Shown here piece by piece: positions 1 to 64,000 of a DNA stretch of 64,000 bases. The DNA comes from Desulfobacterales bacterium CG2_30_60_27 (GTDB lineage: Bacteria; Desulfobacterota; Desulfobulbia; Desulfobulbales; CG2-30-60-27), in NCBI GenBank assembly GCA_001873115.1, contig MNYK01000110.1:23118-87117 (forward strand), read 5' to 3'. How positions within the stretch are numbered: position 1 is the stretch's first letter; every line of letters begins with the position of its first letter. The notes below the pieces were generated by a model. That model had not been told where the DNA came from. It made no database searches and saw only the letters and a program-made list of their open reading frames with translations. The position numbers were made by a program, and so were the translations under genes.

Positions 1-49
1 GCCAGGCAGGTTAAGACAAAAATAAGGGTCAGAAACATTTTCATGCGGA

Positions 50-1414
50 TCATTCTCCCGTGGGACCGGTTACAGGCCGATCTTTTTTCTGCTTCAGAAA
101 CCGGCGCCACTTGGTAAGCCGGTCGTGAATCACCGCCTCAAAGCCCCGGCTGGTAGGCTGGTAATAGACCGTGCCCGCGAGTTTATCGGGCAGATGGTCC
201 TGGTCAACCAGGGCGTGCGGATCGTCGTGGGCATACTGATAACCAGCGCCGTAGCCCATCTCCTTCATCAGCCGGGTCGGCGCGTTCCGCAAATGCAGCG
301 GGACGGGCAGGGTGCCGGTGCGCTCTATTTCATGGCGGACCTTGTTGTAGGCCGCGTAGACCGCGTTGCTCTTCGGCGCCGTGGCCAGATAGATACAGGC
401 CTGGGCCAGGGCCAGTTCGCCTTCCGGTGTGCCAAGCATGTGAAATGCATCCCTGGCGTGCAGGGCCACGGCCAGGGCCTGGGGGTCGGCGTTGCCCACG
501 TCCTCGGAGGCGAAGCGGATGAGCCGCCGGGCAATATACAATGGCTCCTCGCCGGCCGCAAGCATCCTGGCCATCCAGTAGAGGGCGCCGTCCGGATCTG
601 AATCGCGCAGACTCTTGTGCAGGGCCGAGATGAGATTGTAATGCTCCTCGCCATCCTTGTCATAGCGCAGGCTGCGGCGCTGCAGGGCCTCTTCCACATC
701 CGCCAAAGTGATGTGCAGTTGGCCGTCCTCCGCGACCCGGGCCAGGGAGACGGCGGTTTCCAGCCCGTTCAAGGCCATGCGGCCATCCCCGTCCGCCATG
801 CGGGCCAGGTGTCGCAGCGCCTGCTCATCGCACTGTGGGTGCAATCCGCCCAGGCCGTGCTGAACATCGGCCAGGGCGCGACGCATGATGATTTCCAGCT
901 CATCGGCGGCCAGCGGGTTCAAGGTCAGCACCCGGCAGCGGGAGAGCAGCGGGGCGATTACCTGGAAGGACGGGTTTTCGGTGGTGGCTCCGATCAGGGT
1001 GACGAGGCCACTCTCCACGTGGGGCAGAAAGGCGTCCTGTTGGCCCTTGTTGAAGCGGTGGATCTCGTCGACAAAAAGAATGGTGGGCTGGTTGCTGGCC
1101 TCCTTGAGCAGCCGAGCCTGCTCGACGATGGCCCGGATCTCCTTGACCCCGGAGAGCACGGCGGAAAAGAAAACGAATTCGGCGCCGGATTCCCGAGCAA
1201 GAATGCGGGCCAGGGTGGTCTTGCCGGTACCGGGCGGCCCCCAGAGCAGCAGGGAGGGCACGGCATGTTGGGCCAGCAGGCGGGAGAGCAGCTTGTCTTT
1301 ACCCAGCAGATGGCCCTGGCCCACGAAATCAGCTAAAGTGTGAGGGCGCATCCTTTCGGCCAGGGGCGTAACGGCCTGGATGAGGTGGGGCTGTTTGGCA
1401 ACGGAAGTTTTCAT
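50..1414 (-). CDS. rarA: Replication-associated recombination protein A (AAA+ ATPase, RarA/MgsA family)
   Basis: ORF 50..1474. Walker [10 protein letters not shown], Walker B ILFVDEIHRF, ATTENPSF sensor, MgsA-type C-terminal domain. Start moved to MKTSVAK (ATG at 1414) because the upstream codons run into repeat and hairpin sequence. Confidence 0.9.
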   Translation of the reverse strand: MKTSVAKQPHLIQAVTPLAERMRPHTLADFVGQGHLLGKDKLLSRLLAQHAVPSLLLWGPPGTGKTTLARILARESGAEFVFFSAVLSGVKEIRAIVEQARLLKEASNQPTILFVDEIHRFNKGQQDAFLPHVESGLVTLIGATTENPSFQVIAPLLSRCRVLTLNPLAADELEIIMRRALADVQHGLGGLHPQCDEQALRHLARMADGDGRMALNGLETAVSLARVAEDGQLHITLADVEEALQRRSLRYDKDGEEHYNLISALHKSLRDSDPDGALYWMARMLAAGEEPLYIARRLIRFASEDVGNADPQALAVALHARDAFHMLGTPEGELALAQACIYLATAPKSNAVYAAYNKVRHEIERTGTLPVPLHLRNAPTRLMKEMGYGAGYQYAHDDPHALVDQDHLPDKLAGTVYYQPTSRGFEAVIHDRLTKWRRFLKQKKDRPVTGPTGE

Positions 1415-1478
1415 GGGTGAATCAGCAGGGTGCGCCGTGCGCCCCAATGGTGCTTGATGGTGCGCACGGCGCACCCTA

Positions 1479-1533
1479 CGACTGTCTACCTAACAGACTA
1501 CAGTCTAAAAAGCTAAACAACCTGCGCAGCTAC
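1479..1533. repeat. Partial/degenerate family-B MITE arm (CTAACAGACTACAGTCT...AACAACCTGCGCAGCTAC)
   Basis: Matches the right arm of the family-B elements at 29354-29438, 32842-33040 and 48958-49073. The terminus is degenerate (AGCTAC instead of AGTTAC). Confidence 0.55.
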
Positions 1534-1541
1534 ATTTTTTC

Positions 1542-1640
1542 GTAACTATCCAGCTTGTGTCGGCAGTCAAGCGTTCCCGGCCTGAAAATACTTTTCCAGT
1601 CCGGGAACTCCCCTGGGTTGCGGTTCTGCTGGATAGTTAC
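1542..1640. mobile_element. Family-A MITE, 99-bp form (TIR GTAACTATCCAGC / GCTGGATAGTTAC)
   Basis: Terminal inverted repeats are present. A perfect 8-bp direct duplication ATTTTTTC flanks it at 1534-1541 and 1641-1648. Homologous copies lie at 12723, 18077, 37325, 46904 and 48765. Confidence 0.85.
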
Positions 1641-3178
1641 ATTTTTTCAAGCTTTTTTATCTTGGCCAGCATGTCGGCCGCCTTGCCGTGCAGGTCGGCG
1701 TTGTCAGCGGTCAGCCTCATCGTCTCTTTAAGATGAAAGCGGGCCGACTCAACGTCGTCCTCAAACCAGTAATAGAGCCCGAGTTGGTAATGGCCGGCCG
1801 CTTTGTCGCCTTGGTGGGCCATGATCTGGCCGATCTGGTAATGGAGGCGCGACAGGGTGGGCAGGGCCTGCAAAATTTCCTCGTACAGGGCCAGGGCCTC
1901 GGGGTAACGCCCTTGTTGTTCCAAGGTTTTGGCAAGATAAAAGGCGGTATAGGCGCAGTCCGGCCGCAGGTCACGGGCCTGCCGGAAGAGGGCCAGGGCC
2001 TTTTCGTACTGACCGGCCTCGAAAAAGATTCGCCCCAGGTCGGTGCGCAGGATGGAGCGGTCCGGCATGATCTCCATCACTTTTCTTAGGGTCTCCTGGG
2101 CCTTGTCGAACTGGGCGTTGGCCAGATAGGCCTGGGAAAGACCATACAGCCGCATGGGATCAGGCAGTGTCTCCCCGGCCGTCGGGCGGCTGGTGGCTAA
2201 AAGGTGAACGAGGAGTTTGGCCGGATCCTTGGTGATGGAGAGCAGCCGGTACTTCAGGCGCTGAAACGGAAAGGGGTCCACGGCTGGATAGGTGGTCTTG
2301 GGGCCACTTTCCAGGAGATCCTGGATGTAACTCATGCGCAGGTCAGGATCTGGATGAGTGAGGAGGTAGGGGGGCATCTGGCTGGAGTTGAGCACGTTTT
2401 CCCGATGCATCTTGCGGAGCATGCCGACCATGGCGACCGGGTTTCTGTTCATGGCGCGCATATAGTCGTAGCCGACCCGGTCGGCCTCTTCTTCGTCCTG
2501 GCGACTGTACTTGAGCTGGGCGGTCTGGCCGGCCGCCATGCCACCGGTGATCAGGGCGCTGCCCACGTCGCCGCTGCCCGACGCGATGCCGGCCAGGACC
2601 AGGGCCAGGGTGGCGATGGTGATGGCCTTGGATTTCTCGGCCTGCTGGGCGATATGGCGGTGGATAACATGCCCGGTCTCATGGGCCATGACGCTTACCA
2701 GTTCGTCCTCCGTGTCCATGGCATCAATGAGACCGGTATAGACGAAGATGAGCCCCGAGGGCGCGGCAAAGGCGTTGAACTCATTTTTATCGACGATGAA
2801 GAATTTATGCTTGAAGAAATGCGAGTCCGCCTTCTGGAGGATTTCATTGCCCAGGCCAGTGACGTATTGCAGCAGGTCGGGTTCCTCGACGAGGCTGAAG
2901 TTGTGGCGGACAATGGCGAGCAGTTTTTCGCCGATTTCCTGCTCTTCGCCCACGCTCAGGGCATGGGCCGTGCGGACGCCCAAGCCGCCGCAAGCAGGGG
3001 CAAGTATCTGGGCCAGCAACGTGACGAGCAGCACGAGCCGGCCAGCCCAACCCAGCCTGGCAGGGTGGCGCAGTGGGCGACCAGCGGGCAATGGCGATTG
3101 TTTGCCGGTCGGCAGGCAGGTTTTATGCAACGGTTTTAAACAGCTCATAAGTGGGATGCCGGATCGCGCGTCCAGCAA
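1637..3178 (-). CDS. M48-family Zn metalloprotease with C-terminal TPR repeats (BepA/YfgC-like), secreted
   Basis: HETGHVIHRH (HExxH) zinc motif, N-terminal hydrophobic signal and a TPR-like C-terminal half. The stop codon TAA lies inside the MITE terminus. Confidence 0.85.
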   Translation of the reverse strand: MLDARSGIPLMSCLKPLHKTCLPTGKQSPLPAGRPLRHPARLGWAGRLVLLVTLLAQILAPACGGLGVRTAHALSVGEEQEIGEKLLAIVRHNFSLVEEPDLLQYVTGLGNEILQKADSHFFKHKFFIVDKNEFNAFAAPSGLIFVYTGLIDAMDTEDELVSVMAHETGHVIHRHIAQQAEKSKAITIATLALVLAGIASGSGDVGSALITGGMAAGQTAQLKYSRQDEEEADRVGYDYMRAMNRNPVAMVGMLRKMHRENVLNSSQMPPYLLTHPDPDLRMSYIQDLLESGPKTTYPAVDPFPFQRLKYRLLSITKDPAKLLVHLLATSRPTAGETLPDPMRLYGLSQAYLANAQFDKAQETLRKVMEIMPDRSILRTDLGRIFFEAGQYEKALALFRQARDLRPDCAYTAFYLAKTLEQQGRYPEALALYEEILQALPTLSRLHYQIGQIMAHQGDKAAGHYQLGLYYWFEDDVESARFHLKETMRLTADNADLHGKAADMLAKIKKLEKM

Positions 3179-3214
3179 CTATCCGGGTCGTCTCTTCGTG
3201 CCAGGCTAAATCGG

Positions 3215-5260
3215 CTATTCTGTGGTAATGGTGACGCTCTCCACCATGACATCGGTAAGTGGCTTATCGTTCGCATCGGTTGGCACGGTATTGATGTCCT
3301 GCACCACGTCCAACCCCTCCACCACCCGACCGAAGATGGTATGCACGCCGTCCAGCCAGGCAGTCGGTTCAACCGTGATGAAGAACTGGCTGCCACCGGT
3401 GTTGGGCCCAGCGTTGGCCATGGAGAGGGTGCCGGCGGCATCATGGATCAGCAGCAGATGGTTGGCCCCATCCTTGGGAAACTCGTCAACAATTTCATAA
3501 CCAGGCCCACCCGTGCCGTTAGCCAGCGGATCACCGCCCTGATTCATGAATCCGGCGATCACCCGGTGAAAGATGAGGCCATCATAGAAATCGGCCTTGG
3601 CCAGGCGGATAAAATTCTTGGTGGTCAAGGGTACCAGATCCTCAAAAAGTTGCAGCTTGATTGTCCCCAAAGTGGTCACCAGCACCGCGAAGCGGTTGTT
3701 CGGGAAGTTGTCACCAATGCCATCATGGTTCAGGTCGGCCCACTCCTCCTCGTCCAGCGGGAAGGAATCGTCGGCATCAAGATAGCCATCGTTGTCGTCA
3801 TCCGGATCCACCGCGTTGTCCAGGCCATCGTTGTCAGTGTCCAGCGGATGAATATCGCTGGCATCGGTGCGGCTGTCGCCGTCGTCATCCAGATCGGCAT
3901 TATTGCCAATGCCGTCACTGTCAGTATCCACCGACTCGGTTGGGTCCAGCGGGAAGGCATCCGCATTATCCCCCACCCCATCGCCATCGGTATCCACCGA
4001 CTCGGTGTCGTCCAACGGGAAGGCGTCAGCGGCGTCTAGAACCCCGTCGTTGTCGTCGTCCAGATCAGCATTGTTGCCAATGCCGTCAGCGTCGGTATCC
4101 ACCGACTCGGCAGGATCCAGCGGAAAGGCATCGACGGCATCCAGAGAGCCATCATTGTCGTCATCAAGGTCGTTCATATCAGGAATGCCGTCGCCATCCG
4201 TGTCCAGGTCGGCGGAAAATTTCTGAATCCGGAACAGATGCAGCCCGGTGGTCTCATCCGTCGCCACCAGCAGGTCGCCATCCACGGCAATCCCGGTGAC
4301 CTCGCCGCCGGTTTCTACCCGATAGACCATTTTGGGCGCCGCCACGTCATGGATATCCACCACGGCAATGCCGTTGTGGCCGTCCGCCATATAGGCGTAA
4401 TGATCCTGAACAACGATCTGGTAGGCGTTCTCGTCAGCCCCGGTAGGGTTAATTTTGTCTGTGGTGGCAAGGGAGGAGACAATAAAGTCAGAGGTTCTGC
4501 TACTATCATAAATATAAAGACCGCTGCCTTCACCAGCTAGCAGCAAATAGTCGCCGTATTTAGCCATGGACCAAATTCTAAAACTGGCAGCAAGAGTCCC
4601 AATCTGTCTGGTGGATGCGGGTTCTTTTATATCGAGGATGGTGAATCCATTTATTCTAGTGGAAAAAATCATAAATGATTGTGCAACATAGGCAAAATCG
4701 CCGTCGACGACGCATGTAGAGAAACCACCAAACTGGTCACCATAGTTCCCCAACATTGCCGGGTTACGTGGATCGCTGGCGTCAAAGACCGTGAACTTAC
4801 TGTTATCACTTAAAAAAAGATTGGTACCTCTGGAACTTGCAGACCAAGCGAAATCTTGATCCGCCGTATTGTAACTACCGACAAGAACAGGAAGCGTTGG
4901 CTGCGAAACGTCCACCGTGAACATCCCGCCATTGCCGGCGGCAACATAAACGTAATTTTCTAATTTTGTGATAGAAATTGGCTCAGCAGTTGCGTCATTA
5001 AATTCCAGGTGCGCTACCTGCTGGAATACATTCCCGGAAATATCAAAAACCAGAAGTCCTTTGTCCAGCGTGGCTACATAGACATAATCGCCATCTTTGA
5101 CCACGGCATGACTTTGACCATCGGTCGCGAACGCATCAAGCGCAGTCAGCCGTACGCTGGTCGTGGGCGAGGTGTTTGGCGCCGGCGCGTCATCACCGCT
5201 ATTGCAGCCCGCGAGAAAAAGCCCCAGGAAAAGACCAAACCCCACCAGCAGATGTTTCAT
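3215..5260 (-). CDS. Lipoprotein: seven-blade LVIVD-repeat beta-propeller + thrombospondin type-3 Ca-binding repeats + C-terminal cyclophilin-type peptidyl-prolyl isomerase
   Basis: ORF 3215..5281. Likely start is [19 protein letters not shown] (lipobox LAGC, ATG at 5260). Seven repeats of the YVYVA..G..V.D.S type. DxDxDGxxDxxD runs. Cyclophilin motifs [32 protein letters not shown]. Confidence 0.85.
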
Positions 5261-5489
5261 AGGCCTATTTATCCGTTGCACCGATCATACTCCCCGGAAA
5301 TACAAATCATAAAGTGCGGAACCATGCCCCGCCATTGCAAAAAAAGTCTGCCGCGGCTCCATTGGCATCGCCAGCCTCATGTCTGGCAACCAGGCTGCCG
5401 CGCCGCAAGAAAGGCAGTATAAACAAATTGTTAAAAAAAATCTTGGGGAATTAGCAAGAAAACCGTCCAGACCGCCGATGGTTGATCCT

Positions 5490-6635
5490 TCAGCGCGGGG
5501 CCTGGTAGCCGCCGGCCACCCCGGTAGGCGACAGCACGAGCTGCCAGACCTGGGTGCGGCGAGCCCGGAAGGAGCCGGCGCAGGAGAGCAGGTAGTATTT
5601 CCACATCCGGTAGAAGCGGTCGCCGTACTGCGCGCTGATCTCCGGCCAGCGGCTGGCAAAATTGCGGAACCAGGCCATGAGGGTCGTATCGTAATCCACC
5701 CCGAAGTTGTGCCAGTCCTCCAGGATGAAGATTCCCTCCAACGATTGGCAGAGTTGCCGTTTGGAGGGCAGCACGGCATTGGGGAAGATGTAGCGGTCAA
5801 TCCACGGGTCGATGGTGGACTCCGTGGTGTTGCTGCCGATGGTGTGCAGCAGGAAGAGGCCGTCCGGCCGGAGGTTGCGTCGCACTACCTCCATGAAGAG
5901 CCGGTAATTTTTGAAGCCGACGTGCTCGAACATGCCGATGGAGAAGACGCGGTCAAAGGTTTCCCTGAGCGTCCGGTAGTCATCAAGCCGGATGTCCACC
6001 GGCCAGCCCTGGCACCACTCCCTGGCATAGGCCGCCTGCTCACGGGATACGGTAACCCCGACCACCGAAACGCCGTACTTTTCCGCCATGTAGCGCGCGG
6101 CCCCGCCCCAGCCGCAGCCGATGTCCAGCACCCGCATGCCGGGCGTAAGGCCAAGTTTGCGGCAGATCAACTCCAGCTTGGCCTCCTGCGCCTCGGCCAG
6201 GGTGGTGGCGTTTTTCCAATAGCCGCAACTGTAGATAAGCCGCTCGTCCAGCATGCGCCGATAAAGGTCATTGCCGATGTCATAATGATGCCGGCCGACC
6301 TGAAAGGCGCGGGAGGGCCGCTGCAGATTCACCAGTCTGGCCCACAGACAGGTGCACAGCGTTCGCCAGCAGGTCACCCGTTCCGCCAGACCGGTGCCGA
6401 GCAAGCGGTGGAAAAAATGATCCAGGGCGGCCGCGTCCCACCAGCCGTTCATGTATGATTCACCCAGTCCCATGGAACCCCGGGAGAGAACCACCGGGAA
6501 AACCCTCTCGTCAAGCACCTGCATATCCCACGGATCGGCGCCATTGATCGCAATGCCTGCTTCGGCCAAAAGGCCCTGCACCCGCCGACGGAATATGTCC
6601 CGCGCCATGGCTTGCCTCCTGCTTTGGCGTATCAA
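5490..6635 (-). CDS. cfa: Cyclopropane-fatty-acyl-phospholipid synthase (SAM-dependent methyltransferase)
   Basis: SAM motif VLDIGCGWGGAARYMAEKYG and CFA-synthase-like length and C-terminal WRMWKYYL motif. Confidence 0.85.
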   Translation of the reverse strand: MIRQSRRQAMARDIFRRRVQGLLAEAGIAINGADPWDMQVLDERVFPVVLSRGSMGLGESYMNGWWDAAALDHFFHRLLGTGLAERVTCWRTLCTCLWARLVNLQRPSRAFQVGRHHYDIGNDLYRRMLDERLIYSCGYWKNATTLAEAQEAKLELICRKLGLTPGMRVLDIGCGWGGAARYMAEKYGVSVVGVTVSREQAAYAREWCQGWPVDIRLDDYRTLRETFDRVFSIGMFEHVGFKNYRLFMEVVRRNLRPDGLFLLHTIGSNTTESTIDPWIDRYIFPNAVLPSKRQLCQSLEGIFILEDWHNFGVDYDTTLMAWFRNFASRWPEISAQYGDRFYRMWKYYLLSCAGSFRARRTQVWQLVLSPTGVAGGYQAPR

Positions 6636-6713
6636 AATTCCTTGCTTGCCTTGATCGCCACCAATCCCCTATCTTTTTGATAGACGTTTACAAACAAAAT
6701 TGCAAGCCGGCCG

Positions 6714-8180
6714 TTACCGTGTCGTCCGCTGCCCCGCTTCGCCACCGACCGGGCTTATGGACCCGGTTTCCTTGCCTGGCATGGAACGCAGGGTAATAAG
6801 GGTGATTTCGCCGGGACAGTTGAAGCGCAGGGGTACGCCCGAGGCCCCGGCGCCCCGGTTGGTATAGCCCTGCATGCCATTGACCCGCCAGCGCCCCTCG
6901 GCGGTATACCGGGGTGCCCGGCTGTTGGTGACCAGCGGGCCACGACCGGGCAGGCGAATCTGGCCGCCGTGGGTGTGGCCGCAAAGATACAATCCCGGGC
7001 CATAGGCCGACGCCGCGCGGCAGGCCTCCGGGGAGTGGGCCAGCAAAATGCAGCAGCCGTGCTCATCCACCTTGCGGTAAGCCATGTCCAGATCATGCAC
7101 CTGGTAATAATGGGGGTCATCGATGCCGACAAGCCATAGATACTGGCCGTCCTTTTCCAGCCGCCAGGCATCGTTGACCAGCATGAGCAGGCCGGCCTCC
7201 TCGAAATCGGGCAGCATTTCAATGCAATCATGGTTGCCCAGCACCCCGAACACGCCGTAGGGTGCGGTAAGATTGGCCAGCAGGCGCCGCAGTTGCCGCA
7301 GGGAGGGGGCCATGGGGCCATACAGTTCCATGCGCACGTCGCCACCGATCAGGCAGAGGTCATAGGAGAGCGGCACGACCTTGTCGATAATCGCCTCGGT
7401 CAAGCCTTGCAGCCCGTCCAGATGGAGGTCGGAGAGAAAGAGGATACGGAAGCCGTCAAAGGCCGCCGGCAGACAGGCCAGTTGAAACTCCTGTTCCACC
7501 ACCAGGGGGCGCAGGACATTACGCTGACCCCGTCTGTACAGCCCCATGGTCATGAATAAGGTGGCGAGGAAGAGACGGTGATAGAGAAAATCAGGGAAAT
7601 GGAGGTAGACCTGATAGCGGGCCAGCGGGGTATGGCAGGCGCGCCATTCCTTGAGCCGCACCGTGGAGCGGACGATGCGAGAATAGTTTGCCATGGCCGG
7701 CCGGAAGAGCAGGAGCTTCCAGAAGCGGGCCCCGCAAAGGGCCAGGGGCATGAAGATGGCCACGGCGCCAACCGGCGCCCACCAGGCAAGATCCAGCACC
7801 GCGCCCAGATACCAGGCCGGCCAGAGCCCCTCTAGTAATTGGTCAAACACGACCACCGTGGCGCCGCTCGCCAGTCCGGCCCGGCGTTTCACGAAACTGG
7901 TGAGCAGGTCACCGATAACAACGAGCAACGCGGCCAGGCCAGCCTGCTCCCAGCGCACGCCCAGCAGGGGAAAGACCAGGCTGCCGCCGGCCAGGATCGC
8001 CAGCACTCCCCGCAGGGTCTTGTGGGGCCCGAACAGGGGTTGACCATCAAGCCAGTGGCCGCCACCGTCCACGGGCCGGGCGAAGCGGTCGGCCGTAAGC
8101 AGGCTGGCCAGGGGCGGCAGCAGGTTGGCCCAGAGCAGAAAACCGGCGATGCGTAAAAGATCCATCATGGTCCTGCCCAA
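6714..8180 (-). CDS. Fusion protein: N-terminal CarS-like (CDP-archaeol synthase / DUF46-type) membrane domain + C-terminal calcineurin-like metallophosphoesterase
   Basis: N-terminal part has RPVDGG..DG.PLFGPHKTLRG and GDLLTSFVKRR motifs in a polytopic membrane region. C-terminal part has LSDLHLDG, GGDV, GNHD and GHTHGG phosphoesterase motifs. Confidence 0.75.
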   Translation of the reverse strand: MGRTMMDLLRIAGFLLWANLLPPLASLLTADRFARPVDGGGHWLDGQPLFGPHKTLRGVLAILAGGSLVFPLLGVRWEQAGLAALLVVIGDLLTSFVKRRAGLASGATVVVFDQLLEGLWPAWYLGAVLDLAWWAPVGAVAIFMPLALCGARFWKLLLFRPAMANYSRIVRSTVRLKEWRACHTPLARYQVYLHFPDFLYHRLFLATLFMTMGLYRRGQRNVLRPLVVEQEFQLACLPAAFDGFRILFLSDLHLDGLQGLTEAIIDKVVPLSYDLCLIGGDVRMELYGPMAPSLRQLRRLLANLTAPYGVFGVLGNHDCIEMLPDFEEAGLLMLVNDAWRLEKDGQYLWLVGIDDPHYYQVHDLDMAYRKVDEHGCCILLAHSPEACRAASAYGPGLYLCGHTHGGQIRLPGRGPLVTNSRAPRYTAEGRWRVNGMQGYTNRGAGASGVPLRFNCPGEITLITLRSMPGKETGSISPVGGEAGQRTTR

Positions 8181-8187
8181 AAAGCCG

Positions 8188-8931
8188 TCAATTTTTCCCC
8201 TTGCGCAGTTCGTTGTTCAGCCAGTCGAGACGGCTCCACAGGCCTTGCAGAACGGTGACCTCCCAAGTGGAGAGGCCGGCCCGGCCAAACATGCGGCGGA
8301 AGGCCCGCAAAATATGATCCGGATTTTTGGGATTAAGGAAACCAATCTCCGCCAGGCTCTGTCGCATATGGGCGAACATGGCCGCGACCCCCGCGGCGGC
8401 GGCCGGGGTGCTAACGCCCGCCTGCCCGGGGCTGGCCGTCGTCGGGAGGCGGCTGAACATTTCATACAGGCAAATGGCGACCGCATGGGAAAGGTTCATC
8501 GAGGGCAGGGCGGCGCTGGTTGGGATGGTAAGCAGGTGATGGCAGCAGTCCAGTTCCGCGGTGGTCAGGCCGCTGTCCTCCCGGCCGAAGACCAGGGCGA
8601 TGCGGACCGCCATGGCCTGTTCGCCAACCAGGATGGCGGCCTGCCGGGGCGACAGGAAGTCCTCTCGATATTTGCCGAAGCGGCGGGTGGTACCGAAGAC
8701 CAGATGGCAGTCCGCCACGGCGGCGGCCAGATCGTCAAAAACCCTCGCCTCGGTGAGCACCCGGCCGGCCCGCACCGCCATATGCCGGGCCTCGTCACCC
8801 AGATGGTCGGCCTCGGGGCGCACCAGCCGTAACGCGCTGACGCCGAAATTCATCATGGCCCGGCCCACCGCCCCGATGTTGCGCGCCCCTTGCGGCCCTG
8901 TCAGGACTATGTAAATTTCACGGGTACTCAA
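8188..8931 (-). CDS. trmJ: SpoU/TrmH-family RNA 2'-O-methyltransferase (TrmJ-like)
   Basis: N-terminal IVLTGPQGARNIGAVGRAMMNFG and C-terminal knot motifs IPTS..PSMNLSHAV. About 245 aa. Confidence 0.7.
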   Translation of the reverse strand: MSTREIYIVLTGPQGARNIGAVGRAMMNFGVSALRLVRPEADHLGDEARHMAVRAGRVLTEARVFDDLAAAVADCHLVFGTTRRFGKYREDFLSPRQAAILVGEQAMAVRIALVFGREDSGLTTAELDCCHHLLTIPTSAALPSMNLSHAVAICLYEMFSRLPTTASPGQAGVSTPAAAAGVAAMFAHMRQSLAEIGFLNPKNPDHILRAFRRMFGRAGLSTWEVTVLQGLWSRLDWLNNELRKGKN

Positions 8932-8932
8932 G

Positions 8933-10903
8933 TTAGCCCTTCAAGATCTCCCGCACCTTCTCAATCAGTTCATTCGGGGCAAAGGGCTTCTGGATAAAGG
9001 GATAATCCTCGTCCAGCTTGATCCCGTGCTCGGCAATCATCCCGGCCGGGTAGCCGGACATGTATAGCACCTTAATGCCGCTCAGTGCCGCCCGCAGGCC
9101 ACGGGCCAGCGCGACGCCGTTCATGCCGGGCATGACCATGTCGGTAAGCAGAAGATCAATGACCACCTTGCCGTCGTTGCAGCAGGCCATCGCCTCCTCA
9201 CCGCTGGTCGCCTTGAGAACTTGGTAACCCAGCGGTTTCAGGGTGTCGACGATGAGGTTACACAGGGCGGTCTCATCATCCACCACCAGGATGGTGGCCT
9301 CGCCCCTGGCTGGCGGTAGCGCCCACCCCTGCAACGCCGTGGAGCCCTCGATCGCGTTCGCCTCGGAGGCCGGCAGATAGACAAAAAAGGTGCTGCCCTG
9401 TCGCGGGCGGCTGCTTACCCGGATGATACCATGGTGCTGCTCGACAATACCGAAAACCGTGGCCAGGCCGAGCCCCGTACCCTTGCCCTGCTCCTTGGTG
9501 GTAAAGAACGGCTCGAAGATATTCTCCTGCACCTCCGGGCTCATACCCACCCCGTTATCGCTCACCGAAAGCGCAACATACTGGCCCGCCGTGGTGTTGG
9601 CATAGGGACGGGTGAAGGCCTCATCGAGTTCCAGGTCCGCTGTTTCAATGACGAGCGCGCCGCCTTCGGGCATGGCGTCCCGGGCATTGATCGAGAGATT
9701 CATAACCACCTGTTCCAACTGCGACGGATCGGCCAGCACACTGGCCGAATGCTTGAGCCGGAGGGAAAACTTGATATCCTCGCCGATGAGCCGGACAAGC
9801 ATCTTGGACAGATTTTCCAGCAGCGGGCGCAGGTCAACCGGCTTCATTTCCGTATTCTGCTTGCGGCTGAAGGTCAGCAGATGCCTGACCAGGGCCGCGC
9901 CTTTTTCACCAGTGGTTTTGATGACCTCCAGGTTTTTCTGGACCAGCTCATACTGGCCCTTGGCAATTGTCAGGCGGGAGAGATCGGCATAGCCGATGAT
10001 GGTGGTCAGCAGGTTGTTGAAGTCATGGGCCACCCCGCCGGCCAACCGGCCGATGGACTCCATCTTCTGCGAGTGCAACAGCTTGGCCTGTAACTCTTTT
10101 TTTTCCTTTTCCCTGGCCATCCGCCGGGAGATATCCCGGAACACCACCACCGCGCCGATCACCGACTCATTCTCCACGATAGGCGTGGTGACATATTCAA
10201 CCGGGAAGCTGGTCGCGTCCTTGCGCCAGAATATTTCATCGGCGGTTGAAAAATCCTTGCCGGTCTTGATGGCTTTGAAGATGGGGCAGTCGGCCTTTTC
10301 GTATGGCGTGCCGTCTGGCCTGGTGTGGTGCAGCAGTTGATGAGGGCTCTGGCCGAGAAGCTCCCGCTCCTCATAACCGAAAAGCCGCGTGGCCGCGGGA
10401 TTGATAAAAGAAATGGTTTCCTTGTTGTCGATGCCGAACAGTCCTTCGCCGGCTGACTTCAGAATAAGCTCGTTATAGCGGTGCAGGCTTTGGATCGCCA
10501 GTTGAGACCGATGTCGCTCATCCACCTCTTGCCGCAGGTGCTGGTTCGACTCCTCCAGGGCTTCGGTTCGTTCCCGAAACTTATTTTCCAGATGGACGTA
10601 GGCTTCCTGCAACTCCTCCTCGGCCATGCGGCGACCATCGATCTCTTGCTCCATGGGACGCAGGGCGAGCCGTTTGAAGGTCAGCCACAACAACAGGCCA
10701 AGCACGGCGGTAAGAAACACCGTCCCGGCCATCATTGGCAGGGCTAGCCGGCGCCGCGGAAAATCGATAAAAGGGATGCGTTGGTGCAAGAAAACAATGA
10801 CGCTCTGGCCGACAAGGGCAAGCAGCAGCACCAGCAGAAAGATACAGGCCACCCGGTTGTACCAGGTGGCCCGCCACCAGGACAATTTTATTTTACCCAT
10901 CAT
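8933..10903 (-). CDS. Hybrid sensor histidine kinase (TM, coiled coil, PAS, HisKA, HATPase_c, C-terminal receiver)
   Basis: ORF 8933..11053. H-box [12 protein letters not shown]-boxes DNGVGM and GTGLGL, receiver ILVVDDE...[13 protein letters not shown]. Probable start is [10 protein letters not shown] (10903), just before the TM segments. Confidence 0.85.
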
Positions 10904-11271
10904 GCGCACCTGCCCGCCGGCCTTGCGTCGCCAGAATGCGCGGGGCTGGGCCTGGTCTGAAAAAGCCGGCGCGGCCAATTCCCGCAAGACGCGAGGCCTG
11001 ATCATAGTCGAAAAACGCCGCCGACAGGATGGTTCCGGGACAGATCTCAACACTTATCATCGTGGCACTTCCCCGTGTCTTCTCCAACTTGGCACGGCGA
11101 CCGCCTGGCTTTGGCGTGCATTGTAACAGAACAATACAAAAATACAAATAATTATCAGGCGGTTTTCTGCTGCGTTCCCGGCAGAACGGCTGGCATTTTT
11201 TTTTCGCAAACCAGGTCTCTATATGGTAGAGAAGGTCATCATGGTTTCCTCTAAAAAAATAGGCCTACCCA

Positions 11272-12054
11272 GTGCATAACGACCTTTTCACCCTTGTCAA
11301 GGAGGCCAGAAATTTTCTGGCCTATCACCACCGCCTGGGGATCACGAGCTACCCGGCCGGGGATGCGCTGCTGGCCTTTCTTCGCCCCACGGCCCGGCCG
11401 GAGAGGCCGGCCGCGGCGCCGCCAGGACCGCCACTCGGACCAGCCAGGCAAACCACCCCGGCCGCTCCCCTGGTCCCCGTGCCCTCGACCGAGTCGGCGC
11501 TGCCGGCCGGCTATCTCACAACCGTGCGGGCCGGGCTGGGGGGTTGCACCCGTTGCCACCTCCATGAAAAACGCCAAAACCTGGTCTTCGGGGAGGGGAA
11601 CCCGCATCCCCTGCTCATGGTGATCGGCGACTGGCCGGGCAGTGAAGACGCCCGCACCGGCCGTCCCTTTCAGGGGCAAGATGGCGAGATGCTCACCAAG
11701 ATGTTCAAGGCCATCGATTTGCAACGGGAAGAGGTCTATGTTACCACCCTGGTGAAATGCCAGCCGCCGGCTGGCCGTCCGCCAACCAGAGACGAGATCG
11801 CCGCCTGCCTGCCCTTTCTGTTGCAGCAGATCGTCGCTCTTGCCCCCCGGGTAATCTGTGCCATGGGTTCCCTGGCCACCCAAACCCTTCTGGTCACGGA
11901 TCAACCCCTCACGCGGCTTCGGGGTGGTTTTCACGATTGTCACGGGGTGGCGCTCATGCCTACCTTTCACCCCCGCTTTCTGCATGAACATCCGGAGATG
12001 AAGAAAGCCACCTGGCAGGATCTTCTCATGATCAGAAAAAAACTGGTACCCTGA
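11272..12054 (+). CDS. udg: Uracil-DNA glycosylase, family 4
   Basis: GEGNPHPLLMVIGDWPGSEDARTGRPFQG and VYVTTLVKCQPP motifs typical of family-4 UDG. The N-terminal Pro/Ala-rich extension is less certain. Confidence 0.8.
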   Translation: MHNDLFTLVKEARNFLAYHHRLGITSYPAGDALLAFLRPTARPERPAAAPPGPPLGPARQTTPAAPLVPVPSTESALPAGYLTTVRAGLGGCTRCHLHEKRQNLVFGEGNPHPLLMVIGDWPGSEDARTGRPFQGQDGEMLTKMFKAIDLQREEVYVTTLVKCQPPAGRPPTRDEIAACLPFLLQQIVALAPRVICAMGSLATQTLLVTDQPLTRLRGGFHDCHGVALMPTFHPRFLHEHPEMKKATWQDLLMIRKKLVP

Positions 12055-12211
12055 GCCTCTTGCAAAAGTCGTCACCCCGGCGAAGGCCGGGGTCCAGATT
12101 TGACACAACATCCCTAAATTACTGGATTCCGGCTTTTCCCCGTCAAGCGGGGACTGAAAAGAGCGCCGGAATGACGGCAAGTGCACGAGATAGGACTTTT
12201 GCAAGAGGCTC
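12053..12211. mobile_element. Family-C MITE-like element with perfect 18-bp TIR (GAGCCTCTTGCAAAAGTC)
   Basis: Perfect inverted termini at 12053-12070 and 12194-12211. The interior carries CCGGCGAAGGCCGG and ATTCCGGC...GCCGGAAT hairpins, whose spurious translation reads WTPAFAGVTT. It overlaps the udg stop codon. Confidence 0.7.
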
Positions 12212-12218
12212 CCCTGTA

Positions 12219-12344
12219 CTAGGGTTTATCCGTAAATAGTTTCCATCCGGCCTTCAGACATCTCCTGATCACGGCCTGAAAAGTATCCCAGTTGGTGGTG
12301 GCGAGAGCCCCCTGTTTGGCGAAAGCCAGTTCCCGGTTGTCCAT
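12219..12344 (-). CDS. Small ORF (41 aa, MDNRELAFAKQGALATTNWDTFQAVIRRCLKAGWKLFTDKP) downstream of the cobalamin riboswitch; possibly the truncated 5' remnant of the original regulated gene
   Basis: Below the ORF-track cutoff and translated by hand. GGAGGG lies 5 nt upstream of the ATG at 12344. It ends 8 bp before the family-C MITE. No recognisable domain. Confidence 0.3.
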   Translation of the reverse strand: MDNRELAFAKQGALATTNWDTFQAVIRRCLKAGWKLFTDKP

Positions 12345-12379
12345 ACAAACCCTCCATCGGCAAGAATGAAGGTTTGGGG

Positions 12380-12422
12380 CAAAAAAATATCCCAAACCGA
12401 TTTAAAAAACGGTCTGGGATAT
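12380..12422 (-). terminator. Intrinsic terminator / riboswitch expression platform
   Basis: 13-bp stem ATATCCCAGACCG / CGGTTTGGGATAT with one mismatch, followed on the minus strand by UUUUUUU (plus-strand A-run 12381-12387). Confidence 0.6.
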
Positions 12423-12482
12423 CCCTGTTTATCCCGAGCACCAGACAATCGCCTGCCTTTTCCACGAGGCTTGACGATCAGG

Positions 12483-12656
12483 ATATTCAGGCAGGTATTC
12501 TGACTCCCTCTCCTCTTGACGGCCTTCCCGTCCCGTGGCAGAAAAGTGTCAAAAGGTTCCCCTTTCTCATGAGCTAAAAGGGGGAGAGGTTACAGCGGCG
12601 GGTCCGTTCCCGGTTTGCACGGGATTCCCTGTTACGTCGCAAGGACACCTGAATAT
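12483..12656 (-). promoter_or_regulatory. Cobalamin (B12) riboswitch aptamer
   Basis: Minus-strand RNA carries the core AACAGGGAAUCCCGUGCAAACCGGGAACGGACCCGCCGCUGUAACC, the B12-box variant UGCCACGGGACGGGAAGGC and the 3' element GAGUCAGAAUACCUGCC. It is closed by a perfect P1 helix AUAUUCAGG / CCUGAAUAU. Confidence 0.85.
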
Positions 12657-12663
12657 TAAAAAA

Positions 12664-12692
12664 ATCATACAGGGAAAGAGCGGCAGCGGCAA
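12664..12692 (-). promoter_or_regulatory. Sigma-70-type promoter for the riboswitch transcript
   Basis: Minus strand reads TTGCCG - 17 nt - TATGAT. The predicted start falls about 7 nt downstream, at the 5' side of the riboswitch P1 helix. Confidence 0.5.
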
Positions 12693-12722
12693 TGGAAAAG
12701 CATGGGAATATCTTAGCAAGCG

Positions 12723-12802
12723 GTAACTATCCAGCGGCACCGCCACCCGGGTGAGTTCCCGGGCTGGCAATGCTTAAATGCCGACACAAGCTGGATAGTT
12801 AC
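12723..12802. mobile_element. Family-A MITE, 80-bp form, inverted orientation
   Basis: GTAACTATCCAGC...GCTGGATAGTTAC termini. Flanking 8-mers are AGCAAGCG and AGCAAGTG (7/8 identical). Confidence 0.8.
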
Positions 12803-12821
12803 AGCAAGTGCAATTTAGCAC

Positions 12822-13355
12822 TTACTGCGAGTCATGCGTGGCGTCATAGCTGGCCGCGATCAGGGCATCGGCAAGCCGGTATTGCTCTTCATCCGGTTTC
12901 GTCAGGGCAAGCACCCTCTCGAAGCAGGCCCGCGCCTCCTTGTTTTTCCGAAAACCTTCCAGGAGAATCTGGCCTTTCAGGCTGAGGGCGTTGGTAAAAT
13001 CCGGCGCCGCCTGCAATAGGGCGTTCGCGGTTTGCAGGGCAACCTCAAAATCCCCGGCCGCCATAAGACAGGCGATCCGCTGTATGGCTTTGGCATGTTT
13101 CAGATTGAGGCTGAGCTGCGTTTCCTTGCCCAGCCCCACCAGGATGAGGATGTCATTAAGGTCGTGGGTTACCACGATGATGATGAGACTGATGCCGGTA
13201 CTGTAGATCAGCGGGTTGACAAGACCGCAGACGAGAAAGGCGTCATTGCAGACCCCGTAAACCCCGCCAACCACCAAAAAAGGCACAAAAAGCCAGATGA
13301 AATATCTAACAAAATCCCCGGCAATGGTCAGATCGCGGCCTGGTTTGATGGGCAT
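12822..13355 (-). CDS. Hypothetical membrane protein with C-terminal TPR-like domain
   Basis: Two or three N-terminal hydrophobic helices, then a helical repeat region (ALQTANALLQAAPDFTNALSLKGQILLE). No catalytic motif. Confidence 0.55.
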   Translation of the reverse strand: MPIKPGRDLTIAGDFVRYFIWLFVPFLVVGGVYGVCNDAFLVCGLVNPLIYSTGISLIIIVVTHDLNDILILVGLGKETQLSLNLKHAKAIQRIACLMAAGDFEVALQTANALLQAAPDFTNALSLKGQILLEGFRKNKEARACFERVLALTKPDEEQYRLADALIAASYDATHDSQ

Positions 13356-13402
13356 GTAACCTCCGGATGCGGGGGGCGGCGGTTTGATGCAGGCGCCCCT
13401 GC

Positions 13403-14095
13403 TTATCTCCCCTCATAGCCCGGGTCAATCGGCAACCCCTGCCGCTGGGCCTCGGCCACTGCCAATTCATCGCAACGTTCGTTCATGGGATGGCCGGCAT
13501 GGCCTTTCACCCATTTGAAGGTGATATCGAGTCCAGCCACCAGATCCAGCAGTTCGGCCCAGAGATCGGCATTGAGGGCCGGCTGTCGGTCTGATTTGAT
13601 CCAGCCCTTCCGCCGCCAGTTTCTGGCCCATCCCTTGGTGATGCCGTTCACCACATAGCTGGAATCGGAATAGAGCGTAACCTTTTTATCCCGGTACTCC
13701 AAGGTGCGCAGGGCCATCAGGCAGCCCATGAGTTCCATGCGATTGTTGGTGGTCAGCCGAAAGCCGCCGGAGCGTTCATGGCGTTCGCCATTATAAAGCT
13801 GCACCACCCCATAGCCTCCGGGGCCCGGGTTGTAGCGGGCCCCGCCGTCGGTGTAGATCGTCACCTCGCCTGATTTGGGCAAGATATCGGTGCGGGCGGG
13901 TGCGGGCGGGCGCAACCGTTTGCCGGCGCCGGTATCTGAATGCGGCTCTGCCAGCCAGCGTTCCGCCTCTGCCTTGGTGGCAAACCCTTTGAACCTGGCG
14001 TGCGGAAAGCCCCGTACCTGGGCATGGGCAAAGGGCCAATTTTCGTAAATCCCCGGCTTTCGGCCTACAGCAATGGCGTAGAATTTCTTCGGCAA
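13403..14095 (-). CDS. rnhA: Ribonuclease HI with N-terminal RNA/DNA hybrid-binding domain
   Basis: N-terminal FYAIAVGRKPGIYENW...FKGFATKAEAERW (HBD/Cauli_VI type). RNase H core IYTDGG...ELMGCLMAL...LYSDSSYV...WVKGHAGHPMNERCDELA. Confidence 0.9.
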   Translation of the reverse strand: MPKKFYAIAVGRKPGIYENWPFAHAQVRGFPHARFKGFATKAEAERWLAEPHSDTGAGKRLRPPAPARTDILPKSGEVTIYTDGGARYNPGPGGYGVVQLYNGERHERSGGFRLTTNNRMELMGCLMALRTLEYRDKKVTLYSDSSYVVNGITKGWARNWRRKGWIKSDRQPALNADLWAELLDLVAGLDITFKWVKGHAGHPMNERCDELAVAEAQRQGLPIDPGYEGR

Positions 14096-14287
14096 TCTCC
14101 TGGATCCCCCCCATTTTTTTAAGCTTACATTCTACCCCCTGGCCATACCCGGAGCAAGGCCGACCTGATGCCAACAGGCCAACCTGATGCCAGTCGCCGG
14201 GACACCACCTCTAATCAGCAACCATGTCAGCGATGATGCGGGTATCTGTAAAAAGCTTTCGTCAACAACCAGGGTCGCAGGCATGCT

Positions 14288-14914
14288 TCACCTGCCTTGC
14301 GCCAACAATGGCGGCAGGGCGGCGGCAATCTCCCGGGCGAGATGCGAGATCGCCTGACTTAAGGCGACAGTCATTGACTCCTGGTCCTGGGCGGTGGCGG
14401 TCAGATTGAAGCTGCTGCGTTTTTCCGGCAGGAGCACCAGACCATCTTTGCCTGTAACCTGCCAGCGGGCGATCAGGTTCGCCGTGCCGTTGGGCCCGCC
14501 TTCGAACTGTAAGACCTCAACCCGGATCTGGCAGTCGATGGTTCGTCCGCGTGTCCAGGGGTAGGGCAGGATGCGATCCGTGCCGAGCAACGCCGAGAGG
14601 TCTTCGGCAAGGACCCGTGGCAGGTTTTCGGCCAAGGGTTCGGCCCAACGCTGGCGGTCCGAGAGGCTCAGGCGGTTCGCGGAAGTCCTGCTGACAATCT
14701 GCGGTCTTACCAGATATTCCGGCAGAGATACCGGGCCAAGCCCGATGGTGGCTTCCTTGGACACGGCAAACTCGGCAGGAGCGCCAACCTCGCGCATTGC
14801 CGAAAGCTGATAGTATTGGACCGGTATGGAACGGGCGCAGCCGGTCAGCAGGACGGCCAGCGCCAACGCCAGGGAAAGGCGCTCTTTTATCGGGCGGCAA
14901 TGGCTATGGTTCAT
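14288..14914 (-). CDS. ABC-transport auxiliary lipoprotein (PqiC/YmbA, DUF330-like)
   Basis: Lipobox LLTGC, about 200 aa, and translationally coupled downstream of an MCE protein (4-nt overlap). Confidence 0.7.
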   Translation of the reverse strand: MNHSHCRPIKERLSLALALAVLLTGCARSIPVQYYQLSAMREVGAPAEFAVSKEATIGLGPVSLPEYLVRPQIVSRTSANRLSLSDRQRWAEPLAENLPRVLAEDLSALLGTDRILPYPWTRGRTIDCQIRVEVLQFEGGPNGTANLIARWQVTGKDGLVLLPEKRSSFNLTATAQDQESMTVALSQAISHLAREIAAALPPLLAQGR

Positions 14915-15948
14915 TGATTGGCCTCATGAAGTTTGCTTCTTAGAATTGCTTCCGGTTGCTGCTCCAGGGTTTCCGACAGCAGGCGCAAAGCGCGGGCGGC
15001 CCGGACAACCTCCTGCAAGGCTGCATTTAGATGTTGAGTGGTTGGGGATTCTTCTTCGGTTAAATAATGGATAGCCTGGGCAGCGGATGCCAGTTCTCGA
15101 CTTGCCTGGCTCACATTCCTGAACATTTCCGAGTCGGGATCAGCCAGCACCCCGACTTTGTCGGCCGCGGTTTTCACCTGCGCCGCAGCCCCGTCAATCT
15201 GGCTGGCGGCGGTCCGCACGGTGGTCAAGGTCTTGTTCAAGGCATCGAGATTGGCCTGCATCCCTTGCAAAATGGGCGGGCCGGCGGCATCAATCTTTGC
15301 TGACAGCGATTGCAGATGTCGCAGGGTCTTTTCAAGAAGCAGGGGCAGTTCCCTGGTCGTCTCCGAGGCGAGGATTTTGTTGACTGATTCGCCGATGGCC
15401 GCCAGGTCGTGCAAGAATTTTTCCATGGGAAATCCCTCCAGCTTCGAGGATATTTCCTCGGTTGTGCTCGGGATGGTCGGGATCTCGCTGAGCTCCGGGT
15501 CCGAGGCAAAGAATTTGGCGGCTTTGCCGGGGAAAAAATCAAGATCGACGTAGAGCTGGCCGGTCAAGAAACTCTGGATGCGGAGCCTGGCCCGCAGTCC
15601 GCGGCCCACCAGTTGTTTGATGGTCTGGCGGTCCTGCAAGTCGATCTGTTCGCCACTGCGTGACTGGACGACCGAGGACTCGACCTCGATGGTGACCGGC
15701 ACCAGAAAACGCCTGGTTTCTTCATCTAGCCCAAGCTGGATGCGCTTGACGGTACCCACCGTAACGCCCAGGAAGACCACCGGTGCCCCCACTTGCAGCC
15801 CCTGGGCCGCTCCTTCAAAATACATGATGTGCTGGCGCTTCTCGCGGAACCACTGGCCGCCGCCCAAGAGCAGGACAGTAACGACCCCGAGGGTGACGGC
15901 GCCAAGGACAAAGACACCGATGAGCGTTGGATTGGCGCGCTTGCTCAT
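14911..15948 (-). CDS. MlaD/MCE-family protein with coiled-coil C-terminus
   Basis: N-terminal TM segment, MCE core GLQVGAPVVFLGVTVGTVKRI and a long helical tail. Overlaps the flanking genes by 4 nt. Confidence 0.8.
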   Translation of the reverse strand: MSKRANPTLIGVFVLGAVTLGVVTVLLLGGGQWFREKRQHIMYFEGAAQGLQVGAPVVFLGVTVGTVKRIQLGLDEETRRFLVPVTIEVESSVVQSRSGEQIDLQDRQTIKQLVGRGLRARLRIQSFLTGQLYVDLDFFPGKAAKFFASDPELSEIPTIPSTTEEISSKLEGFPMEKFLHDLAAIGESVNKILASETTRELPLLLEKTLRHLQSLSAKIDAAGPPILQGMQANLDALNKTLTTVRTAASQIDGAAAQVKTAADKVGVLADPDSEMFRNVSQASRELASAAQAIHYLTEEESPTTQHLNAALQEVVRAARALRLLSETLEQQPEAILRSKLHEANQ

Positions 15949-16694
15949 GCCTCACCCCTGGTCAGGAAATGGCGCACCCTGGGATCGCCCGATTTGAGCG
16001 CCTCCCTTGGGTTGCCGGTGGCGATCATGGTGCGGGTCTCGTTATCCAGAAAGACTGAGTTGCTGCCGATATTCAGGATGCTCGCCAACTCGTGGGTGAC
16101 GACGACAATCGTGGTCCCGAGACTGTCGCGCAGTTCGAGAATCAAATCGTCCAGGCGGCGAGCGGTCAGGGGATCGAGCCCGGCCGAGGGTTCGTCGATA
16201 ACCATAATTTCCGGATCAAGGGCCATGGCCCGCGCCAGACCGGCCCTTTTTTTCATGCCGCCAGAGAGTTCCACGGGATAGAATTCCTCAAATCCGGCCA
16301 GACCCACCAAGGCAAGTTTGAAGGAGACGAGCTCGTCAATCCGGCGGGGCGGCAGGGTAGAGTATTCGATTAAGGGCAGGGCCACGTTTTCGGCAAGCGT
16401 CAAGGAGCTCCACAATGCGCCGCTCTGGAACATGATTCCCAGTCGGCGCTTCAAGCGTTCCTGGTCCTCCTGGGGCACGTTCCAGAAATCTTCACCGCTG
16501 TAAAAGATCGTGCCCGCCGTCGGACGTTGCAGGCCGACCAAGGCCCGCATCAATGTGGTTTTACCGCAACCGTTGCCACCCATGATGACGAAGATGTCCC
16601 CCTTATTAATGACGCAATTAAGGTCGTGTTGCACGACAAAATCACCATAGCCCATGGTCAGATTATCAATTTTGATATGGGGTTCGTTTGTCAT
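15945..16694 (-). CDS. ABC transporter ATP-binding protein (MlaF-like)
   Basis: Walker A GGNGCGKTT, signature LSGGMKKR, Walker B IMVIDEPSAGLD. Confidence 0.9.
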   Translation of the reverse strand: MTNEPHIKIDNLTMGYGDFVVQHDLNCVINKGDIFVIMGGNGCGKTTLMRALVGLQRPTAGTIFYSGEDFWNVPQEDQERLKRRLGIMFQSGALWSSLTLAENVALPLIEYSTLPPRRIDELVSFKLALVGLAGFEEFYPVELSGGMKKRAGLARAMALDPEIMVIDEPSAGLDPLTARRLDDLILELRDSLGTTIVVVTHELASILNIGSNSVFLDNETRTMIATGNPREALKSGDPRVRHFLTRGEA

Positions 16695-16706
16695 GATTTC
16701 TTCAAT

Positions 16707-16865
16707 AGGTGGACAGTCTGTAGAAAAGTATTAAGCAAATATCGAATATCGAACACAGAATGTCGAATCATGAAGTTTTGTTTCGGGCCGTGATTGCTGA
16801 TTTTTGTCTTTGGCAATCGCAGCAGGCGGCGGGCAGCGCTATAGTCTAACCAGCCAAGCAACCTC
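16707..16865. repeat. Degenerate family-B-like element inside the Mla-type operon
   Basis: Begins AGGTGGACAGTCTGTAG (compare AGGTGGATAGACTGTAG at 29357) and ends CTATAGTCTAACCAGCCAAGCAACCT (compare CTACAGTCTAGACAACCT). AT-richer interior. No intact GTAAC termini. Confidence 0.45.
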
Positions 16866-16870
16866 ATCCC

Positions 16871-18028
16871 TCAGATCCCCAACTGATAATAGATGATGGT
16901 CAACAGCGAGGCGGTGATGGTGATAAGCAGGATGCCGGTCACCACGGCCGAGGTCGCCGCCTCACCCACCGCCTCGGCGCTGCGGCCGCACTGTATGCCG
17001 CGCAGGCAGCCGGAATAGGCGACCATGGCGCCGTAAACGCTGCCCTTGGAAAGTCCTACCAGAAAATGCTTCAGTTCCAGGGCCTGTATCGTTTCCGTGT
17101 AATACTCGAAGACGCTGATATGAAAAATCGTGGTCGAGACCAGCATCCCTGCCAGCATACCGATGAAGCCCGCATAGAGGGTCAAAAGCGGCATCATCAG
17201 CATGAGGGCCAGAATGCGCGGTAAGACCAGAAAATCAATGGGCGAGATGCCCAAGGTCTTGAAGGCATCGATTTCCTCGTTGACCTGCATGGTGCCGAGT
17301 TGGGCGGCAAAGGCCGCGCCGGTGCGTCCGGCAATGATAATGCCGGTCATCAGCGCCCCCATCTCGCGTACCATGCCAATGGCGACCAGATCGGCGATAA
17401 AGCGCTGCGCTCCGACCATGCGTAATTGATCGGCCCCCAAATAGGCAAGGATAAGGCCGACCAGAAAACAGATAACCGAGACAATGAGCAGTGCCCTGGG
17501 GCCGATCTCCTCTACCTCCAGCCACAGATCACTCATGCGGAATTGGGCGCGGCCGGTTAGCAGCCGGCCAAAGGACAAGGTGATCTCGCCCAGGAAGTGC
17601 AACATCTCGGGTAGACCACGGAAAAATGCAATCGTCTCCGTGCCAACCTGAACCAACAGGGTTTGCCTGCCGCCCGTCCGGTCGCTCACCTTTTGGGCGG
17701 GCACGGCAAAGGCCATGGTCAGCAGATGGCCAACGCCTGCCGGCAAGCCGCTCTGGTCAACCACGATTCCTCGGCCAACGCAGAATTTTCGCAGGGCGGC
17801 AAGAAAGGCCAGAAATCCGGAGTCCCAGGCGCCAAGTGCATCGGTGCGGAAAGTAAGCCGACGAAGATCCTCGGTCAACTCGGCGTGCAAGGCCGCGGAG
17901 GATGGCAGGTCCTGGTCAATGCACCAGCGCCCGGTGAAGACGACTTGCATTGCATCGGGCTCGATGCGGCGCGTTTCCAGATGCCACGCCGCCTCTTGGT
18001 TGCCAGTTATGGAATGCGCCGTCTTCAT
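16871..18028 (-). CDS. MlaE-family ABC permease with N-terminal STAS/MlaB-like domain
   Basis: The C-terminal ~260 aa is a polytopic MlaE-type permease (GPRALLIVS..., EEIDAFKTLGISP). The N-terminal ~120 aa is a soluble extension. Confidence 0.8.
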   Translation of the reverse strand: MKTAHSITGNQEAAWHLETRRIEPDAMQVVFTGRWCIDQDLPSSAALHAELTEDLRRLTFRTDALGAWDSGFLAFLAALRKFCVGRGIVVDQSGLPAGVGHLLTMAFAVPAQKVSDRTGGRQTLLVQVGTETIAFFRGLPEMLHFLGEITLSFGRLLTGRAQFRMSDLWLEVEEIGPRALLIVSVICFLVGLILAYLGADQLRMVGAQRFIADLVAIGMVREMGALMTGIIIAGRTGAAFAAQLGTMQVNEEIDAFKTLGISPIDFLVLPRILALMLMMPLLTLYAGFIGMLAGMLVSTTIFHISVFEYYTETIQALELKHFLVGLSKGSVYGAMVAYSGCLRGIQCGRSAEAVGEAATSAVVTGILLITITASLLTIIYYQLGI

Positions 18029-18076
18029 CTTTACACGCCTTCAGTTCCATGCTTTAGAACTTACCCTTTACACAAC

Positions 18077-18139
18077 GTAACTATCCAGCTTGTGTCGGCA
18101 GTCAAGCGTTGCCGGGCTGCGGTTCCACTGGATAGTTAC
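18077..18139. mobile_element. Family-A MITE, 63-bp minimal form
   Basis: Both TIRs are present. A perfect 8-bp duplication TACACAAC lies at 18069-18076 and 18140-18147. Confidence 0.85.
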
Positions 18140-18266
18140 TACACAACAAAGCATAGCCCTCTTGCATGAAAGGGGCAAGAAATTGCTCTTCCACTATTTC
18201 GTGAGGCAGGCAGCGTCGGTGTGAAAAGATAGTGTGCACTTGACCGTCTGTAGTCTTGCCTGGAAC

Positions 18267-18313
18267 AGCAACACCCAAGGCGCCCGCAAAACCACGGCGC
18301 CTTGGGTGTTGCT
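18267..18313 (-). terminator. Perfect 18-bp stem-loop downstream of the cytochrome gene (possible terminator or RNA-stability element)
   Basis: AGCAACACCCAAGGCGCC - 11 nt - GGCGCCTTGGGTGTTGCT. No U-tract follows on the minus strand, so terminator function is uncertain. Confidence 0.4.
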
Positions 18314-18333
18314 CTTAGCCGAGCCGGCTCGGC

Positions 18334-19770
18334 TTACGGCGCATCATGGCAAAGGCCGCAATCCTGGGTGATGGTCTTGCCCTCCGTCGTGGCATGTTCC
18401 TCGTCATGACAACGCCAGCAGCCATAGCCTTCGTCGGCATACTGGTGCCCCAGGTGGCCCTTGTAGGTGCCCCATTGGATATTCATCTCTGGCCAGACGT
18501 TGGCCATATAGACTTCCAGGAGAAACTCTCCGGCCTTCCCGAGGTCGGCCTCGTGCTGTTTGGCGGTGCCGGGGTCGCGCAGGGTCTGCAAGGCGATAAG
18601 GGCGTCCACCATTTTGGCCTGTGCCTCCTTGCGGGTTGTGTACTGGCTGGTCACGACCGTGAGGCTGTCTTCCCGGATGCCTGGAATTTCAGGGTTGATG
18701 CGCCGGCTGAGCAGGCCGAAATCCACCCGTTCCTCGGGCATCTGATAGACGTGGGTCGGTCGGTTGTGGCAATCGATGCAATCCATGGTCCGCCATTGGT
18801 GTTCCTGGTCCTCCTTGACCTCGGCCAGGTCGCTTTTCACGAACTCTTCCTCGCTGCCGTCGGGCCTGGTCACCTTGACCCGGGCGATCTTGGTCCGCCT
18901 TTCGTCCTCGGCCAGATATTTTACCTGGACATTTTTGCTCACATGCCAGTGGATGCCCTCGAAGGCGTCGGTTTCAGGATTGCGACCGCCGATATGCAGA
19001 GCAATCTCGGTCACCTCTGGCTTGCTCTGGTCGGCGTTGGTGAAGCGTTTGAAGGTCTTGACCTTTTTGCCGTGGAATTTCTCTGGCCAATGGCAGGTCT
19101 CGCAGGTATCGCGGGCCGGGCGCAGATGCTCCACCGGGGCGGGAATCGGCCGGGAGTAGCTGTTGGTGAAAATCGCCACCACCTGCCGGAGGCCGGAGAT
19201 CTTGGCGCGCACGAACCAGTCGGCGCCCGGGCCGATATGGCATTCCACGCAGACTACCCGGGCGTGGGGGGAGCGCTGATAGACCGTGTACTCCGGTTCC
19301 ATGACCTGGTGGCAGACCTGGCCGCAGAAATAGGCGGAGTCGCTGAAGTGATAGCCCTCGTAAGCGACCATGGCAAAGATGCAGACATTGATCACCGTAA
19401 GCACCATGAAACCAATCACCCAGCGCCGATGGCTGTGATCGCTAAGGTTAAGTGTCAGGTGCTCCCTGGATATCCCATACTTGTACCACTTGCGTCGCCG
19501 CAGAAAGGCGGCAATGGGAATCAGGGCCAGCCCGGTGAGCATCAGGCCCGGCAGGATGAGGTAGGTAAAGAAGCCCGCATAGGGGTTGTTAAAAAATCCC
19601 AGCAGGTCCACCGCCATGCCGATCACCAGCAGGGTGGCGCTGATAGTGGTGATGGTAACGCCCATCAGCCCCAAGGGCGACCGCCACATGCCGCGGATGA
19701 TGTGGCCCCACGGCCCTTGGTGCTGCGCTTCATTATTATCTTTTGCCTGTTTACCGGTGTCCTCTGTCAT
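18334..19770 (-). CDS. Membrane-anchored multiheme cytochrome c (NapC/NirT/NrfH-like N-terminal module plus extended periplasmic domain)
   Basis: ORF 18334..19842. Three N-terminal TM helices. Heme motifs CVECH, CETCH, CIDCH, CWRCH and CGLCH, plus an atypical CGQVCH (CX3CH). Likely start is MTEDTGK (19770), preceded by GGGAGAAGG. Confidence 0.85.
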   Translation of the reverse strand: MTEDTGKQAKDNNEAQHQGPWGHIIRGMWRSPLGLMGVTITTISATLLVIGMAVDLLGFFNNPYAGFFTYLILPGLMLTGLALIPIAAFLRRRKWYKYGISREHLTLNLSDHSHRRWVIGFMVLTVINVCIFAMVAYEGYHFSDSAYFCGQVCHQVMEPEYTVYQRSPHARVVCVECHIGPGADWFVRAKISGLRQVVAIFTNSYSRPIPAPVEHLRPARDTCETCHWPEKFHGKKVKTFKRFTNADQSKPEVTEIALHIGGRNPETDAFEGIHWHVSKNVQVKYLAEDERRTKIARVKVTRPDGSEEEFVKSDLAEVKEDQEHQWRTMDCIDCHNRPTHVYQMPEERVDFGLLSRRINPEIPGIREDSLTVVTSQYTTRKEAQAKMVDALIALQTLRDPGTAKQHEADLGKAGEFLLEVYMANVWPEMNIQWGTYKGHLGHQYADEGYGCWRCHDEEHATTEGKTITQDCGLCHDAP

Positions 19771-19855
19771 CACCTTCTCCCATGCTGGAAATTTTTTTTG
19801 CTTATGCCATGCGCAACCACCTCGGGAGGCGGGCATGGCCACTCCGTAATCGACC

Positions 19856-21853
19856 CTAACCGGCCTCTGTTACCGGCAGTGCAATGGAAACCGTGGTATG
19901 ATCGCCTACTACGCTTTCTATCTTGATTTGACCGCCATGGTCCTCCACCAGCATTTTACTGATGGTCAGGCCAAGGCCGGTGCCCTCGCCGGGCGGTTTG
20001 GTGCTGTAAAGGGGATCAAAGACCAAGGGAAGCACACTGGCGTTGATGCCGCCGCCCCAGTCGGTTATCGAGGTGCGCAACCAGCTTCTGCCCTCGGAGA
20101 AGACCACCTCGCCGGTGATGGTTAGCCGCTTTTGTTTGTCCTGGCCTGGATAGCGAGCGTTGAGGGCCTGGCGGGCGTTGTTAAAAATGCAGAGGAAGAC
20201 CAGTTGCATGTATTCCAGGTCGACATCAACGGACGGCAGGGCGCTGGCCAGGGAGATGGTGGCAATGATGCCATCGTTCTTCAGTTGCCGTTCCACCAGG
20301 GCGTAGACGCCTTGTACCACATGCGCCATGGGCAGGCGGGACAAGGTCGGCCGCTTGCCGCGGGATAGAAACAGCAGTTGCCTGAGTACGTCGCCGATGC
20401 GTTCCCCCTCGTCCATGACCTTGCGGAGCAGGTCGGCCTGGGGGCCTCCGGTGGGAGCGAGCTCATCAAACAGCACCTGGGCATAATTGATGATGCCGTT
20501 GACCAGATTCCTGACCTCGTGGGCCACCCCGGCGGCCAGCTCCCCCATGGCCGCAAGGCCGCAAATCCGCACGGTGAGGGCATTGAAGTCGCCCTCCTCG
20601 GTCACCTTCATGTCTCGGACCTGCAGGGCATGACAGGCCAGGGCTGCCTCGTCCACCAAATTGCGCAGGATTTCCATGTCCGTTGCCTGAAAACTGTCAT
20701 CAGCAAGGGCGTAGATAGTGAGCACGCCAAAGACCTCGTCCCGCCAGCGCATGGACAGGGCCGCACCATGCACCGGGCCGGCGGCAAAGGGCGTATTTTT
20801 CAGTAATCCTCTCGGAGTGCCGGCCAGGAGATCCCGGGCGATCACCGGGCCGCCCTGGGCCATGGCCAGATGGGAAGGATCTTTTTCCCTGCCCGAGGCC
20901 CGCACCTGGGCGAGCAGCAAATCCAGACAGACCTCGCATTCATGCTGGTCCATGGTGGTCGAGCCATCCACCGCCACCGGTATTAAGGTGTCGTCCCCAG
21001 CCGTCGCCTGGCCGATCCACACCAGGGCATGGTCGCTGTCCTGCATCAGGGCCCGGCACAGGGACTGGTTGAGTTCCTCGCACGAGCGGGCCTGGCGGAT
21101 GCCCTCGCCGGCCGCGGTCACGGCCGCAAGCAAGTGGTCCCGATGGGCGGCGGCCTTGGCCTGCCGGTCATGCGCCACGATCAGGCCATTGACGGCCTGG
21201 GTCAACTCCACCAGATCATTGCAGGCCTTGGCGTCGTGCTCCAGGATGTCCCTGCCGAACTCCTTTGTCTTACAGCGGGCCACCAGGCCCAAAAGCGGCA
21301 GAATGACCTGCCGGTACCAGAGCAGCACCAAAAAAGTACACAGGCATAGAACCATGGCCAGCCCGCCGATCACCACACTCTGGAACTCCACCAGCACGAC
21401 CTTGGCCTGGCTGGCGACAATGCGGTCAAAACGCATAAGCTGATCACCGATCAGCCGGACCTTGGCGTTGAGCTGGCCGGCCGTCTCCTGGTTTGGCCGG
21501 GCGCCCATTTTTTTGAGCAGCATGATAATCCCTGGCAGGTCCAGTTGATCCAGGAAGGTCAGTTCGTACGCACCGGGAATGCGCCCGCTCTCCAGCACCC
21601 TGACAAGGTCGCCGTTCATCGTTTCGGCCTCCAGGGTAATGGCGGCCATCAGGTCGTAGCGGTTTTCCAGCAGGGCCTCCGTAATCCGCTCTTTTAGCGT
21701 GGCAAAGCGGAAGACAAGTTTTTCGCTCTGCTCGATGACCGCCTGGTACCGTCCGGTCAGGAGGTATTGCCTGGCCCCCAGCAGGACGACAACGCTCAAG
21801 ATGGCGGCCATGAGCAGAATGGTGGTATAGAGGGTTTTTCTGAGGGAAAACAT
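19856..21853 (-). CDS. Sensor histidine kinase (2 TM + periplasmic domain, GAF, HisKA, HATPase_c)
   Basis: H-box [23 protein letters not shown]2 [12 protein letters not shown], and a central GAF-like region. 3-nt gap to the upstream ftsH stop. Confidence 0.85.
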   Translation of the reverse strand: [665 protein letters not shown]

Positions 21854-21856
21854 AAT

Positions 21857-23749
21857 CTATGAGGCGATGGCCTCCTGCATGTGGGTGCAGTGGGCCGCCG
21901 CGGGGCAGGTGCTGCACTCGTGCAGGGAACCGTCTTCACCATGCTCGCTTACCGTTGCGGCTGCCTGTTTTTTCTGGGTGCAGTCGAAGATGATCCGTAA
22001 CTCCTCGCTGTCCAGGGTTTCCGTCTGCAGGAGGATCTCGGCCAGGTTGACCAAAAAATCCTTTTCCTGGTTGATGATGGCCACTGCCTCCCGGTAACAG
22101 CCTTCCACCAGCACCTTGATTTCCTTGTCAATCCGCCGGGCGGTCTCCTCGCTGTGCGCCATCAGGGTGGTCTGCTCGCCCAGAAAGCCGCTGTCATCCT
22201 TGGCATAGGCCAGCGGGCCCATGGTTTCACTCATCCCCCATTTGCAGATCATCTTCATGGCGATCTCCGTGGCCCGGAAAAGATCGTCCTGGGCGCCAGT
22301 GGTCTGCTGGGCGAGGACAATCTCCTCGGCCGCCCGGCCACCAAGAAGGGTGGTGATCCGGGTGCGCAGGTATACCTTGGAATAGGCGTGCCGGTCTTTC
22401 AGGGGCAGTTGCTGGGTATTGCCCATGGCCCGGCCGCGCGGAATGATGGTGATCTTATGGACGGGATCGGATTCCGGCAGAAAGCGTGCCACGATGGCAT
22501 GGCCGGCCTCGTGGTAGGCCATGGTCCGCCGGTCCTTTTCCGTGATGATCAGTCCCTTGCGCTCCACACCCATGAGGATGCGGTCCTTGGCCGCCTCGAA
22601 ATCCGGCAACTCGATGGCCTCCTTGCCATGCCGGGCCGCCAGCAGCGCCGCCTCGTTCACCAGGTTGGCCAGGTCGGCGCCGGTGAAGCCGGGCGTGCTG
22701 CGGGCCACGCTGAACAGATCGATATCCTTCATCACCTTGACCCGCTGGGCGTAGACCTCGAGAATCTTGAGCCGGCCTTTGACATCAGGGGGGAGGATAT
22801 TGATCTGCCGGTCGAAGCGGCCCGAACGGAGCAGGGCCGGGTCCAGAATATCCGGCCGGTTGGTGGCGGCCAGCACCACAATGGTATCGGTGGAACTGAA
22901 ACCGTCGATCTCCACCAGCAGGGCGTTCAAGGTCTGGCCCCGCTCGTCCTGCCCGCCCATGGCGCCGGCCGCGCCGCGATGGGCGCCCACCGCATCGATC
23001 TCGTCAATGAAGATGATGCAGGGGGCGTTCTTCTTGGCCTCCTTGAACAGGTCCCGCACCCGTGAGGCCCCAACGCCCACGAACATCTCCACAAAGTCCG
23101 AGCCGCTGAAGCTGAAGAACGGCACACCCGCCTCGCCGGCAATGGCGCGGGCCAAGAGCGTTTTACCCGTGCCCGGCGGCCCTTGCAGCAAAACACCTTT
23201 CGGGATGGAGGCGCCAATACGGCTAAAATGCGTCGGATTTTTCAGAAACTCGATGATCTCCATCAACTCCTCTTTCGCCTCCGGGATGCCGGCCACGTCC
23301 TTGAAGGTCACCTGTTTTTCACTGGCGTGGTATTTGATGACCTTGTCCTTGGCAAAATCACTTTCCTCCTTGCCTCCCTGCTGACGACGCGCCAAAAATA
23401 TCCAGGCGCCCAAGATGAGCAGCATGGAAATCCCCAGGGAAACGCTGTTCAAGAACAGGTAGGAGTGCTCCGGCCGCGCCGACACCACCACCTGCCGGCC
23501 CATCAATTTGGGCAGCAGGACGTCGATGTCCGGGGAAAATGTCGCCAATTCCCGGCCATTGCTGTCGGTAAAACAGACCTCGCCGCCGCGCAGGCGGACC
23601 TCCTTGACCTCGCCCTTGTTCAGAATGGCGAGAAAGTCGGTGTAATTGATAATTTCCGGCCTGGTCTCCAGGTTCCAGAAAACAACGGCAGTGGCGGCCA
23701 CAATGAGGAGGATGAGGCCGATGAAGAGATTACGAATAAGCAGCGCCAT
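21857..23749 (-). CDS. ftsH: ATP-dependent zinc metalloprotease FtsH (possible paralog with Cys/His-rich C-terminal tail)
   Basis: Two TM segments, Walker [12 protein letters not shown], Walker [19 protein letters not shown] zinc site. Unusual tail DCTQ...[14 protein letters not shown]. Confidence 0.9.
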
Positions 23750-23971
23750 GGCTTTATTCCCTTGGTATGTCAGGAGGATCGGCCGGTCCCCTGCCGGTCA
23801 CGGGTAGGGCCGCCTGTCGCGGACCCGCATGACTTATTATTACCCGAACAATTCTGTTTCGCCATCCATATTCTGACGGCGGCCATGACCGCAGCGCCTT
23901 TTCTCCTGGCTTGCCAGGCCGACACTCACTGTGACATCGTGTCAGAAAGGCCGGCAACCCGGACCCGCACC

Positions 23972-24014
23972 ACAAAAAAAGGTGAAGTGACGACTGCTCG
24001 CCCCTCACCTTTTC
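23972..24014 (-). terminator. Intrinsic terminator ending the small-protein array
   Basis: Minus strand reads AAAGGUGAGG - loop - CUUCACCUUU (10-bp stem, one G-U pair) followed by UUUUUGU. It lies 60 nt after the stop of the last small gene. Confidence 0.7.
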
Positions 24015-24074
24015 TTTACCAACCAGCCCGGCCGGTCCCGCCCCGCGCCGTCTGCTGATTTCACCTGGTCGAGA

Positions 24075-24323
24075 TCAACCGCCCAGCACCGCCTGCACCC
24101 ATTGCGACACAAAGCTCAGCGGGTTGCCGGCGCTCATCATGCCGCCCAGCAGGAAGAGCAAGCCAAGCACCCCGACCACGCCACCCACGGCCAGGATGGT
24201 CACCAGGCCGACCTTGCTCATCTCAAGATCGACATCCTGAACTGCCCGGCTCCGGCCGGTGGCCGTATTGGCGGTATCCTTTGTCCTGACCTTGGCGATT
24301 GCCACTGAAGATATGTCTTTCAT
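24075..24323 (-). CDS. Small single-TM protein, paralog 4 of 4 (82 aa)
   Basis: Shares E.SKVG - Gly-rich TM - GG..S.G.P..F...W..AV.GG with the three upstream genes. AAGAGG RBS. Confidence 0.75.
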   Translation of the reverse strand: MKDISSVAIAKVRTKDTANTATGRSRAVQDVDLEMSKVGLVTILAVGGVVGVLGLLFLLGGMMSAGNPLSFVSQWVQAVLGG

Positions 24324-24350
24324 GTCATAACCTCTTTTATGGAATATGGT

Positions 24351-24575
24351 CTACAATCCAAGCACGGCCCCGAACCAGCCCTTGACAAAAGCGAGCGGCC
24401 CGCCGCTGTTGACCAGACCGCCGACAAAGCAGGAAAGGCCCCAGATGCCGATGAGCGCCGCGACAAAACCGATGACGCCAACCCCAACCTTGGACACCTC
24501 CGCCTCGACCTGGGCGGTTGCCTGACTGGTTACCTTGCTTCTTTCCTTGGATGTGGTGAACGGTTGGTTCATCAT
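24351..24575 (-). CDS. Small single-TM protein, paralog 3 of 4 (74 aa)
   Basis: ORF 24351..24731 trimmed to MMNQPF (ATG at 24575), where an AGGAGA RBS sits 6 nt upstream. The longer N-terminus would overlap paralog 2. Confidence 0.8.
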   Translation of the reverse strand: MMNQPFTTSKERSKVTSQATAQVEAEVSKVGVGVIGFVAALIGIWGLSCFVGGLVNSGGPLAFVKGWFGAVLGL

Positions 24576-24637
24576 GATGTGTCTCCTGTACATGTTTCTT
24601 GCGGATAGTATCTTCCTGGCCTGCATGGGGAAATCCA

Positions 24638-24859
24638 TCAGACCCCAATTACCGCGCCGTACCAGTTTTTGATAAGGGCGAGCGGCCCGCCGCTTTCGAC
24701 CATGCCGCCGATCAAACAGGCCATGGACCACAGCCCGATCAGCGCCGAAGTCAGCCCGAGGCCGACGATGCTCACCCGGGAAATCTCGGCTACCGCCTTT
24801 TCGGTTTCACGAATGGTTACCTTACTGCCGATGAGAGCCTTTTTCGTTGTCGCATTCAT
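24638..24859 (-). CDS. Small single-TM protein, paralog 2 of 4 (73 aa)
   Basis: GGAGGA RBS. Conserved LIGLWSMACLIGGMVESGGPLALIKNWYGAVIG. Confidence 0.8.
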   Translation of the reverse strand: MNATTKKALIGSKVTIRETEKAVAEISRVSIVGLGLTSALIGLWSMACLIGGMVESGGPLALIKNWYGAVIGV

Positions 24860-24916
24860 CTCTTTTTCCTCCGGATTATGGTTTCGCTAACATAATAATT
24901 GTAATTCAATCTGGTC

Positions 24917-25132
24917 TCAGCCGCCGATCACGGCGCTGTACCAGGAGCCGATGAAGGCCACAGGACCAGCGCTGCCGAGCAGGCCGCCAATCAAGCAGGC
25001 CATCGCCCAGAGGCCGACAAGAACCGACCCGATACCCATGGCACTGATCCCGACCTTGTTCAGTTCGCTGTCCAGTTGGACCGTCGCGGTTGTTCTGTTG
25101 ATCGCCTTGGTTCTTGTAGTTGCCCTGTTCAT
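24917..25132 (-). CDS. Small single-TM protein, paralog 1 of 4 (71 aa from ATG 25132; the ORF track starts at GTG 25138)
   Basis: GGAGGA lies 7 nt upstream of ATG 25132. Conserved LVGLWAMACLIGGLLGSAGPVAFIGSWYSAVIGG. Confidence 0.8.
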   Translation of the reverse strand: MNRATTRTKAINRTTATVQLDSELNKVGISAMGIGSVLVGLWAMACLIGGLLGSAGPVAFIGSWYSAVIGG

Positions 25133-25179
25133 GATCACTTCCTCCTGAAGGTTAGCGTTTGCCTTTGTCTGGTATCTAA

Positions 25180-25195
25180 TGCAAGCACAATGCCA
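25180..25195 (-). promoter_or_regulatory. Sigma-54 (-24/-12) promoter of the small-protein array
   Basis: Minus strand reads TGGCATTGTGCTTGCA, which fits TGGCAC-N5-TTGCA with correct GG-N10-GC spacing. It lies about 45 nt upstream of the first small gene and directly downstream of a sigma-54 EBP gene. Confidence 0.8.
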
Positions 25196-25278
25196 AACTG
25201 AAGAAAGTTATGAAGATTTATAAAAAAACAATAGCGTTATGCCGTTGCACGGCGTGGCATCCCGCGTTGCAGTAGAGG

Positions 25279-25304
25279 CCACAGCGTAGGATGATACGCT
25301 GTGG
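25279..25304. promoter_or_regulatory. Palindrome CCACAGCGTA-N6-TACGCTGTGG, candidate enhancer (UAS) site
   Basis: 10-bp perfect inverted repeat about 90 bp upstream of the -24 element. It shares the CCACAG/CTGTGG core with the palindrome at 25379-25420. Confidence 0.4.
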
Positions 25305-25378
25305 TATGGGACGACTTTGTCGCCCATATAATGATGAATGCTGAAAATGGTCCGGGGCGGACCGTGGCGAGAATCCTG

Positions 25379-25420
25379 CCCCATGCCACAGGTGTGTTGC
25401 ACCACATCTGTGGCATGGGG
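25379..25420. promoter_or_regulatory. Palindrome CCCCATGCCACAG-N16-CTGTGGCATGGGG, candidate UAS and/or terminator hairpin of the EBP gene
   Basis: 13-bp perfect inverted repeat 8 nt after the EBP stop codon and about 190 bp upstream of the sigma-54 promoter. No U-tract. Confidence 0.4.
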
Positions 25421-25428
25421 TGAGGTTG

Positions 25429-27219
25429 CTACACTTTTGCTACATTCTCCGCAATGTCATGGATGCGCATTTTGCGGTAAAGGGTGCTGCGGTCGAAGGC
25501 GAGCAGTCTGGCCGCCTTGGCCTTGTTGCCGCCGGTCTGCCGCAGGGCCGCGACAATCCGTTCCTTCTCGCTCATGCCGTCAACAGCCAGGGGAAACAAC
25601 GGGACGGCGGACCGCGGCCGCTGTAGCCCGGTGGTGTCGAGCTCCGAGGGCTGACCGGTGCGGATCTCCTCGGTGAAGTGCTCCAGGGCCACGGTGGAAC
25701 CATCGCAAAGGATGCAGGCCCGTTCGATTACATGTTCAAGCTCGCGGACGTTGCCGGGCCAGCGATACTGCGTAAGGGCCGCCATGGCCTGGTCCGAGAT
25801 GCCGCTGATCTCCTTGCCGAGTTTTTCCTGGAAGATGCCGAGAAAATGCGTTACCAGCAACGGCAGGCACTCCTGGCGGTCCCTGAGCGGCGGCAGCCTG
25901 AGTTCCATCACCCGCAGACGAAAATAAAGATCCTCGCGGAAGGTGCCGTCGGTCACCTTCTGGCGCAGATCGGCGTTGGTGGCCGCTATCACCCGGACAT
26001 CTACCTGGATGGGCTGATCCCGGCCCACGGGATAGAAGGTCTTCTCCTGCAGGAAGCGAAGCAATCTCAACTGCATGCGTGGCGAGATGTCGCCGATCTC
26101 ATCCAGAAAGAGGGTGCCGCCGTCGGCCTGCAGGATGCGGCCCATACGGTCCCGGTCGGCGCCGGTGAAGGAGCCCTTGCGGTGGCCAAACAGCTCGCTT
26201 TCCATGAGTTCCTCCGGGATGGCGGTGCAATCGACCTTGATCAGGGGTTGGTTGCGGCGCGGGCTTTCGGCGTGCAACGCCTCGGCGGCCAGCTCCTTGC
26301 CCGTGCCCGACTCGCCGGTGATGAGCACGGCAGTATCGACCTTGCCGACATTTTCGATCAGGGTATAGAGGGCCTGCATGGCCGGGCTGCAGCCAATAAA
26401 GCGATGGAAGCGGCAGCGGCGCCCCTTGACGTTGGTCTCCGCCTCGCCGGTGACATCGCGGGCCACCAGGACAACGCCCTGAAAAATGCCGGCACCGTCC
26501 TGCAGCGGGGCGGCATTGATGCTCAAAATGCGCTCGCTGTCACCGGGCTTCATGCATTCCACTCGATGTTCCCGTACCTCCTCATGGCTGCGCAGCACCT
26601 TTTGCACGTCCCGGCGGCAGGCCTCGCCAAGCTCACCGGCCATGGTCCCCAGAGTCAGGTCAGAGTCCTTACCGATTTTCAGCCACTCCCGGGCCGTATC
26701 GTTAAGCTGGACGATGCGCAGGTCATTGTCAACCGTGATAATGGCGTCCCGCACTGAACGAAAGACCGTTTCCAGGTAATGCCGGAATCGTTGGTTTTCC
26801 GCCTCCAGCCGCTTCTTTTCTTGAAGCAGTCGCCACTGTTTCAGGGCCTGGCGGGTAAAATGCAGCAAAGACTCCTTGTTGATCGGCTTGGGGAGGTAAT
26901 CAAAGGCGCCGAGACGGACGGCCTCGGCCGCTGTTTCCAGATTGGGGAATCCGGTGATCATGACCACCGGGCATTCGATGCCGGCCGCCCGGATCTCCCG
27001 CAGCAGATCGGTGCCCGAGGCCCCTTCCAGCACGATGTCGCTGATGATCAGATCAAACTCCTGCTGTCTGACCGCGGCCAGCGCCTCCGGATAGGTGGCC
27101 GCGGTGCGAACCATGCCGTACCCTTCACGGGTCAGGAACATCTCAAAGGTAAGTCGCAGGCTCTCCTCGTCGTCCACGATCAGGATGCGTGCCGTGCCTT
27201 TTTCCGTTTCGTCCACCAT
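25429..27219 (-). CDS. Sigma-54-dependent response regulator (REC-PAS-AAA+ sigma-54 interaction-Fis HTH; NtrC/PilR class)
   Basis: ILIVDDE...DLIISDIVL receiver, GESGTGKELAAEALH Walker A, ESELFGHRKGSFTGA (GAFTGA-type loop), C-terminal HTH AARLLAFDRSTLYRKM. Confidence 0.9.
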   Translation of the reverse strand: MVDETEKGTARILIVDDEESLRLTFEMFLTREGYGMVRTAATYPEALAAVRQQEFDLIISDIVLEGASGTDLLREIRAAGIECPVVMITGFPNLETAAEAVRLGAFDYLPKPINKESLLHFTRQALKQWRLLQEKKRLEAENQRFRHYLETVFRSVRDAIITVDNDLRIVQLNDTAREWLKIGKDSDLTLGTMAGELGEACRRDVQKVLRSHEEVREHRVECMKPGDSERILSINAAPLQDGAGIFQGVVLVARDVTGEAETNVKGRRCRFHRFIGCSPAMQALYTLIENVGKVDTAVLITGESGTGKELAAEALHAESPRRNQPLIKVDCTAIPEELMESELFGHRKGSFTGADRDRMGRILQADGGTLFLDEIGDISPRMQLRLLRFLQEKTFYPVGRDQPIQVDVRVIAATNADLRQKVTDGTFREDLYFRLRVMELRLPPLRDRQECLPLLVTHFLGIFQEKLGKEISGISDQAMAALTQYRWPGNVRELEHVIERACILCDGSTVALEHFTEEIRTGQPSELDTTGLQRPRSAVPLFPLAVDGMSEKERIVAALRQTGGNKAKAARLLAFDRSTLYRKMRIHDIAENVAKV

Positions 27220-27236
27220 ACCTGACCCAAATGAAA

Positions 27237-28817
27237 TTATGGCCTGGGGCCGGCCGCGGCCCGGGCATTGTTTTCCCTGCTCACCGGGATGTCCACCGTG
27301 ATTGTCGTATAGTTATCCAGCACCGAATCAACCCGCATGACGCCCTTGTGGTCCCGTACTATCCCGTGGCTGATCGACAGTCCCAGGCCAGTGCCCTCGC
27401 CAGGCGGCTTGGTGGAAAAGAATGGGTCAAAGAGCCGGTTCAGGATCCCCTGGGGGATGCCCTTGCCCCAGTCCGTGATCATGGTCCGGACACACTCGCC
27501 GCCATCCGCCACCACGGCATGACAACTGATCCTGAGCTTCTTGCCCGGGTTCTGCCCCGGATATCTTTCGTTGAGCGCATAGCGGCAGTTGCTGAGCAGG
27601 TTAAGAATCACCTGTTGCAGTTGCTGGGCATGGCCTCGCACCGGCGGCAGATCGTCTTCAAGGTCCAGCGCCAAGGCGATACCGTCTTTCTGAAACTGAT
27701 GTCCGACCAGGGCCAGGCTGTCGCCGATGACTTCCTTCATGCTGACCATGGCGTTGCCCTTGTCAGACTCCCGGGCAAAGGAGAGCAGTTTGTAGATGAT
27801 GGTGGAGATGCGCTCGCCCTCCTTGATAATGCGGGTCAGCAGGTCACGCTGCGGCGCATCCGGCACCATGTCGTCCAGCATGAGTTGGGCATAGTTGATG
27901 ATGCCGTTGATCGGGTTGTTGATTTCATGGGCCACGCCGGCGGCCAGTTCGCCGATGGCGGCCAGTTGCCCGGTGCGCATGGCCTCTACCTTGCGCACCT
28001 CTTCCTTGGTAAGATCACGGGCGACGAGCATGATCTGGCGCACCTCGCCGTTTAAATCGGGAACCGGCGAGACGGTGAGCAGATAGTCGCCGAAGAGGCC
28101 GGGCAACCGCGTTTCCATGATCTTGCGGGCCCGGGTCAGCAGCAGTTCCTCCAACGGGCATTTGATATGGGGCAGCCGGCCGCCGTGGATAATTTTGCAC
28201 ACACCATGGCCGATGATCTCCTCGCGGGTCTTGCGGGCCACGTGGATGGTCGCCGGGTTCACTTCGGTGATAATGCCCTCGGGGGTAACAATCAGGATGG
28301 GATCCTGGACCGCGTTGAACACCTCACCCCAGCCCGGCTGTGAAGGCCCGATATGCTGGTCCCTGAACTTGAACTCAGTGACCAGAAAGCCCAGGTGGCG
28401 CAGTCCGTCCCGCAGTTTGTCCCAGGTGATCGGCTTGGTGATGTAATCGCTGGCCCCGGCCTCGAAGGCCCGATCAATGGCCACCTCCTCATCCTCGGGT
28501 ACCATGAGGATGGTCAGAGTCCTTTCGGCGTCAGGCATCTTCATGATCTGACTGCAAAGATAATAGCCGCTGATATCGGGCAAGTCCACGTCGAGCAGCG
28601 CCACGTCGGGCTGGTTGCGGATAAAGGCGGCCATGGCCGACTCACCGTCCGCCACCTCCTCCACGGTGTAGCCGCTGATCTCCAGAAAACGGCGGATCAT
28701 GAGCCGTCGTTCCCGGTCGGCATAAGCCACCAGAAACCTGGACCATTTCCCCTTGCTTTTGAAGGGTTTTTCTTCCATGGCCAACCTGCTCTTGGGGTGT
28801 CGGGCGCACTGCGACAA
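27237..28817 (-). CDS. Cytoplasmic receiver-PAS histidine kinase
   Basis: N-terminal REC ([13 protein letters not shown]), PAS, H-box [34 protein letters not shown]. No TM segments. 17-nt gap to the EBP gene. Confidence 0.85.
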   Translation of the reverse strand: [526 protein letters not shown]

Positions 28818-28903
28818 AGTGCTGCTACACCATTTGCATACAATGGTTGGCAGAGGGTGTCAAGACAACGGAGGTAAAACCGGCAGGGGAGGGCGGTAAA
28901 CCT

Positions 28904-29335
28904 TCAGACGATAATGGGGTCGCCTGTCTTGGCCTCGCCGCCCTGGATCACCCTGGCAAACCGCCCCTCGCGGGGCATGATGCAGTCGCCGGTGGCCTTC
29001 TTGATGGCGCAGCCCTGGTTGTGACATTCCTTGCCGATCTGGGTGATCTCCAGGATCACCTCGTCGCCGATCCGCAAGCGGTCGCCGATCTTGAGCGCCG
29101 TGAGATCGAGGCCACGGGTGATGATGTTTTCGGCAAAGGCCCCATTCTTTAAAGAAGGAAGGATCTTTTTGACGTTATCGATGGATTCGCCGGCCAGCAG
29201 CGAAATCTGACGGTGCCAGTCGCCGGCGTGGGCGTCATTCTCCATGCCCCACTGGGTTTTCAGGACAACCTTGATCTGTTCGCGCTTGACCATGCCCTTC
29301 TTTTCGCTGATACAGACTGCTTCCACATGCGCCAT
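28904..29335 (-). CDS. MOSC domain-containing protein
   Basis: 143 aa. MOSC-like beta-barrel signature (GAFAENIIT.GLDL...IGD.L.IG....EITQIGKECH). Last gene of the Moco cluster. Confidence 0.7.
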   Translation of the reverse strand: MAHVEAVCISEKKGMVKREQIKVVLKTQWGMENDAHAGDWHRQISLLAGESIDNVKKILPSLKNGAFAENIITRGLDLTALKIGDRLRIGDEVILEITQIGKECHNQGCAIKKATGDCIMPREGRFARVIQGGEAKTGDPIIV

Positions 29336-29353
29336 TGTCGTTATCTCCTTGCG

Positions 29354-29438
29354 GTTAGGTGGATAGACTGTAGGGGTTCAGTCTGTTAGCAATTGATATT
29401 ACCTAACAGACTACAGTCTAGACAACCTGAGTGGTTAC
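29354..29438. repeat. Family-B MITE, short/left-truncated copy
   Basis: AGGTGGATAGACTGTAGG...CTGTTAGC / CTAACAGACTACAGTCTAGACAACCTGAGTGGTTAC. The right terminus is intact and overlaps the moeA stop codon. Confidence 0.6.
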
Positions 29439-30646
29439 CTGAAATCAAAGGAATAAACCAAAACGCGCTCTCCTGGTTGGATCGCCTGCCCAGGCTCCAT
29501 GATGATATAGCCATCACTGTCCACCAGGGAAGTCAACATGTGCGAGCCCTGCCTTGCAGCGCTGGTGGCGGCATAGCCGCCGTCCGCATCGCAGGTCATC
29601 CGCACCCGGAGCATATTGGGCCGGCCGCCCTTGTTGACAATCTCCTCCCCCACTTGCGCGAAGACTATCGGCCAGCCGAAGGACAAGCCGCGGATGGCGC
29701 CGATCAGCGGCCGCACATAGTGGGTGAAACACATGAAGGCCGAGACCGGATTGCCGGGCAGCCCGAAAAGGAGGGTCTTGCCCTTTCTGGCCAGATAGAG
29801 AGGCTTGCCCGGTTTCTGGCGGATCCTCCAGAAGAGGGGGGTAAAGCCGTTCTCCTCGGCCGCCTCCTTGACATGATCATGCCGGCCTACCGAGACGCCG
29901 CCGGTGCAGAGGATGATATCTGCCGCCGCCTGGCCGATGGCCGCTACCGTGGCCTGCCGGTCGTCGGTGATCCTGGCACGGGAGACCAGTTGCGCTCCAG
30001 TCTCCAGTACCGCCGCCCGCAACATGGTCATGTTGGAATCCCGAATCTGATGGTCGGCAATGGCCGAGCCTGCGGCGATCAACTCCGAACCGGTGGCCAG
30101 CAGGGCGACATCACAGGGTTTGAAGACCTTGACCCGAGCAATGCCCACCGCCGCCAGCAGCGCCGCTTGGGGCGCCGCGATCCTGGCTCCCAAGCGTAGC
30201 AAAAGGTCGCCCGTGCCAAACTCCTCGCCACGCTGCCGAACATCTTGTCCCAACCGCTTGGCCACGTTGATGATCACGCTCTGCCCGGCCTCCCGGGTAT
30301 CTTCCACCCGGATTACTGTATCGACCCCATCGGGAAGCATCGCCCCGGTGCTGATCCGCACGGCACAGCCCGCACCCACGGTCCCGGAAAAAGGGACTCC
30401 CGCCCGGCTTTCGCCGATGATTGCAAGAGTCGCGGGCCTCTCCAGGCTCAGGTCGCGGACATCCCCCCAGCGCACGGCATAGCCGTCCATCGCCGAATTG
30501 GTATAGCGGGGCGAGGGTTCGGGAGCCTGGATGTCCTCGGCCAGGTAACGGCCCAGGGCCTGATCGAGCGGGCATTCCTCCACCACCGGGGCCGGAATAT
30601 TCGCCTTGATGATGGCGATTGCTTCACTGATGGAAATCATGGTCAT
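29435..30646 (-). CDS. moeA: Molybdopterin molybdenumtransferase MoeA
   Basis: About 400 aa with MoeA domain order. Motifs SAMDGYAV, TGGVSVGRHDHV, GLPGNPVSA. Confidence 0.9.
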   Translation of the reverse strand: MTMISISEAIAIIKANIPAPVVEECPLDQALGRYLAEDIQAPEPSPRYTNSAMDGYAVRWGDVRDLSLERPATLAIIGESRAGVPFSGTVGAGCAVRISTGAMLPDGVDTVIRVEDTREAGQSVIINVAKRLGQDVRQRGEEFGTGDLLLRLGARIAAPQAALLAAVGIARVKVFKPCDVALLATGSELIAAGSAIADHQIRDSNMTMLRAAVLETGAQLVSRARITDDRQATVAAIGQAAADIILCTGGVSVGRHDHVKEAAEENGFTPLFWRIRQKPGKPLYLARKGKTLLFGLPGNPVSAFMCFTHYVRPLIGAIRGLSFGWPIVFAQVGEEIVNKGGRPNMLRVRMTCDADGGYAATSAARQGSHMLTSLVDSDGYIIMEPGQAIQPGERVLVYSFDFR

Positions 30647-30720
30647 GCATCCTTATCAGCAAGGCTTCATGGAAGATCGGAAGGACCGGACCGATCCGTC
30701 CGATAAGACACTCCACCTCT

Positions 30721-31629
30721 TTAGTGTCCCTTGCCCTGCATCATCGGGAAGATGTGCAACAGTCCGGGGAAGAGAGCCTGCATGCTTTCGAGTGCGCCCT
30801 TGGAGCTGCCGGGCAGGTTGATGATCAAACACTCACCGCGCAGACCGGCCTCGCCTCGGGAGAGCATGGCGTATGGGGTTCGCTCCTTACCGTGCTGACG
30901 GATGGCAAGGGCGATGCCGGGCACGGTCCGGTCAAGGACGGCAATGGTCGCCTCCGGGGTGACATCGCGCGGCCCCAGGCCCGTGCCGCCGGTGGTGAAC
31001 ACCAGTTGGAACCCTTCCTCGTCGGCCAGCTTTTTGAGGCGAGCAATGATGGCCTCGCGATCATCCGGCAGGATCTCATAGCAATCAACCGCCACCGGTT
31101 GATTGGTCAAGAATGCCGCGATCACCTTCCCGGACTTGTCCTCGCGCTTGCCGGCATGGGTGGAATCGGACATCACCAGGATCGCGGTCTTGACCGGAGT
31201 GGGGAAGCGGTCGCTGAAATCGCTTTTACCGCCTTTCTTTTTCACCACCCTTATCTCACCGAAGGAGAGATTCTGGTCCAGCGGTTTCAGCATATCGTAG
31301 GCGTTGAGCAGGGCGCCGGTGACGGCGGTGATTGCCTCGACCTCCACCCCGGTTTTCCAGACCGAACGAACTTCGGCCGAGACCCGAATGCCCTGGTCGT
31401 GCTCCTCCAGCCGCACCTCGATCCAATCCAGGGGGATGGGGTGGCAGAAGACGATCAGATCGCTGCAATGCTTGGCGGCCAGGATGCCGGCGGCCCGGGC
31501 CACTTCGAGCACATCGCCCTTGGGTACCGTCCTGGCAAAGACCCGGCGCAGAACCTCGGGACTGCCATACAAAAAACCCTCGGCCAGGGCGGAGCGCAGG
31601 GTATGAAACTTGTGGCTGACATCGAACAT
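30721..31629 (-). CDS. moaC: Bifunctional cyclic pyranopterin monophosphate synthase MoaC / MoaB(Mog)-type molybdopterin adenylyltransferase domain
   Basis: N-terminal half is MoaC (KGDVLEVARAAGILAAKHCSDLIVFCHP). C-terminal half is MogA/MoaB (FTTGGTGLGPRDVTPEA). Confidence 0.85.
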   Translation of the reverse strand: MFDVSHKFHTLRSALAEGFLYGSPEVLRRVFARTVPKGDVLEVARAAGILAAKHCSDLIVFCHPIPLDWIEVRLEEHDQGIRVSAEVRSVWKTGVEVEAITAVTGALLNAYDMLKPLDQNLSFGEIRVVKKKGGKSDFSDRFPTPVKTAILVMSDSTHAGKREDKSGKVIAAFLTNQPVAVDCYEILPDDREAIIARLKKLADEEGFQLVFTTGGTGLGPRDVTPEATIAVLDRTVPGIALAIRQHGKERTPYAMLSRGEAGLRGECLIINLPGSSKGALESMQALFPGLLHIFPMMQGKGH

Positions 31630-31665
31630 GGAAAACTCCTAAAAAAAAAGGGGCAGGGGCAGGTT

Positions 31666-32697
31666 TCACCCCCCGATGCTGGCCATGGTGGGGGGGGTAG
31701 CCCTACGGCAGTTTGCCTCGGTCGCCAGGCCGTCCCGATAACGGTGGCTGACCACGGCCCTGACGGCGGCGGTGATCTCGTGGTCGGCGGCGTTGGACCG
31801 CAGCATGGCCTTCAGGTCTAGGACGCCGTTGTCGTAAAGACAGGTCTTCAGCATACCGGTTGGCGTGATCCGGATCTTGTTGCAGGTGGCGCAGAAGCGG
31901 CGGGAGTTGCCTTCAATCAGACCGATGGTGCCGGCAAAGCCAGGAATGGCATAAAGTCTGGCGGTGGCCGGCACGCCCGTCACCAGCGGAAGCATGGCCG
32001 GGAACAGGTGATGCAAACGGTCGCGCAGCGATCGGTTCGTTTGCGGCCGCACGTCGGGCGTGCCCGAGAAAGGCATTTTTTCAATAAAGCGCAAACACAG
32101 CGGGTGACGTTCTGGGAGTTCGGCCAGGGCCAGAATCTCGGCATCCGTAGTGTCTTCCAGGACCACGGCATTGATTTTGAGCGGCAGGCGGCGCACAATA
32201 CAGCCGTCCAGGGTGGCCAGCACCTCGGCCAGGTGGTCCCGCCGGGAGATCTGCTGGAAACGGTTGCGGTCCAAGGTGTCGAGGCTGAGGTTGATGCCGG
32301 CGATGCCCAGTGCGGCCAGCTCGTCGAGATAGCGGAGGGTCTTCACGCCGTTGGTGGTAATGTGCAGGGAACTTACCGTATCCATGCCCTGCAAGCGCCA
32401 CATGAACGGCAGGCAATCGCGCCGGGCAAAGGGCTCGCCGCCGGTGATGCGGATCTTGGAAAGCCCCAGGGCCGACAGCAGCCGCACCAGGCGTTCGAGT
32501 TCTTCAAAGGAAAGCATCTCCGCATGGGGTACGAAATCGACCCCGCATAAAGGCATGCAATACCGGCAGCGCAGGTTGCAACGGTCAGTGATGGCCAGTC
32601 GCAGATAGGTGATCTGTCGGCCATAATTGTCGGTCAGGCTGTCGATGCGATGGGCTCGGGAATGGGGGAGGGGATTCCCCCGCTGTGGCGCTGTCAT
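31666..32697 (-). CDS. moaA: GTP 3',8-cyclase MoaA (radical SAM)
   Basis: CNLRCRYC radical-SAM triad, C-terminal CATCNKIRITPTG auxiliary cluster motif, terminal GG. Confidence 0.9.
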   Translation of the reverse strand: MTAPQRGNPLPHSRAHRIDSLTDNYGRQITYLRLAITDRCNLRCRYCMPLCGVDFVPHAEMLSFEELERLVRLLSALGLSKIRITGGEPFARRDCLPFMWRLQGMDTVSSLHITTNGVKTLRYLDELAALGIAGINLSLDTLDRNRFQQISRRDHLAEVLATLDGCIVRRLPLKINAVVLEDTTDAEILALAELPERHPLCLRFIEKMPFSGTPDVRPQTNRSLRDRLHHLFPAMLPLVTGVPATARLYAIPGFAGTIGLIEGNSRRFCATCNKIRITPTGMLKTCLYDNGVLDLKAMLRSNAADHEITAAVRAVVSHRYRDGLATEANCRRATPPTMASIGG

Positions 32698-32700
32698 GCT

Positions 32701-32812
32701 GTCTCCTTTCCAAATGCTCGGGAGGCGGGGCCGTTTCCAATCCCGCCCTGTCGGCCGCAGACCCTGTCACGTAGCGCCGTGACGTAGGTCTTTAGGCTCG
32801 GAGTGTAGCAAT
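32701..32812 (-). promoter_or_regulatory. Molybdenum cofactor (Moco) riboswitch in the moaA leader
   Basis: Minus-strand RNA reads ACACUCCGAGCCUAAAGACCU...CAGGGCGGGAUUGGAAACGGCCCCGCCUCCCGAGCAUUUGGAAAGGAGAC-AGC-AUG. It contains the hallmark CUCCGAGCC, CCGCCUCCC and GGAAAGGAG (RBS-embedding) blocks of the Moco RNA motif. Confidence 0.75.
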
Positions 32813-32841
32813 TTTATGTAGTCGATAGGTTTTCTGCTTCG

Positions 32842-33040
32842 ATAACTGCTCAGGTTGTTTAGCCCGTTAGGCTGTAGACTGTTAGGCAAAAAGCGGAGCA
32901 TATACGGAACACAGTACGACTTATACCGCAAGGGCATAAGTTTCGTATGAGCAGACGAGCTGCTCAACTCAGCTTTATATCTCGTGTTTCGCTTTTGCTA
33001 ACAGTCTAAATGCCTACAGCCTATAGACCTGAGTAGTTAC
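32842..33040. mobile_element. Family-B MITE, 199-bp long form
   Basis: Termini ATAACTGCTCAGGT...ACCTGAGTAGTTAC. Perfect 8-bp duplication CTGCTTCG at 32834-32841 and 33041-33048. The interior holds a GCAA-capped hairpin. Confidence 0.85.
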
Positions 33041-33148
33041 CTGCTTCGTTAATCTATACCCGGTGGCAAGCAGTGTCAATCATGGCCGGTCGGTTTTCGA
33101 TCCGGTGCAGGCTGCTGTCCCATGGCCATCTTGCTCATGCGCTATGGA

Positions 33149-36100
33149 TCAGGCCTTGACCAGGTTGACCCTGGTCTCGTTGAACGAGGCGCTACCACCG
33201 ATCGGGTCGGTCATGCAGGAATTTTTGAGCACCGGGTCGATCTTCATGGCCGCGTTCGGGCAGAGACCGGCGGTGCGTCGTTTGTCACCCTTGACCGTCT
33301 TACCGTCGATGGTGGCGTCGGAGGCGCCGTAGCCCCAGTGGCCGAACGACCAGGAGACCGCGATCGTCTTCGGCCTCATCCCTTCCACCGCCTTGATCTT
33401 GCCGACCATGTCCACCCCTGGCCGGTTGGGCAAATGCCATTTGCCGTCCGGACTGGACTTGGAGACGAGCCGCGCCTTGTCACCGTCCTTGAAACCCATC
33501 GACCCGGCGGTGGCGGCATTGATCAGAATGAAATTCTCCGGCAGGATGGAGCTGAGCCAATAGTTGCCGGGGAGGGTGCGGGACTGGCCGCCCAGGATTT
33601 CCTTATAGGTAATAAGCTGCAAAGGCAGATCGCTATCCACCGCCGGATTACCAGCGGCATCCGTCGGCGTTTTGTAGGTGGCGCTACCGGAGAACCGTTT
33701 GCCGGTGAACGAATGCTTGGCCTTGGCCACGGTCTCGGCGTAAAGATTCAACTGTTTGCCGTATTTCTTTCCTAGCATGCCATCACCGCTTACCACCGCC
33801 GGGTCCCAATTTTTCCACCTGCCGCCCCGGTTGAGAACGGTAACGGTCTTTTTCCACTTGTCTGAGCCCACGGCCTTTTCCCAGCGGTCCGCGGAGAAGA
33901 TCGTGGGCTGCAGGTGCTGGCGGGCCTCGTTGAAGAGCTTCAGCTCGTTAAAGGAGGCATCGGGCACCGCGTCCCCGTCCTTGTCACCCACGGCCATGTT
34001 GGCGGCGAGCTTCAGATACCAGTCTTCCTGCCGGTTCAGATCCCAGCCGGTGCTGAAGCCGTCCTTGCCAAAGCCGGGTATATGCAACTGCTCGGCAATG
34101 GCCAGGGCCACCGTCTCGAAGGAACTGTGCATCTTTTCGCCGTACACGGTCACCACCTCGGTCAGCGGGGTGATGGTCGGTTGCCGGAATTTGGAGACCG
34201 GATAAGGTACGTCAGGAGAGGCGTGGGGAGTGGCAAAACGCTCCCAGATGGCGGCGTCGGGAAAGATATAGTCGGCATACATACTGGTCTCGCCGATGAC
34301 GATGTCCGTCGAGAAAAAGAGCGGGATCTTCGCGGTATCGGCCAGGATCGCCAGCGCCGTCTGTCCTGCCGGGGCCGCGAATCCCGGGCTGCCCATATGC
34401 AGCCAGACGGCCTTTGCCGTGTACGGATAGCCGTCGGCCGCCGAGGGCAGGGCCTCTTGATAGATATTGCTGGTGAACGGGAACCACGGGCGCTTGGCGG
34501 GATAACCGGTAAACAGGGTCGATTTTTCGTAGGTCGAGCCCTCGCGGGTGATCTTGTGGCCAAAGGGGGTCAGTTTGCCCGGCTGCATCTTGTTGACGTT
34601 GAACTGGGCCTCGGCCTTGTCGCCGAACTCGTGCCAGTGACCGCCGCCGACAGACATGCCGCCCTTGTGATCGGTATTACCGATGAGGATGTTCAGGGCG
34701 ATAAGCGCCTGGGCATTGTAGTAGCCGCTGGTATGCTTCACTGGGCCGCGGTAAAACTCGACCCCGGCCTTCTTGCCATGGGAGGTGAACTCCTTGGCTA
34801 CCAACTCGATGTCGGCGGTTGGTATGCCACAGATCTCCGACCACTGGTCGATGGTCTTAACCAAGGCCTCTTCCTTCAAGATGGTGAAGGCGGTCTTGAC
34901 CTTGACACCATTGATCTCGCCGCTAAAATCGAGGTCGCCAACCACGGCGTTCTTGTCGTCATCAGTCTTGACCGCCACCGGCTTGCCGCCTTGGACGACG
35001 ACGAAGCTGTCCTTGTCGCCTGCCCCGAGCTCTTCGGCCCGCGCCAGGGCACCGGGGCCGTCTTTTTCGATCTTCACCAAATGGGTGGCGTCAGACCAGG
35101 TGGTTTCGCCGGCTGCCTTGGCAGCGGCCAGGTTGGCGGCGGTCAGATATTTTTCGTCATAGCGTTTGTTGCCGATCATCCACTGGATCATGGCCAGGGC
35201 CAGGGCGGCATCGGTGGATGGTTTTACCGGCAACCATTTCCAGGCCCGGGAGGCGGACTTGCTCATCCGCGGGTCGACGACGATGACCTTGAGCCGGCCG
35301 GCAACCAGCCCATCGGTCACCTTGGGACACATGGCCGGCGGCCCGAAGTTGGCCTCGATGAAACCGGTCCCGAAATAGATGATGCACTCGGCGTTGAAGG
35401 AATCCGGCTTCATATGGGTGATGCCGGCCGACCACTTGCCTTCCTTGTACTGGTTGGTGGCCTCCTTGTAGGCGATATGGTGGGATTGCTCGCAAATGCT
35501 GGTGTGTTCGATAATATTGTTGGAGCCGAACCCACCGTGCATGAAGCGCTTGCCGAACTCGATCCGGCCATGCTCGATCCGGCCCCACATGCCGACGAAC
35601 TGGTTGTTTTTCGGGCCCAGGTCCGGGTGCTCCGGATCGATCAGTTTGTCGAGGTGGGCGCTATATTTACCCTTGAAGTCCGCCACCTTCATCTTGCCGG
35701 CGGCAACCTCCTTGACATCGGCTTCCATGGCGGCGGAGAGTTTGGCGTCGTTCATGGCGTACAGTTCTTTCAAGCCGGGCACCCGACGGTTTTCCCCTAT
35801 ACCCTTGAACAGCTCGCCGCCGTTCACGATCTCCGAGATCGCCTTGTCGAAGGCGACGATCTCCCACCGGTTGGAGCCGCGGGGGCCTTTGCGTTTAAGA
35901 ACCTTCACCACCCGATAGGGGTCGTAAAGACTCTGGATGCCGGCCTGGCCCTTGGGGCAGAGCCCGGCGTCGATCTTCGCCGCCTTGGCCGGGGCCGTAT
36001 CGTAGTTGAGATTGGGGATCAGGTTTTCGCTGAACGGATTGCCATCGATCTTGACCGCGACGCCGTTTAGAATCTTGACCTTGATCGGGCAGGCGGTATG

Positions 36101-36340
36101 GCATTGCAAACAGGCCGAGTAGATGACGCTGGTCGCCTTGGCCAGGGGATAATCGCCGGCCCCGGCCACGCCCGATTCCATGGCGTGGAGAAGATTATAA
36201 GCGCCGTCGATCTGGTTCATCAGCACCGCGCAACCGCCAAGCAGGGCGGATGATTTAAGGACGGTCCGGCGCGAGATCTTCATCTGGGAACATGCAGCCA
36301 CGCAGTCGTCTGCCTGGCATGTTTTTTTGGTATCAGTCAT
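33149..36340 (-). CDS. Tat-exported molybdopterin oxidoreductase catalytic subunit, ~1060 aa (TtrA-size; substrate unknown)
   Basis: ORF 33149..36610, trimmed to MTDTKK (ATG 36340, AGGAGGAGG RBS, 17 nt after the B-subunit stop). Twin-arginine SRRTVLK. N-terminal FS0 motif CLQCHTAC...C. MopB domains throughout. Confidence 0.85.
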   Translation of the reverse strand: MTDTKKTCQADDCVAACSQMKISRRTVLKSSALLGGCAVLMNQIDGAYNLLHAMESGVAGAGDYPLAKATSVIYSACLQCHTACPIKVKILNGVAVKIDGNPFSENLIPNLNYDTAPAKAAKIDAGLCPKGQAGIQSLYDPYRVVKVLKRKGPRGSNRWEIVAFDKAISEIVNGGELFKGIGENRRVPGLKELYAMNDAKLSAAMEADVKEVAAGKMKVADFKGKYSAHLDKLIDPEHPDLGPKNNQFVGMWGRIEHGRIEFGKRFMHGGFGSNNIIEHTSICEQSHHIAYKEATNQYKEGKWSAGITHMKPDSFNAECIIYFGTGFIEANFGPPAMCPKVTDGLVAGRLKVIVVDPRMSKSASRAWKWLPVKPSTDAALALAMIQWMIGNKRYDEKYLTAANLAAAKAAGETTWSDATHLVKIEKDGPGALARAEELGAGDKDSFVVVQGGKPVAVKTDDDKNAVVGDLDFSGEINGVKVKTAFTILKEEALVKTIDQWSEICGIPTADIELVAKEFTSHGKKAGVEFYRGPVKHTSGYYNAQALIALNILIGNTDHKGGMSVGGGHWHEFGDKAEAQFNVNKMQPGKLTPFGHKITREGSTYEKSTLFTGYPAKRPWFPFTSNIYQEALPSAADGYPYTAKAVWLHMGSPGFAAPAGQTALAILADTAKIPLFFSTDIVIGETSMYADYIFPDAAIWERFATPHASPDVPYPVSKFRQPTITPLTEVVTVYGEKMHSSFETVALAIAEQLHIPGFGKDGFSTGWDLNRQEDWYLKLAANMAVGDKDGDAVPDASFNELKLFNEARQHLQPTIFSADRWEKAVGSDKWKKTVTVLNRGGRWKNWDPAVVSGDGMLGKKYGKQLNLYAETVAKAKHSFTGKRFSGSATYKTPTDAAGNPAVDSDLPLQLITYKEILGGQSRTLPGNYWLSSILPENFILINAATAGSMGFKDGDKARLVSKSSPDGKWHLPNRPGVDMVGKIKAVEGMRPKTIAVSWSFGHWGYGASDATIDGKTVKGDKRRTAGLCPNAAMKIDPVLKNSCMTDPIGGSASFNETRVNLVKA

Positions 36341-36357
36341 TGCCTGCCTCCTCCTTG

Positions 36358-37140
36358 TTATTGATGGCATTCTGTGCAGGTGATCGGCGTGCCGACCGCG
36401 ATATTCTTCCGATCCTCGAAGCCGATGTAATGGATACGGGGGTTGGTGCCAAGCTCGCTCTTGACCTGCCAGGTTTTCTCGTTCTTCAACAGTTCGGAGA
36501 CGAGGCTTGTCGGGTCGTTTTGGTCGCCGAAGTACATGGCCCGACCGATACAGGTGGAGACGCAAGCGGGGAGCATACCGCTCTCCAGACGATGACCACA
36601 GAAAGTGCATTTACGGATTGTGCCGGTCAGGCCGCCGCTGCCGCGGCTCAAGGTTCGGCCGTTTTCAAAGAAATTCCGCAATTCATAGGGTTCCATGACC
36701 GGGGTGTTATCAGTATAAAACCCCCCCTTGTCCTCGACGATGGCATAGTAAGGGCATGCCTTCTTGGCCGCGTCGCCCGCCTTTTTGTTCTTGGCCAGTT
36801 TGGCGTAGTCGAATTCAACGATGCCGTCCCCGCGTTTGATGATGGCGTCCTTGGTCACCGCGTTGGCGGCCTTCTGGCAGGGCGGCTTGTCGCAATGCTG
36901 GCAGTTGGCCGGCATGAAGAACCGGTTCAGGTCAGGGAAACTGTTGTGTTCGGTCTCGAACACCTTGCGGTACGAGGTGCCAGGCGGACAGACATTCTCC
37001 GCCATGCAGGAAACCGCGCAGGCGTGATCCCCCACGCATTTGCGGGTATCGATGACCATTATCCAGGATCTCTGCTCCAGGGGCTTGGCCAGGGCCCGTT
37101 CCAGGTCCTCGTGCATCCTGACAATCTCGTTTATTGCCAT
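36358..37140 (-). CDS. Fe-S electron-transfer subunit (DmsB/PsrB/TtrB family) with only three predicted clusters
   Basis: ORF 36358..37197, trimmed to MAINEIV (ATG 37140, AAAGGAGGAAGG RBS). Cys groups: CVGDHACAVSC, CQHCDKPPCQKAA, ...ACPYYA, CTFCGH..ACVSTC. Confidence 0.85.
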   Translation of the reverse strand: MAINEIVRMHEDLERALAKPLEQRSWIMVIDTRKCVGDHACAVSCMAENVCPPGTSYRKVFETEHNSFPDLNRFFMPANCQHCDKPPCQKAANAVTKDAIIKRGDGIVEFDYAKLAKNKKAGDAAKKACPYYAIVEDKGGFYTDNTPVMEPYELRNFFENGRTLSRGSGGLTGTIRKCTFCGHRLESGMLPACVSTCIGRAMYFGDQNDPTSLVSELLKNEKTWQVKSELGTNPRIHYIGFEDRKNIAVGTPITCTECHQ

Positions 37141-37324
37141 ACCTTCCTCCTTTGACCTTGATGGCCTGTTGCTCGAATCCAACATCTTGACCTTCACGGA
37201 ATTTCCTGTTTCGATCAGGTTTACCAGCCTGGCAATCTCCGGAAAGCATAGCAGGTCACCCCGGAGAAAAAGTTAGACTCTGCTGCCAGAGGCGCAGGCA
37301 TGAAACCATAACCTTACATATTTT

Positions 37325-37499
37325 GTAACTATCCAGCTTGTGTCGGCAGTCAAGCGTTCCCGGCCTGAAAATACTTTTCGCTCATTCTCGGCGGGCGTCC
37401 GCGCCCTCCCGCGCATCCTGCGCCCGGTCGCGGACGAACCCGCGAAAAGCATTTCCAGTCCGGGAACTCACCTGGGTTGCGGTTCTGCTGGATAGTTAC
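37325..37499. mobile_element. Family-A MITE, 175-bp long form
   Basis: Both TIRs are present. Flanking 8-mers are CATATTTT and CATCTTTT (7/8). It sits between the RR gene and the oxidoreductase operon. Confidence 0.85.
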
Positions 37500-37614
37500 C
37501 ATCTTTTTAATCTTAGGCATTAGACTTGAAGAATTGAAAGAAAAAAATCAGGAAAGATGTGACTTCTTGTCAGTGAAAACTGGAGGGGGCAGAGAAGATT
37601 TGCAGGGTAATTCC

Positions 37615-38310
37615 CTACCGCACGGCTCCGACCGGCCTTGCTTTTGAGAAAAGGCCAAGGCGCAGGGTCAATTCCACCAACTCCGCCTTGGTGTCCAGCC
37701 CAAGCTTGATCATGGCCCGCGAGCGATAGGTAGCAACGGTCTTTTCACTCAGGTATTCCTGTAGGGCAATCTCCTTGCTGGTGTGTCCCTGGGCCACCGC
37801 CAGCATCACCTGGCGCTCGCGCGGGCTCAGGGCGGCCCACAACACGCTGTCTTTATCCTCTATCACCGAGGCCGTCGTTGTCGCCGTCTGCCCTGCGAGG
37901 TACTGCTGCACCATGAACGGCTGAATGAAAATCTCACCCCGCATGACTGAACGGATGGCATAGAGAAGATCCACATCCAGCCCCTTTTTGAGGACAAAGC
38001 CGGCAGCGCCCCGTGCCATGGCCAACTGCAGGTATTGCTGGTCTTCGTGCATGGTGAGCATCATGATCCGCGAAGCCGGCGACCGCTCTTGCAAGGCCGG
38101 CAGGAGATCCAGGCCACTGGTGTCACCAAGGGCGATATCCAAAAGAATCACGTCGGGTCGCAATTGCCCGGCCAGGGCGACGGCCTCTCCAGCGCGGGAT
38201 GTGCGGCCCACTACCCGCATGTCTGCTTCCGCATCGAGCAGCATGCACAACCCGGCAAGCAGGAGGGCATGGTCGTCCACCACCATGACCGAAACTTTCT
38301 TTGTGCTCAT
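37615..38310 (-). CDS. NarL/LuxR-family response regulator
   Basis: REC (VMVVDDH...DVILLDIALGD) plus a C-terminal LuxR HTH (LSPRERQVMLAVAQGHTSKEIALQEYLSEKTVATYRSR). 4-nt overlap with the HK gene. Confidence 0.9.
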   Translation of the reverse strand: MSTKKVSVMVVDDHALLLAGLCMLLDAEADMRVVGRTSRAGEAVALAGQLRPDVILLDIALGDTSGLDLLPALQERSPASRIMMLTMHEDQQYLQLAMARGAAGFVLKKGLDVDLLYAIRSVMRGEIFIQPFMVQQYLAGQTATTTASVIEDKDSVLWAALSPRERQVMLAVAQGHTSKEIALQEYLSEKTVATYRSRAMIKLGLDTKAELVELTLRLGLFSKARPVGAVR

Positions 38311-39800
38311 TGGGCTTTTTTCCTCACGGCCGGGACTTCAAAAATCACCATGGTGCCTTCGCCAGGAGCGGACTGCATGCTGAAACTGCCGCCGAGCAAC
38401 AGGGAGCGCTCTTCCATGCCGTAAAGCCCCAAGCCAGCGGCATGCGAACAACAGGCGTCAAAGCCGATCCCGTCGTCTTCCACCACCCCGCGCAAGCGGT
38501 CACCACGCCACTCCAGGATGACCTTGACCTCGAGAGCCATGGCGTGCTTGACCGCATTGGTCAAGGCCTCTTGAATAATTCTGTAGACGCAGGTTTCCAC
38601 CGCCACATCGGGCCGCTGCCCCTCGAACCCCAAGTTTACCATAGTGGCATTAATTTTAAATTTATTTCTAAAATCACCAAGATACCGGTCGAGAGCCGCC
38701 AACAGGCCCATGTCGTCCAGCACACTGGGCCGCAATTCCACGGCAAGATCATGCAGCGCATCCATTTCGTCGGTGATAGCCGAACGTAACCGGGTTATCC
38801 CGGTCAGAAATTGCTCCCGATCTTCGGCCCGCTCCAAGACTTTCAACTCCAACATAAACGAGGCAAGAGCCTGGCCGCTCTGGTCATGCAATTCCCTGGC
38901 AATGCGTTTCCTCTCTCCCTCCTGGGTTGCAATAATCCGCTGCAAAAATTCCTTGCGGATGCTTTCCTTTTCATCTCTTTCGGCCTGAGCCTTCTTGAGC
39001 TGCCTGGCCATGCTGTTGAAGGCATCTATCAGTTGGCCCACTTCATCCTTGGCCGCATCCACCACCTGGATGTTGAAGTCACCCCGCCTGATGGATTGTG
39101 TGGCGGCAACCAGTTTCTTGATCGGCCGCATGATGAGCCAGGTCAGGATGCCGCTGCAGATAATGGCCAGACCAAACACGGCCATGGTGTTGGCCAGCAA
39201 GGATTGTAAAAACTCACCATTTTCCCGACGTGAAGGGGCTTCGGCCAATCCCACCCTGAGGCCGCCAGCAATGCCGGGGCCAAACGGGGCAAAGGCGTCC
39301 CATACCGCGCCTTCATTGGTAAGGAGTTTGCGCGGCGAACTCCCCCAAGGATTATCTTTGCCAGTCAACCGCAAGAGATCTCCAGGAAAGCCTCCCGTAA
39401 AGCTATGGCAGAGGACATGGCCGGCATCGTCCACGATAAAGGCATACCGCAGAGCCGGGCGGTTGTGCACGGCGTTTTTCAACAGATTGGTCAAGCCGTA
39501 AAGGTCATCGATCAACACACTTTCACGGGCGTGGGCCGAAAGTTCAACCGCGAGCAACTGGCTTTGATTTTGTAACTGAATGGCCATGGTGGCCGTAAGG
39601 TTATTGTGGACCCGGACTATGGTGAAGCCGGCAAAAATCATGATCAGGCCCACGGCCATGCCCATGATTTTCAACCGGAGCGGGACGCCCAAAAAAAACT
39701 GCGGCAGACTTTGCGCAGGAGCGCGAAGCAGGCGGCCGAGCCGCCGCAAGCCATCAACGCTCCATACCAGCATCCTTGGTGACCAGGCAGTAACTTTCAT
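38307..39800 (-). CDS. Sensor histidine kinase (2 TM + periplasmic domain, HAMP, HisKA_3, HATPase_c; NarX/TtrS-like)
   Basis: HAMP PIKKLVAATQSIRRGDF, H-box RIARELHDQSGQAL (HisKA_3 type), GLGLYGMEER. Confidence 0.85.
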   Translation of the reverse strand: MKVTAWSPRMLVWSVDGLRRLGRLLRAPAQSLPQFFLGVPLRLKIMGMAVGLIMIFAGFTIVRVHNNLTATMAIQLQNQSQLLAVELSAHARESVLIDDLYGLTNLLKNAVHNRPALRYAFIVDDAGHVLCHSFTGGFPGDLLRLTGKDNPWGSSPRKLLTNEGAVWDAFAPFGPGIAGGLRVGLAEAPSRRENGEFLQSLLANTMAVFGLAIICSGILTWLIMRPIKKLVAATQSIRRGDFNIQVVDAAKDEVGQLIDAFNSMARQLKKAQAERDEKESIRKEFLQRIIATQEGERKRIARELHDQSGQALASFMLELKVLERAEDREQFLTGITRLRSAITDEMDALHDLAVELRPSVLDDMGLLAALDRYLGDFRNKFKINATMVNLGFEGQRPDVAVETCVYRIIQEALTNAVKHAMALEVKVILEWRGDRLRGVVEDDGIGFDACCSHAAGLGLYGMEERSLLLGGSFSMQSAPGEGTMVIFEVPAVRKKAQ

Positions 39801-40699
39801 TAAGGCGCGTAGAGATTGGCTGGCGGCACCACAAAGCGGTCAATGGCCAACTTTTCAAGGGCCGCCTTGCCGGACGGAGATTCGTGGACGGCCAGAAAGA
39901 ACGCCAGCAGCTTTTCCTTTAGTTCAGGGCTGATCTGTCGAGGCACGACCACCGGCGGCATGCCAAACTCCCCGGATTCCCATATAACTCTGGTTTTTTT
40001 TCTTATCTCGCTGTCTCTCTGCCTGGCGTTTTCATAGATCAGATTATCCACCGAGGCACAATTGACCACGCCTTCCATGACTGCAGCAATGGAACGCTCG
40101 TGACTGTGGGTAAAAATGGAACTGCTGAAAAAGGTTTCCGGTTGTTCCCCTCTTCTGCTGAGTTCGCTGACCGGGCACAGGTATCCTGTGTTGGACATGG
40201 GGTCGGTGAAGGCAAAGGACTTCCCCCGCAAATCTTCCAGGCTGTTATAGTCCGATCCAGCCGGGACAATGAGGAGCGCCTTGTAGGTTGTCTTACCGTT
40301 AATTTCCGGGACCACCAGAAGCGACATAATGCCTTGCCGCTGCCCTTCCAGATAAGCCCCGGTGCAGATAAAGGCAAGGTCCACCACGCCCCGGGCGAGG
40401 AGGTCGTTGATTTCCTGATAGGTGCGGCGCTGCACAAGCTGGATGGTTCTACCCATCCGGTCGCCGAGGAGGTCGAGCAATGGCCGGTAGGATTGCACAT
40501 TGCCCTGCGGTGAAAGAATGGCGGCCACGGCCACCTTGAGCAGATTTTTTTCCGGAACCGTTTCCCTGGCGGGCAATGGGGCCAGCTTGTCCAATCTGAC
40601 CAGCGGCTCAGCCTCGGGCGACACTTTCTCCGACCGATGACAGCCGCCAGTCGACAATAACAGGAAAAGGATGGGCGCCAGGGTCAGTATGGCACGCAT
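39800..40699 (-). CDS. Periplasmic PhnD-family (phosphonate/oxyanion-type) substrate-binding lipoprotein, probable sensor partner
   Basis: ORF 39800..40798. Likely start is MRAILTLAPILFLLLSTGGC (lipobox, ATG 40699). PhnD-like core with TYQEINDLLARGVVDLAF and FAFTDPMSNTGY. Its stop overlaps the HK start. Confidence 0.8.
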   Translation of the reverse strand: MRAILTLAPILFLLLSTGGCHRSEKVSPEAEPLVRLDKLAPLPARETVPEKNLLKVAVAAILSPQGNVQSYRPLLDLLGDRMGRTIQLVQRRTYQEINDLLARGVVDLAFICTGAYLEGQRQGIMSLLVVPEINGKTTYKALLIVPAGSDYNSLEDLRGKSFAFTDPMSNTGYLCPVSELSRRGEQPETFFSSSIFTHSHERSIAAVMEGVVNCASVDNLIYENARQRDSEIRKKTRVIWESGEFGMPPVVVPRQISPELKEKLLAFFLAVHESPSGKAALEKLAIDRFVVPPANLYAP

Positions 40700-40778
40700 C
40701 GATCTCTTGGAAAAGCATGAAGTCCAAGGTGAATGCTTAAACCTCTTATTATTCATTGCAATCATACTCGAGCCTCTG

Positions 40779-40916
40779 ATGTTCCATGGACTCATCATAC
40801 GGATGTACTATGCGCCAGACCAGCACCCGCCGCCGCATTTTCATGTGTACTACCATGTATCCTGCAGTGCGCGGGTTGGGGTGAGCTTGCGAACCCCAAC
40901 ATTAAGGCATCGATAA
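40779..40916 (+). pseudogene. Truncated DUF4160-family gene remnant
   Basis: MFHGLIIRMYYAPDQHPPPHFHVYY matches the N-terminal signature of DUF4160 proteins. Only about 45 codons are present, and the reading frame ends in a GTTGGGGT...ACCCCAAC hairpin. Confidence 0.45.
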
Positions 40917-41041
40917 AAAACGAATGCCGCTATTTTACCCCAGTCACCGCCTTTTGTAAGCACAGTGTTGGGGTTCTGGACGCTTGCTTCCTGATCTCGA
41001 TTCCGTTCCCCCAATAAACAGCGGCCAGTCACCGAAAAGAC

Positions 41042-42274
41042 TCAATAAAGGAATCCGAAAAGCCAGAGCGGCATCCGGTTGCCATGACCGATCTCGATGT
41101 TGTCCAGCGCCAGCCAGGCGTTCTCAACCTTGCTGATCTGGCTCCGGCCCTTGTTTTTGCCCCCCACCTCGAAGGTGACGTCATTCACCAGGAAATCTCC
41201 CCTGGCCGGCACCGAGACGTTGTGACCGACACGGAGCATATTCAGGAAAAAGGTCTCACGCATCGCGCCGCTGTCAGGCGCCTTGCCACCGGCCAGCGCA
41301 TGATATAGGTTCGGATTGTTCAGGTAGATCTTTTCCGGCTTTTCCATCGCGCGCAGACCTTTGCCGCTCCGCGCAACGGTCAGTATTACCCCGGCGTCCT
41401 CCAGGTATTTAAGGTAGGTCTTCAGGGTCCTTTCGTCGCCTATGCCCAGCAGGTTCTTGAGCTGTTTCATGTCCGGGGTGAACGGGACCAAGGAGGAAAT
41501 GATCGAGAGGAGCTTATGAATCTTCCTGATACTTGAACCGTTCAGTGACTGATGGATGGCGGGCAGATCGCCTTCCAGGGTGGTATGGACATTCTGCTCC
41601 AGGGTCATGCGGAACTGGGTCTTGTCATGGTATTCCCGGAAATACGGGTAATAGCCGCACTCCAGATACTCCTTGAAAAGGGCCAGCACCTTGAGCCTTT
41701 TTTCCTCCAGCTTCCGCACAATGGCGTCGCTAGCCTGCTGGTGACCTGAAACAATAGCGTCGAGCGTCAGGTTGTCGAAATAGATGCCGCAATTCATGCC
41801 GATATATTCACGGAACGACATGCCGTGCATCCGGTGGACCAGGGCACGCCTGCTCAGGTCATGGCTCCCCCTGGTGATTTCCAGGGCCGAACTTCCCGAG
41901 GCCAGGATCTTCAGGTTGGGGAAGGTGTCATGGATGCTCTTCAGCTCCATTGACCAGTCTGGATATTTGTGGATTTCATCAAAGCAGATAAACTCGCCGC
42001 CAAGCTTGTGGAATTCGTCGGCGATCTCATAAAGAGAGGAACGGGCCACCTGAAAATGATCGACCTGAAGGTAGAGCGCCTTGCGGGTGTATAGATCGTC
42101 ACCATGGCTTGCCAAGAGATGCTGAATCATGGCGGTGGTTTTGCCGATGCCCCGCTGGCCCACGATGATGGAAAAACGGTTGGTCAGTGGGTGGTCCCGG
42201 AGGAAGTAGCGCTTGAATTCACGGTTGCGGATGCGGAGGAAGGTCTGGCTGAGGGAAAATATGGCGTCGAGCAT
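41042..42274 (-). CDS. AAA-family ATPase with DUF4143-type C-terminal domain (COG1373-like)
   Basis: Walker A GQRGIGKTT, Walker B ICFDEIHKY, about 410 aa. Confidence 0.75.
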   Translation of the reverse strand: MLDAIFSLSQTFLRIRNREFKRYFLRDHPLTNRFSIIVGQRGIGKTTAMIQHLLASHGDDLYTRKALYLQVDHFQVARSSLYEIADEFHKLGGEFICFDEIHKYPDWSMELKSIHDTFPNLKILASGSSALEITRGSHDLSRRALVHRMHGMSFREYIGMNCGIYFDNLTLDAIVSGHQQASDAIVRKLEEKRLKVLALFKEYLECGYYPYFREYHDKTQFRMTLEQNVHTTLEGDLPAIHQSLNGSSIRKIHKLLSIISSLVPFTPDMKQLKNLLGIGDERTLKTYLKYLEDAGVILTVARSGKGLRAMEKPEKIYLNNPNLYHALAGGKAPDSGAMRETFFLNMLRVGHNVSVPARGDFLVNDVTFEVGGKNKGRSQISKVENAWLALDNIEIGHGNRMPLWLFGFLY

Positions 42275-42383
42275 GGCGGTCTCCGTGATAGTATTACAAC
42301 ACCATAATAAATTACTATTGTTAGTATTTCAATACTATTTTTCCTTCAGCTCATGGCAACACTCGTCATACTCGGTTCCGCCC

Positions 42384-42428
42384 AATAAAATAACCGGCGG
42401 CCAGGGAATATCTCCCTGGCCGCCGGTT
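42384..42428 (-). terminator. Intrinsic terminator downstream of the PEP-CTERM gene
   Basis: Perfect 16-bp stem AACCGGCGGCCAGGGA / TCCCTGGCCGCCGGTT with a 5-nt loop, followed on the minus strand by AUUUUAUU. Confidence 0.65.
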
Positions 42429-42507
42429 TGTCAGGGCCGCGGTACTATCGAGTCTGACCTGTCCGACGAGTCCGACAGGTCAGACAGGTCGGACGAAGCA
42501 GGCAATG

Positions 42508-42957
42508 CTACCGCCTGCGCCGCGCCACCCCGATTAAGCCCATAAGGCCGGAGCCGAGGAGCCAGGCGGATGAAGGGGCGGGCACGGCGGACGGGGTCAT
42601 GAGAAAAGCGTGGTCATAGCCATTGATGAACCCAGTACCAACGATTTGTCCGAGGTCGTTGATGTCCCGCGCGTCTGTCAATGTCCACCCTGAACCGGAA
42701 GTAAGTAGATTGTTGAGATCCAGGAGGCTGCCTTCGCTGTAGAGGAAGGCGTGAGTTCTCCCCATGGCCGCAGTGTCGGATTGGCCCACCACCTGGCCGT
42801 TGTTGTTGATGCCAGTTGCCCGGCTGTAGTCCCCGCTAATTAAGGCGCCGAGATCTGTGATCGTGTAATTCGTCGCCCATGCCGGGCTGCCCAAAGCAAG
42901 ACTAGCCAATACCAGGGTAATCAGACGTGCCAATTTGCGTGGGGGGGATGCTTTCAT
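42508..42957 (-). CDS. Secreted HAF-repeat protein with PEP-CTERM sorting signal
   Basis: Signal peptide. INNNGQVVG...HAFLY and INDLGQIVG...HAFLM repeats. C-terminal VPAPSSAWLLGSGLMGLIGVARRRR (PEP-CTERM-type anchor). Confidence 0.8.
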   Translation of the reverse strand: MKASPPRKLARLITLVLASLALGSPAWATNYTITDLGALISGDYSRATGINNNGQVVGQSDTAAMGRTHAFLYSEGSLLDLNNLLTSGSGWTLTDARDINDLGQIVGTGFINGYDHAFLMTPSAVPAPSSAWLLGSGLMGLIGVARRRR

Positions 42958-43202
42958 GCTTTTCTCCTTCGTGATTTTCTTTTTTGCCGGGTTATTTGGA
43001 TTGCGCCAGAGATTTATCTTGCAAAAAAATGTACCAGATTGTTAGGTAGTCGTCATTTCCTCATTATTCCAAGACGTTACCCATGGCGTTCCCCGGACCG
43101 CCAGCAGCCGGCGTATTCGGAATTCCTGGAATCCGGTCCGGAATGGCGGAAAATTGGGTTCAGTACACCGGGTTCCGGACACCGGAATCCGGCAATATTG
43201 CC

Positions 43203-43230
43203 TTGCCCTCGCCCCCGGAACTGGTAGAAT
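43203..43230 (+). promoter_or_regulatory. Candidate sigma-70 promoter
   Basis: TTGCCC - 16 nt - TAGAAT, 34 nt upstream of ATG 43264, which has a GGAGAG RBS. Confidence 0.4.
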
Positions 43231-43263
43231 GGTCCTGTCATCCTGACACATGGAGAGTAGCCC

Positions 43264-43995
43264 ATGCCGCACGACATTCATGACATCCTCACCCTGGAGG
43301 TGAAAAAAGAACTGGCTGACCGTTACTTCGGTTTCCGCAAGCTCATCGAGGACGACTCGCTGGCGCTTGCCGACCAGATCCGGCAGCACTCCTTTATCCT
43401 GGAAAAGCGCATCAGCTTTGATCTCATCCGTATCTACATCCTGCTCAAGGATCAGGGGTTGATCCATGAGTTCCTCAATCTTACCGAGCTGAACGAGGGG
43501 CTTTTTTACGACCCTTACCTCACCGAGTCTCCCACCATCAGGCAGCGGGTCTTCGAGGGCCAGCAGTTGCGCGGCTTCACCCGGGCCAGTCGCTTCCGTA
43601 ATCTGATCTTCGATTGTTATGACCGCCTTACCTCCCACGTCCATCTGTATCGGGAGAAATACGCCGAACTCGAGGAACTGCAGAGCACCATCAGCGACGA
43701 AATCGCCCTTTTTTATCGGCAGCACGATCTGGGCAGTATCATGGGCTTTATGCGCTCCCTGGGTGACCCGGCGGTGAGCGGCGGGATGGCTGGCGGCATG
43801 GAAACCGACCTGGCCGACGGTCTGGCGCAGCGCCTGAAAATTTCAGCACCGCCCCCCATCGCGCAGTACCTGCCCATCATCCCGCCGCTTCCCGAACTGG
43901 CGACCCTCAAGCCTCGGCTGAGAGAGCTTGCCAGTCGAGCGTATCCCTTGCAAAATGCGGATTTTTTTGCCAGTTTCACCGGACGGCGGCGCTAA
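43264..43995 (+). CDS. Hypothetical protein (243 aa, helical N-terminal part, Pro-rich C-terminus)
   Basis: Clean ORF with an RBS and protein-like composition. No motif recognised. Confidence 0.6.
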   Translation: MPHDIHDILTLEVKKELADRYFGFRKLIEDDSLALADQIRQHSFILEKRISFDLIRIYILLKDQGLIHEFLNLTELNEGLFYDPYLTESPTIRQRVFEGQQLRGFTRASRFRNLIFDCYDRLTSHVHLYREKYAELEELQSTISDEIALFYRQHDLGSIMGFMRSLGDPAVSGGMAGGMETDLADGLAQRLKISAPPPIAQYLPIIPPLPELATLKPRLRELASRAYPLQNADFFASFTGRRR

Positions 43996-44287
43996 TCTCA
44001 TGTTTTTGTGTAAGTATTCAGGTGGATAGCCTGAGAGTGTTTAGGTGGATTGGTAAAAATATCCATGCGAGATCACACAAAGTTCAGAGTACTCTAAAAG
44101 GAATTGTGCTACCGCGGAACGGGCGGGTCTACGCCTGGCACCTGCTCCAGGGTCTGGGACAGGTTGGCCATTTCAGCCCGCCAAGGTGCTAACTAGTTCC
44201 CATCCGGAAACTATGTTTCCTTCTGGATGCTGTCAGCGGTCAGCTCTCAGCGTTCATCTGGGAACACAGTTTCCGGATGAACACCAA

Positions 44288-45352
44288 CTACTCCGATGGA
44301 CAGCCTGAAGGTGTTTGGGCCGCCAACTGGCCGCAGGCGGCCGAGATGTCGGCTCCCCGGCTGGTGCGCAGCAGCGCGGTGTAGCCGTGGTTGCGCAGAA
44401 TCTGTTGGAAACGCTCAATGCGCGCCATGGGCGATGGCCCATAGCCCATGGCACTGGTCTCGTTGCAGGGCAGCAGGTTAATCTTGCAGGAGATGCCGTG
44501 GAGCTTGCGGGCCAGCAGTTCGGCGTCGGTATCGGCGTCGTTTAGGCCGTTGATCATGATGTATTCGATCATGATCCGCCGGCGGGGGGGCAGGGGAAAT
44601 TCTCTGAGGGCGTTCAGCAGATCGGCGATCGGGTAGGTCCGGTTTACCGGCATGAGCTGGTTGCGTTTATCGTCATCGGCGGCGTGCAGGGAGACGGCCA
44701 GGTTCACCCTGGTTTTTTCCCCCAGTTCAATGATACGGGGGATGAGGCCGCAGGTGGAGACGGTGATCCGGCGACTGGAAAAGGCGAGGCCATAATTATT
44801 GGTTAGGATAGCGATGGCTGTAGCCAGTTGGTCGAAGTTGGCCAGCGGTTCACCCATGCCCATGAACACCAGGTTGTTGACGGCCTGGCCCTTGGCGTGC
44901 AACTCTTCGGCAACCGTGCAGACCTGGTTCACCATCTCGGCCGGCGTCAGGTTGCGCACGAAACCCATGGTCGCGGTAAGGCAGAAGCGGCAGCCCATGG
45001 CGCAGCCCACCTGTGAGGAGAGACATAAGGTGTTGCGGTCCTCCTCTGGAATGAGGACCGACTCGATCACGTTGCCATCCGCCAGCCTGAAGGCGTACTT
45101 GCAGGTGCCATCCTCGGAGAGTTCTCGCCTTACAGGTGCAAGCCAACTGATCTGGTACCGCTCCTCCAGTTCGCCCCGTATCGGCAGGGACAGGTCGGTC
45201 ATCCTGGCAAAATTTGGCATGCCTGGCCGATAGATCCATGCAAAAACCTGCTTGGCCCGATAGGCCGGCAGACCCATGGTGGCCAGCGTCTCGGTAAGTT
45301 GGGCCAGGGTATAATTTTTGAGGTCGGGTTTTTCCATAATCGTTAAACTCAC
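44288..45352 (-). CDS. rlmN: 23S rRNA/tRNA (adenine-C2)-methyltransferase RlmN (radical SAM)
   Basis: CLSSQVGCAMGCRFCLT cluster motif, GMGEPLAN, C-terminal catalytic Cys ISAACGQL. Confidence 0.9.
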   Translation of the reverse strand: MSLTIMEKPDLKNYTLAQLTETLATMGLPAYRAKQVFAWIYRPGMPNFARMTDLSLPIRGELEERYQISWLAPVRRELSEDGTCKYAFRLADGNVIESVLIPEEDRNTLCLSSQVGCAMGCRFCLTATMGFVRNLTPAEMVNQVCTVAEELHAKGQAVNNLVFMGMGEPLANFDQLATAIAILTNNYGLAFSSRRITVSTCGLIPRIIELGEKTRVNLAVSLHAADDDKRNQLMPVNRTYPIADLLNALREFPLPPRRRIMIEYIMINGLNDADTDAELLARKLHGISCKINLLPCNETSAMGYGPSPMARIERFQQILRNHGYTALLRTSRGADISAACGQLAAQTPSGCPSE

Positions 45353-45649
45353 AGGGCCCGCCTGGCTTCCGGCACCAAGGCCAACTGGCCGGTGATGGCC
45401 TGATCCAGGGTGCGCAGCAGGGCAGTCTTGTCACGGGCCAGGCGGCAGTTGATCGGTAGATAGTTGGAGGCGTGGATGGCGGCAAACCTGAGGTCGCTTG
45501 CGAGATCGGCCGCATCCTTGGATGCGGTGTCGCACCCCCTTGCAGGTGCCGCAGAAGGTGCAGCGGTTGTGCGGGCAGCCGACCGCCACTTGCAACAGAA
45601 TGGCATTGGCCTCGCTGGGCGGCCGGATGATGATGCCTTCGTCCCGCAC
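45349..45649 (-). pseudogene. Frameshifted/truncated radical-SAM gene remnant
   Basis: Frame 1 reads [38 protein letters not shown] (CxxxCxxC). After a G5 run (~45535) the sensible reading continues in another frame ([16 protein letters not shown]...). It ends after about 100 codons, abutting the rlmN start. Confidence 0.45.
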
Positions 45650-45679
45650 GCCGCATGCCCTGATCAGCGGGGGCCGATT

Positions 45680-46762
45680 TCAGCGGTTTGCTTTTTCAAA
45701 GTCATCCATGAAGGCGACCAGGGCCTCCACGCCTTCGTGGGGAAAGGCATTGTAGATCGACGCCCGGATGCCGCCCACCGAGCGATGGCCCTTGAGGCCA
45801 TGCAGCCCTCTGCTGGTTGCCTGCTTGGCAAAGCTGGCCTCCAGTTCGGGGGAGGGGAGGTTGAAGGTGACGTTCATCAGCGACCGGGAAGCGGTCTGGG
45901 CATGGCCTCGGTAAAAGTCACTGGCATCGATTCTATTGTAAAGCAAGGCGGCCTTGGCGCGATTGCGCTTTTCGATTTCCGCCACCCCGCCGATCTTCTT
46001 CAGCCATTTCAGAACCAGGTCGACCACATAAATGGCGAAGCAGGGCGGCGTGTTAAACATGGAGCCCTTGTCCGCGTGGGTCTTGTAATTGAACATGGTG
46101 GGCAGAAAATTCTTGCTCCTGCCGATCAGATCATCGCGGATGATGACTACCGTGACCCCGGCCGGCCCCATGTTCTTCTGGGCCCCGGCAAAGATGAGGC
46201 CGAAACGGCTCACCTCAATCTGGCGCGACATGATGTCCGAAGACATGTCGCAGACCAGGGTCTTGTCCGTGGCCGGCATTTCATGGAACTGGGTGCCGAA
46301 GATGGTGTTGTTGGAAACGAAATACAGGTACTCTGATTCCGGCGCCACCTCGTACTCGCCAGAGGTTGGCACCCGGTCAAAGTTGCTGGACTCGCTGGAG
46401 TAGGCGACCTGTACGTTGCCGAACAGTTTCGCCTCCTTGATGGCATTCCTGGCCCAGACCCCGGTATTAAGGTAGGTGGCGGTCTGGCCGGGGCTCAAGA
46501 GGTTCATGGCCACCATGGCGAACTGGGTGGAGGCGCCGCCCTGCAAGAAGAGGACCTTGTAGTTGGCCGGAATGCCCATGAGTTGGCGGAGCAGGGCCTC
46601 GGCCTCATCGATCACGGCCATGAACTCCTTGCTGCGGTGGCTCATCTCAATAAGGCCGATGCCGCTATCCTGGAAATTGACAATATCCTTGGCCGCCTGG
46701 GTCAGTACCTCATAGGGCAGAGTGGCGGGGCCGGGACTGAAATTGAAGACTCTTTCAGGCAT
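45680..46762 (-). CDS. serC: Phosphoserine aminotransferase
   Basis: ORF 45680..46798, start taken at MPERVFNFSPGPATLP. PLP site FAGAQKNMGPAG. Confidence 0.9.
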   Translation of the reverse strand: MPERVFNFSPGPATLPYEVLTQAAKDIVNFQDSGIGLIEMSHRSKEFMAVIDEAEALLRQLMGIPANYKVLFLQGGASTQFAMVAMNLLSPGQTATYLNTGVWARNAIKEAKLFGNVQVAYSSESSNFDRVPTSGEYEVAPESEYLYFVSNNTIFGTQFHEMPATDKTLVCDMSSDIMSRQIEVSRFGLIFAGAQKNMGPAGVTVVIIRDDLIGRSKNFLPTMFNYKTHADKGSMFNTPPCFAIYVVDLVLKWLKKIGGVAEIEKRNRAKAALLYNRIDASDFYRGHAQTASRSLMNVTFNLPSPELEASFAKQATSRGLHGLKGHRSVGGIRASIYNAFPHEGVEALVAFMDDFEKANR

Positions 46763-46830
46763 GTTGGAACTCCTGCGTGGGGCGAAGATTTTTGGCACGC
46801 TTATGTCGGGCGAAAATCAGATGCTTGGCG

Positions 46831-46839
46831 ATTATATCA
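46831..46839 (-). promoter_or_regulatory. Extended -10 element (TGATATAAT) upstream of serC
   Basis: Minus strand reads TGaTATAAT about 70 nt upstream of the serC ATG. No good -35 element. Confidence 0.35.
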
Positions 46840-46903
46840 GCCAAGATATATACCAAAACCACCTGTCTCTGCATTGAAAAAATGGATTAATCAAAACATT
46901 TCG

Positions 46904-47077
46904 GTAACTATCCAGCTTGTGTCGGCAGTCAAGCGTTCCCTGCCTGGCAATGCCTTTCGCTCATGCTCGGCGGGCGGCCGAGATTTTCCGCGCATCCGCG
47001 CCAGGTCGCGGACAAACCCCCGAAAAGCATTGCCAGTCCGGGAACTCACTTGGGTTGCGGTTCCGCTGGATAGTTAC
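46904..47077. mobile_element. Family-A MITE, 174-bp long form
   Basis: Both TIRs are present. Flanks AACATTTC(G) and AGCATTTC match 7/8 with a 1-nt offset. Confidence 0.8.
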
Positions 47078-47232
47078 AGCATTTCCCGTTTACCCGGCCT
47101 CTGTTTTTCCGAGACGACAAGACGGTTTTCCTGAGCTTTTGGTTGTGGTATAACCCACGGAAAAGTAATCGTCTTTATCGTCTGCCCCGATTTTTCGATA
47201 GTGCGCGGCTTTGAGGTTGTAATTGATCGCCA

Positions 47233-48198
47233 ATGCAGTTGACCAGCAATAATCAAACGCCACCCTATTGCCGGGGCCATATCGACCTGCCGGTGGTGGT
47301 AATCGCCGGCCCCACCGCGGTTGGCAAGACCGCTCTGGCCCTGGCCATTGCCGAGCGCTCCTCCGGTGAAATCGTTGGCGCCGACTCCATGCAGGTCTAC
47401 CGCCACATGGACATTGGCACGGCCAAGCCGACTCGGGAGGAAATGGGCCGGGTTCGCCATCACCTTATTGACGTGGCGGACCCGGATGAGCAATATCAGG
47501 CGGCCCGCTATGCGGCCGAGGCCTTGCAGGCCTGTTTCGACATCACGGCCCGGGGCAAGGTGCCCCTGGTGGTGGGCGGGACCGGTCTCTACATCCATGC
47601 CTTGATCCACGGGGTGTTCGCCATGCCGTTGGTGGACGCCACGGTCCGCGCCGACTTGCGGGCCCGGCTGGCGAAAGAGGGGAGGGAGGCGCTTTACCAG
47701 GAATTGCAACAGGTGGACCCGTTAAGCGCGGCGCGCATCCATGCCAACGACACCCAGCGCCTGCTGCGCGGCCTGGAAATTTTTCTGACCACCGGCATTT
47801 CCTGGTCCCGTCACCTTAGCGAACAGGTGAATCACCCGAATCTCCGCCGGGTTTTAAGAATAGGCCTGACCTGTGACCGAGAAACATTGTATGCCAGGAT
47901 CAATCAGCGGGTAGAGGGGATGATGGCCGCTGGCCTACTCGAGGAGGTGCGCCATCTTCTTGCCCTTGGCTATGATGGTGAGCTAACCGCCATGCAGTCC
48001 CTTGGCTACCGCCACATGCTGAACCATATCGCGGGCCGCTGGCCGCTGAAACAGGCCATCGCGCTCCTGGCGCAAGACACCAGGAGGTTTGCCAAGCGGC
48101 AATTCACCTGGTTTGGCCGTGACCCGGACCTTCATTGGTATGGGGTGGACCAGGAAAGGGAGATCTGGCAACTGGTTACCGAGTTTCTGGGTATCTGA
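47233..48198 (+). CDS. miaA: tRNA dimethylallyltransferase
   Basis: P-loop GPTAVGKT, DSMQVYRHMDIGTAKP, RQFTWF. Confidence 0.9.
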   Translation: MQLTSNNQTPPYCRGHIDLPVVVIAGPTAVGKTALALAIAERSSGEIVGADSMQVYRHMDIGTAKPTREEMGRVRHHLIDVADPDEQYQAARYAAEALQACFDITARGKVPLVVGGTGLYIHALIHGVFAMPLVDATVRADLRARLAKEGREALYQELQQVDPLSAARIHANDTQRLLRGLEIFLTTGISWSRHLSEQVNHPNLRRVLRIGLTCDRETLYARINQRVEGMMAAGLLEEVRHLLALGYDGELTAMQSLGYRHMLNHIAGRWPLKQAIALLAQDTRRFAKRQFTWFGRDPDLHWYGVDQEREIWQLVTEFLGI

Positions 48199-48222
48199 CC
48201 AATACAGAGGATCAATCGGGTT

Positions 48223-48768
48223 ATGAATATTCCCAATATCATTTCCATGCTGCGCATCCTGCTTGTTCCTTTGCTGGTGATCTTTCTCCTGCAGGGCAAA
48301 ATCCATTTTGCCCTGCTCGTCTTTTTGCTGGCCGGGCTAAGCGATGCGGTTGACGGTTTCCTGGCCAGACTGCTGCATCAGCAAACCTCGATCGGCGCCT
48401 TCATCGATCCACTGGCCGACAAACTGCTCATCAACACCGCCTTCGTTACCCTGGGCATCCTGGGTATCATGCCCGGCTGGCTGGCCGTGCTGGTGGTGAG
48501 CCGTGACATTATCATCCTGGCCGGCATTCTGGTGCTCATGCTGACCGGCGATCGGACCATGGAAATCCGGCCAACCCTGGACAGCAAGATCAACACGGTG
48601 ACCCAGCTTGGTTGTGTGTGCTTCTTTCTGGCCTTTGATCTGCTGGGGCCAATACAGGCCTGGGAGCAAGCGATTCTCCTGGTAACCGCTTTTTTCACCA
48701 TGGTGTCCGGATTCCGCTACATTGTCATTGGCTTTCGCATTCTCGGTAAAACGAAAGATGGCGAGTAA
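48223..48768 (+). CDS. pgsA: CDP-alcohol phosphatidyltransferase (PgsA-like)
   Basis: DAVDGFLARLL...GAFIDPLADK motif, 181 aa, 4-5 TM segments. The stop codon lies inside the MITE terminus. Confidence 0.75.
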   Translation: MNIPNIISMLRILLVPLLVIFLLQGKIHFALLVFLLAGLSDAVDGFLARLLHQQTSIGAFIDPLADKLLINTAFVTLGILGIMPGWLAVLVVSRDIIILAGILVLMLTGDRTMEIRPTLDSKINTVTQLGCVCFFLAFDLLGPIQAWEQAILLVTAFFTMVSGFRYIVIGFRILGKTKDGE

Positions 48769-48938
48769 TTATCCAGCGGCACCGCAACCCGGGTGAGTTC
48801 CCGGACTGGCAATGCCTTTCGCGAGTTCGTCCGCGACCTGGCGCGGATGCGCGGGAAGTCGCGGACGCCCGCCGAGCATGAGCGAAAGGCATTTTCAGGC
48901 CGGGAACGCTTGACTGCCGACACAAGCTGGATAGTTAC
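48765..48938. mobile_element. Family-A MITE, 174-bp long form, inverted orientation (left TIR variant GTAATTATCCAGC)
   Basis: Full-length homolog of the copies at 37325 and 46904. No recognisable TSD. It abuts a family-B copy. Confidence 0.8.
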
Positions 48939-48957
48939 ATATTATTTTGTTATTACA

Positions 48958-49073
48958 GTAACAGCTCAGGTTGTTTAGCCAGTTAGGCTGTAGACTGTTA
49001 GGCAAAGAAACGGAGCGTATTTCGCTGTTGCTAACAGTCTAAATGCCTACAGCCTATAGACCTGAGTAGTTAC
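48958..49073. mobile_element. Family-B MITE, 116-bp form
   Basis: Termini GTAACAGCTCAGGT...ACCTGAGTAGTTAC. Perfect 8-bp duplication TTATTACA at 48950-48957 and 49074-49081. Confidence 0.85.
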
Positions 49074-49111
49074 TTATTACAAATAATTAATTAAAAAATA
49101 TAAACCAAAAT

Positions 49112-50887
49112 ATGAATATCACAGGGCCGGCTGGCCCACGCAAATGGCAGCACTTGGAATGGAACAGGGACAAGGCCGCACGGCTGGCCCGAGAGGTCGA
49201 GATTTCGCCAGCCATAGCCGCCATCCTATGGCAACGCGGTCACGCGGACGCCGATGACGTGCGGCGCTTTCTCTATCCAAGCCTGCAGGATCTGCCATCA
49301 CCGTTCTTTTTAAAGGGAATGGCAACGGCCGTGGAACTGGTCCACGAGGCCTGCGTTTTGCAGCAACCAGTGCTGGTTTACGGGGACTACGACGTGGACG
49401 GCACCTCTGGCGCCGCGGTCCTTGGTATTTTCCTCAAGCGTCTCGGCCTGAAGGTGCACTTCTGCCAGCCAAATCGTCTGAAGGACGGGTACGGGCTTAA
49501 GACGCATCTGCTCGAAGCTGCACATGCCGCGCATTTCCAGGGTCGGGCTGCGCAGGGCGGGTTGCTGGTCACCGTGGACTGCGGCATTACCGATCACCGG
49601 CCGATCGCTCGGGCCAGGGAGCTTGGTTTCAAGGTTCTGGTTACCGATCATCACCAGCCCCCACCAACGCCGGTACCCGCCCACTGTATTATCAATCCCT
49701 GGCAAAAAGGCTGCAATTTCCCCTTCAAGCACCTGGCCGGCGTGGGCGTTGCCTTCTATCTCGTGATGGGGGTGCGCAGCCATCTGGTCAAGGCGGGTTT
49801 CTGGGCCAATGGCGCAGCGCCGCCCATTCTCCGTGACTACCTTGATCTCGTGGCCCTGGGCACCGTAGCCGACATGGTTCCCCTGATCGGTATAAACCGG
49901 ATTCTGGTTAAGGCCGGTCTCCTTGAACTGGAAAAGGCCGTCAGGCCAGGGATCCGCGCCCTGCTTGAGAAGACCGGCATGCAAGGCAGGCGCCTTGGTG
50001 CCGAAGACATCGGTTTCCGTCTTGGTCCAAGGCTCAATGCGGCCGGCAGAATGGGGGACCCTGGTCGGGCTCTGGCCTTGCTGCTCACGGAAGACAACGG
50101 GGCCGGGGAGCGATGGGCGGCTGAACTTGATCTGGAAAACACGCGCCGTAAAGAGACGGAAAACGAACTCCTGCAAGCCGCCTTAACCAAAATTAAGAAC
50201 GATGGCCTTGAGGGACCGGCCGTGGTTTTGAGCGGCAACGGGTGGCATACCGGCATCCTGGGCATTGTTGCCTCAAGAATCATGCATAATGTTTTTCGGC
50301 CAGTCATTCTCCTCAGCGAGGAAAACGACCTGGCCCGAGGTTCGGCACGTTCCATTCCCGGCATTGACCTTTTCGGCGCCTTGCAGCATTGCGCTAGCCT
50401 GCTGGAATCTTATGGCGGGCATGCAAATGCTGCAGGCCTATCAATAAAAACATCAAATATTCAAGAATTTAAAAAGAAGTTTTCAGAAACAATATCAGCT
50501 ATTGCCACCCTGGATCTGTTTATTCCCAAACTTGCCATTGACTGGGTATTTGATGAAACCACGCCGCTTGATGCGAAGCTTGTGAGCGATTATTTTCTGA
50601 TGGGCCCATTTGGCCAGGGCAACGTCCGACCGGTGCTGGTTGGCCAAACCGGGCGCTGCATGCGGAATCCACGGGTGGTCGGCGAGAACCATTTGCGTTT
50701 TCAATGGCCGGGGGCAGGCCAGGGTATGGGCGGAATCGGTTTTCACTTTGGCGAGTACAAGGATCGTTTGGCCCGTGAGCATGGCTTGCTTGCCTTCTCG
50801 TTGCATCGCAAAGTGTTTCAAGGCCGGGAGAGGGTGGAGATGCAGGTTGAGGATATTTCTTTTGCCAATGAGCCGGTTTCGTCTTAG
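49112..50887 (+). CDS. recJ: Single-stranded-DNA-specific exonuclease RecJ
   Basis: DHH motifs (VYGDYDVDG, TVDCG, VTDHH), DHHA1 (GGHANAAG), about 590 aa. Confidence 0.9.
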   Translation: MNITGPAGPRKWQHLEWNRDKAARLAREVEISPAIAAILWQRGHADADDVRRFLYPSLQDLPSPFFLKGMATAVELVHEACVLQQPVLVYGDYDVDGTSGAAVLGIFLKRLGLKVHFCQPNRLKDGYGLKTHLLEAAHAAHFQGRAAQGGLLVTVDCGITDHRPIARARELGFKVLVTDHHQPPPTPVPAHCIINPWQKGCNFPFKHLAGVGVAFYLVMGVRSHLVKAGFWANGAAPPILRDYLDLVALGTVADMVPLIGINRILVKAGLLELEKAVRPGIRALLEKTGMQGRRLGAEDIGFRLGPRLNAAGRMGDPGRALALLLTEDNGAGERWAAELDLENTRRKETENELLQAALTKIKNDGLEGPAVVLSGNGWHTGILGIVASRIMHNVFRPVILLSEENDLARGSARSIPGIDLFGALQHCASLLESYGGHANAAGLSIKTSNIQEFKKKFSETISAIATLDLFIPKLAIDWVFDETTPLDAKLVSDYFLMGPFGQGNVRPVLVGQTGRCMRNPRVVGENHLRFQWPGAGQGMGGIGFHFGEYKDRLAREHGLLAFSLHRKVFQGRERVEMQVEDISFANEPVSS

Positions 50888-51058
50888 CCAGACACAACTA
50901 TACATAATATATATTATGCGACGTTTATATATGCGCTGGGAATCTTGTTGCTGCACAACTAAAAACATTTGCTCTTCAAGCACGAGCAATTTGACCAGCT
51001 TTCTGGTATTAAAAAGGCGCCCTGTTAGCCAATGATATGCAAAAGGAAGGAAAACCGT

Positions 51059-52507
51059 ATGAATCGCGATGTCTATCAAGAGCCACTGGTCAGCCGCTAT
51101 ACCAGCCCGGCAATGCAGCAACTGTTTTCGGAACAGACCCGCATTGAAACCTGGCGGCGCTGCTGGATCGCCCTGGCCGAGGCGCAGCACGAACTGGGCC
51201 TTGATGACCTGGTTACCAGCGCCATGTTGGCCGAGATGCGGCAAAACGCCAGCAATATTGATTTTGACCTGGCCGCTCGCAAGGAAAAAGAGATTCGCCA
51301 CGACGTCATGGCCCATATCTTTGCCTTTGGCCAGGTTTGCCCGACCGCGGAACCTATCATTCATCTGGGCGCCACCTCGCAGTTTGTGGTCTGCAACACC
51401 GACCTGATCCTGCAAAAAAAAGGCCTTGCCCTGGTCAAGTCCTACCTGCTGCGCACCATCCAGAATCTGGTTGCCTTCTGTTGGCGACACAAGGGGTTGG
51501 CCACCCTCGGCTACACCCATTACCAGGCTGCCCAGCCGGTCACGGTTGGTAAGCGTAACACCTTGTATGTCCAGGATCTTTTGATGGATCTGGACTACCT
51601 GGAAAGCCTTGAGAAACAGTTCAAGGCCAGGGGCGCCAAAGGTACCGTTGGAACCCAGGCGACCTTTTTGGAACTTTTCAAGGGTGATCATGACAAGGTG
51701 ATGGCCCTTGATCGCTTGGTCGCCAATAAACTGGGCTTTCAGGAGGCCTTTCCGGTCAGCGGTCAGACCTATACCCGCAAATTGGACATCAAGATTGCCG
51801 AAACCCTGGCCGGCATCGGCGCCTCGGCCCATAAGTTCGCGGTGGACCTGCGACTGCTCTCCAATCTAAAGGTCCAGGAGGAGCCCTTTGCCGCTCAGCA
51901 GGTCGGCAGTTCCGCCATGGCTTACAAGCGCAACCCCATGCGTTCAGAGCGCCTGACTGGTTTATCCAGGAAGCTTATGGGTCTGCCCGCGGATTTCTAT
52001 GGCACTTACGCCAACCAGTGGTTTGAGCGCACCCTGGACGACTCGGCCATTCGCCGCATGGACATTCCCCAGGCCTTTTTGCTGGCCGACGCCGTCTTAA
52101 GATTATTTGTTAACATTACAAGCGGAATGGTTGTATATCCGCAACAAATCAAGAGGCATCTTGACATGGAGCTGCCCTTTATGGCCACGGAAAAGATTCT
52201 TATGGCCTGTGTTGAAAAAGGCCGGAGCCGCCAGGCCATACATGAGGTCATCAAGCGCCACTCCGTGGCCGCCGGCAAGGTGGTCAAGGAGGAAGGCAAG
52301 GCCAACGATCTTCTTGAGCGTCTGGCCGATGATATGGAAATTCCCTTTACCCATGAGGAGTTGGTCGAACTGGTGGGCAATGGCGAGGATTTCGCCGGCC
52401 GGGCCGAGTCGCAGACCGAGTGGTTCCTGCGCGAGATTGTCGAACCCCGGCTGGCGCACTACCCTGAACTACTAGAAAATACCCTGGAGGTATCCCTTGC
52501 TGTCTGA
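51059..52507 (+). CDS. purB: Adenylosuccinate lyase
   Basis: ORF 51032..52507, start taken at MNRDVYQEPLVSRYTS (AAGGAAGGAAA RBS). Signature SSAMAYKRNPMRSE. Confidence 0.9.
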   Translation: MNRDVYQEPLVSRYTSPAMQQLFSEQTRIETWRRCWIALAEAQHELGLDDLVTSAMLAEMRQNASNIDFDLAARKEKEIRHDVMAHIFAFGQVCPTAEPIIHLGATSQFVVCNTDLILQKKGLALVKSYLLRTIQNLVAFCWRHKGLATLGYTHYQAAQPVTVGKRNTLYVQDLLMDLDYLESLEKQFKARGAKGTVGTQATFLELFKGDHDKVMALDRLVANKLGFQEAFPVSGQTYTRKLDIKIAETLAGIGASAHKFAVDLRLLSNLKVQEEPFAAQQVGSSAMAYKRNPMRSERLTGLSRKLMGLPADFYGTYANQWFERTLDDSAIRRMDIPQAFLLADAVLRLFVNITSGMVVYPQQIKRHLDMELPFMATEKILMACVEKGRSRQAIHEVIKRHSVAAGKVVKEEGKANDLLERLADDMEIPFTHEELVELVGNGEDFAGRAESQTEWFLREIVEPRLAHYPELLENTLEVSLAV

Positions 52508-52781
52508 GTCAGGCACAGCGGTTGGCCTGGCGTCCCTGCCCTGCCGGATGGCGCGGGTGTGGTTGCGGATCCGTCCGAATCGCATACATTTTCTAAAATT
52601 TATCCTGGAGGGCTACGATGGCCTTGGCCTGCTCTCCACCGTGGACGCCAAACAAGGCGTGATGGTCGTGTACTGCCCTACCGCGGCCTTGAGTGAACTG
52701 TTCGCGCTGCTGACGGACTTGGCGCCGGGCTTGACGTTCACCAGCAGCCCGGAAAAGCTTGCGGAACCGCCGCCCGGGTGA
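52497..52781 (+). CDS. DUF4911 domain-containing protein
   Basis: IHFLKFILEGYDGLGLLSTVD motif and the conserved position after purB. The start may be MARVWLRI (52548). The last ~7 codons and the stop lie in a MITE fragment. Confidence 0.65.
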   Translation: MLSESGTAVGLASLPCRMARVWLRIRPNRIHFLKFILEGYDGLGLLSTVDAKQGVMVVYCPTAALSELFALLTDLAPGLTFTSSPEKLAEPPPG

Positions 52782-52830
52782 GTTCCCGGATTGGCAATGC
52801 CTTGCGCAGCTTCGTCCGCGACCGGGCGCA
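52761..52830. repeat. Family-A MITE internal fragment (no TIRs)
   Basis: GCGGAACCGCCGCCCGGGTGAGTTCCCGGATTGGCAATGCCTTGCGCAGCTTCGTCCGCGACC aligns to the interior of the copy at 48765-48938. Confidence 0.7.
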
Positions 52831-52844
52831 TTTACCTGTTCACC

Positions 52845-53027
52845 TTAACCTTGATGGACTCGTAACAACATACAGGTAAGCGAACGGCGTGAGACTCCGA
52901 AGAGCACCCCGCAAGGGGGTATAAATAGGGTATTTTTGCGAGTGAGGCCATACATAAGGTATGCTGAACGAACAAAAATGCGCTACGACGCAGTAGATCG
53001 GCATTGTTACGACGCCATCAACCTTTA
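52845..53027. repeat. Family-D TIR element (24-bp imperfect TIR TTAACCTTGATGGACTCGTAACAA / TTGTTACGACGCCATCAACCTTTA)
   Basis: 20/24 complementary termini. AT-richer interior with a CCCC-GCAA-GGGG hairpin. Single copy in this window. No TSD seen. Confidence 0.5.
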
Positions 53028-53056
53028 CAGGCTATCCACCTGCACACTTACGACCA

Positions 53057-54409
53057 ATGAATCAAGCTAAACGGTATTACATAGCAACCTTCGGCTGTCA
53101 GATGAACGAGCGGGATTCCGAGATCATGGGGCAGTTGCTGCAGGAGTCGTCCTACTCGGCCACCGAGGTTATGGAACAGGCTGACCTCATCGTGGTCAAC
53201 ACCTGCTCGGTGCGAGAAAAGGCCGAACAGAAGGCCTACAGCCTCCTGGGACGACTGAAAAAGCTGAAGGAGAAAAATTCGGCCCTGGTCATCGCCGTGG
53301 CCGGCTGCGTGGCCCAGCAGGACGGGCAGCGCCTGCTGAACCGCATCCCCCATGCCGACCTGGTCATCGGGCCGCAGAAAATCTACGACCTGCCCACCCT
53401 CCTTTTGGGCCAGAAAGGATGTAAGACGCCAGAGGTGCGGACCGGCCTATCCCCTGCCTTTGCCATCCCGGCCTTTTTGCCGGATGTGACGAGCGGCTCA
53501 CAGTTCAAGCGCTTCGTGACGATCATGCAAGGGTGCGACAATTTCTGCACCTATTGCGTGGTGCCCTATACCAGGGGCAGGGAGATAAGTCGCACGCCGG
53601 GCGATATCGTTGCCGAGGTCGCCCACCTTGCCGCAGCCGGCATTACCGAGGTCACCCTGCTGGGCCAGAATGTCAACTCCTACGGGCTGGACAAGGCGAC
53701 CGGCGCAGAAACTTCTGATCTTACACACTTTCCTGATCTGCTGCGGGCCGTGGCTGCCGTGGCCGGCATCCAGCGGCTCCGCTTCACCACCTCCCATCCC
53801 AAGGATCTTTCCGAGGCGCTGATGCGCTGTTTTGCCGAGATCGACACCCTCTGCCCGCATTTACACCTGCCGGTACAATCCGGCTCCAACCGACTCCTGA
53901 AACTGATGAACCGCAAATACACGGTTGAAGACTATCTGGACAAGATAGCCAGGCTGCGCGGCATCAGGCCTGATATCGCCATAACCACCGACCTGATCGT
54001 CGGTTTCCCGGGCGAAACCGACGAGGACTTCCAGGCTACCATGGCCTTGCTGGAAGAGGTGCGCTATCATGGCGCCTTCTCCTTCAAGTATTCGGATCGG
54101 CCACCCGCTCGAGCCATCGCCTTTGCCGACAAGGTGGCCGAGGAGATCAAGAATGACAGACTGGCGAGGCTTCAGAAACGGCAGGAGGAGATCACCCTGG
54201 AGTGGAACCGGGCTTACGTCGGTCGTACCCTTGCCGTTATGGTGGAGGGCTGTGGCCGGACCACTGGCGAGCAATGGAGTGGCAGGGCTCCCACCAACCA
54301 TATGGTCAATTTTGCCGGGCCCAGTGGCTTGCGGCCGGGTCAGATAATTATGGTGACGATTTCCGAGGGGGGCCCACACTCCCTGCGCGGCTCGGCGGTA
54401 ATGGCCTGA
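53057..54409 (+). CDS. miaB: tRNA-2-methylthio-N6-dimethylallyladenosine synthase
   Basis: N-terminal UPF0004 Cys (FGCQMN, NTCSVRE, AGC), radical-SAM CDNFCTYC, C-terminal TRAM. Confidence 0.9.
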   Translation: MNQAKRYYIATFGCQMNERDSEIMGQLLQESSYSATEVMEQADLIVVNTCSVREKAEQKAYSLLGRLKKLKEKNSALVIAVAGCVAQQDGQRLLNRIPHADLVIGPQKIYDLPTLLLGQKGCKTPEVRTGLSPAFAIPAFLPDVTSGSQFKRFVTIMQGCDNFCTYCVVPYTRGREISRTPGDIVAEVAHLAAAGITEVTLLGQNVNSYGLDKATGAETSDLTHFPDLLRAVAAVAGIQRLRFTTSHPKDLSEALMRCFAEIDTLCPHLHLPVQSGSNRLLKLMNRKYTVEDYLDKIARLRGIRPDIAITTDLIVGFPGETDEDFQATMALLEEVRYHGAFSFKYSDRPPARAIAFADKVAEEIKNDRLARLQKRQEEITLEWNRAYVGRTLAVMVEGCGRTTGEQWSGRAPTNHMVNFAGPSGLRPGQIIMVTISEGGPHSLRGSAVMA

Positions 54410-54486
54410 GGCCGGCCTTGTCTCCGCGATTTACTTCAGGGTGCGGATGTTAACTTTCAGCTTTTACTTTATTTACGAGGCCATCA

Positions 54487-55137
54487 ATGATTGATCTGCA
54501 TACCCACTGCCTGTTCAGCGATGGAGAACTGGTGCCGGCGGAACATCTGCGCCGGGTTGAGGTGCTCGGCTACGAGGCCGTGGCCATCACCGACCATGCC
54601 GACTCCTCCAATCTGGATTTTATTATCCCGCGACTGGTTACGGTGGCCAGGGATCTTAACCAGCACTCCAGCACCCGGCTTATCCCGGGCATTGAGTTGA
54701 CCCATGTCCCGCTGGCCATGCTTGCTGAGCTGACTGAAAGGGCGAGAAAACTAGGAGCATTGGTGGTGGTCGCCCACGGCGAGACGGTCACCGAACCAGT
54801 GCGACCCGGCACCAACCGGGCGGCCATTGAGGCCGGGGTGGACATCCTGTCCCATCCAGGTCTTATCAGCGAGGCGGATGCCTCCCTGGCCGCGCAAAAA
54901 GGTGTGTTTCTCGAACTGTCCGGGCGCAAGGGACATTCGCTCACCAACGGCCATGTGGCCCGCCTGGCTCTGGCCACCGGCGCCAGTCTTATGGTGAACG
55001 CCGATGCCCACGGCCCCGGAGATTTCCATACCGCCGCCTCTGCCAAAATCGTTGCCTTGGGGGCTGGGCTTTCCGGGCAGCAGTACGAAAAAATCAGGCA
55101 GGATATGCATGCCTTTGTCGCTGGTCTGCCTGTCTGA
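54487..55137 (+). CDS. PHP-domain (histidinol-phosphatase-like) metal-dependent phosphoesterase
   Basis: IDLHTHCLFSDG start motif, ITDHAD, AHGE, NADAH. Confidence 0.75.
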   Translation: MIDLHTHCLFSDGELVPAEHLRRVEVLGYEAVAITDHADSSNLDFIIPRLVTVARDLNQHSSTRLIPGIELTHVPLAMLAELTERARKLGALVVVAHGETVTEPVRPGTNRAAIEAGVDILSHPGLISEADASLAAQKGVFLELSGRKGHSLTNGHVARLALATGASLMVNADAHGPGDFHTAASAKIVALGAGLSGQQYEKIRQDMHAFVAGLPV

Positions 55138-55145
55138 AACCTGTC

Positions 55146-56057
55146 CTACGGAATAACGCTGCCTAGTACCCGGGCATTAAAGCGCATAAGCTCAAAGTAA
55201 CTGTACAGGCTTGGAGTGCCGCCAAGAGGATCGAGCTGGAAAAGCCGGACCCCGGCGGCCTCGGCCAGCACCTCGGCCGGTCTGGCCGGCAACTCGACCT
55301 CGCTGAAGACCGCCGTGGCCCCGGTGCTTTTGATGCGGTCGGTGAGATCGCGCAGGAATTTGGGGCTCGGTTCACGGCCCGGGAAAGGCTCGATAAGCCC
55401 TGCCAAACGCAGTTGGTATCGTTTGAAAAGATATTGAAAGGAAGGGTGGAACAGGAAAAAAGGCTGGGTCTGCACCGCCTGGAAGAGACGGGTCAGTTCC
55501 TGGTCAAGGGCCGTGAGTTCGTCACTGAAACGCCGGCCGTTGGCGTAATACAGCTCCATGCCCGCCGGGTCAAGCTCCGCAAGTTGCCTGACAAGTTCAG
55601 GAATCATGGCCCGCACCGCCAGCGGGTCGGTCCAGAAGTGCGAATCAATGCCCGTCTCCCCGTGGCCGGACTTCTCATGATGGTGATCAGCCTGGGCGGT
55701 GAGCCGGAATTCTTCAGGCAGGAGCAGGACCATGGCAATCCGCCGGCGGGCCGGCAGACGGCCGGCCCACTCCTGGTCAAGATTCGGCCCGGCCAGAAAA
55801 AAGGCCAGGGCCTTCTCCATGATCATGGCCTGGGAGGGCTTGGGCTGGAAGGTGTGGGGCGAGGCCCCTGGCGGCAAAAGGATCGTCACCCGGGCGCGGT
55901 CACCGGTCACTTCCCGCAGAATGGCGGCCAGCGGCGGGATGCTGGCGACGAATTGCACCTCCTGGCCTGGAGCGCTGCCAGCCAGGGCCTGGCTGGAGCT
56001 GGCCAGCAGGAAGAGCAAATGAAGAAAAATATTTTTTCTGAGATTATTCCAAGGCAT
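55146..56057 (-). CDS. Metal (Zn/Mn) ABC-transporter substrate-binding protein, ZnuA/TroA family (orphan)
   Basis: ORF 55146..56090, start taken at MPWNNLRKNIF. SPHTFQPKPS motif and a His-rich loop DHHHEKSGHGETGIDSHFW. No cognate permease or ATPase is adjacent. Confidence 0.8.
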   Translation of the reverse strand: MPWNNLRKNIFLHLLFLLASSSQALAGSAPGQEVQFVASIPPLAAILREVTGDRARVTILLPPGASPHTFQPKPSQAMIMEKALAFFLAGPNLDQEWAGRLPARRRIAMVLLLPEEFRLTAQADHHHEKSGHGETGIDSHFWTDPLAVRAMIPELVRQLAELDPAGMELYYANGRRFSDELTALDQELTRLFQAVQTQPFFLFHPSFQYLFKRYQLRLAGLIEPFPGREPSPKFLRDLTDRIKSTGATAVFSEVELPARPAEVLAEAAGVRLFQLDPLGGTPSLYSYFELMRFNARVLGSVIP

Positions 56058-56086
56058 CGGTATTCTCCAGTCACAACTGCCAACCA

Positions 56087-56641
56087 TCAAAGGGTCAAGC
56101 GGTCTTGCAAGTTTTGCAGGGTTTTAACCCCGAGGCCTCGGACCTGTCGCAGTTGCGCCAGGCTATGGAAACCACCCAGTTCCTCACGTTTGGCAATAAT
56201 GCGGGCAGACAGCGCGGGCCCGATCCCCGGCAGCGCGGCAAGCACCTCGGCATCGGCCCGATTCAGTGGAACAGGTTGGAAAAAAAGCAGCGCGACCCGG
56301 GGATGAATGGTGGCGGCGATAGTCTGGCGTTCTTCAGTAAAATTAATGGTGGCCAGGCGAGGTATGTGGGCGTCTGGAATTCCGGCGGCCGTGGTCAGCC
56401 AATCCACCCGGCAGAGGCCTTCCCCCGCCGGCAGGCCGGTTGTCCAGACCATCAGGTCGTCGTCGGTTCCATGGCTGGCCGGGGCCGCCACGAGAGACCC
56501 CTCGCCAAGATGACCAAGGCCATGGATGGCGCAGATCAGGAGGCCGAAGCCGAAGAGTACCAAAGGCCGCCAATAGTCCGCCTCATGGTCACGCCGGCAG
56601 CCACTCCCCTGCCCTGCCCTACTTTTTCGTTTTAAGTTCAT
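56087..56641 (-). CDS. comEA: ComEA-like helix-hairpin-helix DNA-binding protein
   Basis: N-terminal TM segment. C-terminal LNRADAEVLAALPGIGPALSARIIAKREELGGFHSLAQLRQVRGLG (HhH x2). Confidence 0.7.
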   Translation of the reverse strand: MNLKRKSRAGQGSGCRRDHEADYWRPLVLFGFGLLICAIHGLGHLGEGSLVAAPASHGTDDDLMVWTTGLPAGEGLCRVDWLTTAAGIPDAHIPRLATINFTEERQTIAATIHPRVALLFFQPVPLNRADAEVLAALPGIGPALSARIIAKREELGGFHSLAQLRQVRGLGVKTLQNLQDRLTL

Positions 56642-58217
56642 CCTTCATGAGTTTGTAGGTAATGCCATCGACCAAGGCCTGCCAACTGGCCTCCAGAATG
56701 TCGTAGGATACCCCCACCGTCCCCCAGCGGCACTCCTGGTCGCAGGACTCGATGAGGACGCGCACCTGGGCGCCGGTACCGTGGGCACTGCCCAGCACCC
56801 GAACCTTGTAATCGTCGAGCCGCATCTCGTCGAGCTGCGGATAGAAAGGGCGCAGCGCCTTGCGCAGGGCGTTGTCCAAGGCATTGACCGGGCCGTGGCC
56901 CATGGCGGCGGTATGGACATCCTCCCCGCCCACCTTGATACGGATAGTGGCTTCGGCCTGCATGAGGTTGTCGGCGCTGGTCTTCTGGTTGATGACTCGG
57001 AAGCCCTGCAACTCAAAATAATGGGCTTGAATGCCCAGGGCCCGCCGCATGAGAAGCTCAAACGAGGCCTCGGCCCCCTCGAACTGAAAACCTTGATTTT
57101 CCAGATTTTTTAACTGATTCAGAATTCCGGTTACCCGGGGATCCTTGCTGTCCAGGTCAAGGCCGAATTTTTTGGCCTTGTGCAGCACGTTGCTGCGGCC
57201 GGACTGGTCGGAGATGAGGATGCGGCGGCTATTGCCTACCTTTTCCGGCACAATATGTTCGTAGGTCAGGGGATTGCGCTTCACCGCGCTGACGTGCACC
57301 CCGCCCTTATGGGCAAAGGCGGCGGCGCCTACATACGGCTGGTATTTGTTATGTGGCAGGTTGGCGATTTCATTAACAAACCGGGAAACCGAGGCCAGCA
57401 TGTCGAGATGGGCGCTGGCCGCGAACTCCCGGCCCTGCTTCAGGGCCAGGGCCGGGATGATGGAAGTCAGGTTGGCGTTGCCGCAGCGTTCGCCAAAACC
57501 ATTGATGGTGCCCTGCACATGGGTGGCGCCGCAGGCCATGGCGATCAGGGAATTGGCCACGGCGGTCTCGGAATCGTTGTGGGCGTGAATGCCAAGGGGC
57601 ACGGCCTGCTTGCGAACCTTGAAGTGTTCCTGCACCCGGGCCATGATGGCCGGGATTTCAGTGGGCAGAGTGCCGCCGTTGGTGTCGCAGAGCACCAGGC
57701 ATTGGGCGCCGCCGGCCACGGCCCGCTCCAGGGTGGCCAAGGCGTAACCCGGGTTGTCCTTGAAGCCGTCGAAAAAATGCTCGGCATCATAAAACAGATA
57801 TTTGACGTGCGGCAAGAGATAGCGCAGCGATTCCTCGATGATCAGCAGATTGTCGTCCAGGCCGATGCGCAGCGCCTCGCTGACATGGATGCCCCAGGTT
57901 TTGCCGAAGATGGTGATGGCCGGCGTTTTGGCGTCGAGCAGGGCCTGCAGATTGGGATCCTGGTCGGCCGGATTCTTGAAATTGCGGGTGGAACCAAAGG
58001 CCGCCACCTGGGCGTGATGCAGGTCGTACCGGAGGATCTCCTCAAAAAAGTCGGCCGCATTGGGGTTGGCGCCCGGCCAGCCGCCCTCGATGAAATCGAT
58101 CCCCAGTTCGTCAAGTTTCAGACTGACCCGGATCTTGTCTTCAACCGACAGGTTGAAGTTCTCGGCCTGGGTTCCGTCCCGCAGGGTGGTATCGTACACC
58201 GTCACTGGCTGGTTCAT
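56619..58217 (-). CDS. cimA: (R)-citramalate synthase / LeuA-type-2 family
   Basis: ORF 56619..58274, start taken at MNQPVTVYDTTLRDGTQ. HAHNDSETAVANS metal site. C-terminal LeuA-dimer regulatory domain. Confidence 0.8.
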   Translation of the reverse strand: MNQPVTVYDTTLRDGTQAENFNLSVEDKIRVSLKLDELGIDFIEGGWPGANPNAADFFEEILRYDLHHAQVAAFGSTRNFKNPADQDPNLQALLDAKTPAITIFGKTWGIHVSEALRIGLDDNLLIIEESLRYLLPHVKYLFYDAEHFFDGFKDNPGYALATLERAVAGGAQCLVLCDTNGGTLPTEIPAIMARVQEHFKVRKQAVPLGIHAHNDSETAVANSLIAMACGATHVQGTINGFGERCGNANLTSIIPALALKQGREFAASAHLDMLASVSRFVNEIANLPHNKYQPYVGAAAFAHKGGVHVSAVKRNPLTYEHIVPEKVGNSRRILISDQSGRSNVLHKAKKFGLDLDSKDPRVTGILNQLKNLENQGFQFEGAEASFELLMRRALGIQAHYFELQGFRVINQKTSADNLMQAEATIRIKVGGEDVHTAAMGHGPVNALDNALRKALRPFYPQLDEMRLDDYKVRVLGSAHGTGAQVRVLIESCDQECRWGTVGVSYDILEASWQALVDGITYKLMKDELKTKK

Positions 58218-58270
58218 GTTAGCACCGAGAGGGGATAGCCGGGCTCCGTGCAGGGGGCACCGGCATTGGT

Positions 58271-59506
58271 TCACTCCGCCATTGCCTGATTATTGTTGCC
58301 CAAACCAAAGGCATCGTGGAGGGCCCGCACCGCAAGTTCGGTGTACTTCTCCTCCACCACGCAGGAAACCTTGATCTCGGAGGTGCTGATCATCAGAATA
58401 TTGATGCCCTCCTGGGCGAGGACGGCAAACATCTGCGCGGCGATGCCGGAATGATTGCGCATGCCCACGCCGACAATGGAAACCTTGGCAATACCCTTGG
58501 AGCCCGTCACCTTTTCCGCACCGATGGTGGCGACGATCTCCTCCACCATCCTGATCGTCCTCTCGTAATCGCCGCTGGACACGGTGAAGGTCAGATCGGT
58601 GAGGGCACCGGCCCGGGTATTCTGAATAATCATGTCAACGACAATCCCGGCCTGGGAGATAGGCATGAAGATCTTGGCCGCCATGCCGGGGGTGTCCTTG
58701 ACCGCGCTCAGGGTGATGCGGGCCTCACCTTTGCTGTATGTCACCCCGGATACCACCATCGATTCCATCAGATCATCCTCCTCAACCACCCAGGTGCCTT
58801 CGGTCTCCGTAAAGGTGGACCGGACATGCACCGGGACGCTATATCGTTTTGCCAGGCCCACTGAACGGATATCCAGCACCTTGGCGCCAAGACTGGCCAG
58901 TTCCAGCATCGCATCGTAGGAAATGCGCTCGATTTTTCGGGCGTTACCGCACACATGCGGATCCGCCGTGTAGACCCCTTCAACGTCGGTAAAAATCTCA
59001 CACTGGTCAGCTTCAAGGGCCGCGGCCAGGGCCACGGCCGTGGTATCGGACCCGCCGCGGCCCAGGGTTGTGAGGTCATCATCCTCGGTAACCCCTTGGA
59101 AGCCGGCCACCACGACGATTTTGCCCTGGTCAAGGGAGCGACGGAGCTTGTCCGTGTCAATGGACAGGATACGGGCCTTGGTATGCATGGTGTCGGTCTG
59201 GATCCTGACCTGGTCGCCCAGCAGGGATACCGCATCATAACCGGCGGCCTTGATAGCCATGGCGAAGAGGGCCACGGTCACCTGCTCGCCGGTGGCCAGC
59301 AAAACATCCATCTCCCGCGCGTCCGGCTGTTCCTGCATCTGGCGGGCAAGGTCCACGAACCGATTGGTTTCCCCGGCCATGGCGGACAACACCACCAGCA
59401 TCTGGTTCCCCTCCAGGCTCTTGCCAAGGACCCGTCGGGCCACCGCCTTGATCTTTTCAGGATTGGCCACCGAGGTGCCGCCAAATTTTTGAACGATCAA
59501 TGCCAT
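58271..59506 (-). CDS. lysC: Aspartate kinase
   Basis: ALIVQKFGGTSV start, GRGGSDTTAVALAAAL, two C-terminal ACT domains. Confidence 0.9.
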   Translation of the reverse strand: MALIVQKFGGTSVANPEKIKAVARRVLGKSLEGNQMLVVLSAMAGETNRFVDLARQMQEQPDAREMDVLLATGEQVTVALFAMAIKAAGYDAVSLLGDQVRIQTDTMHTKARILSIDTDKLRRSLDQGKIVVVAGFQGVTEDDDLTTLGRGGSDTTAVALAAALEADQCEIFTDVEGVYTADPHVCGNARKIERISYDAMLELASLGAKVLDIRSVGLAKRYSVPVHVRSTFTETEGTWVVEEDDLMESMVVSGVTYSKGEARITLSAVKDTPGMAAKIFMPISQAGIVVDMIIQNTRAGALTDLTFTVSSGDYERTIRMVEEIVATIGAEKVTGSKGIAKVSIVGVGMRNHSGIAAQMFAVLAQEGINILMISTSEIKVSCVVEEKYTELAVRALHDAFGLGNNNQAMAE

Positions 59507-59592
59507 GTCGAATGTAACTCCCTAATTCGCTAATTTCTCGTCTCAACAATCAACTTGCCGCCGTAATTGACGCAGCAAAAAAAGTAAAGCAC

Positions 59593-59620
59593 CATATAGA
59601 AATTCCCCATGATTCGTCAA
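59593..59620 (-). promoter_or_regulatory. Candidate sigma-70 promoter for lysC
   Basis: Minus strand reads TTGACG - 16 nt - TATATG, about 85 nt upstream of the lysC ATG. Confidence 0.35.
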
Positions 59621-59658
59621 TACATTCTTCGGCCTGTCCACCTTGTGAGTTAAAGCGT

Positions 59659-59808
59659 TTAGACTCCGTCCTCTTTCGGTATTTGTTCGGATTCCTCCGA
59701 GGGCTGGTCACTTTGTTTTTCCAGCTTGCGTTGCTTTTTTTCTTCGTTCTTTTTTTTCTTTTCCAATTCTCTTTGGCGCTTCTGAAATTGAAAATTTGGT
59801 TTTGCCAT
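59659..59808 (-). CDS. Small Lys/Glu-rich ORF (49 aa, MAKPNFQFQKRQRELEKKKKNEEKKQRKLEKQSDQPSEESEQIPKEDGV)
   Basis: Hand-translated because it is below the track cutoff. AGAGGTGA RBS 6 nt upstream. It uses a different frame from the listed 121-aa ORF 59550..59915. Confidence 0.4.
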   Translation of the reverse strand: MAKPNFQFQKRQRELEKKKKNEEKKQRKLEKQSDQPSEESEQIPKEDGV

Positions 59809-59911
59809 GTTGTCACCTCTTGCAGAAGATAGGGTAAATATCCGAGCCCGGAGGGCTCGGCAAGGAGCAAAGGGGCCGCTGGAACAAAGTCAGAAGTAGA
59901 AGGCTTGCACT

Positions 59912-62599
59912 TCAACCCTTCTCAATCTCCCGTAATCTGACCATGCTTTCCCTTATCTTGGCCAGTTTGGCCACGTACATCTCCTGCTTGTCGCGTTCCT
60001 TGGCCACCACCTCGTTGGGGGCGTTGGCCAGGAACTGCTGGTTACCGAGTTTACTGGTGATTTTATCGAACTGCACCTGGTTCTTGGCCTGTTCCTTGGC
60101 AAGCTTGGCAATTTCCTGGGGGACGTCCACCAAGCCGGCGATGGGCACGAAGATCTCCACGTCCTGATAAAGATAGGAGGCGGCGCCCTTGGGCCGTTCG
60201 CCTTTTTGGCTAACAGTAAGATCGCCGGTGCGGGTAAGGGATCGTATCGAGCCTGCCAGGCCTTCGAGAGTAGCCACCTTGTCAGGATCGTGACAGACCA
60301 CGGTAGCCGCTATCTCGGCGCCCGGGTGGAACATCATCTCGGACCTGATGTTGCGGATGCCGGTGACCACCCCGATGAACAGGGCGGTGTCGGCCTCGGC
60401 CAGGCCGTTTTCCCAGTCCAGGCGTATGGTGGGGAAGGCCTCGGTCATGATGGAGGTGCGCTCACCGGGCAGCACGGACCAGATCTCCTCGGTGACAAAG
60501 GGGATCATGGGGTGCAGGAGCTTCAGCAGCGCCTCCAGCACCGCGAAAAGCACCCGGCGGGCCGCCAGTTTAGGCTGAGCGTCGTCGCCGTAAAGGTCGG
60601 ACTTGATCCATTCCAGATACCAGTCGCAGAATTCGTGCCAGACGAACTGGTAGAGGGCCGAGGCCGCGTCGTTGAAGCGGTACTCATCCAGGGTCCGGGT
60701 GACCTCGGCCGTGGTGGCGGACAGCCGGGAGAGAATCCAACGATGCGGCAGGGAAAGCCGGTCCGGATCAAGATGTCTGGCCTCTGGCGGGGGGCTGTCT
60801 TTGATATGCAGCAAGGCGAAGCGCGAGGCGTTCCAGATTTTGTTGATAAAGTGCCGGTAACCCTCGATGCGCTCCTCGCTCAGGCGGATATCGCGGCCTT
60901 GGGCGGCAAAGGCGGTCATGGTGAAACGCAGGGCGTCGGTGCCGTATTTGTCCATGACCTCCAAGGGGTCCAGGACATTGCCCTTGCTTTTGCTCATCTT
61001 GGCGCCGTACTGGTCGCGCACCAGGGCGTGCAGGTATACGTCGGTGAACGGGATCTCACCCATGAGGTGGATGCCCATCATCAGCATACGCGCTACCCAG
61101 AAGAAGAGGATGTCGAAGCTGGTGATCAGCACCGAGGTGGGGTAGAACATGGCGAGTTCCGGGGTCTTGTCCGGCCAGCCCAGGGTGGAGAAGGGCCACA
61201 AGGCCGAGGAGAACCAGGTGTCGAGCACGTCGGTTTCCTGGGTGAGCCCGGTGCTGCCGCACTTGGGACATTTTTTCGGGGTGTCGCGGGCCACGATCAG
61301 TTCACCGCAGCCCTGGCAGGTCCAGGCCGGGATCTGGTGGCCCCACCAGATCTGCCGGGAAATGCACCAGTCACGGATGTTGTACATCCAGTCGTAGTAG
61401 GTATTTTTCCATATCTTTGGCAGGATGCGGGTACGGCCCTCCCGCACGGCCCGAATGGCCTCCTGGGCCAGGGGCTTAACCGCCACGAACCACTGCTTCG
61501 ACAGGGTTGGCTCCACCACGGTCTGGCAGCGGTAACAGTGGCCGACGCCGTGCTGGTGGTCCTCGATTTTATCTATATAACCTTGGGCGGTGAGATCGGC
61601 CACCACCTTGGCACGGCAGGCGAAGCGGTCCATTCCGGCGTAAGGGCCGGCCGCCTCGTTCATGACGCCGTTGTCGTCCATGACCTTGATGGCGGGCAGG
61701 TTATGGCGCCGGGCGATCTCGAAATCGTTCAGGTCATGGGCCGGTGTCACCTTGAGGGCGCCGCTGCCGAACTCCCGTTCCACATGGGTGTCGAAGACCA
61801 GGGGTATAGTCCGGTTGGTCAGGGGCAGGATCAACATTTTCCCTGGCAGGGTATTATAGCGCTCGTCGGCAGGGTGCACGGCCACGCCGGTGTCGCCCAG
61901 CATGGTCTCGGGCCGGGTGGTGGCGATGATCAAGGCGCCGTTGCCCTCGGCAAAGGGATAGCGGATGTGGTAGAGCTTGCCGTCGGTGGGCTCGTGCTCC
62001 ACCTCCAGGTCGGCCAGGGCGGTGCGGCAACGCGGGCACCAGTTGATGATGTAGTCGCCCTTGTAGATCAAACCCTCGTCGTAGAGGCGCACAAAGACCT
62101 CGCGCACCGCCCGGGAGAGCCCGGCGTCCATGGTGAAGCGCTCCCGGTCCCAGTCACAGGAGCAGCCCAGGCGTTTCAACTGTTTGATGATCTGGCCGCC
62201 GGATTCCTCCTTCCACTGCCAGACCCGTTCCACGAATTGCTTGCGACCCAAGTCGTGGCGGCTGGTGCCCTCTTGGGCCAGTTGCCGCTCCACCACATTC
62301 TGGGTGGCGATGCCGGCGTGGTCGGTGCCCGGCACCCACAGGGTGTTATAGCCCTGCATGCGGCGGCAACGCACCAGGATGTCCTGCATGGTGTTGTTCA
62401 GGGCATGGCCCACGTGCAGCACGCCGGTGACGTTGGGCGGCGGAATGACGATGGAGAAGGCGGGCCTGCCCTCCTCCATGGTGGCGACGAAGAGCTTCTG
62501 TTCTTGCCAGATGCGCGACCACTTGGACTCCACGGTGGCGAATTCGTACGCCTTGGCAAGTTCGTGGCCACTGGCCTTTTCTGGGGTTGTCTCACTCAT
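59912..62599 (-). CDS. valS: Valine--tRNA ligase
   Basis: HVGH (HIGH) motif PPNVTGVLHVGHAL, KMSKS, CP1 editing domain, C-terminal coiled coil. 895 aa. Confidence 0.95.
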   Translation of the reverse strand: MSETTPEKASGHELAKAYEFATVESKWSRIWQEQKLFVATMEEGRPAFSIVIPPPNVTGVLHVGHALNNTMQDILVRCRRMQGYNTLWVPGTDHAGIATQNVVERQLAQEGTSRHDLGRKQFVERVWQWKEESGGQIIKQLKRLGCSCDWDRERFTMDAGLSRAVREVFVRLYDEGLIYKGDYIINWCPRCRTALADLEVEHEPTDGKLYHIRYPFAEGNGALIIATTRPETMLGDTGVAVHPADERYNTLPGKMLILPLTNRTIPLVFDTHVEREFGSGALKVTPAHDLNDFEIARRHNLPAIKVMDDNGVMNEAAGPYAGMDRFACRAKVVADLTAQGYIDKIEDHQHGVGHCYRCQTVVEPTLSKQWFVAVKPLAQEAIRAVREGRTRILPKIWKNTYYDWMYNIRDWCISRQIWWGHQIPAWTCQGCGELIVARDTPKKCPKCGSTGLTQETDVLDTWFSSALWPFSTLGWPDKTPELAMFYPTSVLITSFDILFFWVARMLMMGIHLMGEIPFTDVYLHALVRDQYGAKMSKSKGNVLDPLEVMDKYGTDALRFTMTAFAAQGRDIRLSEERIEGYRHFINKIWNASRFALLHIKDSPPPEARHLDPDRLSLPHRWILSRLSATTAEVTRTLDEYRFNDAASALYQFVWHEFCDWYLEWIKSDLYGDDAQPKLAARRVLFAVLEALLKLLHPMIPFVTEEIWSVLPGERTSIMTEAFPTIRLDWENGLAEADTALFIGVVTGIRNIRSEMMFHPGAEIAATVVCHDPDKVATLEGLAGSIRSLTRTGDLTVSQKGERPKGAASYLYQDVEIFVPIAGLVDVPQEIAKLAKEQAKNQVQFDKITSKLGNQQFLANAPNEVVAKERDKQEMYVAKLAKIRESMVRLREIEKG

Positions 62600-62602
62600 G
62601 GG

Positions 62603-63646
62603 TTACAGCACTCTCCACGGTTGCGGTAAAAAGATGGCGGTATAAAGGCCTAAAGCATAGCGATCGGTCATGCCGGCCACGAAGTCGGTCACCCGCCGTT
62701 CCCTGGAGGTGTCGGCCGGATATTCGATCACCGGCTCCCAGTGGTCGTCATGCTCCATGAAATAGCCGTACAGCTCGCGCAGCACCTTCATGGCCTTGAT
62801 GAAATCGTTGTGCACCTGATAGGTTTCGTAAACATTCTTGTAAAGGAAGGCGCGCAGGTCGGCAATGCCCGTCATGGCCGCCGGGCTCATGGCCAGCCGC
62901 ACGCCACCGTTGGCCATCGAGGTGTGCACCAGATCGCATACCATGGTGCCGATGCGCTCCGAGTAGGTGGTGCCGAAAAGGTTGCGAAGAGCGGTGGGCA
63001 CCTGGTCCCTGCTGATCACCCCGGCCCGGATCGCGTCATCCAGGTCGTGGTTGACGTAGGCGATGATGTCGGCCATCCGCACCACCCGGCCCTCCATGGT
63101 GACCGGCAGTTCGGTGAGGTCGTCGGGCAGGATCTCGCGGCGGCCCTTGGAGTGCTTGAGGATGCCGTCGCGCACCTCGTATGTCAGGTTTAATCCCAGC
63201 CCCTTGTCCTCCAGGAGGTCCACCACCCGCAGGCTCTGTTCGTAATGATTGAACCCGCCGGGACAGAGATCGTTCAAAACCGATTCGCCGGCGTGCCCAA
63301 AGGGGGTATGGCCGAGATCGTGGGCCAGGGCAATGGCCTCGGTGAGGTGGCCATTCAGGCGCAGGGCCACCGAGATGGTGCGGGCGATCTGCGAGACTTC
63401 GAGGACGTGGGTGAGCCGGGTGCGATAATGATCGCCGGCCGGCGCCAGGAAGACCTGGGTCTTATGGGTGAGCCGTCGGAAGGCCTTGCAGTGGATAATC
63501 CGGTCCCGGTCCCGTTGGAAGGCCAGGCGTATGGGACACTCCTCCTCGGGCCGCTGGCGGCCCCGGCTGTTCCTGGTGAGACAGGCGTGGGAGGAGAGGT
63601 TGGCCGCCTCCTGCTCCTCCATCTGCTGGCGGATGGACAGGGTCAT
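62603..63646 (-). CDS. dgt: dGTP triphosphohydrolase-like HD-domain protein
   Basis: RTRLTHVLEVSQIAR and LAHDLGHTPFGHAGE HD motifs, about 345 aa short form. Confidence 0.85.
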   Translation of the reverse strand: MTLSIRQQMEEQEAANLSSHACLTRNSRGRQRPEEECPIRLAFQRDRDRIIHCKAFRRLTHKTQVFLAPAGDHYRTRLTHVLEVSQIARTISVALRLNGHLTEAIALAHDLGHTPFGHAGESVLNDLCPGGFNHYEQSLRVVDLLEDKGLGLNLTYEVRDGILKHSKGRREILPDDLTELPVTMEGRVVRMADIIAYVNHDLDDAIRAGVISRDQVPTALRNLFGTTYSERIGTMVCDLVHTSMANGGVRLAMSPAAMTGIADLRAFLYKNVYETYQVHNDFIKAMKVLRELYGYFMEHDDHWEPVIEYPADTSRERRVTDFVAGMTDRYALGLYTAIFLPQPWRVL

Positions 63647-63765
63647 GAAGCCTCAAGCGATGCTATGGTTATGGGTCAGCCTGCCCGTGCGGGTTGCATC
63701 GGATTCACGTTTCACGGTTGGTTTCTTCGCTCTCCAACCTTGAACCGTGAACCTTGGAACTTTGC

Positions 63766-63779
63766 ACCTGAATAGTTAC
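63766..63779. repeat. Solo family-B-type terminus (ACCTGAATAGTTAC)
   Basis: 13/14 match to the right TIR ACCTGAGTAGTTAC. The upstream ~60 bp carries CACGGTTGG / CCAACC..CCGTG inverted repeats but no left TIR. Confidence 0.4.
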
Positions 63780-63852
63780 GTTTTTTGACCGATTCCCTTG
63801 GCTTGGCAAAAGCCATACGGCTTCCCGAAGATAATGGGTAACGGGCCGCTGG

Positions 63853-64000
63853 TCAAGGGGATTCCCCATCCTCTAAGCGGGCCTCGATTTCCTCGATCTT
63901 TTCCTGGAGTTCCTCCCAGCGCGCCAGGTGGCGTTTTAGCCGGCGCCCGAGTTCGCCGTATTCCCGGCTGCGGGCGGCAAAGGCCTCCTGATCTTGGTAG
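63853..64000 (-). CDS. 3' end of a gene running off the window (C-terminal coiled coil ...EYGELGRRLKRHLARWEELQEKIEEIEARLEDGESP*), possibly an ABC-F ATPase
   Basis: Hand-translated open frame to the window edge, ending at TGA 63853-63855. The product guess rests only on the ABC-F-like C-terminal helix. Confidence 0.4.
   Translation of the reverse strand, partial: YQDQEAFAARSREYGELGRRLKRHLARWEELQEKIEEIEARLEDGESP

Follow-up and report, generated by a model that had tools for sequence, protein, structure and literature searches.

Two families of short repeats in the window

The 64-kb window, meaning the whole stretch of DNA analysed, carries two families of short repeats whose termini all begin GTAAC. 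Family A comprises six complete copies and one fragment, identified by direct reading and blastn, with sharp boundaries formed by inverted termini (GTAACTATCCAGC...GCTGGATAGTTAC); at up to two mismatches, the window holds 13 matches to GTAACTATCCAGC where 0.6 would be expected. On the plus strand lie a 99-bp internal-deletion form (1542-1640), flanked by the 8-bp duplication ATTTTTTC at 1534-1541 and 1641-1648; a copy of the 63-bp minimal subfamily (18077-18139), made up of 35 nt of left end and 28 nt of right end, with the perfect 8-bp duplication TACACAAC; a 175-bp form equal to the master minus 21 bp (37325-37499), with flanks CATATTTT/CATCTTTT agreeing at 7/8 positions; and a 174-bp form (46904-47077) without an in-register duplication. 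Inverted copies on the minus strand are an 80-bp deletion form (12723-12802; flanks AGCAAGCG/AGCAAGTG, 7/8) and a 174-bp form (48765-48938), with a terminus mutated to GTAATTATCC and no duplication. The fragment, also on the minus strand (52761-52830), is a 70-bp internal piece lacking termini, detected by blastn with 86% identity to positions 95-164 of the 175-bp copy. All Family A copies listed in an earlier sequence-only reading, and this fragment, were recovered.

Family B, with ends GTAACWRCTCAGGT, is represented by two complete copies, two partial copies and one solo terminus. Its boundaries are likewise sharp and inverted (GTAACWGCTCAGGT...ACCTGAGTAGTTAC), and GTAACWGCTCAGGT occurs seven times in the window against 0.4 expected. 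The complete copies, both on the plus strand, are a full-length element of 199 bp (32842-33040; perfect 8-bp duplication CTGCTTCG) and a 116-bp internal-deletion form (48958-49073; perfect 8-bp duplication TTATTACA), the latter separated by 19 bp from Family A copy 48765-48938. The remainder lie on the minus strand: a degenerate partial copy of 75-80% identity (about 1473-1533; terminus GTAGCTGCGCAGGT), whose end is directly adjoined by the Family A copy at 1542-1640; a related element of 85 bp (29354-29438), also partial, in which one terminus, GTAACCACTCAGGT, is good; and a solo 14-bp terminus, GTAACTATTCAGGT (63766-63779), the first 12 bases of which match an ISBst12-type insertion sequence (IS) end. 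The sequence-only reading was correct on both complete copies and on the partial copies at 1479-1533 (about 1473-1533 here) and 29354, and the partial copy it placed at 63766-63779 reduces to the solo terminus. A further candidate partial copy at 16707-16865 is not supported, as blastn gives only a weak 18-nt match.

Size series and internal structure

Master copies measure about 196 bp in Family A (195-197 bp genome-wide) and 199 bp in Family B; the 174- and 175-bp window copies, the longest in the earlier size series, are not full length. Each short Family A form aligns to the ~196-bp master with a single internal gap, in agreement with the proposed series of nested internal deletions, which is refined here by the length of the master and by the amplification of the 63-bp form after its deletion. 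The 63-bp copies constitute a separate subfamily that has spread. Copies range from 63 to 199 bp and share no conserved ORF, and the master of each family folds into a long hairpin (z-scores -7.5 and -5.7). The internal sequences of Families A and B are unrelated, and there are 3-4 differences between the 13-nt ends. At least three families (A, B and C) coexist in the host. Hybrid elements (L026) combine A-type termini with a B-type interior. In a widespread variant of 150 bp the terminal motif is present twice, its second copy lying 46 bp in from the end.

Target-site duplications and age of the copies

The four perfect 8-bp duplications claimed for the window are confirmed; of three further copies said to match at 7/8 positions, just two do so (12723 and 37325), the flanks of 46904 being out of register and those of 48765 showing no duplication. 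A genome-wide count, suggested in the sequence-only reading and carried out on unique copies in ~0.9 Mb of metagenome contigs of the same organism, found 8-bp duplications at most copies. In Family A, 41/70 copies carry a perfect duplication and 11 more match at 7/8; in Family B, the duplication is perfect in 5/7 and 7/8 in one. Shifted-register controls returned 0 duplications, which strongly supports the earlier claim of a transposition footprint rather than REP-like amplification. Copies with perfect duplications are younger, with a median of 6 differences from the consensus versus 16.5 otherwise. The duplicated 8-mers are 33% GC against ~59% GC for the genome, so that target sites are AT-rich. 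Empty orthologous sites were sought at the same loci in other samples, where identical insertions were found and no empty site was seen; the only between-sample differences are rearranged junctions at element ends, on contig L002 and at unit U (see below).

Neighbouring genes

Several elements touch coding or regulatory sequence. The TAA stop (1637-1639) of a minus-strand ORF, assigned by Pfam to the M48 peptidases, lies inside the terminus of the Family A copy at 1542-1640, and moeA, also on the minus strand, has its TAA stop (29435-29437) within the good terminus of the element at 29354-29438. The ORF of a CDP-alcohol phosphatidyltransferase, upstream of the copy at 48765-48938, ends in the terminal TAA of that copy (48766-48768). 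The copy at 12723-12802 is located 56 bp upstream of a cobalamin riboswitch (12473-12667, minus strand), and the one at 32842-33040 separates a promoter-like site (33051-33079, minus strand) from a Moco riboswitch (32685-32815, minus strand). Host genes may be affected where a MITE is placed between a putative promoter and the Moco riboswitch, and where stop codons are supplied by MITE ends, of which there are three.

Composite units and insertions into termini

Copies 46904-47077 and 48765-48938 bracket miaA and the CDP-alcohol phosphatidyltransferase gene, with both left-type ends facing outward. A comparable arrangement, unit U, lies outside the window on host contig L227: 1977 bp in which two inverted MITE ends surround cbiA, with TACTTGAG on both sides. 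The same unit occurs on contig L267 in the context A...C'. A cobalamin-biosynthesis gene has apparently been carried along by one MITE pair. As seen on these metagenome contigs, unit U has the features of a MITE-flanked composite; the window pair 46904/48938 shares the architecture without the duplication. Elements also insert into one another: two insertions into termini of other copies were seen. In L002, from a sister strain, the solo terminus at 63766-63779 has a Family A copy joined within it, at GTAA/CTATTCAG.

These observations invite a broader, three-part reading, which is rather unlikely to hold as a whole. It would have ISBst12-type MITEs actively reshaping Desulfobulbales genomes and, in the host population, preferring one fixed position in the termini of other copies (GTAA/N8), with pairs carrying housekeeping genes such as cbiA; the host chromosome might lack an autonomous copy, transposase coming from a plasmid, phage or community member; and the second motif of the 150-bp variant would be a sign of multi-site transposase complexes, of which we know none described for the IS66 family.

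Probable relationship to ISBst12-group insertion sequences

IS66-family elements have ends starting with GTAA and generate an 8-bp direct repeat (PMC11946415). For ISDge4, of the ISBst12 group in this family, the published ends are GTGACTACTCAGCA and GTAACTGCTCAGCA, with a direct repeat of 8 bp (PMC12898284); Family B matches these ends at 12/14 bases. Full-length insertion sequences with matching ends, which the sequence-only reading had advised looking for, exist outside the window in the ISBst12 group. Three such elements (pHTA426, L255 and L271) have GTAACTATTCAGC ends, matched by Family A at 12/13 bases, together with 8-bp duplications. The pHTA426 element (L254:14107-15741) has the ends GTAACTATTCAGCCC and GTATCTATTCAGCCC, the duplication GACGAGTT and a transposase matching DDE_Tnp_IS66 at 1.9e-64; metagenome contigs L255 and L271 each hold a complete element of the same type with GTAACTATTCAGCA ends and a perfect duplication (ATAGAATA and GTAATATC, respectively). 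Overall, the MITE termini match those of genuine ISBst12-group elements at 12-13/13 bases. Two further contigs join transposase sequence to such termini. On L066 (Desulfoarculaceae), an IS66-type transposase C-terminus (47% identity, E=3e-18) is followed by a stop codon, 41 bp and then GCTGGATAGTTAC, an exact Family A terminus (14-mer). On L090, a transposase fragment is fused to a GTAACTATCCAGCTTGTG terminus, apparently a transitional form between complete insertion sequence and MITE.

The repeats are therefore very probably MITEs, non-autonomous derivatives of single-ORF, ISBst12-group insertion sequences of the IS66 family, and they have spread recently in an uncultured groundwater sulfur bacterium (Desulfobulbales). 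The earlier proposal of a shared transposase type, drawn from the common GTAAC ends and duplication length, is supported, and the type can be narrowed to the ISBst12 group. Mobilisation would occur in trans: a DDE-type transposase with the Pfam domains DDE_Tnp_IS66, zf-IS66 and DUF6444 would recognise inverted termini of 13-20 bp (Family A, GTAACTATCCAGC...; Family B, GTAACWRCTCAGGT) and link both ends of an element to target DNA whose two strands are cleaved 8 bp apart, gap repair then yielding the duplication. Targets are AT-rich sites, mostly intergenic or at gene 3' ends. Under this scheme the masters (A, about 196 bp; B, about 199 bp) were amplified recently, internal deletions gave the 175, 99, 80 and 63 bp series, of which at least the 63-bp form went on transposing, and two inverted ends can move the intervening DNA as a composite unit.

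Source of the transposase and alternative origins

As previously stated, the window encodes no transposase: Pfam searches of ORFs and called genes, an IS66 motif scan and tblastn with an ISBst12-type transposase were all empty. Nor was an IS66/ISBst12-type gene found in the ~0.9 Mb of host metagenome contigs, although this absence proves little because metagenome assembly usually breaks at insertion sequences that occur in many copies. That both families are moved by one transposase encoded elsewhere is plausible. The 3-4/13 differences between A and B ends mean that different, related transposases may be needed, and we give somewhat less than an even chance to the alternative in which Families A, B and C each depend on a different ISBst12-type enzyme. 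The unrelated interiors, the coexistence of at least three families in one host and the many diverged ISBst12-type transposases of related bacteria (1372 matches) argue for separate enzymes. Against them, the two ends of ISDge4 itself differ at 2/14 positions, so that one enzyme tolerates some mismatch, the L026 hybrid unites A termini with a B interior, and where a copy of one family has inserted into one of another, the position in the terminus is the same.

Origins outside the IS66 family can be weighed on the same evidence. An 8-bp duplication does not by itself fix the family, and the lack of a partner transposase in the host contigs leaves room for derivation from IS1595, ISL3, IS256 or IS1, which also generate 8-bp duplications. 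A region flanking one MITE on L227 (region X) moreover encodes a fragment that we take to resemble the C-terminus of a different transposase; this fragment lies outside the MITE and has no Pfam or NCBIfam match. The ends of those four families begin with GG or similar, not GTAA, whereas the termini here agree closely with ISBst12-group elements and ISDge4, and on L066 an IS66-type transposase stands beside an exact Family A terminus; such a parentage is very unlikely. Still more improbable are REP/BIME-like or other structured repeats, which would have spread without transposition (for example through recombination or a RAYT/HUH enzyme) or been retained for a role as regulatory hairpins or small RNAs. 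The strong hairpins and mostly intergenic positions of the elements, some beside riboswitches or promoters, fit this origin, but most young copies carry exact 8-bp duplications that vanish in shifted registers, the boundaries GTAAC...GTTAC are sharp, and the ends are homologous to those of insertion sequences with DDE transposases. The elements have long inverted termini and lengths of 63-199 bp, in addition to their duplications, which sets them apart from REP/BIME repeats; Rfam gave no match on them at gathering thresholds, and searches of the window turned up no RAYT gene. The host may put individual copies to use, although this would not explain their spread.

Comparison with known systems

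An ISBst12-group origin links a widespread, previously unannotated repeat class of Desulfobulbales and related Desulfobacterota MAGs to a defined group of insertion sequences. Assemblies of these organisms fragment because many contigs end inside these MITEs. The group's transposition mechanism has, to our knowledge, been little studied, and the 63-bp minimal elements, the ends with one or two terminal motifs and the two insertions into termini offer natural substrates for such work.

Members of the ISBst12 group (ISBst12, ISDge4, the pHTA426 copy, ISKpn15 and ISAs21) share with the window MITEs the termini GTAACT(A/G)(T/C)(T/C)CAG, the 8-bp duplication and AT-rich targets, judged here by the flanks. 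They differ in that the window elements are protein-free, 63-199 bp long, folded into long hairpins and present in high copy number, while the host contigs yielded no full-length partner. GTAA ends and an 8-bp repeat also characterise the canonical IS66 elements (IS66, IS679 and ISRm14, with the three ORFs tnpA, tnpB and tnpC) (PMC11946415); their ends read GTAAGCG... rather than GTAACT..., and the parent-type elements identified here have one ORF and are 1.6-1.7 kb long. Unit U resembles MITE-flanked units such as integron mobilisation units and Acinetobacter integrons in its inverted ends, passenger gene and own 8-bp duplication, but is known from metagenome contigs alone and carries a cobalamin-biosynthesis gene in an environmental anaerobe. 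Classical MITEs (Correia/NEMIS of Neisseria, MITEPsy1, MITEAba12 and the IS982-derived MITE of Cardinium) are likewise small, non-coding and multi-copy, have inverted termini and duplications, are mobilised in trans, as proposed for the window elements, lie between genes or at gene ends and can affect expression; their parents are IS5, IS982, IS630 and others rather than IS66/ISBst12, and their duplications are TA, 4 bp or 9 bp rather than 8 bp. The elements described here are a well-documented, essentially ordinary kind of mobile DNA, and the general understanding of MITEs is unchanged.

Copies in the window and across the host

The two MITE families proposed in the sequence-only reading were recovered by terminus counts, and direct reading and sensitive blastn confirmed the copies listed here. 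Allowing ≤2 mismatches, 13 matches to the Family A terminus GTAACTATCCAGC were counted in the window where 0.6 would be expected; for the Family B terminus the count was seven (0.4 expected). Six Family A copies are complete (1542-1640, 12723-12802, 18077-18139, 37325-37499, 46904-47077 and 48765-48938), and 52761-52830 holds an internal fragment. Family B is complete at 32842-33040 and 48958-49073 and partial at ~1473-1533 and 29354-29438; a further partial copy suggested at 16707-16865 was not supported. A solo 14-bp terminus is found at 63766-63779. By coordinates, MITEs occupy ~1.3 kb of the window (2%). Perfect 8-bp duplications flank four copies as described (ATTTTTTC, TACACAAC, CTGCTTCG and TTATTACA); three additional 7/8 duplications had been claimed, but only two copies matched at 7/8. 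The flanks at 46904 proved to be out of register and the copy at 48765 has no duplication.

Proteins encoded in the window, where all genes checked are housekeeping, recur identically on contigs of many groundwater metagenome samples (ERZ909569, on a 97-kb contig; several JGI samples; NCBI MAG GCA_002772305.1), and for one host gene the closest named homologues belong to Desulfurivibrionaceae and Desulfobulbales MAGs. Scanning metagenomes with the conserved left-end 20-mer of Family A picked out 115 loci totalling 0.9 Mb, almost all of them in samples that contain the host; deduplication by flanks left 70 unique complete copies. The 8-bp flanks are identical in 41 of these and differ by one mismatch in 11, and registers shifted by 1-3 bp gave matching flanks in none of the 70. 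Five of the seven unique Family B copies carry perfect duplications and one matches at 7/8. Copies across the genome therefore do carry flanking duplications, and it is these 8-bp duplications that rule out a REP/BIME identity and uphold the earlier view of a transposition footprint rather than REP-like amplification. Reconstructed target sites are AT-rich, with duplicated 8-mers at 33% GC compared with ~59% for the genome and A/T favoured at positions -2, +1 and +2. Among 46 copies of 186-198 bp, the median number of differences from the consensus was 6 for those with perfect duplications and 16.5 for those with decayed ones, as would be expected if copies insert and then decay. Empty sites were sought at the same loci in other samples, where insertions were identical throughout; the sole difference at the compared loci is a scaffold gap (L120). 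By every sequence-level criterion, these elements are MITEs.

Size series and the wider superfamily

Family A is dominated by copies of 195-197 bp (42/70), which replace the 174-bp copies previously taken as the long form. The proposed origin of the size series by internal deletion was supported, since each shorter copy (175/174, 170, 145, 135, 130, 123, 99/98, 80, 65 and 63 bp) aligns to the master with one internal gap. A single deletion junction (35 + 28 nt) is common to all eight unique 63-bp copies, and some of them carry perfect 8-bp duplications, so the minimal form itself transposed. Family B likewise comprises a 199-bp master and a 116-bp derivative. Both masters are predicted to fold into long hairpins (-58.5 kcal/mol, z = -7.5; -41 kcal/mol, z = -5.7).

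A scan of genome contigs with the 14-mer GTAACTATCCAGCT returned mostly chance matches, leaving at least ~35 usable Desulfobulbales-type loci. In these MAG loci, the Family A 13-mer also bounds elements of ~150 bp with a second motif copy (GTAACT(A/G)TTCAGC) ~46 bp inside one end, possibly an extra transposase-binding site. This type is widespread in Desulfobulbales-type MAGs (L018:5607-5758, L067:3960-4113, L108:6050-6201 and L111:2242-2395), and three host copies of 151-153 bp, here named Family C, lie at L194:9546-9698, L167:731-881 and L197:1907-2057. Another locus, L026, is a hybrid whose interior is B-type and whose terminus is A-type. The exact 20-mer in L234 was rejected as a Family A relative, as it falls within the coding sequence of a gene in an organism of lower GC content and reflects chance sharing; the adjacent 1632-bp insertion sequence (L234:835-2466; DUF772 + DDE_Tnp_1 transposase) has unrelated inverted 21-nt ends beginning CTAG (CTAGGAGTCTGTCCGAGTAAT).

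Parent element

The ends of elements in the IS66 family start with GTAA(GCG), and their direct repeats are 8 bp long (PMC11946415). ISDge4, a member of the ISBst12 group of this family with a single 449-aa transposase, has the ends GTGACTACTCAGCA and GTAACTGCTCAGCA, an 8-bp repeat and a reported copy-and-paste mode of transposition (PMC12898284); the comparable Family B ends are GTAACTGCTCAGGT and GTAACTACTCAGGT. One ISBst12-group element has been reported on plasmid pHTA426 (PMC8024623). It corresponds to L254:14107-15741 (1635 bp), with ends GTATCTATTCAGCCC and GTAACTATTCAGCCC, a perfect 8-bp duplication GACGAGTT and a 485-aa transposase containing DDE_Tnp_IS66 (1.9e-64), zf-IS66 and DUF6444.

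When all fetched DNA was searched by tblastn with this transposase, residues 391-484 matched L066 at 47% identity (E=3e-18); this contig of a Desulfoarculaceae MAG begins within the insertion sequence. Here the transposase C-terminus is followed by the stop codon, 41 bp and then GCTGGATAGTTAC, an exact Family A terminus. In the second match, a remnant of ~42 codons of an IS66-type transposase (residues ~396-437; L090:3287-3432) is fused directly to the 20-nt terminus GTAACTATCCAGCTTGTGCC, and this locus looks like an internally deleted intermediate between full element and MITE. The L066 fragment itself had 1372 matches in the protein database, with PF03050 in 120/120 of those listed, most of them partial genes on short contigs. 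Complete ISBst12-type copies with GTAACTATTCAGCA ends and perfect 8-bp duplications were recovered among them at L255:1783-3481 (1699 bp, duplication ATAGAATA) and L271:1742-3445 (1704 bp, duplication GTAATATC). Full-length insertion sequences with ends of this type, which the sequence-only reading had proposed to look for, were recovered on L254, L255 and L271; none was found in the sampled host contigs. Several ISBst12-type copies (L255:2049-3481; L268-L271) have a transposase stop formed by TAG inside the terminal repeat (GCTGAA-TAG-TTAC), and in several the gene is split into two or three overlapping ORFs (e.g. 350 aa + 146 aa), which could reflect decay or a recurring frameshift.

Other insertion sequence families with 8-bp duplications were considered as the parent, and their terminal sequence does not fit. 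Parent-type ends, 8-bp duplications and the L066 and L090 junctions together identify the MITEs as ISBst12-group derivatives, an assignment that, judged from sequence, agrees with the testable features of such derivatives. The termini of Families A and B differ at 3-4 of 13 positions; the two ends of ISDge4 differ at 2 of 14 (PMC12898284).

As for the source of the enzyme, the window had been described as free of transposase genes, and an IS66 motif scan, tblastn and a gene domain check were all blank. No IS66-type transposase was found in the sampled host contigs either, using repeated ORFs in differing contexts, IS66 motifs and tblastn over 2.1 Mb of fetched DNA. This absence is weak evidence, because metagenome assemblies usually break at insertion sequences present in many copies, and the ends of many host contigs do fall within MITEs. 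Concatenated MITE sequences gave no blastn match in the plasmid collection, and two transposase matches considered as host-sample genes (P0059, P0037) both came from other samples. Partnerless termini on L100, L112, L005, L069, L074 and L111 were rejected as ends of full insertion sequences; they adjoin ordinary genes and are either lone termini or MITEs whose far end has degenerated. The L047 and L167 candidates likewise consist of ordinary genes between inverted MITE ends.

Probable composite mobilisation and insertion into termini

A 1977-bp unit, U, comprises a 195-bp MITE, cbiA (cobyrinate a,c-diamide synthase) and a truncated inverted MITE, and is located at L227:906-2882, L267:3581-5557, L159:1301-3277, L209:6805-8781 and L223:1-918. 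Its L159 and L209 copies were examined as a candidate insertion sequence and discarded, being the cbiA gene flanked by two MITEs. In L227, TACTTGAG stands on both sides of the unit as a perfect 8-bp duplication; of 72 candidate pairs of inverted ends lying far apart, no other matched at 8/8. In L267 the unit lies between different flanks (dsrB-dsrD ... usp context), and across samples three left and two right flanks are combined differently. Most simply, the unit moved whole as a composite, and later crossing-over within the 2-kb repeat, by recombination or during assembly, exchanged its flanks; such crossing-over could also account for the variety by itself. The same architecture occurs in the window, where miaA and a CDP-alcohol phosphatidyltransferase gene lie between two inverted Family A copies whose left-type ends face outward (46904-48938, 2035 bp), but there the flanks form no duplication (4/8).

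The unusual flanks of unit U at L227:560-905 (minus strand) and L223:919-5365 look rich in insertion sequences. The former (region X) contains a fragment (...HFMYYNFVRIYRTPAMAAEV...) that we take, by eye, to resemble a transposase C-terminus and that matched no Pfam or NCBIfam family; an ORF in the latter resembles an IS21 IstA protein, again by eye.

Insertion into existing termini and a rearranged junction at a MITE end were also seen, as signs of recent or continuing activity. L002, a contig from another sample encoding a ValS protein identical to that of the window, has a Family A end joined between GTTAC and CTATTCAGG, within the solo terminus seen at window 63766-63779, and its upstream DNA is unlike the window. 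The duplication of a Family A copy in L224, CTGGATAG, equals positions 5-12 of another element's terminus. These two independent Family A insertions (L224:676-870 and L002:80-184) share an identical terminus position, between GTAA and N8, which suggests that termini of their own kind serve as targets for these elements.

Possible effects on host genes

Three window ORFs end at a TAA within a MITE terminus (GTAAC), namely those for an M48 peptidase (1637-1639), the CDP-alcohol phosphatidyltransferase (48766-48768) and moeA (29435-29437). The pre-insertion stop of the M48 peptidase was the TAG in the adjoining Family B remnant end (GTAGC), so its C-terminus is unchanged.

Rfam identified one Moco and one cobalamin riboswitch in the window. 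The Moco riboswitch (32685-32815, minus strand) heads the moaA operon, and the Family B copy at 32842-33040 separates it from a strong promoter-like site (TTGACA-17-TAGATT, 33079-33051, minus strand) matching 10/12 consensus positions, a consensus match only. Should this promoter be real, transcription of the riboswitch leader includes the MITE hairpin. The Family A copy at 12723-12802 is 56 bp upstream of the cobalamin riboswitch (12473-12667, minus strand), with a promoter-like site between them (12692-12664), likewise a consensus match only.

Two further strong inverted repeats in the window are unrelated to the MITEs. One, a possible terminator at 1427-1477 (20-nt arms, 95% complementarity), lies just beyond the 3' end of an MgsA-family ATPase ORF (50-1474, minus strand); the other, at 44201-44279, has 37-nt arms with 76% complementarity.

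Comparison with known elements

In the searchable literature, neither IS66- or ISBst12-derived MITEs, nor this terminus sequence, nor any MITEs from Desulfobulbaceae have been described. Other families offer well-known examples of MITEs, of deletion series, of composite mobilisation and of insertion near promoters, and the ISBst12-derived identity of the present MITEs is solidly established.

Follow-up and report, generated by a model that had tools for sequence, protein, structure and literature searches.

The window examined in this work (the entire 64-kb stretch of DNA analysed) contains what we consider, with a probability of about 0.55, to be a conserved module in which a menaquinol-oxidising unit facing the periplasm is controlled by a "chassis" of its own for signalling and proteolysis. 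As deduced from sequence comparison, this chassis comprises four parts: a cytoplasmic (REC-)PAS kinase with a REC-PAS-sigma-54 activator, a set of sigma-54-driven small proteins, an FtsH protease with a cysteine-containing tail, and a sensor with two transmembrane (TM) helices. We infer all functional arrows within the module from gene linkage.

Locus layout and the multiheme cytochrome

The unit formed by the ftsH, kinase and cytochrome genes encompasses the following features (a dot denotes a feature listed without a strand):

21857..23749, strand -, FtsH-clade AAA+ zinc metalloprotease, 630 aa (TIGR01241, Peptidase_M41, AAA, FtsH_ext)
21887-21982, strand -, C-terminal Cys4 tail of FtsH (C590; C612-x2-C615-P-x4-C621)
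19856..21853, strand -, membrane sensor histidine kinase, 665 aa, with HisKA and HATPase_c above threshold and two TM helices
21179-21853, strand -, TM-periplasmic-TM sensor of the kinase (residues 1-225), its conserved part
20636-21088, strand -, GAF-like insert of the kinase, with sub-threshold Pfam GAF scores
19868-20548, strand -, DHp and catalytic domain of the kinase (HisKA, HATPase_c)
18334..19770, strand -, inner-membrane multiheme cytochrome c of the ImcH family, 478 aa, with three TM helices, CX3CH and five CXXCH
18267..18313, strand., stem-loop past the stop codon of the cytochrome gene, with a perfect 18-bp stem and no U tract behind it

The three genes form a head-to-tail run on the minus strand which ends at the hairpin, and the coordinates, common direction and minimal spacing given in the initial annotation were all confirmed. 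The ftsH stop codon is separated by 3 nt from the kinase start, and the kinase stop by 85 nt from the cytochrome ATG, ahead of which lies the ribosome-binding site GGAGAAGG. Neither intergenic gap shows a terminator-like or sigma-70-like site. The perfect 18-bp hairpin previously placed at the end of this unit is present; combined with a small hairpin upstream, it has a dG of -52 kcal/mol (z = -6.9 versus shuffles), its sequence has no further copy in the 64-kb window, and it is probably a transcript-end or stabilising structure. The unit had also been described as one tight operon immediately downstream of an array of small-protein genes; the three-gene unit stands, and the direct adjacency does not, as array and ftsH are 325 nt apart and the spacer contains a conserved intrinsic terminator (hairpin followed by T7).

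ImcH (GSU3259) of G. sulfurreducens is an inner-membrane menaquinol dehydrogenase used for high-potential extracellular acceptors, and members of its family possess three N-terminal TM helices with the CX3CH motif of heme 1 after TM3 (PMC4251993; PMC6295460; bioRxiv 10.1101/2023.05.03.539133), the latter motif being followed by five to nine CXXCH motifs (range according to PMC6295460). Hydropathy peaks of the window cytochrome indicate TM helices at residues 42-60, 71-89 and 118-136, after which come CGQVCH at residue 149 and CXXCH at residues 174, 223, 331, 451 and 471; the five CXXCH motifs and the N-proximal CGQVCH reported in the initial annotation are thus correct, and the CX3CH among them is the hallmark of the ImcH family. 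The protein aligns over 452 residues with the Geobacter homologs L085 and L060 at 37.4-38.7% identity. Comparison with GSU3259 was made through L085, which was taken as the ImcH ortholog from its residue numbering and seven-heme layout, and which has exactly E127, H137, K173, Q179 and Y188, as in G. sulfurreducens ImcH; in the window cytochrome the corresponding residues are D, H, K, Q and Y. The exchange of E127 for Asp is a conservative change. On the basis of its three TM helices, its CX3CH plus five CXXCH motifs, its quinol-site residues and its full-length Geobacter homology, the cytochrome is assigned by sequence to the ImcH family of menaquinol dehydrogenases, and menaquinol oxidation is its predicted activity. 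It shares with ImcH the three N-terminal TM helices, the CX3CH adjacent to TM3, a NapC/NirT/NrfH-like region and the equivalents of H137, K173, Q179 and Y188, and differs from it by the Asp at position 127 and by carrying six rather than seven heme motifs, because the C-terminal heme-7 extension is missing.

The cytochrome had earlier been labelled "NapC/NirT-like", a designation which is replaced here by ImcH family in view of the three TM helices, the CX3CH and the ImcH residues. Pfam Cytochrom_NNT does match the protein (28.6 bits, cutoff 24.1), and the NrfH structure 2j7a aligns with residues 127-232, corresponding to TM3 and the first hemes; homology to NapC/NirT/NrfH is confined to this N-terminal region. 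The tetraheme class was rejected considering the three TM helices instead of one, the six heme motifs inclusive of CX3CH, and equivalog scores below cutoff (44.3 against 134.2 for NrfH, TIGR03153; 16.8 against 455 for TorC). When NrfH, NapC, NirT and CymA are compared with the window cytochrome, one TM helix stands against three, four to five hemes against six, and CXXCH against CX3CH at heme 1.

The sigma-54 control region and the small membrane proteins

Upstream of ftsH, the module continues with the following features:

27237..28817, strand -, cytoplasmic REC-PAS-histidine kinase, 526 aa, the first gene of the module (Response_reg, PAS_4, HisKA, HATPase_c)
25429..27219, strand -, REC-PAS-sigma-54 enhancer-binding protein, 596 aa (Sigma54_activat 230 bits, Response_reg, PAS_4, HTH_8)
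25379..25420, strand., candidate activator-binding site, a 42-bp palindrome whose 21-nt arms are 90% complementary
25279..25304, strand., second inverted repeat CCACAGCGTA-N6-TACGCTGTGG, with the half-site CCACAG/CTGTGG common to both palindromes
25180..25195, strand -, predicted sigma-54 (-24/-12) promoter TGGCATtgtgcTTGCA, which precedes the first small gene by 47 nt
24917..25132, strand -, small membrane protein 1, 71 aa, one TM helix, with its ATG at 25132 behind GGAGGAA
24638..24859, strand -, small membrane protein 2, 73 aa, single TM helix
24351..24575, strand -, small membrane protein 3, 74 aa (the 126-aa ORF of the mechanical list is an over-extension)
24075..24323, strand -, small membrane protein 4, 82 aa, a divergent subtype without the W..AC motif
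23974..24016, strand -, intrinsic terminator closing the small-gene array (GC-rich hairpin and T7)

No TM helix was found in the REC-PAS-histidine kinase, orthologs of which occupy the same position in L001, L004, L018, L025, L027, L086 and L114-116. The enhancer-binding protein carries the GSFTGA loop at residue 349 and adjoins small-gene arrays in relatives as well. The promoter reads TGGCAT-N5-TTGCA and, with one mismatch, is the best sigma-54 match of the window, tied with 39267-39282; in approximately 20 of 25 related arrays a sigma-54 element precedes the first small gene at a distance of 47-90 nt. The palindromic sites lie 85-225 nt upstream of this promoter, the 42-bp palindrome being at about 185-225 nt, and L001 conserves the core of the latter (TGCCACAG...CTGTGGCA), which can still be recognised in L004. 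Promoter spacing, upstream palindromes and an adjacent GSFTGA activator thus coincide at sequence level in the manner of a sigma-54 unit, and the promoter is predicted to serve the small genes. Because the promoter recurs in about 20 of 25 arrays, palindromes lie upstream of it and an activator is adjacent, it is very probable that the small proteins are made under the control of the two-component/sigma-54 system. This upholds the part of the initial proposal in which signalling governs small-protein production.

Within the window, the sequences ahead of ftsH and of the cytochrome gene yielded neither a sigma-54 nor a convincing sigma-70 promoter. In L004 and L094 ftsH lies behind its own sigma-54 promoter, and in L003, L062, L076 and L090 a MerR-type gene takes the place of the sigma-54 promoter and activator. 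The array terminator is kept in L001 and L004 through compensatory changes, and a hairpin with a T run is located between array and ftsH at 10 of 16 loci.

The lengths of the small proteins (71, 73, 74 and 82 aa) correspond to the JGI gene calls on identical contigs. The dN/dS ratios (0.23 versus L001 for protein 1, 0.13 for protein 3 and 0.23 for protein 4) indicate that these genes are under purifying selection (0.13-0.23). The AF2 model of protein 3 comprises a helix at residues 8-55, an SGGP turn and a second helix at residues 61-71, and orthologs of protein 4 are present in L001, L004, L006 and L076. The small proteins match nothing in Pfam and nothing meaningful in NCBIfam, all 115 of their database relatives are unnamed or hypothetical, and a profile search with the family retrieved no relative named from Geobacter.

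FtsH, the sensor and recurrence of the module

The FtsH protein scores 746.6 bits against TIGR01241 (cutoff 600), has TM helices at residues 7-25 and 102-120, and retains complete Walker A, Walker B, SRH and HEAGH motifs, AEE also being present. The unusual C-terminal cysteine tail pointed out in the initial annotation proved to be real and clade-specific: the signature, with Cys590 in DCTQ followed by C612, C615 and C621, is found in 120 of the 120 closest FtsH homologs and in one of the 150 nearest family representatives, and this single carrier (P0371) itself falls within the module clade. The module FtsHs group together as a monophyletic branch of an NJ tree and are regarded, at the level of sequence comparison, as a clade of their own marked by the Cys-rich tail, an indirect sign that the label "FtsH paralog" of the initial annotation may hold.

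The sensor kinase contains HisKA (43.5 bits) and HATPase_c (58.3 bits), with the H-box HEVRN at residue 445. Its previous description as a "2-TM/GAF histidine kinase" is accurate as regards the TM helices and kinase domains; the GAF assignment remains below the Pfam thresholds (GAF_2 24.5, cutoff 28.6; GAF 20.1, cutoff 22.4), and the region concerned is absent from the kinase of the closest relative (L001, 488 aa), where no intervening domain is found, and is replaced by PAS in L004. Among relatives the N-terminal two-TM module of the sensor is conserved and the C-terminus varies from a full kinase to a pseudo-kinase; in many of them the sensor is a His-less protein of approximately 300 aa, in which the H-box His is changed to Asn and the ATPase domain is absent. 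The sensor gene is separated by 5 nt or less from ftsH in most relatives, and the two genes are predicted to be translationally coupled.

Searches that started from the cytochrome, the small proteins, FtsH and the sensor domain of the kinase all reached the same module, made up of the sigma-54 activator with its kinase, the sigma-54 promoter, one to four small proteins, FtsH, the two-TM sensor and a quinol-oxidising unit. Co-occurrence of the three-gene unit with the small-protein array in relatives is thereby established as a conserved linkage, which outlasts inversions and insertions, gene order and flanks differing between loci. Of 31 Desulfobulbia species loci, 15 have ftsH close to the cytochrome gene, versus 0 of 49 loci of other phyla (Fisher test, p = 4.5e-8, a value inflated by phylogenetic non-independence of the loci). 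The other 16 Desulfobulbia ImcH-like loci have no FtsH within 10 kb, and several loci from the sensor search display the order small genes-sensor-cytochrome with no FtsH in between; therefore, FtsH is a frequent and not an obligatory partner. In the sensor-domain search, small genes were adjacent in all loci that have upstream sequence. Among the loci compared, the module was seen only in those of Desulfobulbia type. Some relatives carry a five-heme cytochrome c with NrfC and NrfD where the ImcH-type cytochrome would be, and this cargo is accompanied by the same small-protein family in L087, L094, L104 and L110; L088 has the small-protein family with no cargo in view. Since the chassis is kept while the cargo is exchanged, the small proteins would serve the chassis rather than ImcH.

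Gene order at certain loci would also suit a different role, in which quinol-oxidising complexes have the small proteins as structural subunits or as assembly factors (CydX, a small subunit-type protein of cytochrome bd, being the model), FtsH performs assembly quality control, and the regulators merely set expression. At L012, L019 and L026 the small genes are directly upstream of, and co-oriented with, two cytochrome genes, ftsH being divergent; at L006 they flank the cytochrome; and at the second copy in L019, at L011 and L013, and at several of the sensor-side loci, small genes and cytochrome are paired without an intervening FtsH. We nonetheless regard such a role as rather unlikely, considering that the same family accompanies the unrelated cytochrome c-NrfC-NrfD cargo or, in L088, none, that promoter and terminator bracket the small genes apart from the cytochrome, and that one to four small-gene copies occur per single cytochrome. 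The placement of the promoter at the small genes rather than at the cytochrome would also fit a membrane or envelope stress response of phage-shock type, in which small membrane proteins and a membrane protease are induced against damaged membrane proteins or a collapse of proton-motive force, with the cytochrome as no more than a frequent neighbour or client: PspF is a sigma-54 activator that drives the small single-TM proteins PspB/C/G, an architecture resembling the present one, and FtsH is a general membrane quality-control protease. This explanation is judged improbable, as no PspA or IM30 homolog occurs at any locus examined, the sensor gene, coupled to ftsH, immediately precedes the cytochrome gene, and the cargo is in every case a redox unit that interacts with quinone and faces the periplasm, something for which a generic stress system would have no need.

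The possibility that ftsH is a housekeeping gene, its neighbours being kept by descent within one order and without specific functional coupling, finds a basis in the score above the TIGR01241 equivalog cutoff, in the complete catalytic motifs, and in the lack of a second ftsH within the 64-kb window. It is very improbable in the light of a linkage that persists through rearrangement and changed flanks, of a separate clade whose Cys signature has as its sole outside carrier among 150 a protein that joins that clade, and of the 16 of 31 ImcH-like loci without FtsH nearby. Moreover, a position behind a sigma-54-controlled unit, or behind an own sigma-54 promoter as in L004 and L094, would be unusual for an essential housekeeping gene, and one non-module FtsH representative was found in a housekeeping context (rpsU-mutS2-dnaG-rpoD).

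Proposed mechanism and comparable systems

According to the preferred reading, that of a signalling and proteolysis chassis around a quinol-oxidising unit, the two-TM sensor would perceive a periplasmic or membrane redox cue linked to electron flow via the quinol oxidase, and would signal to the sigma-54 activator either directly, where it is a full kinase as in the window, or, in relatives that have it as a pseudo-kinase lacking the His, by way of the soluble kinase. The activator would then stimulate the sigma-54 promoter to generate abundant small membrane proteins, and FtsH, sensor and cytochrome might be expressed via terminator read-through or an unrecognised promoter. The small proteins, presumably oriented with the N-terminus inside and the conserved SGGP-helix C-terminus outside, would target the chassis and not the cargo, acting as feedback modulators of the sensor and/or as adaptors or substrates of FtsH; that FtsH degrades them is plausible. 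FtsH could determine how long the small proteins, the sensor or the cytochrome persist, and so turn the respiratory branch on or off post-translationally, and the Cys4 tail may render FtsH itself redox- or metal-responsive.

The regulatory setting differs from that of Geobacter imcH, which is monocistronic and constitutive, whereas the gene of the window comes after those for FtsH and a sensor kinase, as part of a sigma-54/two-component module, and belongs to a sulfur-cycling Desulfobulbia lineage. The cbcBA-bccR cluster of G. sulfurreducens depends on sigma-54 and BccR in a proposed response to redox potential (bioRxiv 10.1101/2021.04.15.440034), and likewise places an inner-membrane quinol-oxidising cytochrome under a REC-sigma-54 activator, in a sigma-54 operon which starts with two small hypothetical proteins and has a terminator at its end. 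Its cargo is a pair of di-heme b and seven-heme c cytochromes and not of ImcH type, and the cluster has neither FtsH nor a two-TM sensor gene. On account of the two hypothetical proteins at its start, the sigma-54/BccR-dependent cbcBA operon was counted as a precedent for the module explanation.

Short single-TM proteins are known to act on membrane sensors and on FtsH: MgrB and SafA act on PhoQ, MgtR directs FtsH to MgtC, and SpoVM inhibits FtsH. The window proteins resemble these in being short, single-TM and very probably under two-component control, here beside membrane sensor and FtsH genes; they differ in showing no sequence similarity, in being longer (70-82 aa), in occurring as one to four tandem paralogs, and in possessing the SGGP-helix C-terminus. 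The FtsH complexes of cyanobacteria and chloroplasts are dedicated to turnover of the photosystem II protein D1. The module FtsH, too, represents a lineage with a genetic tie to a single electron-transport complex, and the analogy suggests that it may be devoted to turning over a membrane protein that is redox-damaged or regulated, even though it belongs to another clade and bears the C-x(~21)-CxxCPx4C tail.

That the module recurs in many sulfur-cycling Desulfobulbia suggests a control circuit, not described so far, that acts on one branch of the respiratory chain. A more far-reaching and rather doubtful version would make the module a proteolytic redox switch for the choice of respiratory branch, in which the sensor would respond to the periplasmic or quinone redox state that the ImcH-type (or NrfCD-type) quinol oxidase creates, and would drive sigma-54-dependent synthesis of the small proteins; these would serve as adaptors or anti-adaptors for a dedicated FtsH with a cytoplasmic, redox- or metal-sensitive Cys4 tail. 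If this were true, the quinol-oxidising branch would be installed or removed after translation, and the module would represent a hard-wired answer of Desulfobulbia to the question of how bacteria sense the redox potential of their acceptors and choose among inner-membrane cytochromes.

Gene organisation and regulatory sites of the module in the window

The module under study combines a sigma-54 activator and its kinase, a sigma-54 promoter, small membrane proteins, FtsH, a two-TM sensor and a quinol-oxidising unit, and every gene of this region in the window is carried by the minus strand. The unit composed of ftsH, a membrane histidine kinase gene and a cytochrome gene, recognised together with its terminal hairpin in the initial annotation, was confirmed by coordinates, profile matches, TM and heme motifs, and the 18-bp stem.

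Features of the module region in the window
18267-18313: stem-loop with a perfect stem of 18 bp, closing the unit beyond the cytochrome gene
18334-19770 (-): cytochrome, 478 aa, with ribosome-binding site GGAGAAGG
19856-21853 (-): histidine kinase, 665 aa, starting 3 nt after ftsH
21857-23749 (-): ftsH, 630 aa, TIGR01241 at 747 bits against a cutoff of 600
~23974-24016: classical intrinsic terminator (hairpin followed by T7), within the 325-nt spacer upstream of ftsH
upstream of ftsH: four paralogous small genes encoding, in order from ftsH, 82, 74, 73 and 71 aa
25180-25195: sigma-54 promoter TGGCATtgtgcTTGCA, 47 nt before the first small gene
25279-25304: inverted repeat, having CCACAG/CTGTGG in common with the 42-bp palindrome
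25379-25420: the 42-bp palindrome, an inverted repeat
25429-27219 (-): REC-PAS-sigma-54 activator
27237-28817 (-): soluble REC-PAS-histidine kinase

The FtsH protein is further matched by the Peptidase_M41, AAA, AAA_lid_3 and FtsH_ext profiles, possesses two TM helices, and retains Walker A (GPPGTGKT), Walker B (DEID), the SRH, HEAGH and the downstream AEE. The membrane kinase carries a periplasmic segment of ~130 aa between its two TM helices, followed by a GAF-like region that falls below threshold and by clear HisKA and HATPase_c domains. No terminator-like or promoter-like site was found in the 85-nt gap between the kinase and cytochrome genes, and across loci the junction between ftsH and the sensor gene is in most cases ≤5 nt or overlapping, which suggests translational coupling of the two genes. 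The terminal stem-loop is very stable (z = -6.9 versus shuffled sequences) and is not followed by a U tract; its interpretation as a repeated (REP-like) element was rejected, its sequence being unique in the window. An ORF of 526 aa antisense to the cytochrome gene (18346-19926, +) is a high-GC artefact, its GC3 being 0.59 as opposed to 0.77-0.81 in the adjacent ftsH and kinase genes. The small-gene array, described in the initial annotation as lying immediately next to them, is separated from ftsH by the 325-nt spacer with its intrinsic terminator.

Each of the four small genes in the window is preceded by a strong ribosome-binding site. The encoded proteins have a K/R/T-rich N-terminus, a single TM helix and a conserved C-terminus ('...GG..xSGGPLxxxxxWfxAVxG'), and an AF2 model of modest confidence displays a long helix, an SGGP turn and a short terminal helix. 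Searches of Pfam returned nothing, and those of NCBIfam nothing meaningful; dN/dS values of 0.13-0.23 versus the closest relative correspond to purifying selection. Assignment as type IV pilins, suggested by the pilS-pilR-pilA-like layout, was rejected since the sequences are devoid of the G/FTLIE prepilin motif.

A -24/-12 element is located 47-90 nt before the first small gene in ~20 of 25 arrays. Over the window as a whole, sigma-54 patterns do not exceed chance (25 observed versus 41 expected), so that the site in the window carries weight because its position is conserved, and not by pattern count alone. No sigma-54 promoter was found upstream of ftsH or of the cytochrome gene in the window, and across loci these two genes are usually without a -24/-12 element. 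The exceptions are L094, a related locus with one such element at ftsH, and L004, a close relative with one at all three units, where promoters TGGCATTCTCATTGCA and TGGCATTTATATTGCA (5891-5906 and 9861-9876) precede ftsH and the cytochrome gene; in L004, all three units appear to form one sigma-54 regulon. The array terminator is kept through compensatory changes in L004 and in L001 (likewise a close relative), and an equivalent hairpin with a T run is present in 10 of 16 loci. Judged from the promoter position and this conserved terminator, the small genes are thus predicted to constitute the primary sigma-54 unit, and transcription of the ftsH, kinase and cytochrome genes would involve either read-through or a promoter not recognised here. 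A conserved block 5' of ftsH (GATGGCGAAACAGAATTGTTCG) does not have the spacing that sigma-54 requires, nor did a sigma-70 scan flag anything at this block. Upstream of ftsH, the block at 23900-23935 of the window, kept in L001, contains TGACA-N3-TGTCA (CTGACACGATGTCACAG); it is similar to the CCACAG half-sites that precede the small genes, and may represent a candidate regulator-binding site.

Several neighbours of the module were also noted. Directly upstream of it lie genes for a MOSC-domain protein and MoeA (molybdopterin molybdotransferase; 28904-30646, -), at whose place L004 has a MoaA-like radical-SAM gene, and a 1153-aa protein (33149-36610) gave a weak molybdopterin-oxidoreductase match and nothing else. 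Downstream of the hairpin, an MlaE/MlaF/MlaD-type ABC transporter with an auxiliary lipoprotein (14288-18028, -), whose MlaE homolog (385 aa) bears an N-terminal extension of ~150 aa, is a neighbour without conservation in related loci. Also noted was an RNase H1 gene (13403-14095, -) with an N-terminal Cauli_VI-type (dsRNA/hybrid-binding) domain.

Identity of the cytochrome and conservation of its neighbourhood

ImcH-type cytochromes are the gate through which electrons of the quinone pool enter periplasmic and extracellular electron transfer. Members of the ImcH family are recognised by three TM helices at the N-terminus and by an atypical CX3CH adjoining the membrane domain, to which 5-9 further CXXCH motifs are added; a NapC/NirT-like region extends over TM3 and the first hemes (PMC6295460). 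With its three TM helices, a CX3CH in the form of CGQVCH (residue 149) and five CXXCH motifs, the window cytochrome fits this published definition exactly, and the label NapC/NirT-like given to it in the initial annotation is corrected accordingly. In Pfam only a weak N-terminal NapC/NirT match is obtained, the NrfH equivalog scores far below cutoff, and among solved structures NrfH is the sole match (E = 0.0015, N-terminal region). An AF2 model of the protein reached a mean pLDDT of 59, with heme regions below 50.

A scan of the genome collection retrieved 80 species-level cytochrome loci (36-68% identity) from Desulfobulbales, Acidobacteriota, Anaeromyxobacter, Geobacter, Syntrophus, Zixibacteria, Verrucomicrobiia and others, phyla which overlap those with reported ImcH homologs (PMC4251993; PMC6295460). 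The window protein is 37-39% identical to the Geobacter homologs over ~450 residues. One of these, L085 (504 aa, seven heme motifs), carries E127, H137, K173, Q179 and Y188, the residues and numbering given for G. sulfurreducens ImcH (bioRxiv 10.1101/2023.05.03.539133), and the window cytochrome presents D, H, K, Q and Y at these positions; unlike L085, it does not possess the C-terminal extension with heme 7. The window cytochrome is consequently filed as a predicted six-heme menaquinol dehydrogenase of the ImcH family.

The initial annotation had hypothesised that the small proteins and the ftsH unit form a linked module, and this linkage was recovered from four independent starting points, namely the cytochrome, the small proteins, FtsH and the sensor domain. 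When the neighbourhoods of the 80 species cytochrome loci were labelled by tblastn and HMMs, FtsH was present within the examined flank in 15 of 31 Desulfobulbia-type loci as compared to 0 of 49 from other phyla (Fisher p = 4.5e-8, a value that ignores kinship among loci). Small-protein genes are present along with FtsH in 13 of these 15 loci, the other two being truncated by contig ends just upstream of ftsH. The complete order kinase / sigma-54 activator / small genes / FtsH / kinase / cytochrome is found in L001 and L004, whose flanking genes differ. The small-protein family itself comprises 115 clusters among 5.8 billion proteins, each of them unnamed, and sampled contexts again contain the sigma-54 activator, small genes, FtsH and a redox unit. 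The best 120 FtsH homologs (≥58% identity) are every one of module type, with two sampled contexts reading small-small-FtsH-ImcH-like cytochrome-MerR. Finally, a metagenome scan with the sensor domain (kinase residues 1-240, 5-sequence alignment) yielded 22 loci in which small genes directly precede the sensor or FtsH-sensor wherever upstream sequence exists, the ImcH-like cytochrome usually coming next.

Gene order varies among loci: ftsH is divergently oriented in L012, L019 and L026, the cytochrome gene is flanked by small genes in L006, and a second ImcH-like paralog occupies the kinase's place in L003, L007 and L012. Judged by this variation, the linkage of the putative module is kept through rearrangement. 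A MerR-family regulator gene occurs shortly downstream of the ImcH-like cytochrome gene in L003 (12854-13267), in L090 (10752-11204) and on the contig of P0283, an FtsH homolog; these loci are without the sigma-54 activator and promoter, and the MerR gene may provide alternative redox- or metal-responsive control there.

Sensor forms, the FtsH clade and exchange of the redox unit

Conservation of the sensor among loci is confined to its N-terminal TM-periplasmic-TM module (residues 1-225), the C-terminus of the sensor consisting of a GAF-like region and kinase in the window, of a kinase alone in L001 and of PAS and kinase in L004. In at least eight loci (L018, L021, L023, L025, L027, L029, L033 and L086), the gene between ftsH and the cytochrome gene encodes a form of ~300 aa with a DHp-like helix. 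Because the phospho-acceptor His of this helix is replaced by Asn and the ATPase domain is absent, these forms are classed as predicted membrane pseudo-kinases. They presumably signal via the soluble PAS kinase, which shares 43-45% identity with the membrane kinase in the DHp region.

One rival explanation holds that the FtsH is a housekeeping protease that merely inherited its neighbours. In the 64-kb window, tblastn detected no second ftsH, the only other hit being an MgsA-type AAA protein at 50-1474. The FtsH tail has a Cys 4-5 residues past the conserved ETLDxEE..II helix in 120 of the 120 closest homologs, and 47 of these have an additional CxxCPx3-5C, giving four Cys as in the window (C590, C612, C615 and C621). 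Among the 150 nearest FtsH-family representatives, the CxxCP motif occurs in P0371 only, which joins the module clade. In a neighbour-joining tree (no bootstrap), the module FtsHs, including those linked to NrfCD, form one clade apart from ~40 other representatives, and one non-module representative sits among rpsU, mutS2, dnaG and rpoD. The tail signature, this clade and the housekeeping-type context of the non-module protein support the module FtsH as a specialised lineage.

A second rival regards the small proteins as subunits or assembly factors of the quinol-oxidising complexes, and the loci L087 (8000-14300), L094 (5900-13400), L104 and L110 bear on it. Here the ImcH-like protein is replaced by a five-heme cytochrome c together with an NrfC-type iron-sulfur protein and an NrfD-type membrane subunit, and the activator, sigma-54 promoter(s), small protein, FtsH and a two-TM sensor homolog are kept. 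The constant part of the module is accordingly a predicted chassis for signalling and proteolysis, and the variable part, or cargo, is a quinone-interacting, periplasm-facing redox unit. Because the cargo changes while the chassis stays, this argues that the small proteins would partner the sensor, FtsH or the activator rather than be fixed subunits of ImcH. In L087, L094 and L110, a partner of ~100 aa also follows the small gene. In L088 (6400-12500), the pair of a 75-aa small protein and a 102-104-aa membrane protein is present in three tandem copies, each with its own sigma-54 promoter before it, with IS200/IS605 Y1 transposase genes between the copies and two kinases and a sigma-54 activator upstream; no FtsH or cytochrome was found within the 12.5 kb examined.

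Proposed function and significance

In the best-supported reading, what the module controls is a respiratory branch that oxidises quinol. The cytochrome, judged by homology, would oxidise menaquinol and reduce periplasmic carriers. The two-TM sensor would pick up a redox cue in the periplasm or membrane and pass it to the sigma-54 activator, which in turn would drive the small-protein genes and, to a lesser extent, those downstream. The small proteins would then exert feedback on the sensor, direct or occupy FtsH, or both; FtsH would set protein lifetimes, possibly modulated via its Cys tail; the proteolysis step already proposed in the initial annotation is conjecture. A further rival to control of a respiratory branch is a Psp-like membrane stress response. 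Among the closest precedents are MgrB and SafA, which act on PhoQ, and MgtR, which acts with FtsH on MgtC. Another is the cbcBA operon of Geobacter, which is controlled by sigma-54 and BccR and likewise begins with two hypothetical proteins (bioRxiv 10.1101/2021.04.15.440034).

The module is of the kind of a sigma-54-regulated inner-membrane cytochrome cluster, and its large proteins each belong to a known family. What appears undescribed is the conserved gene combination, together with the interchangeable quinol-oxidase cargo, the Cys-tailed clade of FtsH, the family of small proteins and a sensor domain that also occurs in pseudo-kinase forms. ImcH and FtsH were found together in no paper of the literature searched, the module is in no title or abstract of the papers retrieved on ImcH and Desulfobulbia or on FtsH, sigma-54, small membrane proteins and cytochromes, and it is not described in PMC12133095. 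For annotation, the small-protein family, the two-TM sensor domain in kinase and pseudo-kinase forms and the Cys-tailed FtsH clade are defined here as apparently new.

The Geobacter literature acknowledges as open how acceptor potential is sensed and how cells choose among inner-membrane cytochromes (bioRxiv 10.1101/2021.04.15.440034). In the current work, genetic ties are seen between an ImcH homolog and a membrane sensor, a sigma-54 two-component system, a not yet characterised family of small membrane proteins and an FtsH clade of its own. The same chassis occurs with another quinol-oxidising complex, which offers concrete, testable candidates for the sensing and post-translational control of respiratory branches. 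In the host group, relatives of cable bacteria are found alongside organisms that oxidise sulfide or disproportionate sulfur.

Follow-up and report, generated by a model that had tools for sequence, protein, structure and literature searches.

The window analysed here, a 64,000-nucleotide stretch of the genome of Desulfobacterales bacterium CG2_30_60_27, encodes four tandem small genes, designated sA to sD, which are real, selected genes and belong to a large unannotated family of small proteins. Its genes belong to a conserved cluster of sensors and an activator that also includes ImcH-like or Hmc-like quinone modules and, often, a private FtsH protease, and this context suggests a component accessory to anaerobic respiration that has not been described before. 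The reading favoured here, tentatively and with a probability of about 0.45, is that sA-sD are induced to assist or modulate quinol:cytochrome c modules, as accessory subunits or as modulators, and would be turned over by the linked FtsH.

Four small proteins of one family

All four genes are on the minus strand: sA (25132..24917, 71 aa, beginning with the ATG at 25132, one base off the start implied by the initial annotation), sB (24859..24638, 73 aa), sC (24575..24351, 74 aa, beginning MMNQ) and sD (24323..24075, 82 aa). Each is preceded at a distance of 6-9 nt by a purine-rich Shine-Dalgarno sequence of its own (AGGAGG, GGAGG, AGGAG and AGAGG, respectively), so the open reading frames and ribosome-binding sites read in the sequence agree with the initial description of four tandem, separately initiated genes of 71-82 aa. 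The products had also been called paralogues, and they align over their full length with ten invariant residues (E23, V27, G40, G49, G50, P57, W64, A67, V68 and G70). Hydropathy identifies one hydrophobic segment per protein, as expected of the single-pass membrane proteins that had been proposed.

The sA protein has a polar N-terminal tail, then one Gly-rich transmembrane helix, then a short C-terminal helix; its AlphaFold2 model (pLDDT 67 overall, which is medium confidence, and about 80 in the transmembrane part) consists of a helix at residues 4-53, a turn at 54-57 and a second helix at 58-69. When the four proteins, and likewise 111 relatives, are aligned, a conserved E-x-S-K-V-G stands ahead of the hydrophobic stretch; conservation in the family is lowest in the N-terminal part (median tail length 27 residues), and the hydrophobic part is conserved. 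All four are probably inner-membrane proteins, in which a polar, disordered N-terminal tail of 25-35 residues would face the cytoplasm, followed by a transmembrane helix rich in small residues (conserved face G-x-W-x2-[AS]-C-x2-G-G) and, after a Gly/Pro turn, by a C-terminal helix of 12-14 residues ending A-V-x-G that would lie at the periplasmic face; charge bias supports this topology weakly. The divergent sD lacks the conserved Trp and Cys and has SAGNPL in place of SGGPL. Proteins of the sD type form a separate lineage, with 75-85% identity across genomes versus 32-41% identity to sA-sC within the window, and altogether there are four ancient paralogue lineages, the order of which is conserved across genomes.

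Orthologues in the same gene order are present in two other genomes, with dN/dS ratios of 0.13-0.23, and thus the small genes are under the purifying selection that the initial annotation had made a test of their reality: sA has orthologues at both related loci (L122 and L123), sC is 89% identical to its L122 counterpart (dN/dS 0.13), and sD has a dN/dS of 0.23. The initial annotation did not recognise the family, and profile and database searches with sA-sD gave no match in Pfam, NCBIfam, PHROGs, PADLOC or PDB. An indexed search returned 113 relatives and an exhaustive profile search at least 465 clusters at 50% identity; all members are 64-127 aa long and none is fused to another domain. Many of the family genes have neither an accession nor a name in the collection used, and the sole match labelled Geobacteraceae is closest to Desulfobulbus proteins. 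Among cultured strains, Desulfogranum mediterraneum DSM 13871, Desulfobulbus sp. Tol-SR and Desulfofustis limnaeus carry the cluster, and therefore experiments are feasible; the gene of a partner protein described below is also present in Desulfobulbus oligotrophicus and D. rhabdoformis. Two sets of loci were compared: set 1, comprising 23 loci from Desulfobulbia, each 9 kb or longer, and set 2, comprising 31 loci in which a small gene is paired with a relative of about 100 aa.

Promoter, upstream elements and regulators

Conservation of the promoter and of an adjacent activator supports the assignment of the array to an activator-linked, sigma-54-type operon. The predicted -24/-12 promoter, TGGCATTGTGCTTGCA (25195..25180, minus strand), has GG at 25194-25193 and GC at 25182-25181, and transcription is predicted to start near 25169. 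Nothing else in the 64-kb window matches TGGCAY-N5-TTGCW; with 0.24 matches expected by chance, this is not significant from the window alone. It is convincing through conservation, and the near-consensus promoter of the initial annotation has an equivalent in 29/29 loci, where it precedes the first small gene by 11-138 nt, with GG and GC fixed and 8-10 of 11 consensus positions matched. Stringent matches to the motif number 119 in 944 kb of related loci, where a uniform-composition estimate predicts about 7 overall, and 77 of the 119 precede a small gene by no more than 400 nt. The conserved -24 GG and -12 GC are correctly spaced, and the cognate enhancer-binding protein has an AAA+ domain with a GAFTGA-type loop.

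Farther upstream, a distal inverted repeat (25379..25420, minus strand; 21-nt arms, 90%) with the k-mer TGCAACAC (25401..25394) at its centre is a candidate binding site for the activator, some 210 bp before the promoter. The 8-mer that recurs most often ahead of the small genes is TGCAACAC/GTGTTGCA (12/23 loci of set 1 and 26/35 of set 2). The proximal upstream region (25244..25304, minus strand) contains a perfect palindrome, CCACAGCGTA/TACGCTGTGG (25304..25279; 10-nt arms, 100%), that is specific to this genome, and two copies of TGCAAC (25271..25266 and 25249..25244, 22 nt apart), an element that recurs across loci. Both of the CCACAG/CTGTGG palindromes to which attention had been drawn are therefore present where they were placed, but they are not conserved, the recurrent upstream element being TGCAACAC. 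Between the upstream sites and the promoter, an A/T-rich tract read from the sequence (25197..25240, minus strand) may be a bending region, in which any IHF site would be putative; A-rich k-mers occupy the equivalent place in other loci. The operon ends at an intrinsic terminator (23974..24016, minus strand), missed by a simple consensus scan and confirmed, as originally annotated, by its folding energy (hairpin -37.5 kcal/mol, z = -6.7 versus shuffles) and the T run after the hairpin.

Upstream of the array, Pfam domains verify the REC-PAS kinase and the NtrC/PilR-class activator of the initial annotation. The sigma-54 enhancer-binding protein (25429..27219, minus strand, 596 aa) has the domain order REC-PAS-AAA+ (Sigma54_activat, 229.9 bits)-HTH_8, and its translation contains a GSFTGA loop, a variant also listed for a Desulfovibrio activator (PMC4641369). 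Its NCBIfam matches are to the NtrC/AtoC/ZraR class, below equivalog cut-offs. Orthologues 55-65% identical to it precede the small genes in 22/23 Desulfobulbia loci, and the activator adjoins them in 26/31 loci of set 2. The kinase HK1 (27237..28817, minus strand, 526 aa, with an uncertain TTG start) is a soluble hybrid protein (REC-PAS-HisKA-HATPase_c) in which hydropathy finds no hydrophobic segment, and in most related loci its gene immediately precedes that of the activator. A second kinase, HK2 (19856..21853, minus strand; GAF-HisKA-HATPase_c by Pfam), is a membrane sensor with two transmembrane segments around a periplasmic region of about 120 aa (hydropathy); its N-terminal 225 aa are conserved next to the cytochrome in related loci. 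The small genes would be transcribed as one operon from the sigma-54 promoter, needing the adjacent REC-PAS-AAA+ activator, which is most likely phosphorylated through HK1 and HK2.

FtsH, redox modules and the partner protein

The array had been described as a self-contained unit, which is correct insofar as it has its own promoter and terminator; functionally, however, it is embedded in a conserved cluster that includes FtsH, the second kinase and a quinol-dehydrogenase-type multihaem cytochrome, and this changes its likely biology. The clustering of kinase, activator and small genes, for which a synteny check had been suggested, is conserved across Desulfobulbia loci: in set 1, the small genes are near the REC-PAS activator in 22/23, an ImcH-like cytochrome in 21/23, FtsH in 18/23 and a membrane GAF kinase in 18/23.

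The cluster-linked FtsH (21857..23749, minus strand, 630 aa), the stop of which is overlapped by the start of HK2, is an AAA+/M41 zinc protease (Pfam; TIGR01241 747 bits, above cut-off) with intact Walker motifs and HEAGH in its translation and a Cys/His-rich C-terminal tail. Its linkage to the small genes persists where the gene has been inverted or moved. In set 2 it is found beside them in 12/31 loci, and its absence from many of these loci counts against the favoured reading.

The cytochrome (18334..19842, minus strand, 502 aa) is a membrane multihaem c-type protein with three N-terminal transmembrane helices, a NapC/NirT/NrfH-type quinol-dehydrogenase region, and haem motifs consisting of one CX3CH followed by five CXXCH; it matches Pfam Cytochrom_NNT, in part TIGR03153 (NrfH), and NrfH in the PDB (2J7A, E = 0.0015). 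NrfH/ImcH-like cytochromes are found in 26/28 genome loci. The three helices, the NapC/NirT-type region and the succession of CX3CH and CXXCH motifs constitute an ImcH-type architecture, the likeness to ImcH (GSU3259) being judged against its published architecture (PMC4251993). ImcH differs in having seven haem motifs versus six in the window's cytochrome, and the imcH gene of Geobacter is monocistronic and reported to be constitutively expressed (PMC4251993), whereas the gene in the window sits behind those of FtsH and a sensor kinase.

A quinone-linked cytochrome module is part of the cluster in 21/23 loci of set 1 and 24/31 of set 2, but its type differs: set 1 has the NrfH/ImcH-like cytochrome, and set 2 a c3/c7-like cytochrome with proteins resembling HmcB (409.5 bits against a cut-off of 420) and HmcC (358 bits against one of 550). 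The HmcABC-like operon of set 2 has its own sigma-54 promoter in 17/45 cases, with TGCAACA clusters upstream of the promoter in several of those loci. In set 1, no sigma-54 promoter was found upstream of the FtsH, HK2 or cytochrome genes (0/43, 0/45 and 0/33, respectively), and the small genes of the window are cut off from FtsH-HK2-cytochrome by a strong terminator; thus co-regulation with the cytochrome is not supported in the window's clade.

The small gene of set 2 is followed by that of a partner of about 100 aa, the N-terminal half of which is homologous to the small-protein family (hhalign 94.5%, E = 7.5e-8); such pairs are repeated, up to four times in one locus (L031). The partner family has weak precomputed matches to Pfam PF28260 (DVU_0533 = HmcD), in which the matched region may lie in either half of the partner; our own Pfam search with this family gave no PF28260 match at E <= 1, and the precomputed Pfam matches include none to any of the 113 small-family relatives. 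HmcD is a 5.8-kDa small hydrophobic peptide of the Desulfovibrio Hmc complex, with an equivalent in the nine-haem (Nhc) complex. In set 2 the likeness is that a tiny hydrophobic membrane protein is encoded alongside a quinone module of periplasmic multihaem cytochrome, FeS protein (HmcB) and NrfD-type protein (HmcC); to this the partner adds its weak PF28260 matches and its position beside HmcB- and HmcC-like genes. However, sA-sD have no PF28260 match, the window has no HmcABC genes but an NrfH/ImcH-like redox module, and sA-sD are on their own sigma-54 promoter, in one to four paralogous copies per locus, instead of inside the complex's operon. Because HmcD has no known function, the comparison transfers context and not mechanism.

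Proposed role, alternatives and significance

The HK2 gene is immediately between the dedicated FtsH gene and the ImcH-like cytochrome gene, and the small proteins may therefore be the output of a circuit linked to quinone and periplasmic cytochromes. They would assemble in the membrane, probably as hetero-oligomers packed via their small-residue faces, an idea that the four ancient, order-conserved paralogue lineages fit, and would act on ImcH-like modules here and on HmcABC-like modules in the sister loci that have the longer paralogue with an HmcD-type domain. For E. coli FtsH, degradation of a membrane protein sets in at a free tail on the cytoplasmic side that is at least about 20 residues long, and the linked FtsH would likewise remove the small proteins by beginning at their long N-terminal tails.

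A parallel in gene layout is the cbcBA region of Geobacter sulfurreducens, where a sigma-54 promoter is followed by GSU0597, GSU3489, a REC protein, CbcB and CbcA, and the operon is BccR-dependent and induced at low redox potential (bioRxiv 10.1101/2021.04.15.440034). There, too, a REC-type sigma-54 activator adjoins a sigma-54 operon, one in which two small hypothetical proteins come first and which is tied to an inner-membrane quinone-oxidoreductase cytochrome; induction of the Geobacter operon depends on how high the acceptor's redox potential is. The Geobacter small genes, however, are co-transcribed with the cytochromes, whereas here a terminator intervenes and FtsH and two kinases are added.

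A somewhat unlikely alternative is that sA-sD are membrane or envelope stress effectors. A sigma-54 two-component circuit would induce them when redox, oxidative or proton-motive-force stress damages the cytoplasmic membrane or the periplasm, and their insertion would stabilise the membrane or titrate a protease, with the cytochrome and HK2 serving as a stress sensor only. This would follow the logic of Psp and ZraSR-ZraP, in which small envelope proteins are driven by a sigma-54 activator from a dedicated promoter, and the small genes indeed have their own promoter and terminator, like zraP and pspA. The Psp system also has small single-pass proteins (PspB, PspC and PspG) and a theme of membrane quality control, to which FtsH as a neighbour would correspond here. 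Quality-control proteases are the most persistent non-regulatory neighbours of the small genes (FtsH at the frequencies given above; a DegP/HtrA-type protease directly upstream in L035), extra copies have a 1-Cys peroxiredoxin as neighbour in L055, an arrangement that L049 and L072 share to judge by their ORF layout, and these other contexts of family copies, behind a DegP-like protease or beside a peroxiredoxin, suit a stress role as well as or better than a respiratory one. The best scores of the activator and kinases are to the AtoC/ZraR and AtoS/ZraS models. On the other hand, sA-sD have no similarity in Pfam or NCBIfam to PspA, PspB, PspC, PspG or ZraP, the activator differs from PspF by its REC and PAS domains (252 bits with the pspF model versus a cut-off of 443.55) and falls below the ZraR cut-off, and no PspA/IM30 or ZraP homologue is found among the annotated neighbours, respiratory cytochrome modules being linked instead. 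Stress alone would leave unexplained why a quinone-linked cytochrome module is kept across a swap of module type, why the HmcABC-like operon has a sigma-54 promoter and why the partner has an HmcD-type domain.

It is decidedly unlikely that sA-sD are feedback regulators, which would bind the transmembrane region of HK2 (or FtsH) and tune signalling, as the peptides MgrB (for PhoQ) and SafA tune kinases in E. coli, with FtsH setting their lifetime and hence the memory of the circuit. The small genes are beside the activator (22/23 and 26/31 loci) and mostly beside a membrane kinase whose N-terminal two-TM sensor region is conserved, the tblastn match in L001-L007 is to the N-terminal 230-290 residues or so of HK2 alone, between the small genes and the cytochrome, and single-pass proteins rich in small residues would suit helix-helix binding. 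Yet four old, ordered lineages and pairs repeated up to four times (L031) exceed the usual need for a feedback peptide, the dedicated strong promoter with its terminator suggests a high copy number, and the partner's HmcD-type domain points to a respiratory complex and not to a kinase.

That the products are exported, as pilin-like filament subunits or as precursors of class II (GxxxG-type) bacteriocins with the polar N-terminus as leader, is extremely improbable, even though the paralogues are in tandem, a polar N-terminus precedes a hydrophobic Gly-rich C-terminal part, the gene order recalls Geobacter pilS-pilR-pilA (kinase, sigma-54 activator, then a small hydrophobic gene, here with its own terminator), the succession of a gene of about 70 aa and one of about 100 aa in set 2 superficially resembles pilA-N/pilA-C, and a few JGI records call partner-family proteins bacteriocin exporter, a name that misfits a 100-aa protein. 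The initial annotation had already excluded pilins, rightly: the four proteins and 111 relatives have neither the G/FTLIE prepilin motif nor the G/xxxxEY motif of Flp pilins, the conserved Glu standing ahead of the hydrophobic stretch and not after a Gly cleavage site, there is no pilin or Flp match in Pfam at E <= 10, and the loci themselves contain no prepilin peptidase, secretion ATPase or pilus-assembly gene among the annotated neighbours. Double-glycine leader bacteriocins are rejected by the want of a fixed GG site, of a C39-peptidase ABC exporter or immunity gene among the annotated neighbours, and of any PHROGs or PADLOC match, and by a variable N-terminus with a conserved hydrophobic part, the reverse of leader and core peptides.

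The favoured reading, in which sA-sD serve quinol:cytochrome c modules as induced accessory subunits or modulators, turns them into specific candidates, open to experiment, for regulated subunits accessory to the complexes of anaerobic respiration, and it supplies a genomic context for HmcD-type peptides. An unlikely extension is that the small proteins and their HmcD-domain partners constitute a new class of sigma-54-induced, FtsH-timed membrane subunits that switch or gate electron flow between menaquinol and periplasmic multihaem cytochromes (ImcH-like or HmcABC-like). The Desulfobulbales, which also include the cable bacteria, are drivers of sulfur, iron and electrode-linked electron transfer in sediments. 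If this extension is true, they could adapt the wiring of their respiratory chain to the acceptor's redox potential as sensed by the linked GAF kinase, and HmcD-type peptides would receive their first functional assignment.

Small proteins of the array and their relatives

The window carries four tandem paralogous genes on the minus strand, sA (25132..24917, 71 aa), sB (24859..24638, 73 aa), sC (24575..24351, 74 aa) and sD (24323..24075, 82 aa), each with a purine-rich ribosome-binding site 6-9 nt 5' of the ORF. The initial annotation had called this array with a Shine-Dalgarno sequence for every gene; all four ORFs are present, and the only correction concerns the start of sA, which is the ATG at 25132. 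The four proteins are alignable end to end with ten invariant positions: a variable, polar N-terminus is followed by E-x-[SN]-[KR]-V-[GS], a glycine-rich hydrophobic stretch (with ..G-[LI]-W-x2-[AS]-C-x2-G-G.. in three of the four) and a C-terminal part in which a [SA]-G-x-P turn precedes W-x2-A-V-x-G. The divergent lineage represented by sD lacks the tryptophan and the cysteine. Hydropathy indicates one hydrophobic segment per protein, and the N-terminal tails are 25-35 residues long (median across the family, 27). AlphaFold2, given 111 sequences, predicts a helical hairpin of 71 residues (long helix 4-53, turn 54-57, short helix 58-69) with a mean pLDDT of 67 that rises to about 80 across the membrane region.

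Searched with a profile of sA-sD, an indexed protein collection gave 113 relatives of 65-108 aa, none with a Pfam domain and all of the named ones 'hypothetical'. When 1.84 billion cluster representatives were searched exhaustively with a profile, at least 465 proteins matched at E <= 0.001 and at least 187 at E <= 1e-10; the 150 matches listed are 64-127 aa long, with no fusion to another domain. The initial annotation did not recognise the family, and profile checks yielded nothing credible either: scans of sA-sD against Pfam, NCBIfam, PHROGs and PADLOC gave nothing above noise, and a sequence-profile search of PDB with the family gave no match, nor did an Rfam scan of window positions 23500-25700. 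Most of the family seems to have escaped annotation, probably on account of its very short ORFs. In the collection, neither an accession nor a name is attached to most members, among them several visible on NCBI contigs. A protein from a 'Geobacteraceae' MAG does not serve to place the family in Geobacter, as the nearest relatives of that protein are from Desulfobulbus and its contig is probably mis-binned.

Purifying selection on the small ORFs, on which the initial annotation had made its reading depend, is evident in dN/dS values of 0.13-0.23 for orthologue pairs with unsaturated synonymous sites. One related contig (L123) keeps the array as four genes (70, 72, 74 and 81 aa) in the order of the window, and another (L122) has types A, C and D. 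Window paralogues of these three types are nearest to their positional orthologues (61-89% identity, versus 32-51% to their window neighbours), and the sB orthologue of L123 is more divergent (42%). Judged from the kept arrays and these ratios, sA-sD are genes under selection whose duplication into distinct lineages is old.

Promoter, upstream sites and terminator

The sigma-54 promoter proposed for the array in the initial annotation is found at 25195..25180 of the minus strand (TGGCATTGTGCTTGCA, the sole such -24/-12 match in the window), and an equivalent element lies 11-138 nt 5' of the first small gene in 29 of 29 set-1 loci (the window and the 28 loci from a scan limited to one genome per species, most of them with an ImcH-like cytochrome). 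The stringent pattern TGGCAY-N6-TGCW, scanned over both strands of 75 loci (944 kb), matched 119 times versus about 7 expected by our own uniform-composition estimate. Within 400 nt 5' of a small gene are 77 of these matches, 15 are 5' of a c3/c7-like cytochrome gene, and none is inside another annotated cluster gene.

Both inverted repeats reported upstream of the promoter are present in the window, but their CCACAG/CTGTGG arms, taken as a candidate conserved site, are not conserved across loci; TGCAACAC is conserved instead. The commonest recurrent upstream 8-mer in set 1 and in set 2 (loci of more divergent family members, mostly with a partner gene and an HmcABC-like module) is GTGTTGCA/TGCAACAC, copies of which are often phased; in the window it forms the centre of the distal palindrome (25401..25394), and its shorter form TGCAAC occurs at 25271..25266 and 25249..25244.

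The predicted intrinsic terminator at the end of the unit corresponds to a hairpin at 24016..23974 with an energy of -37.5 kcal/mol (z = -6.7) by explicit folding, which a simple terminator scan did not pick up. This strong terminator stands between the small genes and the downstream genes for FtsH, the membrane sensor kinase HK2 and the cytochrome, and no stringent sigma-54 promoter precedes any of these three in set 1. In 17 of 45 set-2 cases a separate sigma-54 promoter precedes the HmcABC-like operon, and in several of those loci TGCAACA clusters lie about 240 nt 5' of that promoter; on these two features, one regulon apparently covers both the small genes and the redox module in those loci.

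Conserved neighbours in the two sets of loci

The genes 5' of the array encode a soluble REC-PAS-HisKA-HATPase kinase (HK1) and a REC-PAS-Sigma54_activat-HTH_8 activator, domain architectures that agree with the upstream kinase and sigma-54 activator described initially. A scan with a 12-sequence alignment, restricted to one genome per species, gave 28 set-1 loci, each with one to three tandem family members; all of those with a taxon name are Desulfobulbia, including the cultured Desulfogranum mediterraneum DSM 13871 and Desulfobulbus sp. Tol-SR. In the conserved arrangement, HK1 and the activator are followed by the small genes, then by FtsH and by HK2, a membrane kinase with a GAF domain whose two transmembrane segments accompany a periplasmic region, and finally by a multihaem membrane cytochrome of 502 aa. 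Counted over the 23 loci of set 1 that reach 9 kb, the activator is near the small genes in 22, the cytochrome module in 21, and FtsH and HK2 in 18 each; the FtsH linkage persists where the gene is inverted (L010, L022-L024) or relocated (L009).

The cytochrome gene of the window (19842..18334, minus strand) lies just beyond the region of the initial annotation and begins 14 nt past the sensor kinase gene. Its product has three N-terminal transmembrane segments, a NapC/NirT region (Pfam Cytochrom_NNT; partial TIGR03153 NrfH; PDB NrfH 2J7A, E = 0.0015) and one CX3CH haem motif followed by five CXXCH. It is thus alike in architecture to Geobacter ImcH, which has been described as having three helices, NapC/NirT homology and CXXXCH as its first motif (PMC4251993). 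The ImcH-like cytochrome is present in 26 of the 28 Desulfobulbia loci and duplicated in seven of the 26.

Several further features of these loci were noted. The FtsH of the window has a Cys/His-rich C-terminal tail (21857-21920, minus strand; E-C-x2-C-P-A-[KR]-G-H-C-x-H, 4-6 Cys) that is kept in its sub-clade (L008, L009, L011-L016, L018, L021 and L028), lacking in set-2 FtsH copies, and possibly a metal or redox site. In L001-L007 (about 7400-8500), between the small genes and the cytochrome, tblastn covers only the N-terminal ~230-290 residues of HK2 (the two transmembrane segments and periplasmic region), which may represent a sensor-domain protein that stands alone, with no kinase core to match. 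Directly downstream of the ImcH-like cytochrome in the window is an Mla-like lipid-transport set (14288-18028, minus strand: MlaE permease, ABC ATPase, MlaD and an auxiliary lipoprotein); the related loci yielded no MlaE. About 7 kb downstream of the cluster the window encodes another hybrid kinase (PAS-HisKA-HATPase-REC, 706 aa; 8933-11053, minus strand). The ORFs 5' of HK1 (28904-32697, minus strand), read from their translations, look like molybdenum-cofactor genes (MOSC-like, MoeA-like, MoaC/MoaB-like and MoaA-like), and a MoaA-type gene is likewise ahead of HK1 in L123.

More divergent family members, examined on contigs looked up for them and in 80 loci of a metagenome scan, usually have the order [HK1], activator, small gene, ~100-aa partner, [FtsH], ~175-aa c3/c7-like cytochrome, HmcB-like FeS protein (409.5 bits versus an equivalog cut-off of 420), HmcC-like NrfD protein (358 bits versus a cut-off of 550) and GAF kinase, often with extra small-gene/partner pairs downstream. 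Such loci of 9 kb or more number 31, of which 28 have the partner, 26 the activator, 24 the redox module, 22 the GAF kinase and 12 FtsH. Where carriers of the partner have a name, they too belong to Desulfobulbales (Desulfofustis limnaeus, Desulfobulbus oligotrophicus and D. rhabdoformis). In L031 (6413-12485), three to four small-gene/partner pairs recur at 1.3-1.9 kb spacing, two of them separated by a split Y1 (IS200-type) transposase, a sign that the pair may have been amplified recently.

Between the two hydrophobic segments of the partner, R-Q-Y-M-V-A-x-G ... T-L-V-D-F-Y-T-H-I-K-G-x-E-Y is conserved, and the partner's first half shows homology with the small family (hhalign, 94.5% probability, E = 7.5e-8, pairing small-protein residues 27-68 with partner residues 13-53). 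The partner family is large (2055 matches at E <= 0.01), and among the matches listed most have a precomputed assignment, flagged weak, to Pfam PF28260 'DVU_0533'. DVU_0533 is HmcD, a hydrophobic peptide of 5.8 kDa that belongs to the Hmc complex. For comparison with the partner, L123 was searched for a true HmcD gene next to an NrfD gene, and none was there.

Possible function of the small proteins

Guilt by association and the HmcD-type domain of the partner suggest a role for the small proteins as accessory subunits or modulators, in association with the quinol:cytochrome c module. HK2 and/or HK1 would signal to the activator, and the N-terminus of the small protein would be inside with the C-terminal helix at the periplasmic face, given the two-segment layout of the partner with its basic ends; charge bias alone is a weak guide to this topology. 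The linked FtsH may degrade the small proteins, as tails of 25-35 residues meet the known requirement of E. coli FtsH for beginning degradation of a membrane protein. This model as a whole, turnover included, is given a probability of about 0.45.

A role as membrane-stress effectors is less likely, and draws on family copies outside the main cluster. Those of L035 (6683-9225) are directly 3' of a gene for a DegP/HtrA-type protease and face, in convergent orientation, a REC-sigma-54 activator and HAMP kinase, and those of L055 (6219-9750) adjoin a 1-Cys peroxiredoxin and a divergent 487-aa cytochrome (Cytochrome_C554-like). L049 shares this cytochrome, and the rest of the L055 layout is apparently common to L049 and L072, judged by ORF size alone. 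Feedback regulation of the kinase by the small proteins is improbable, and export as a pilin, which the initial annotation had discounted in spite of a pilS/pilR/pilA-like gene order, or as a bacteriocin is scarcely credible.

For accessory subunits or modulators of a quinol:cytochrome c module, the Geobacter cbcBA operon may offer a precedent: the small hypothetical proteins GSU0597 and GSU3489 head this sigma-54 operon for a quinone-oxidoreductase cytochrome, which is induced by redox potential (bioRxiv 10.1101/2021.04.15.440034). A counterpart of the system was not evident in a sigma-54 regulome paper on Desulfovibrio vulgaris. Neither the regulatory logic nor the notion of very small accessory subunits in respiratory complexes is new in kind. 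The databases and literature searched yielded no record of the family, of its size, of its strict linkage to sigma-54 or of its clustering with FtsH and ImcH- or Hmc-like modules. By computation, the small genes are a conserved sigma-54 unit under a REC-PAS activator, surrounded by two kinases, often FtsH, and a periplasmic cytochrome module linked to quinone; the type of this module can be swapped while its association with the small genes persists.
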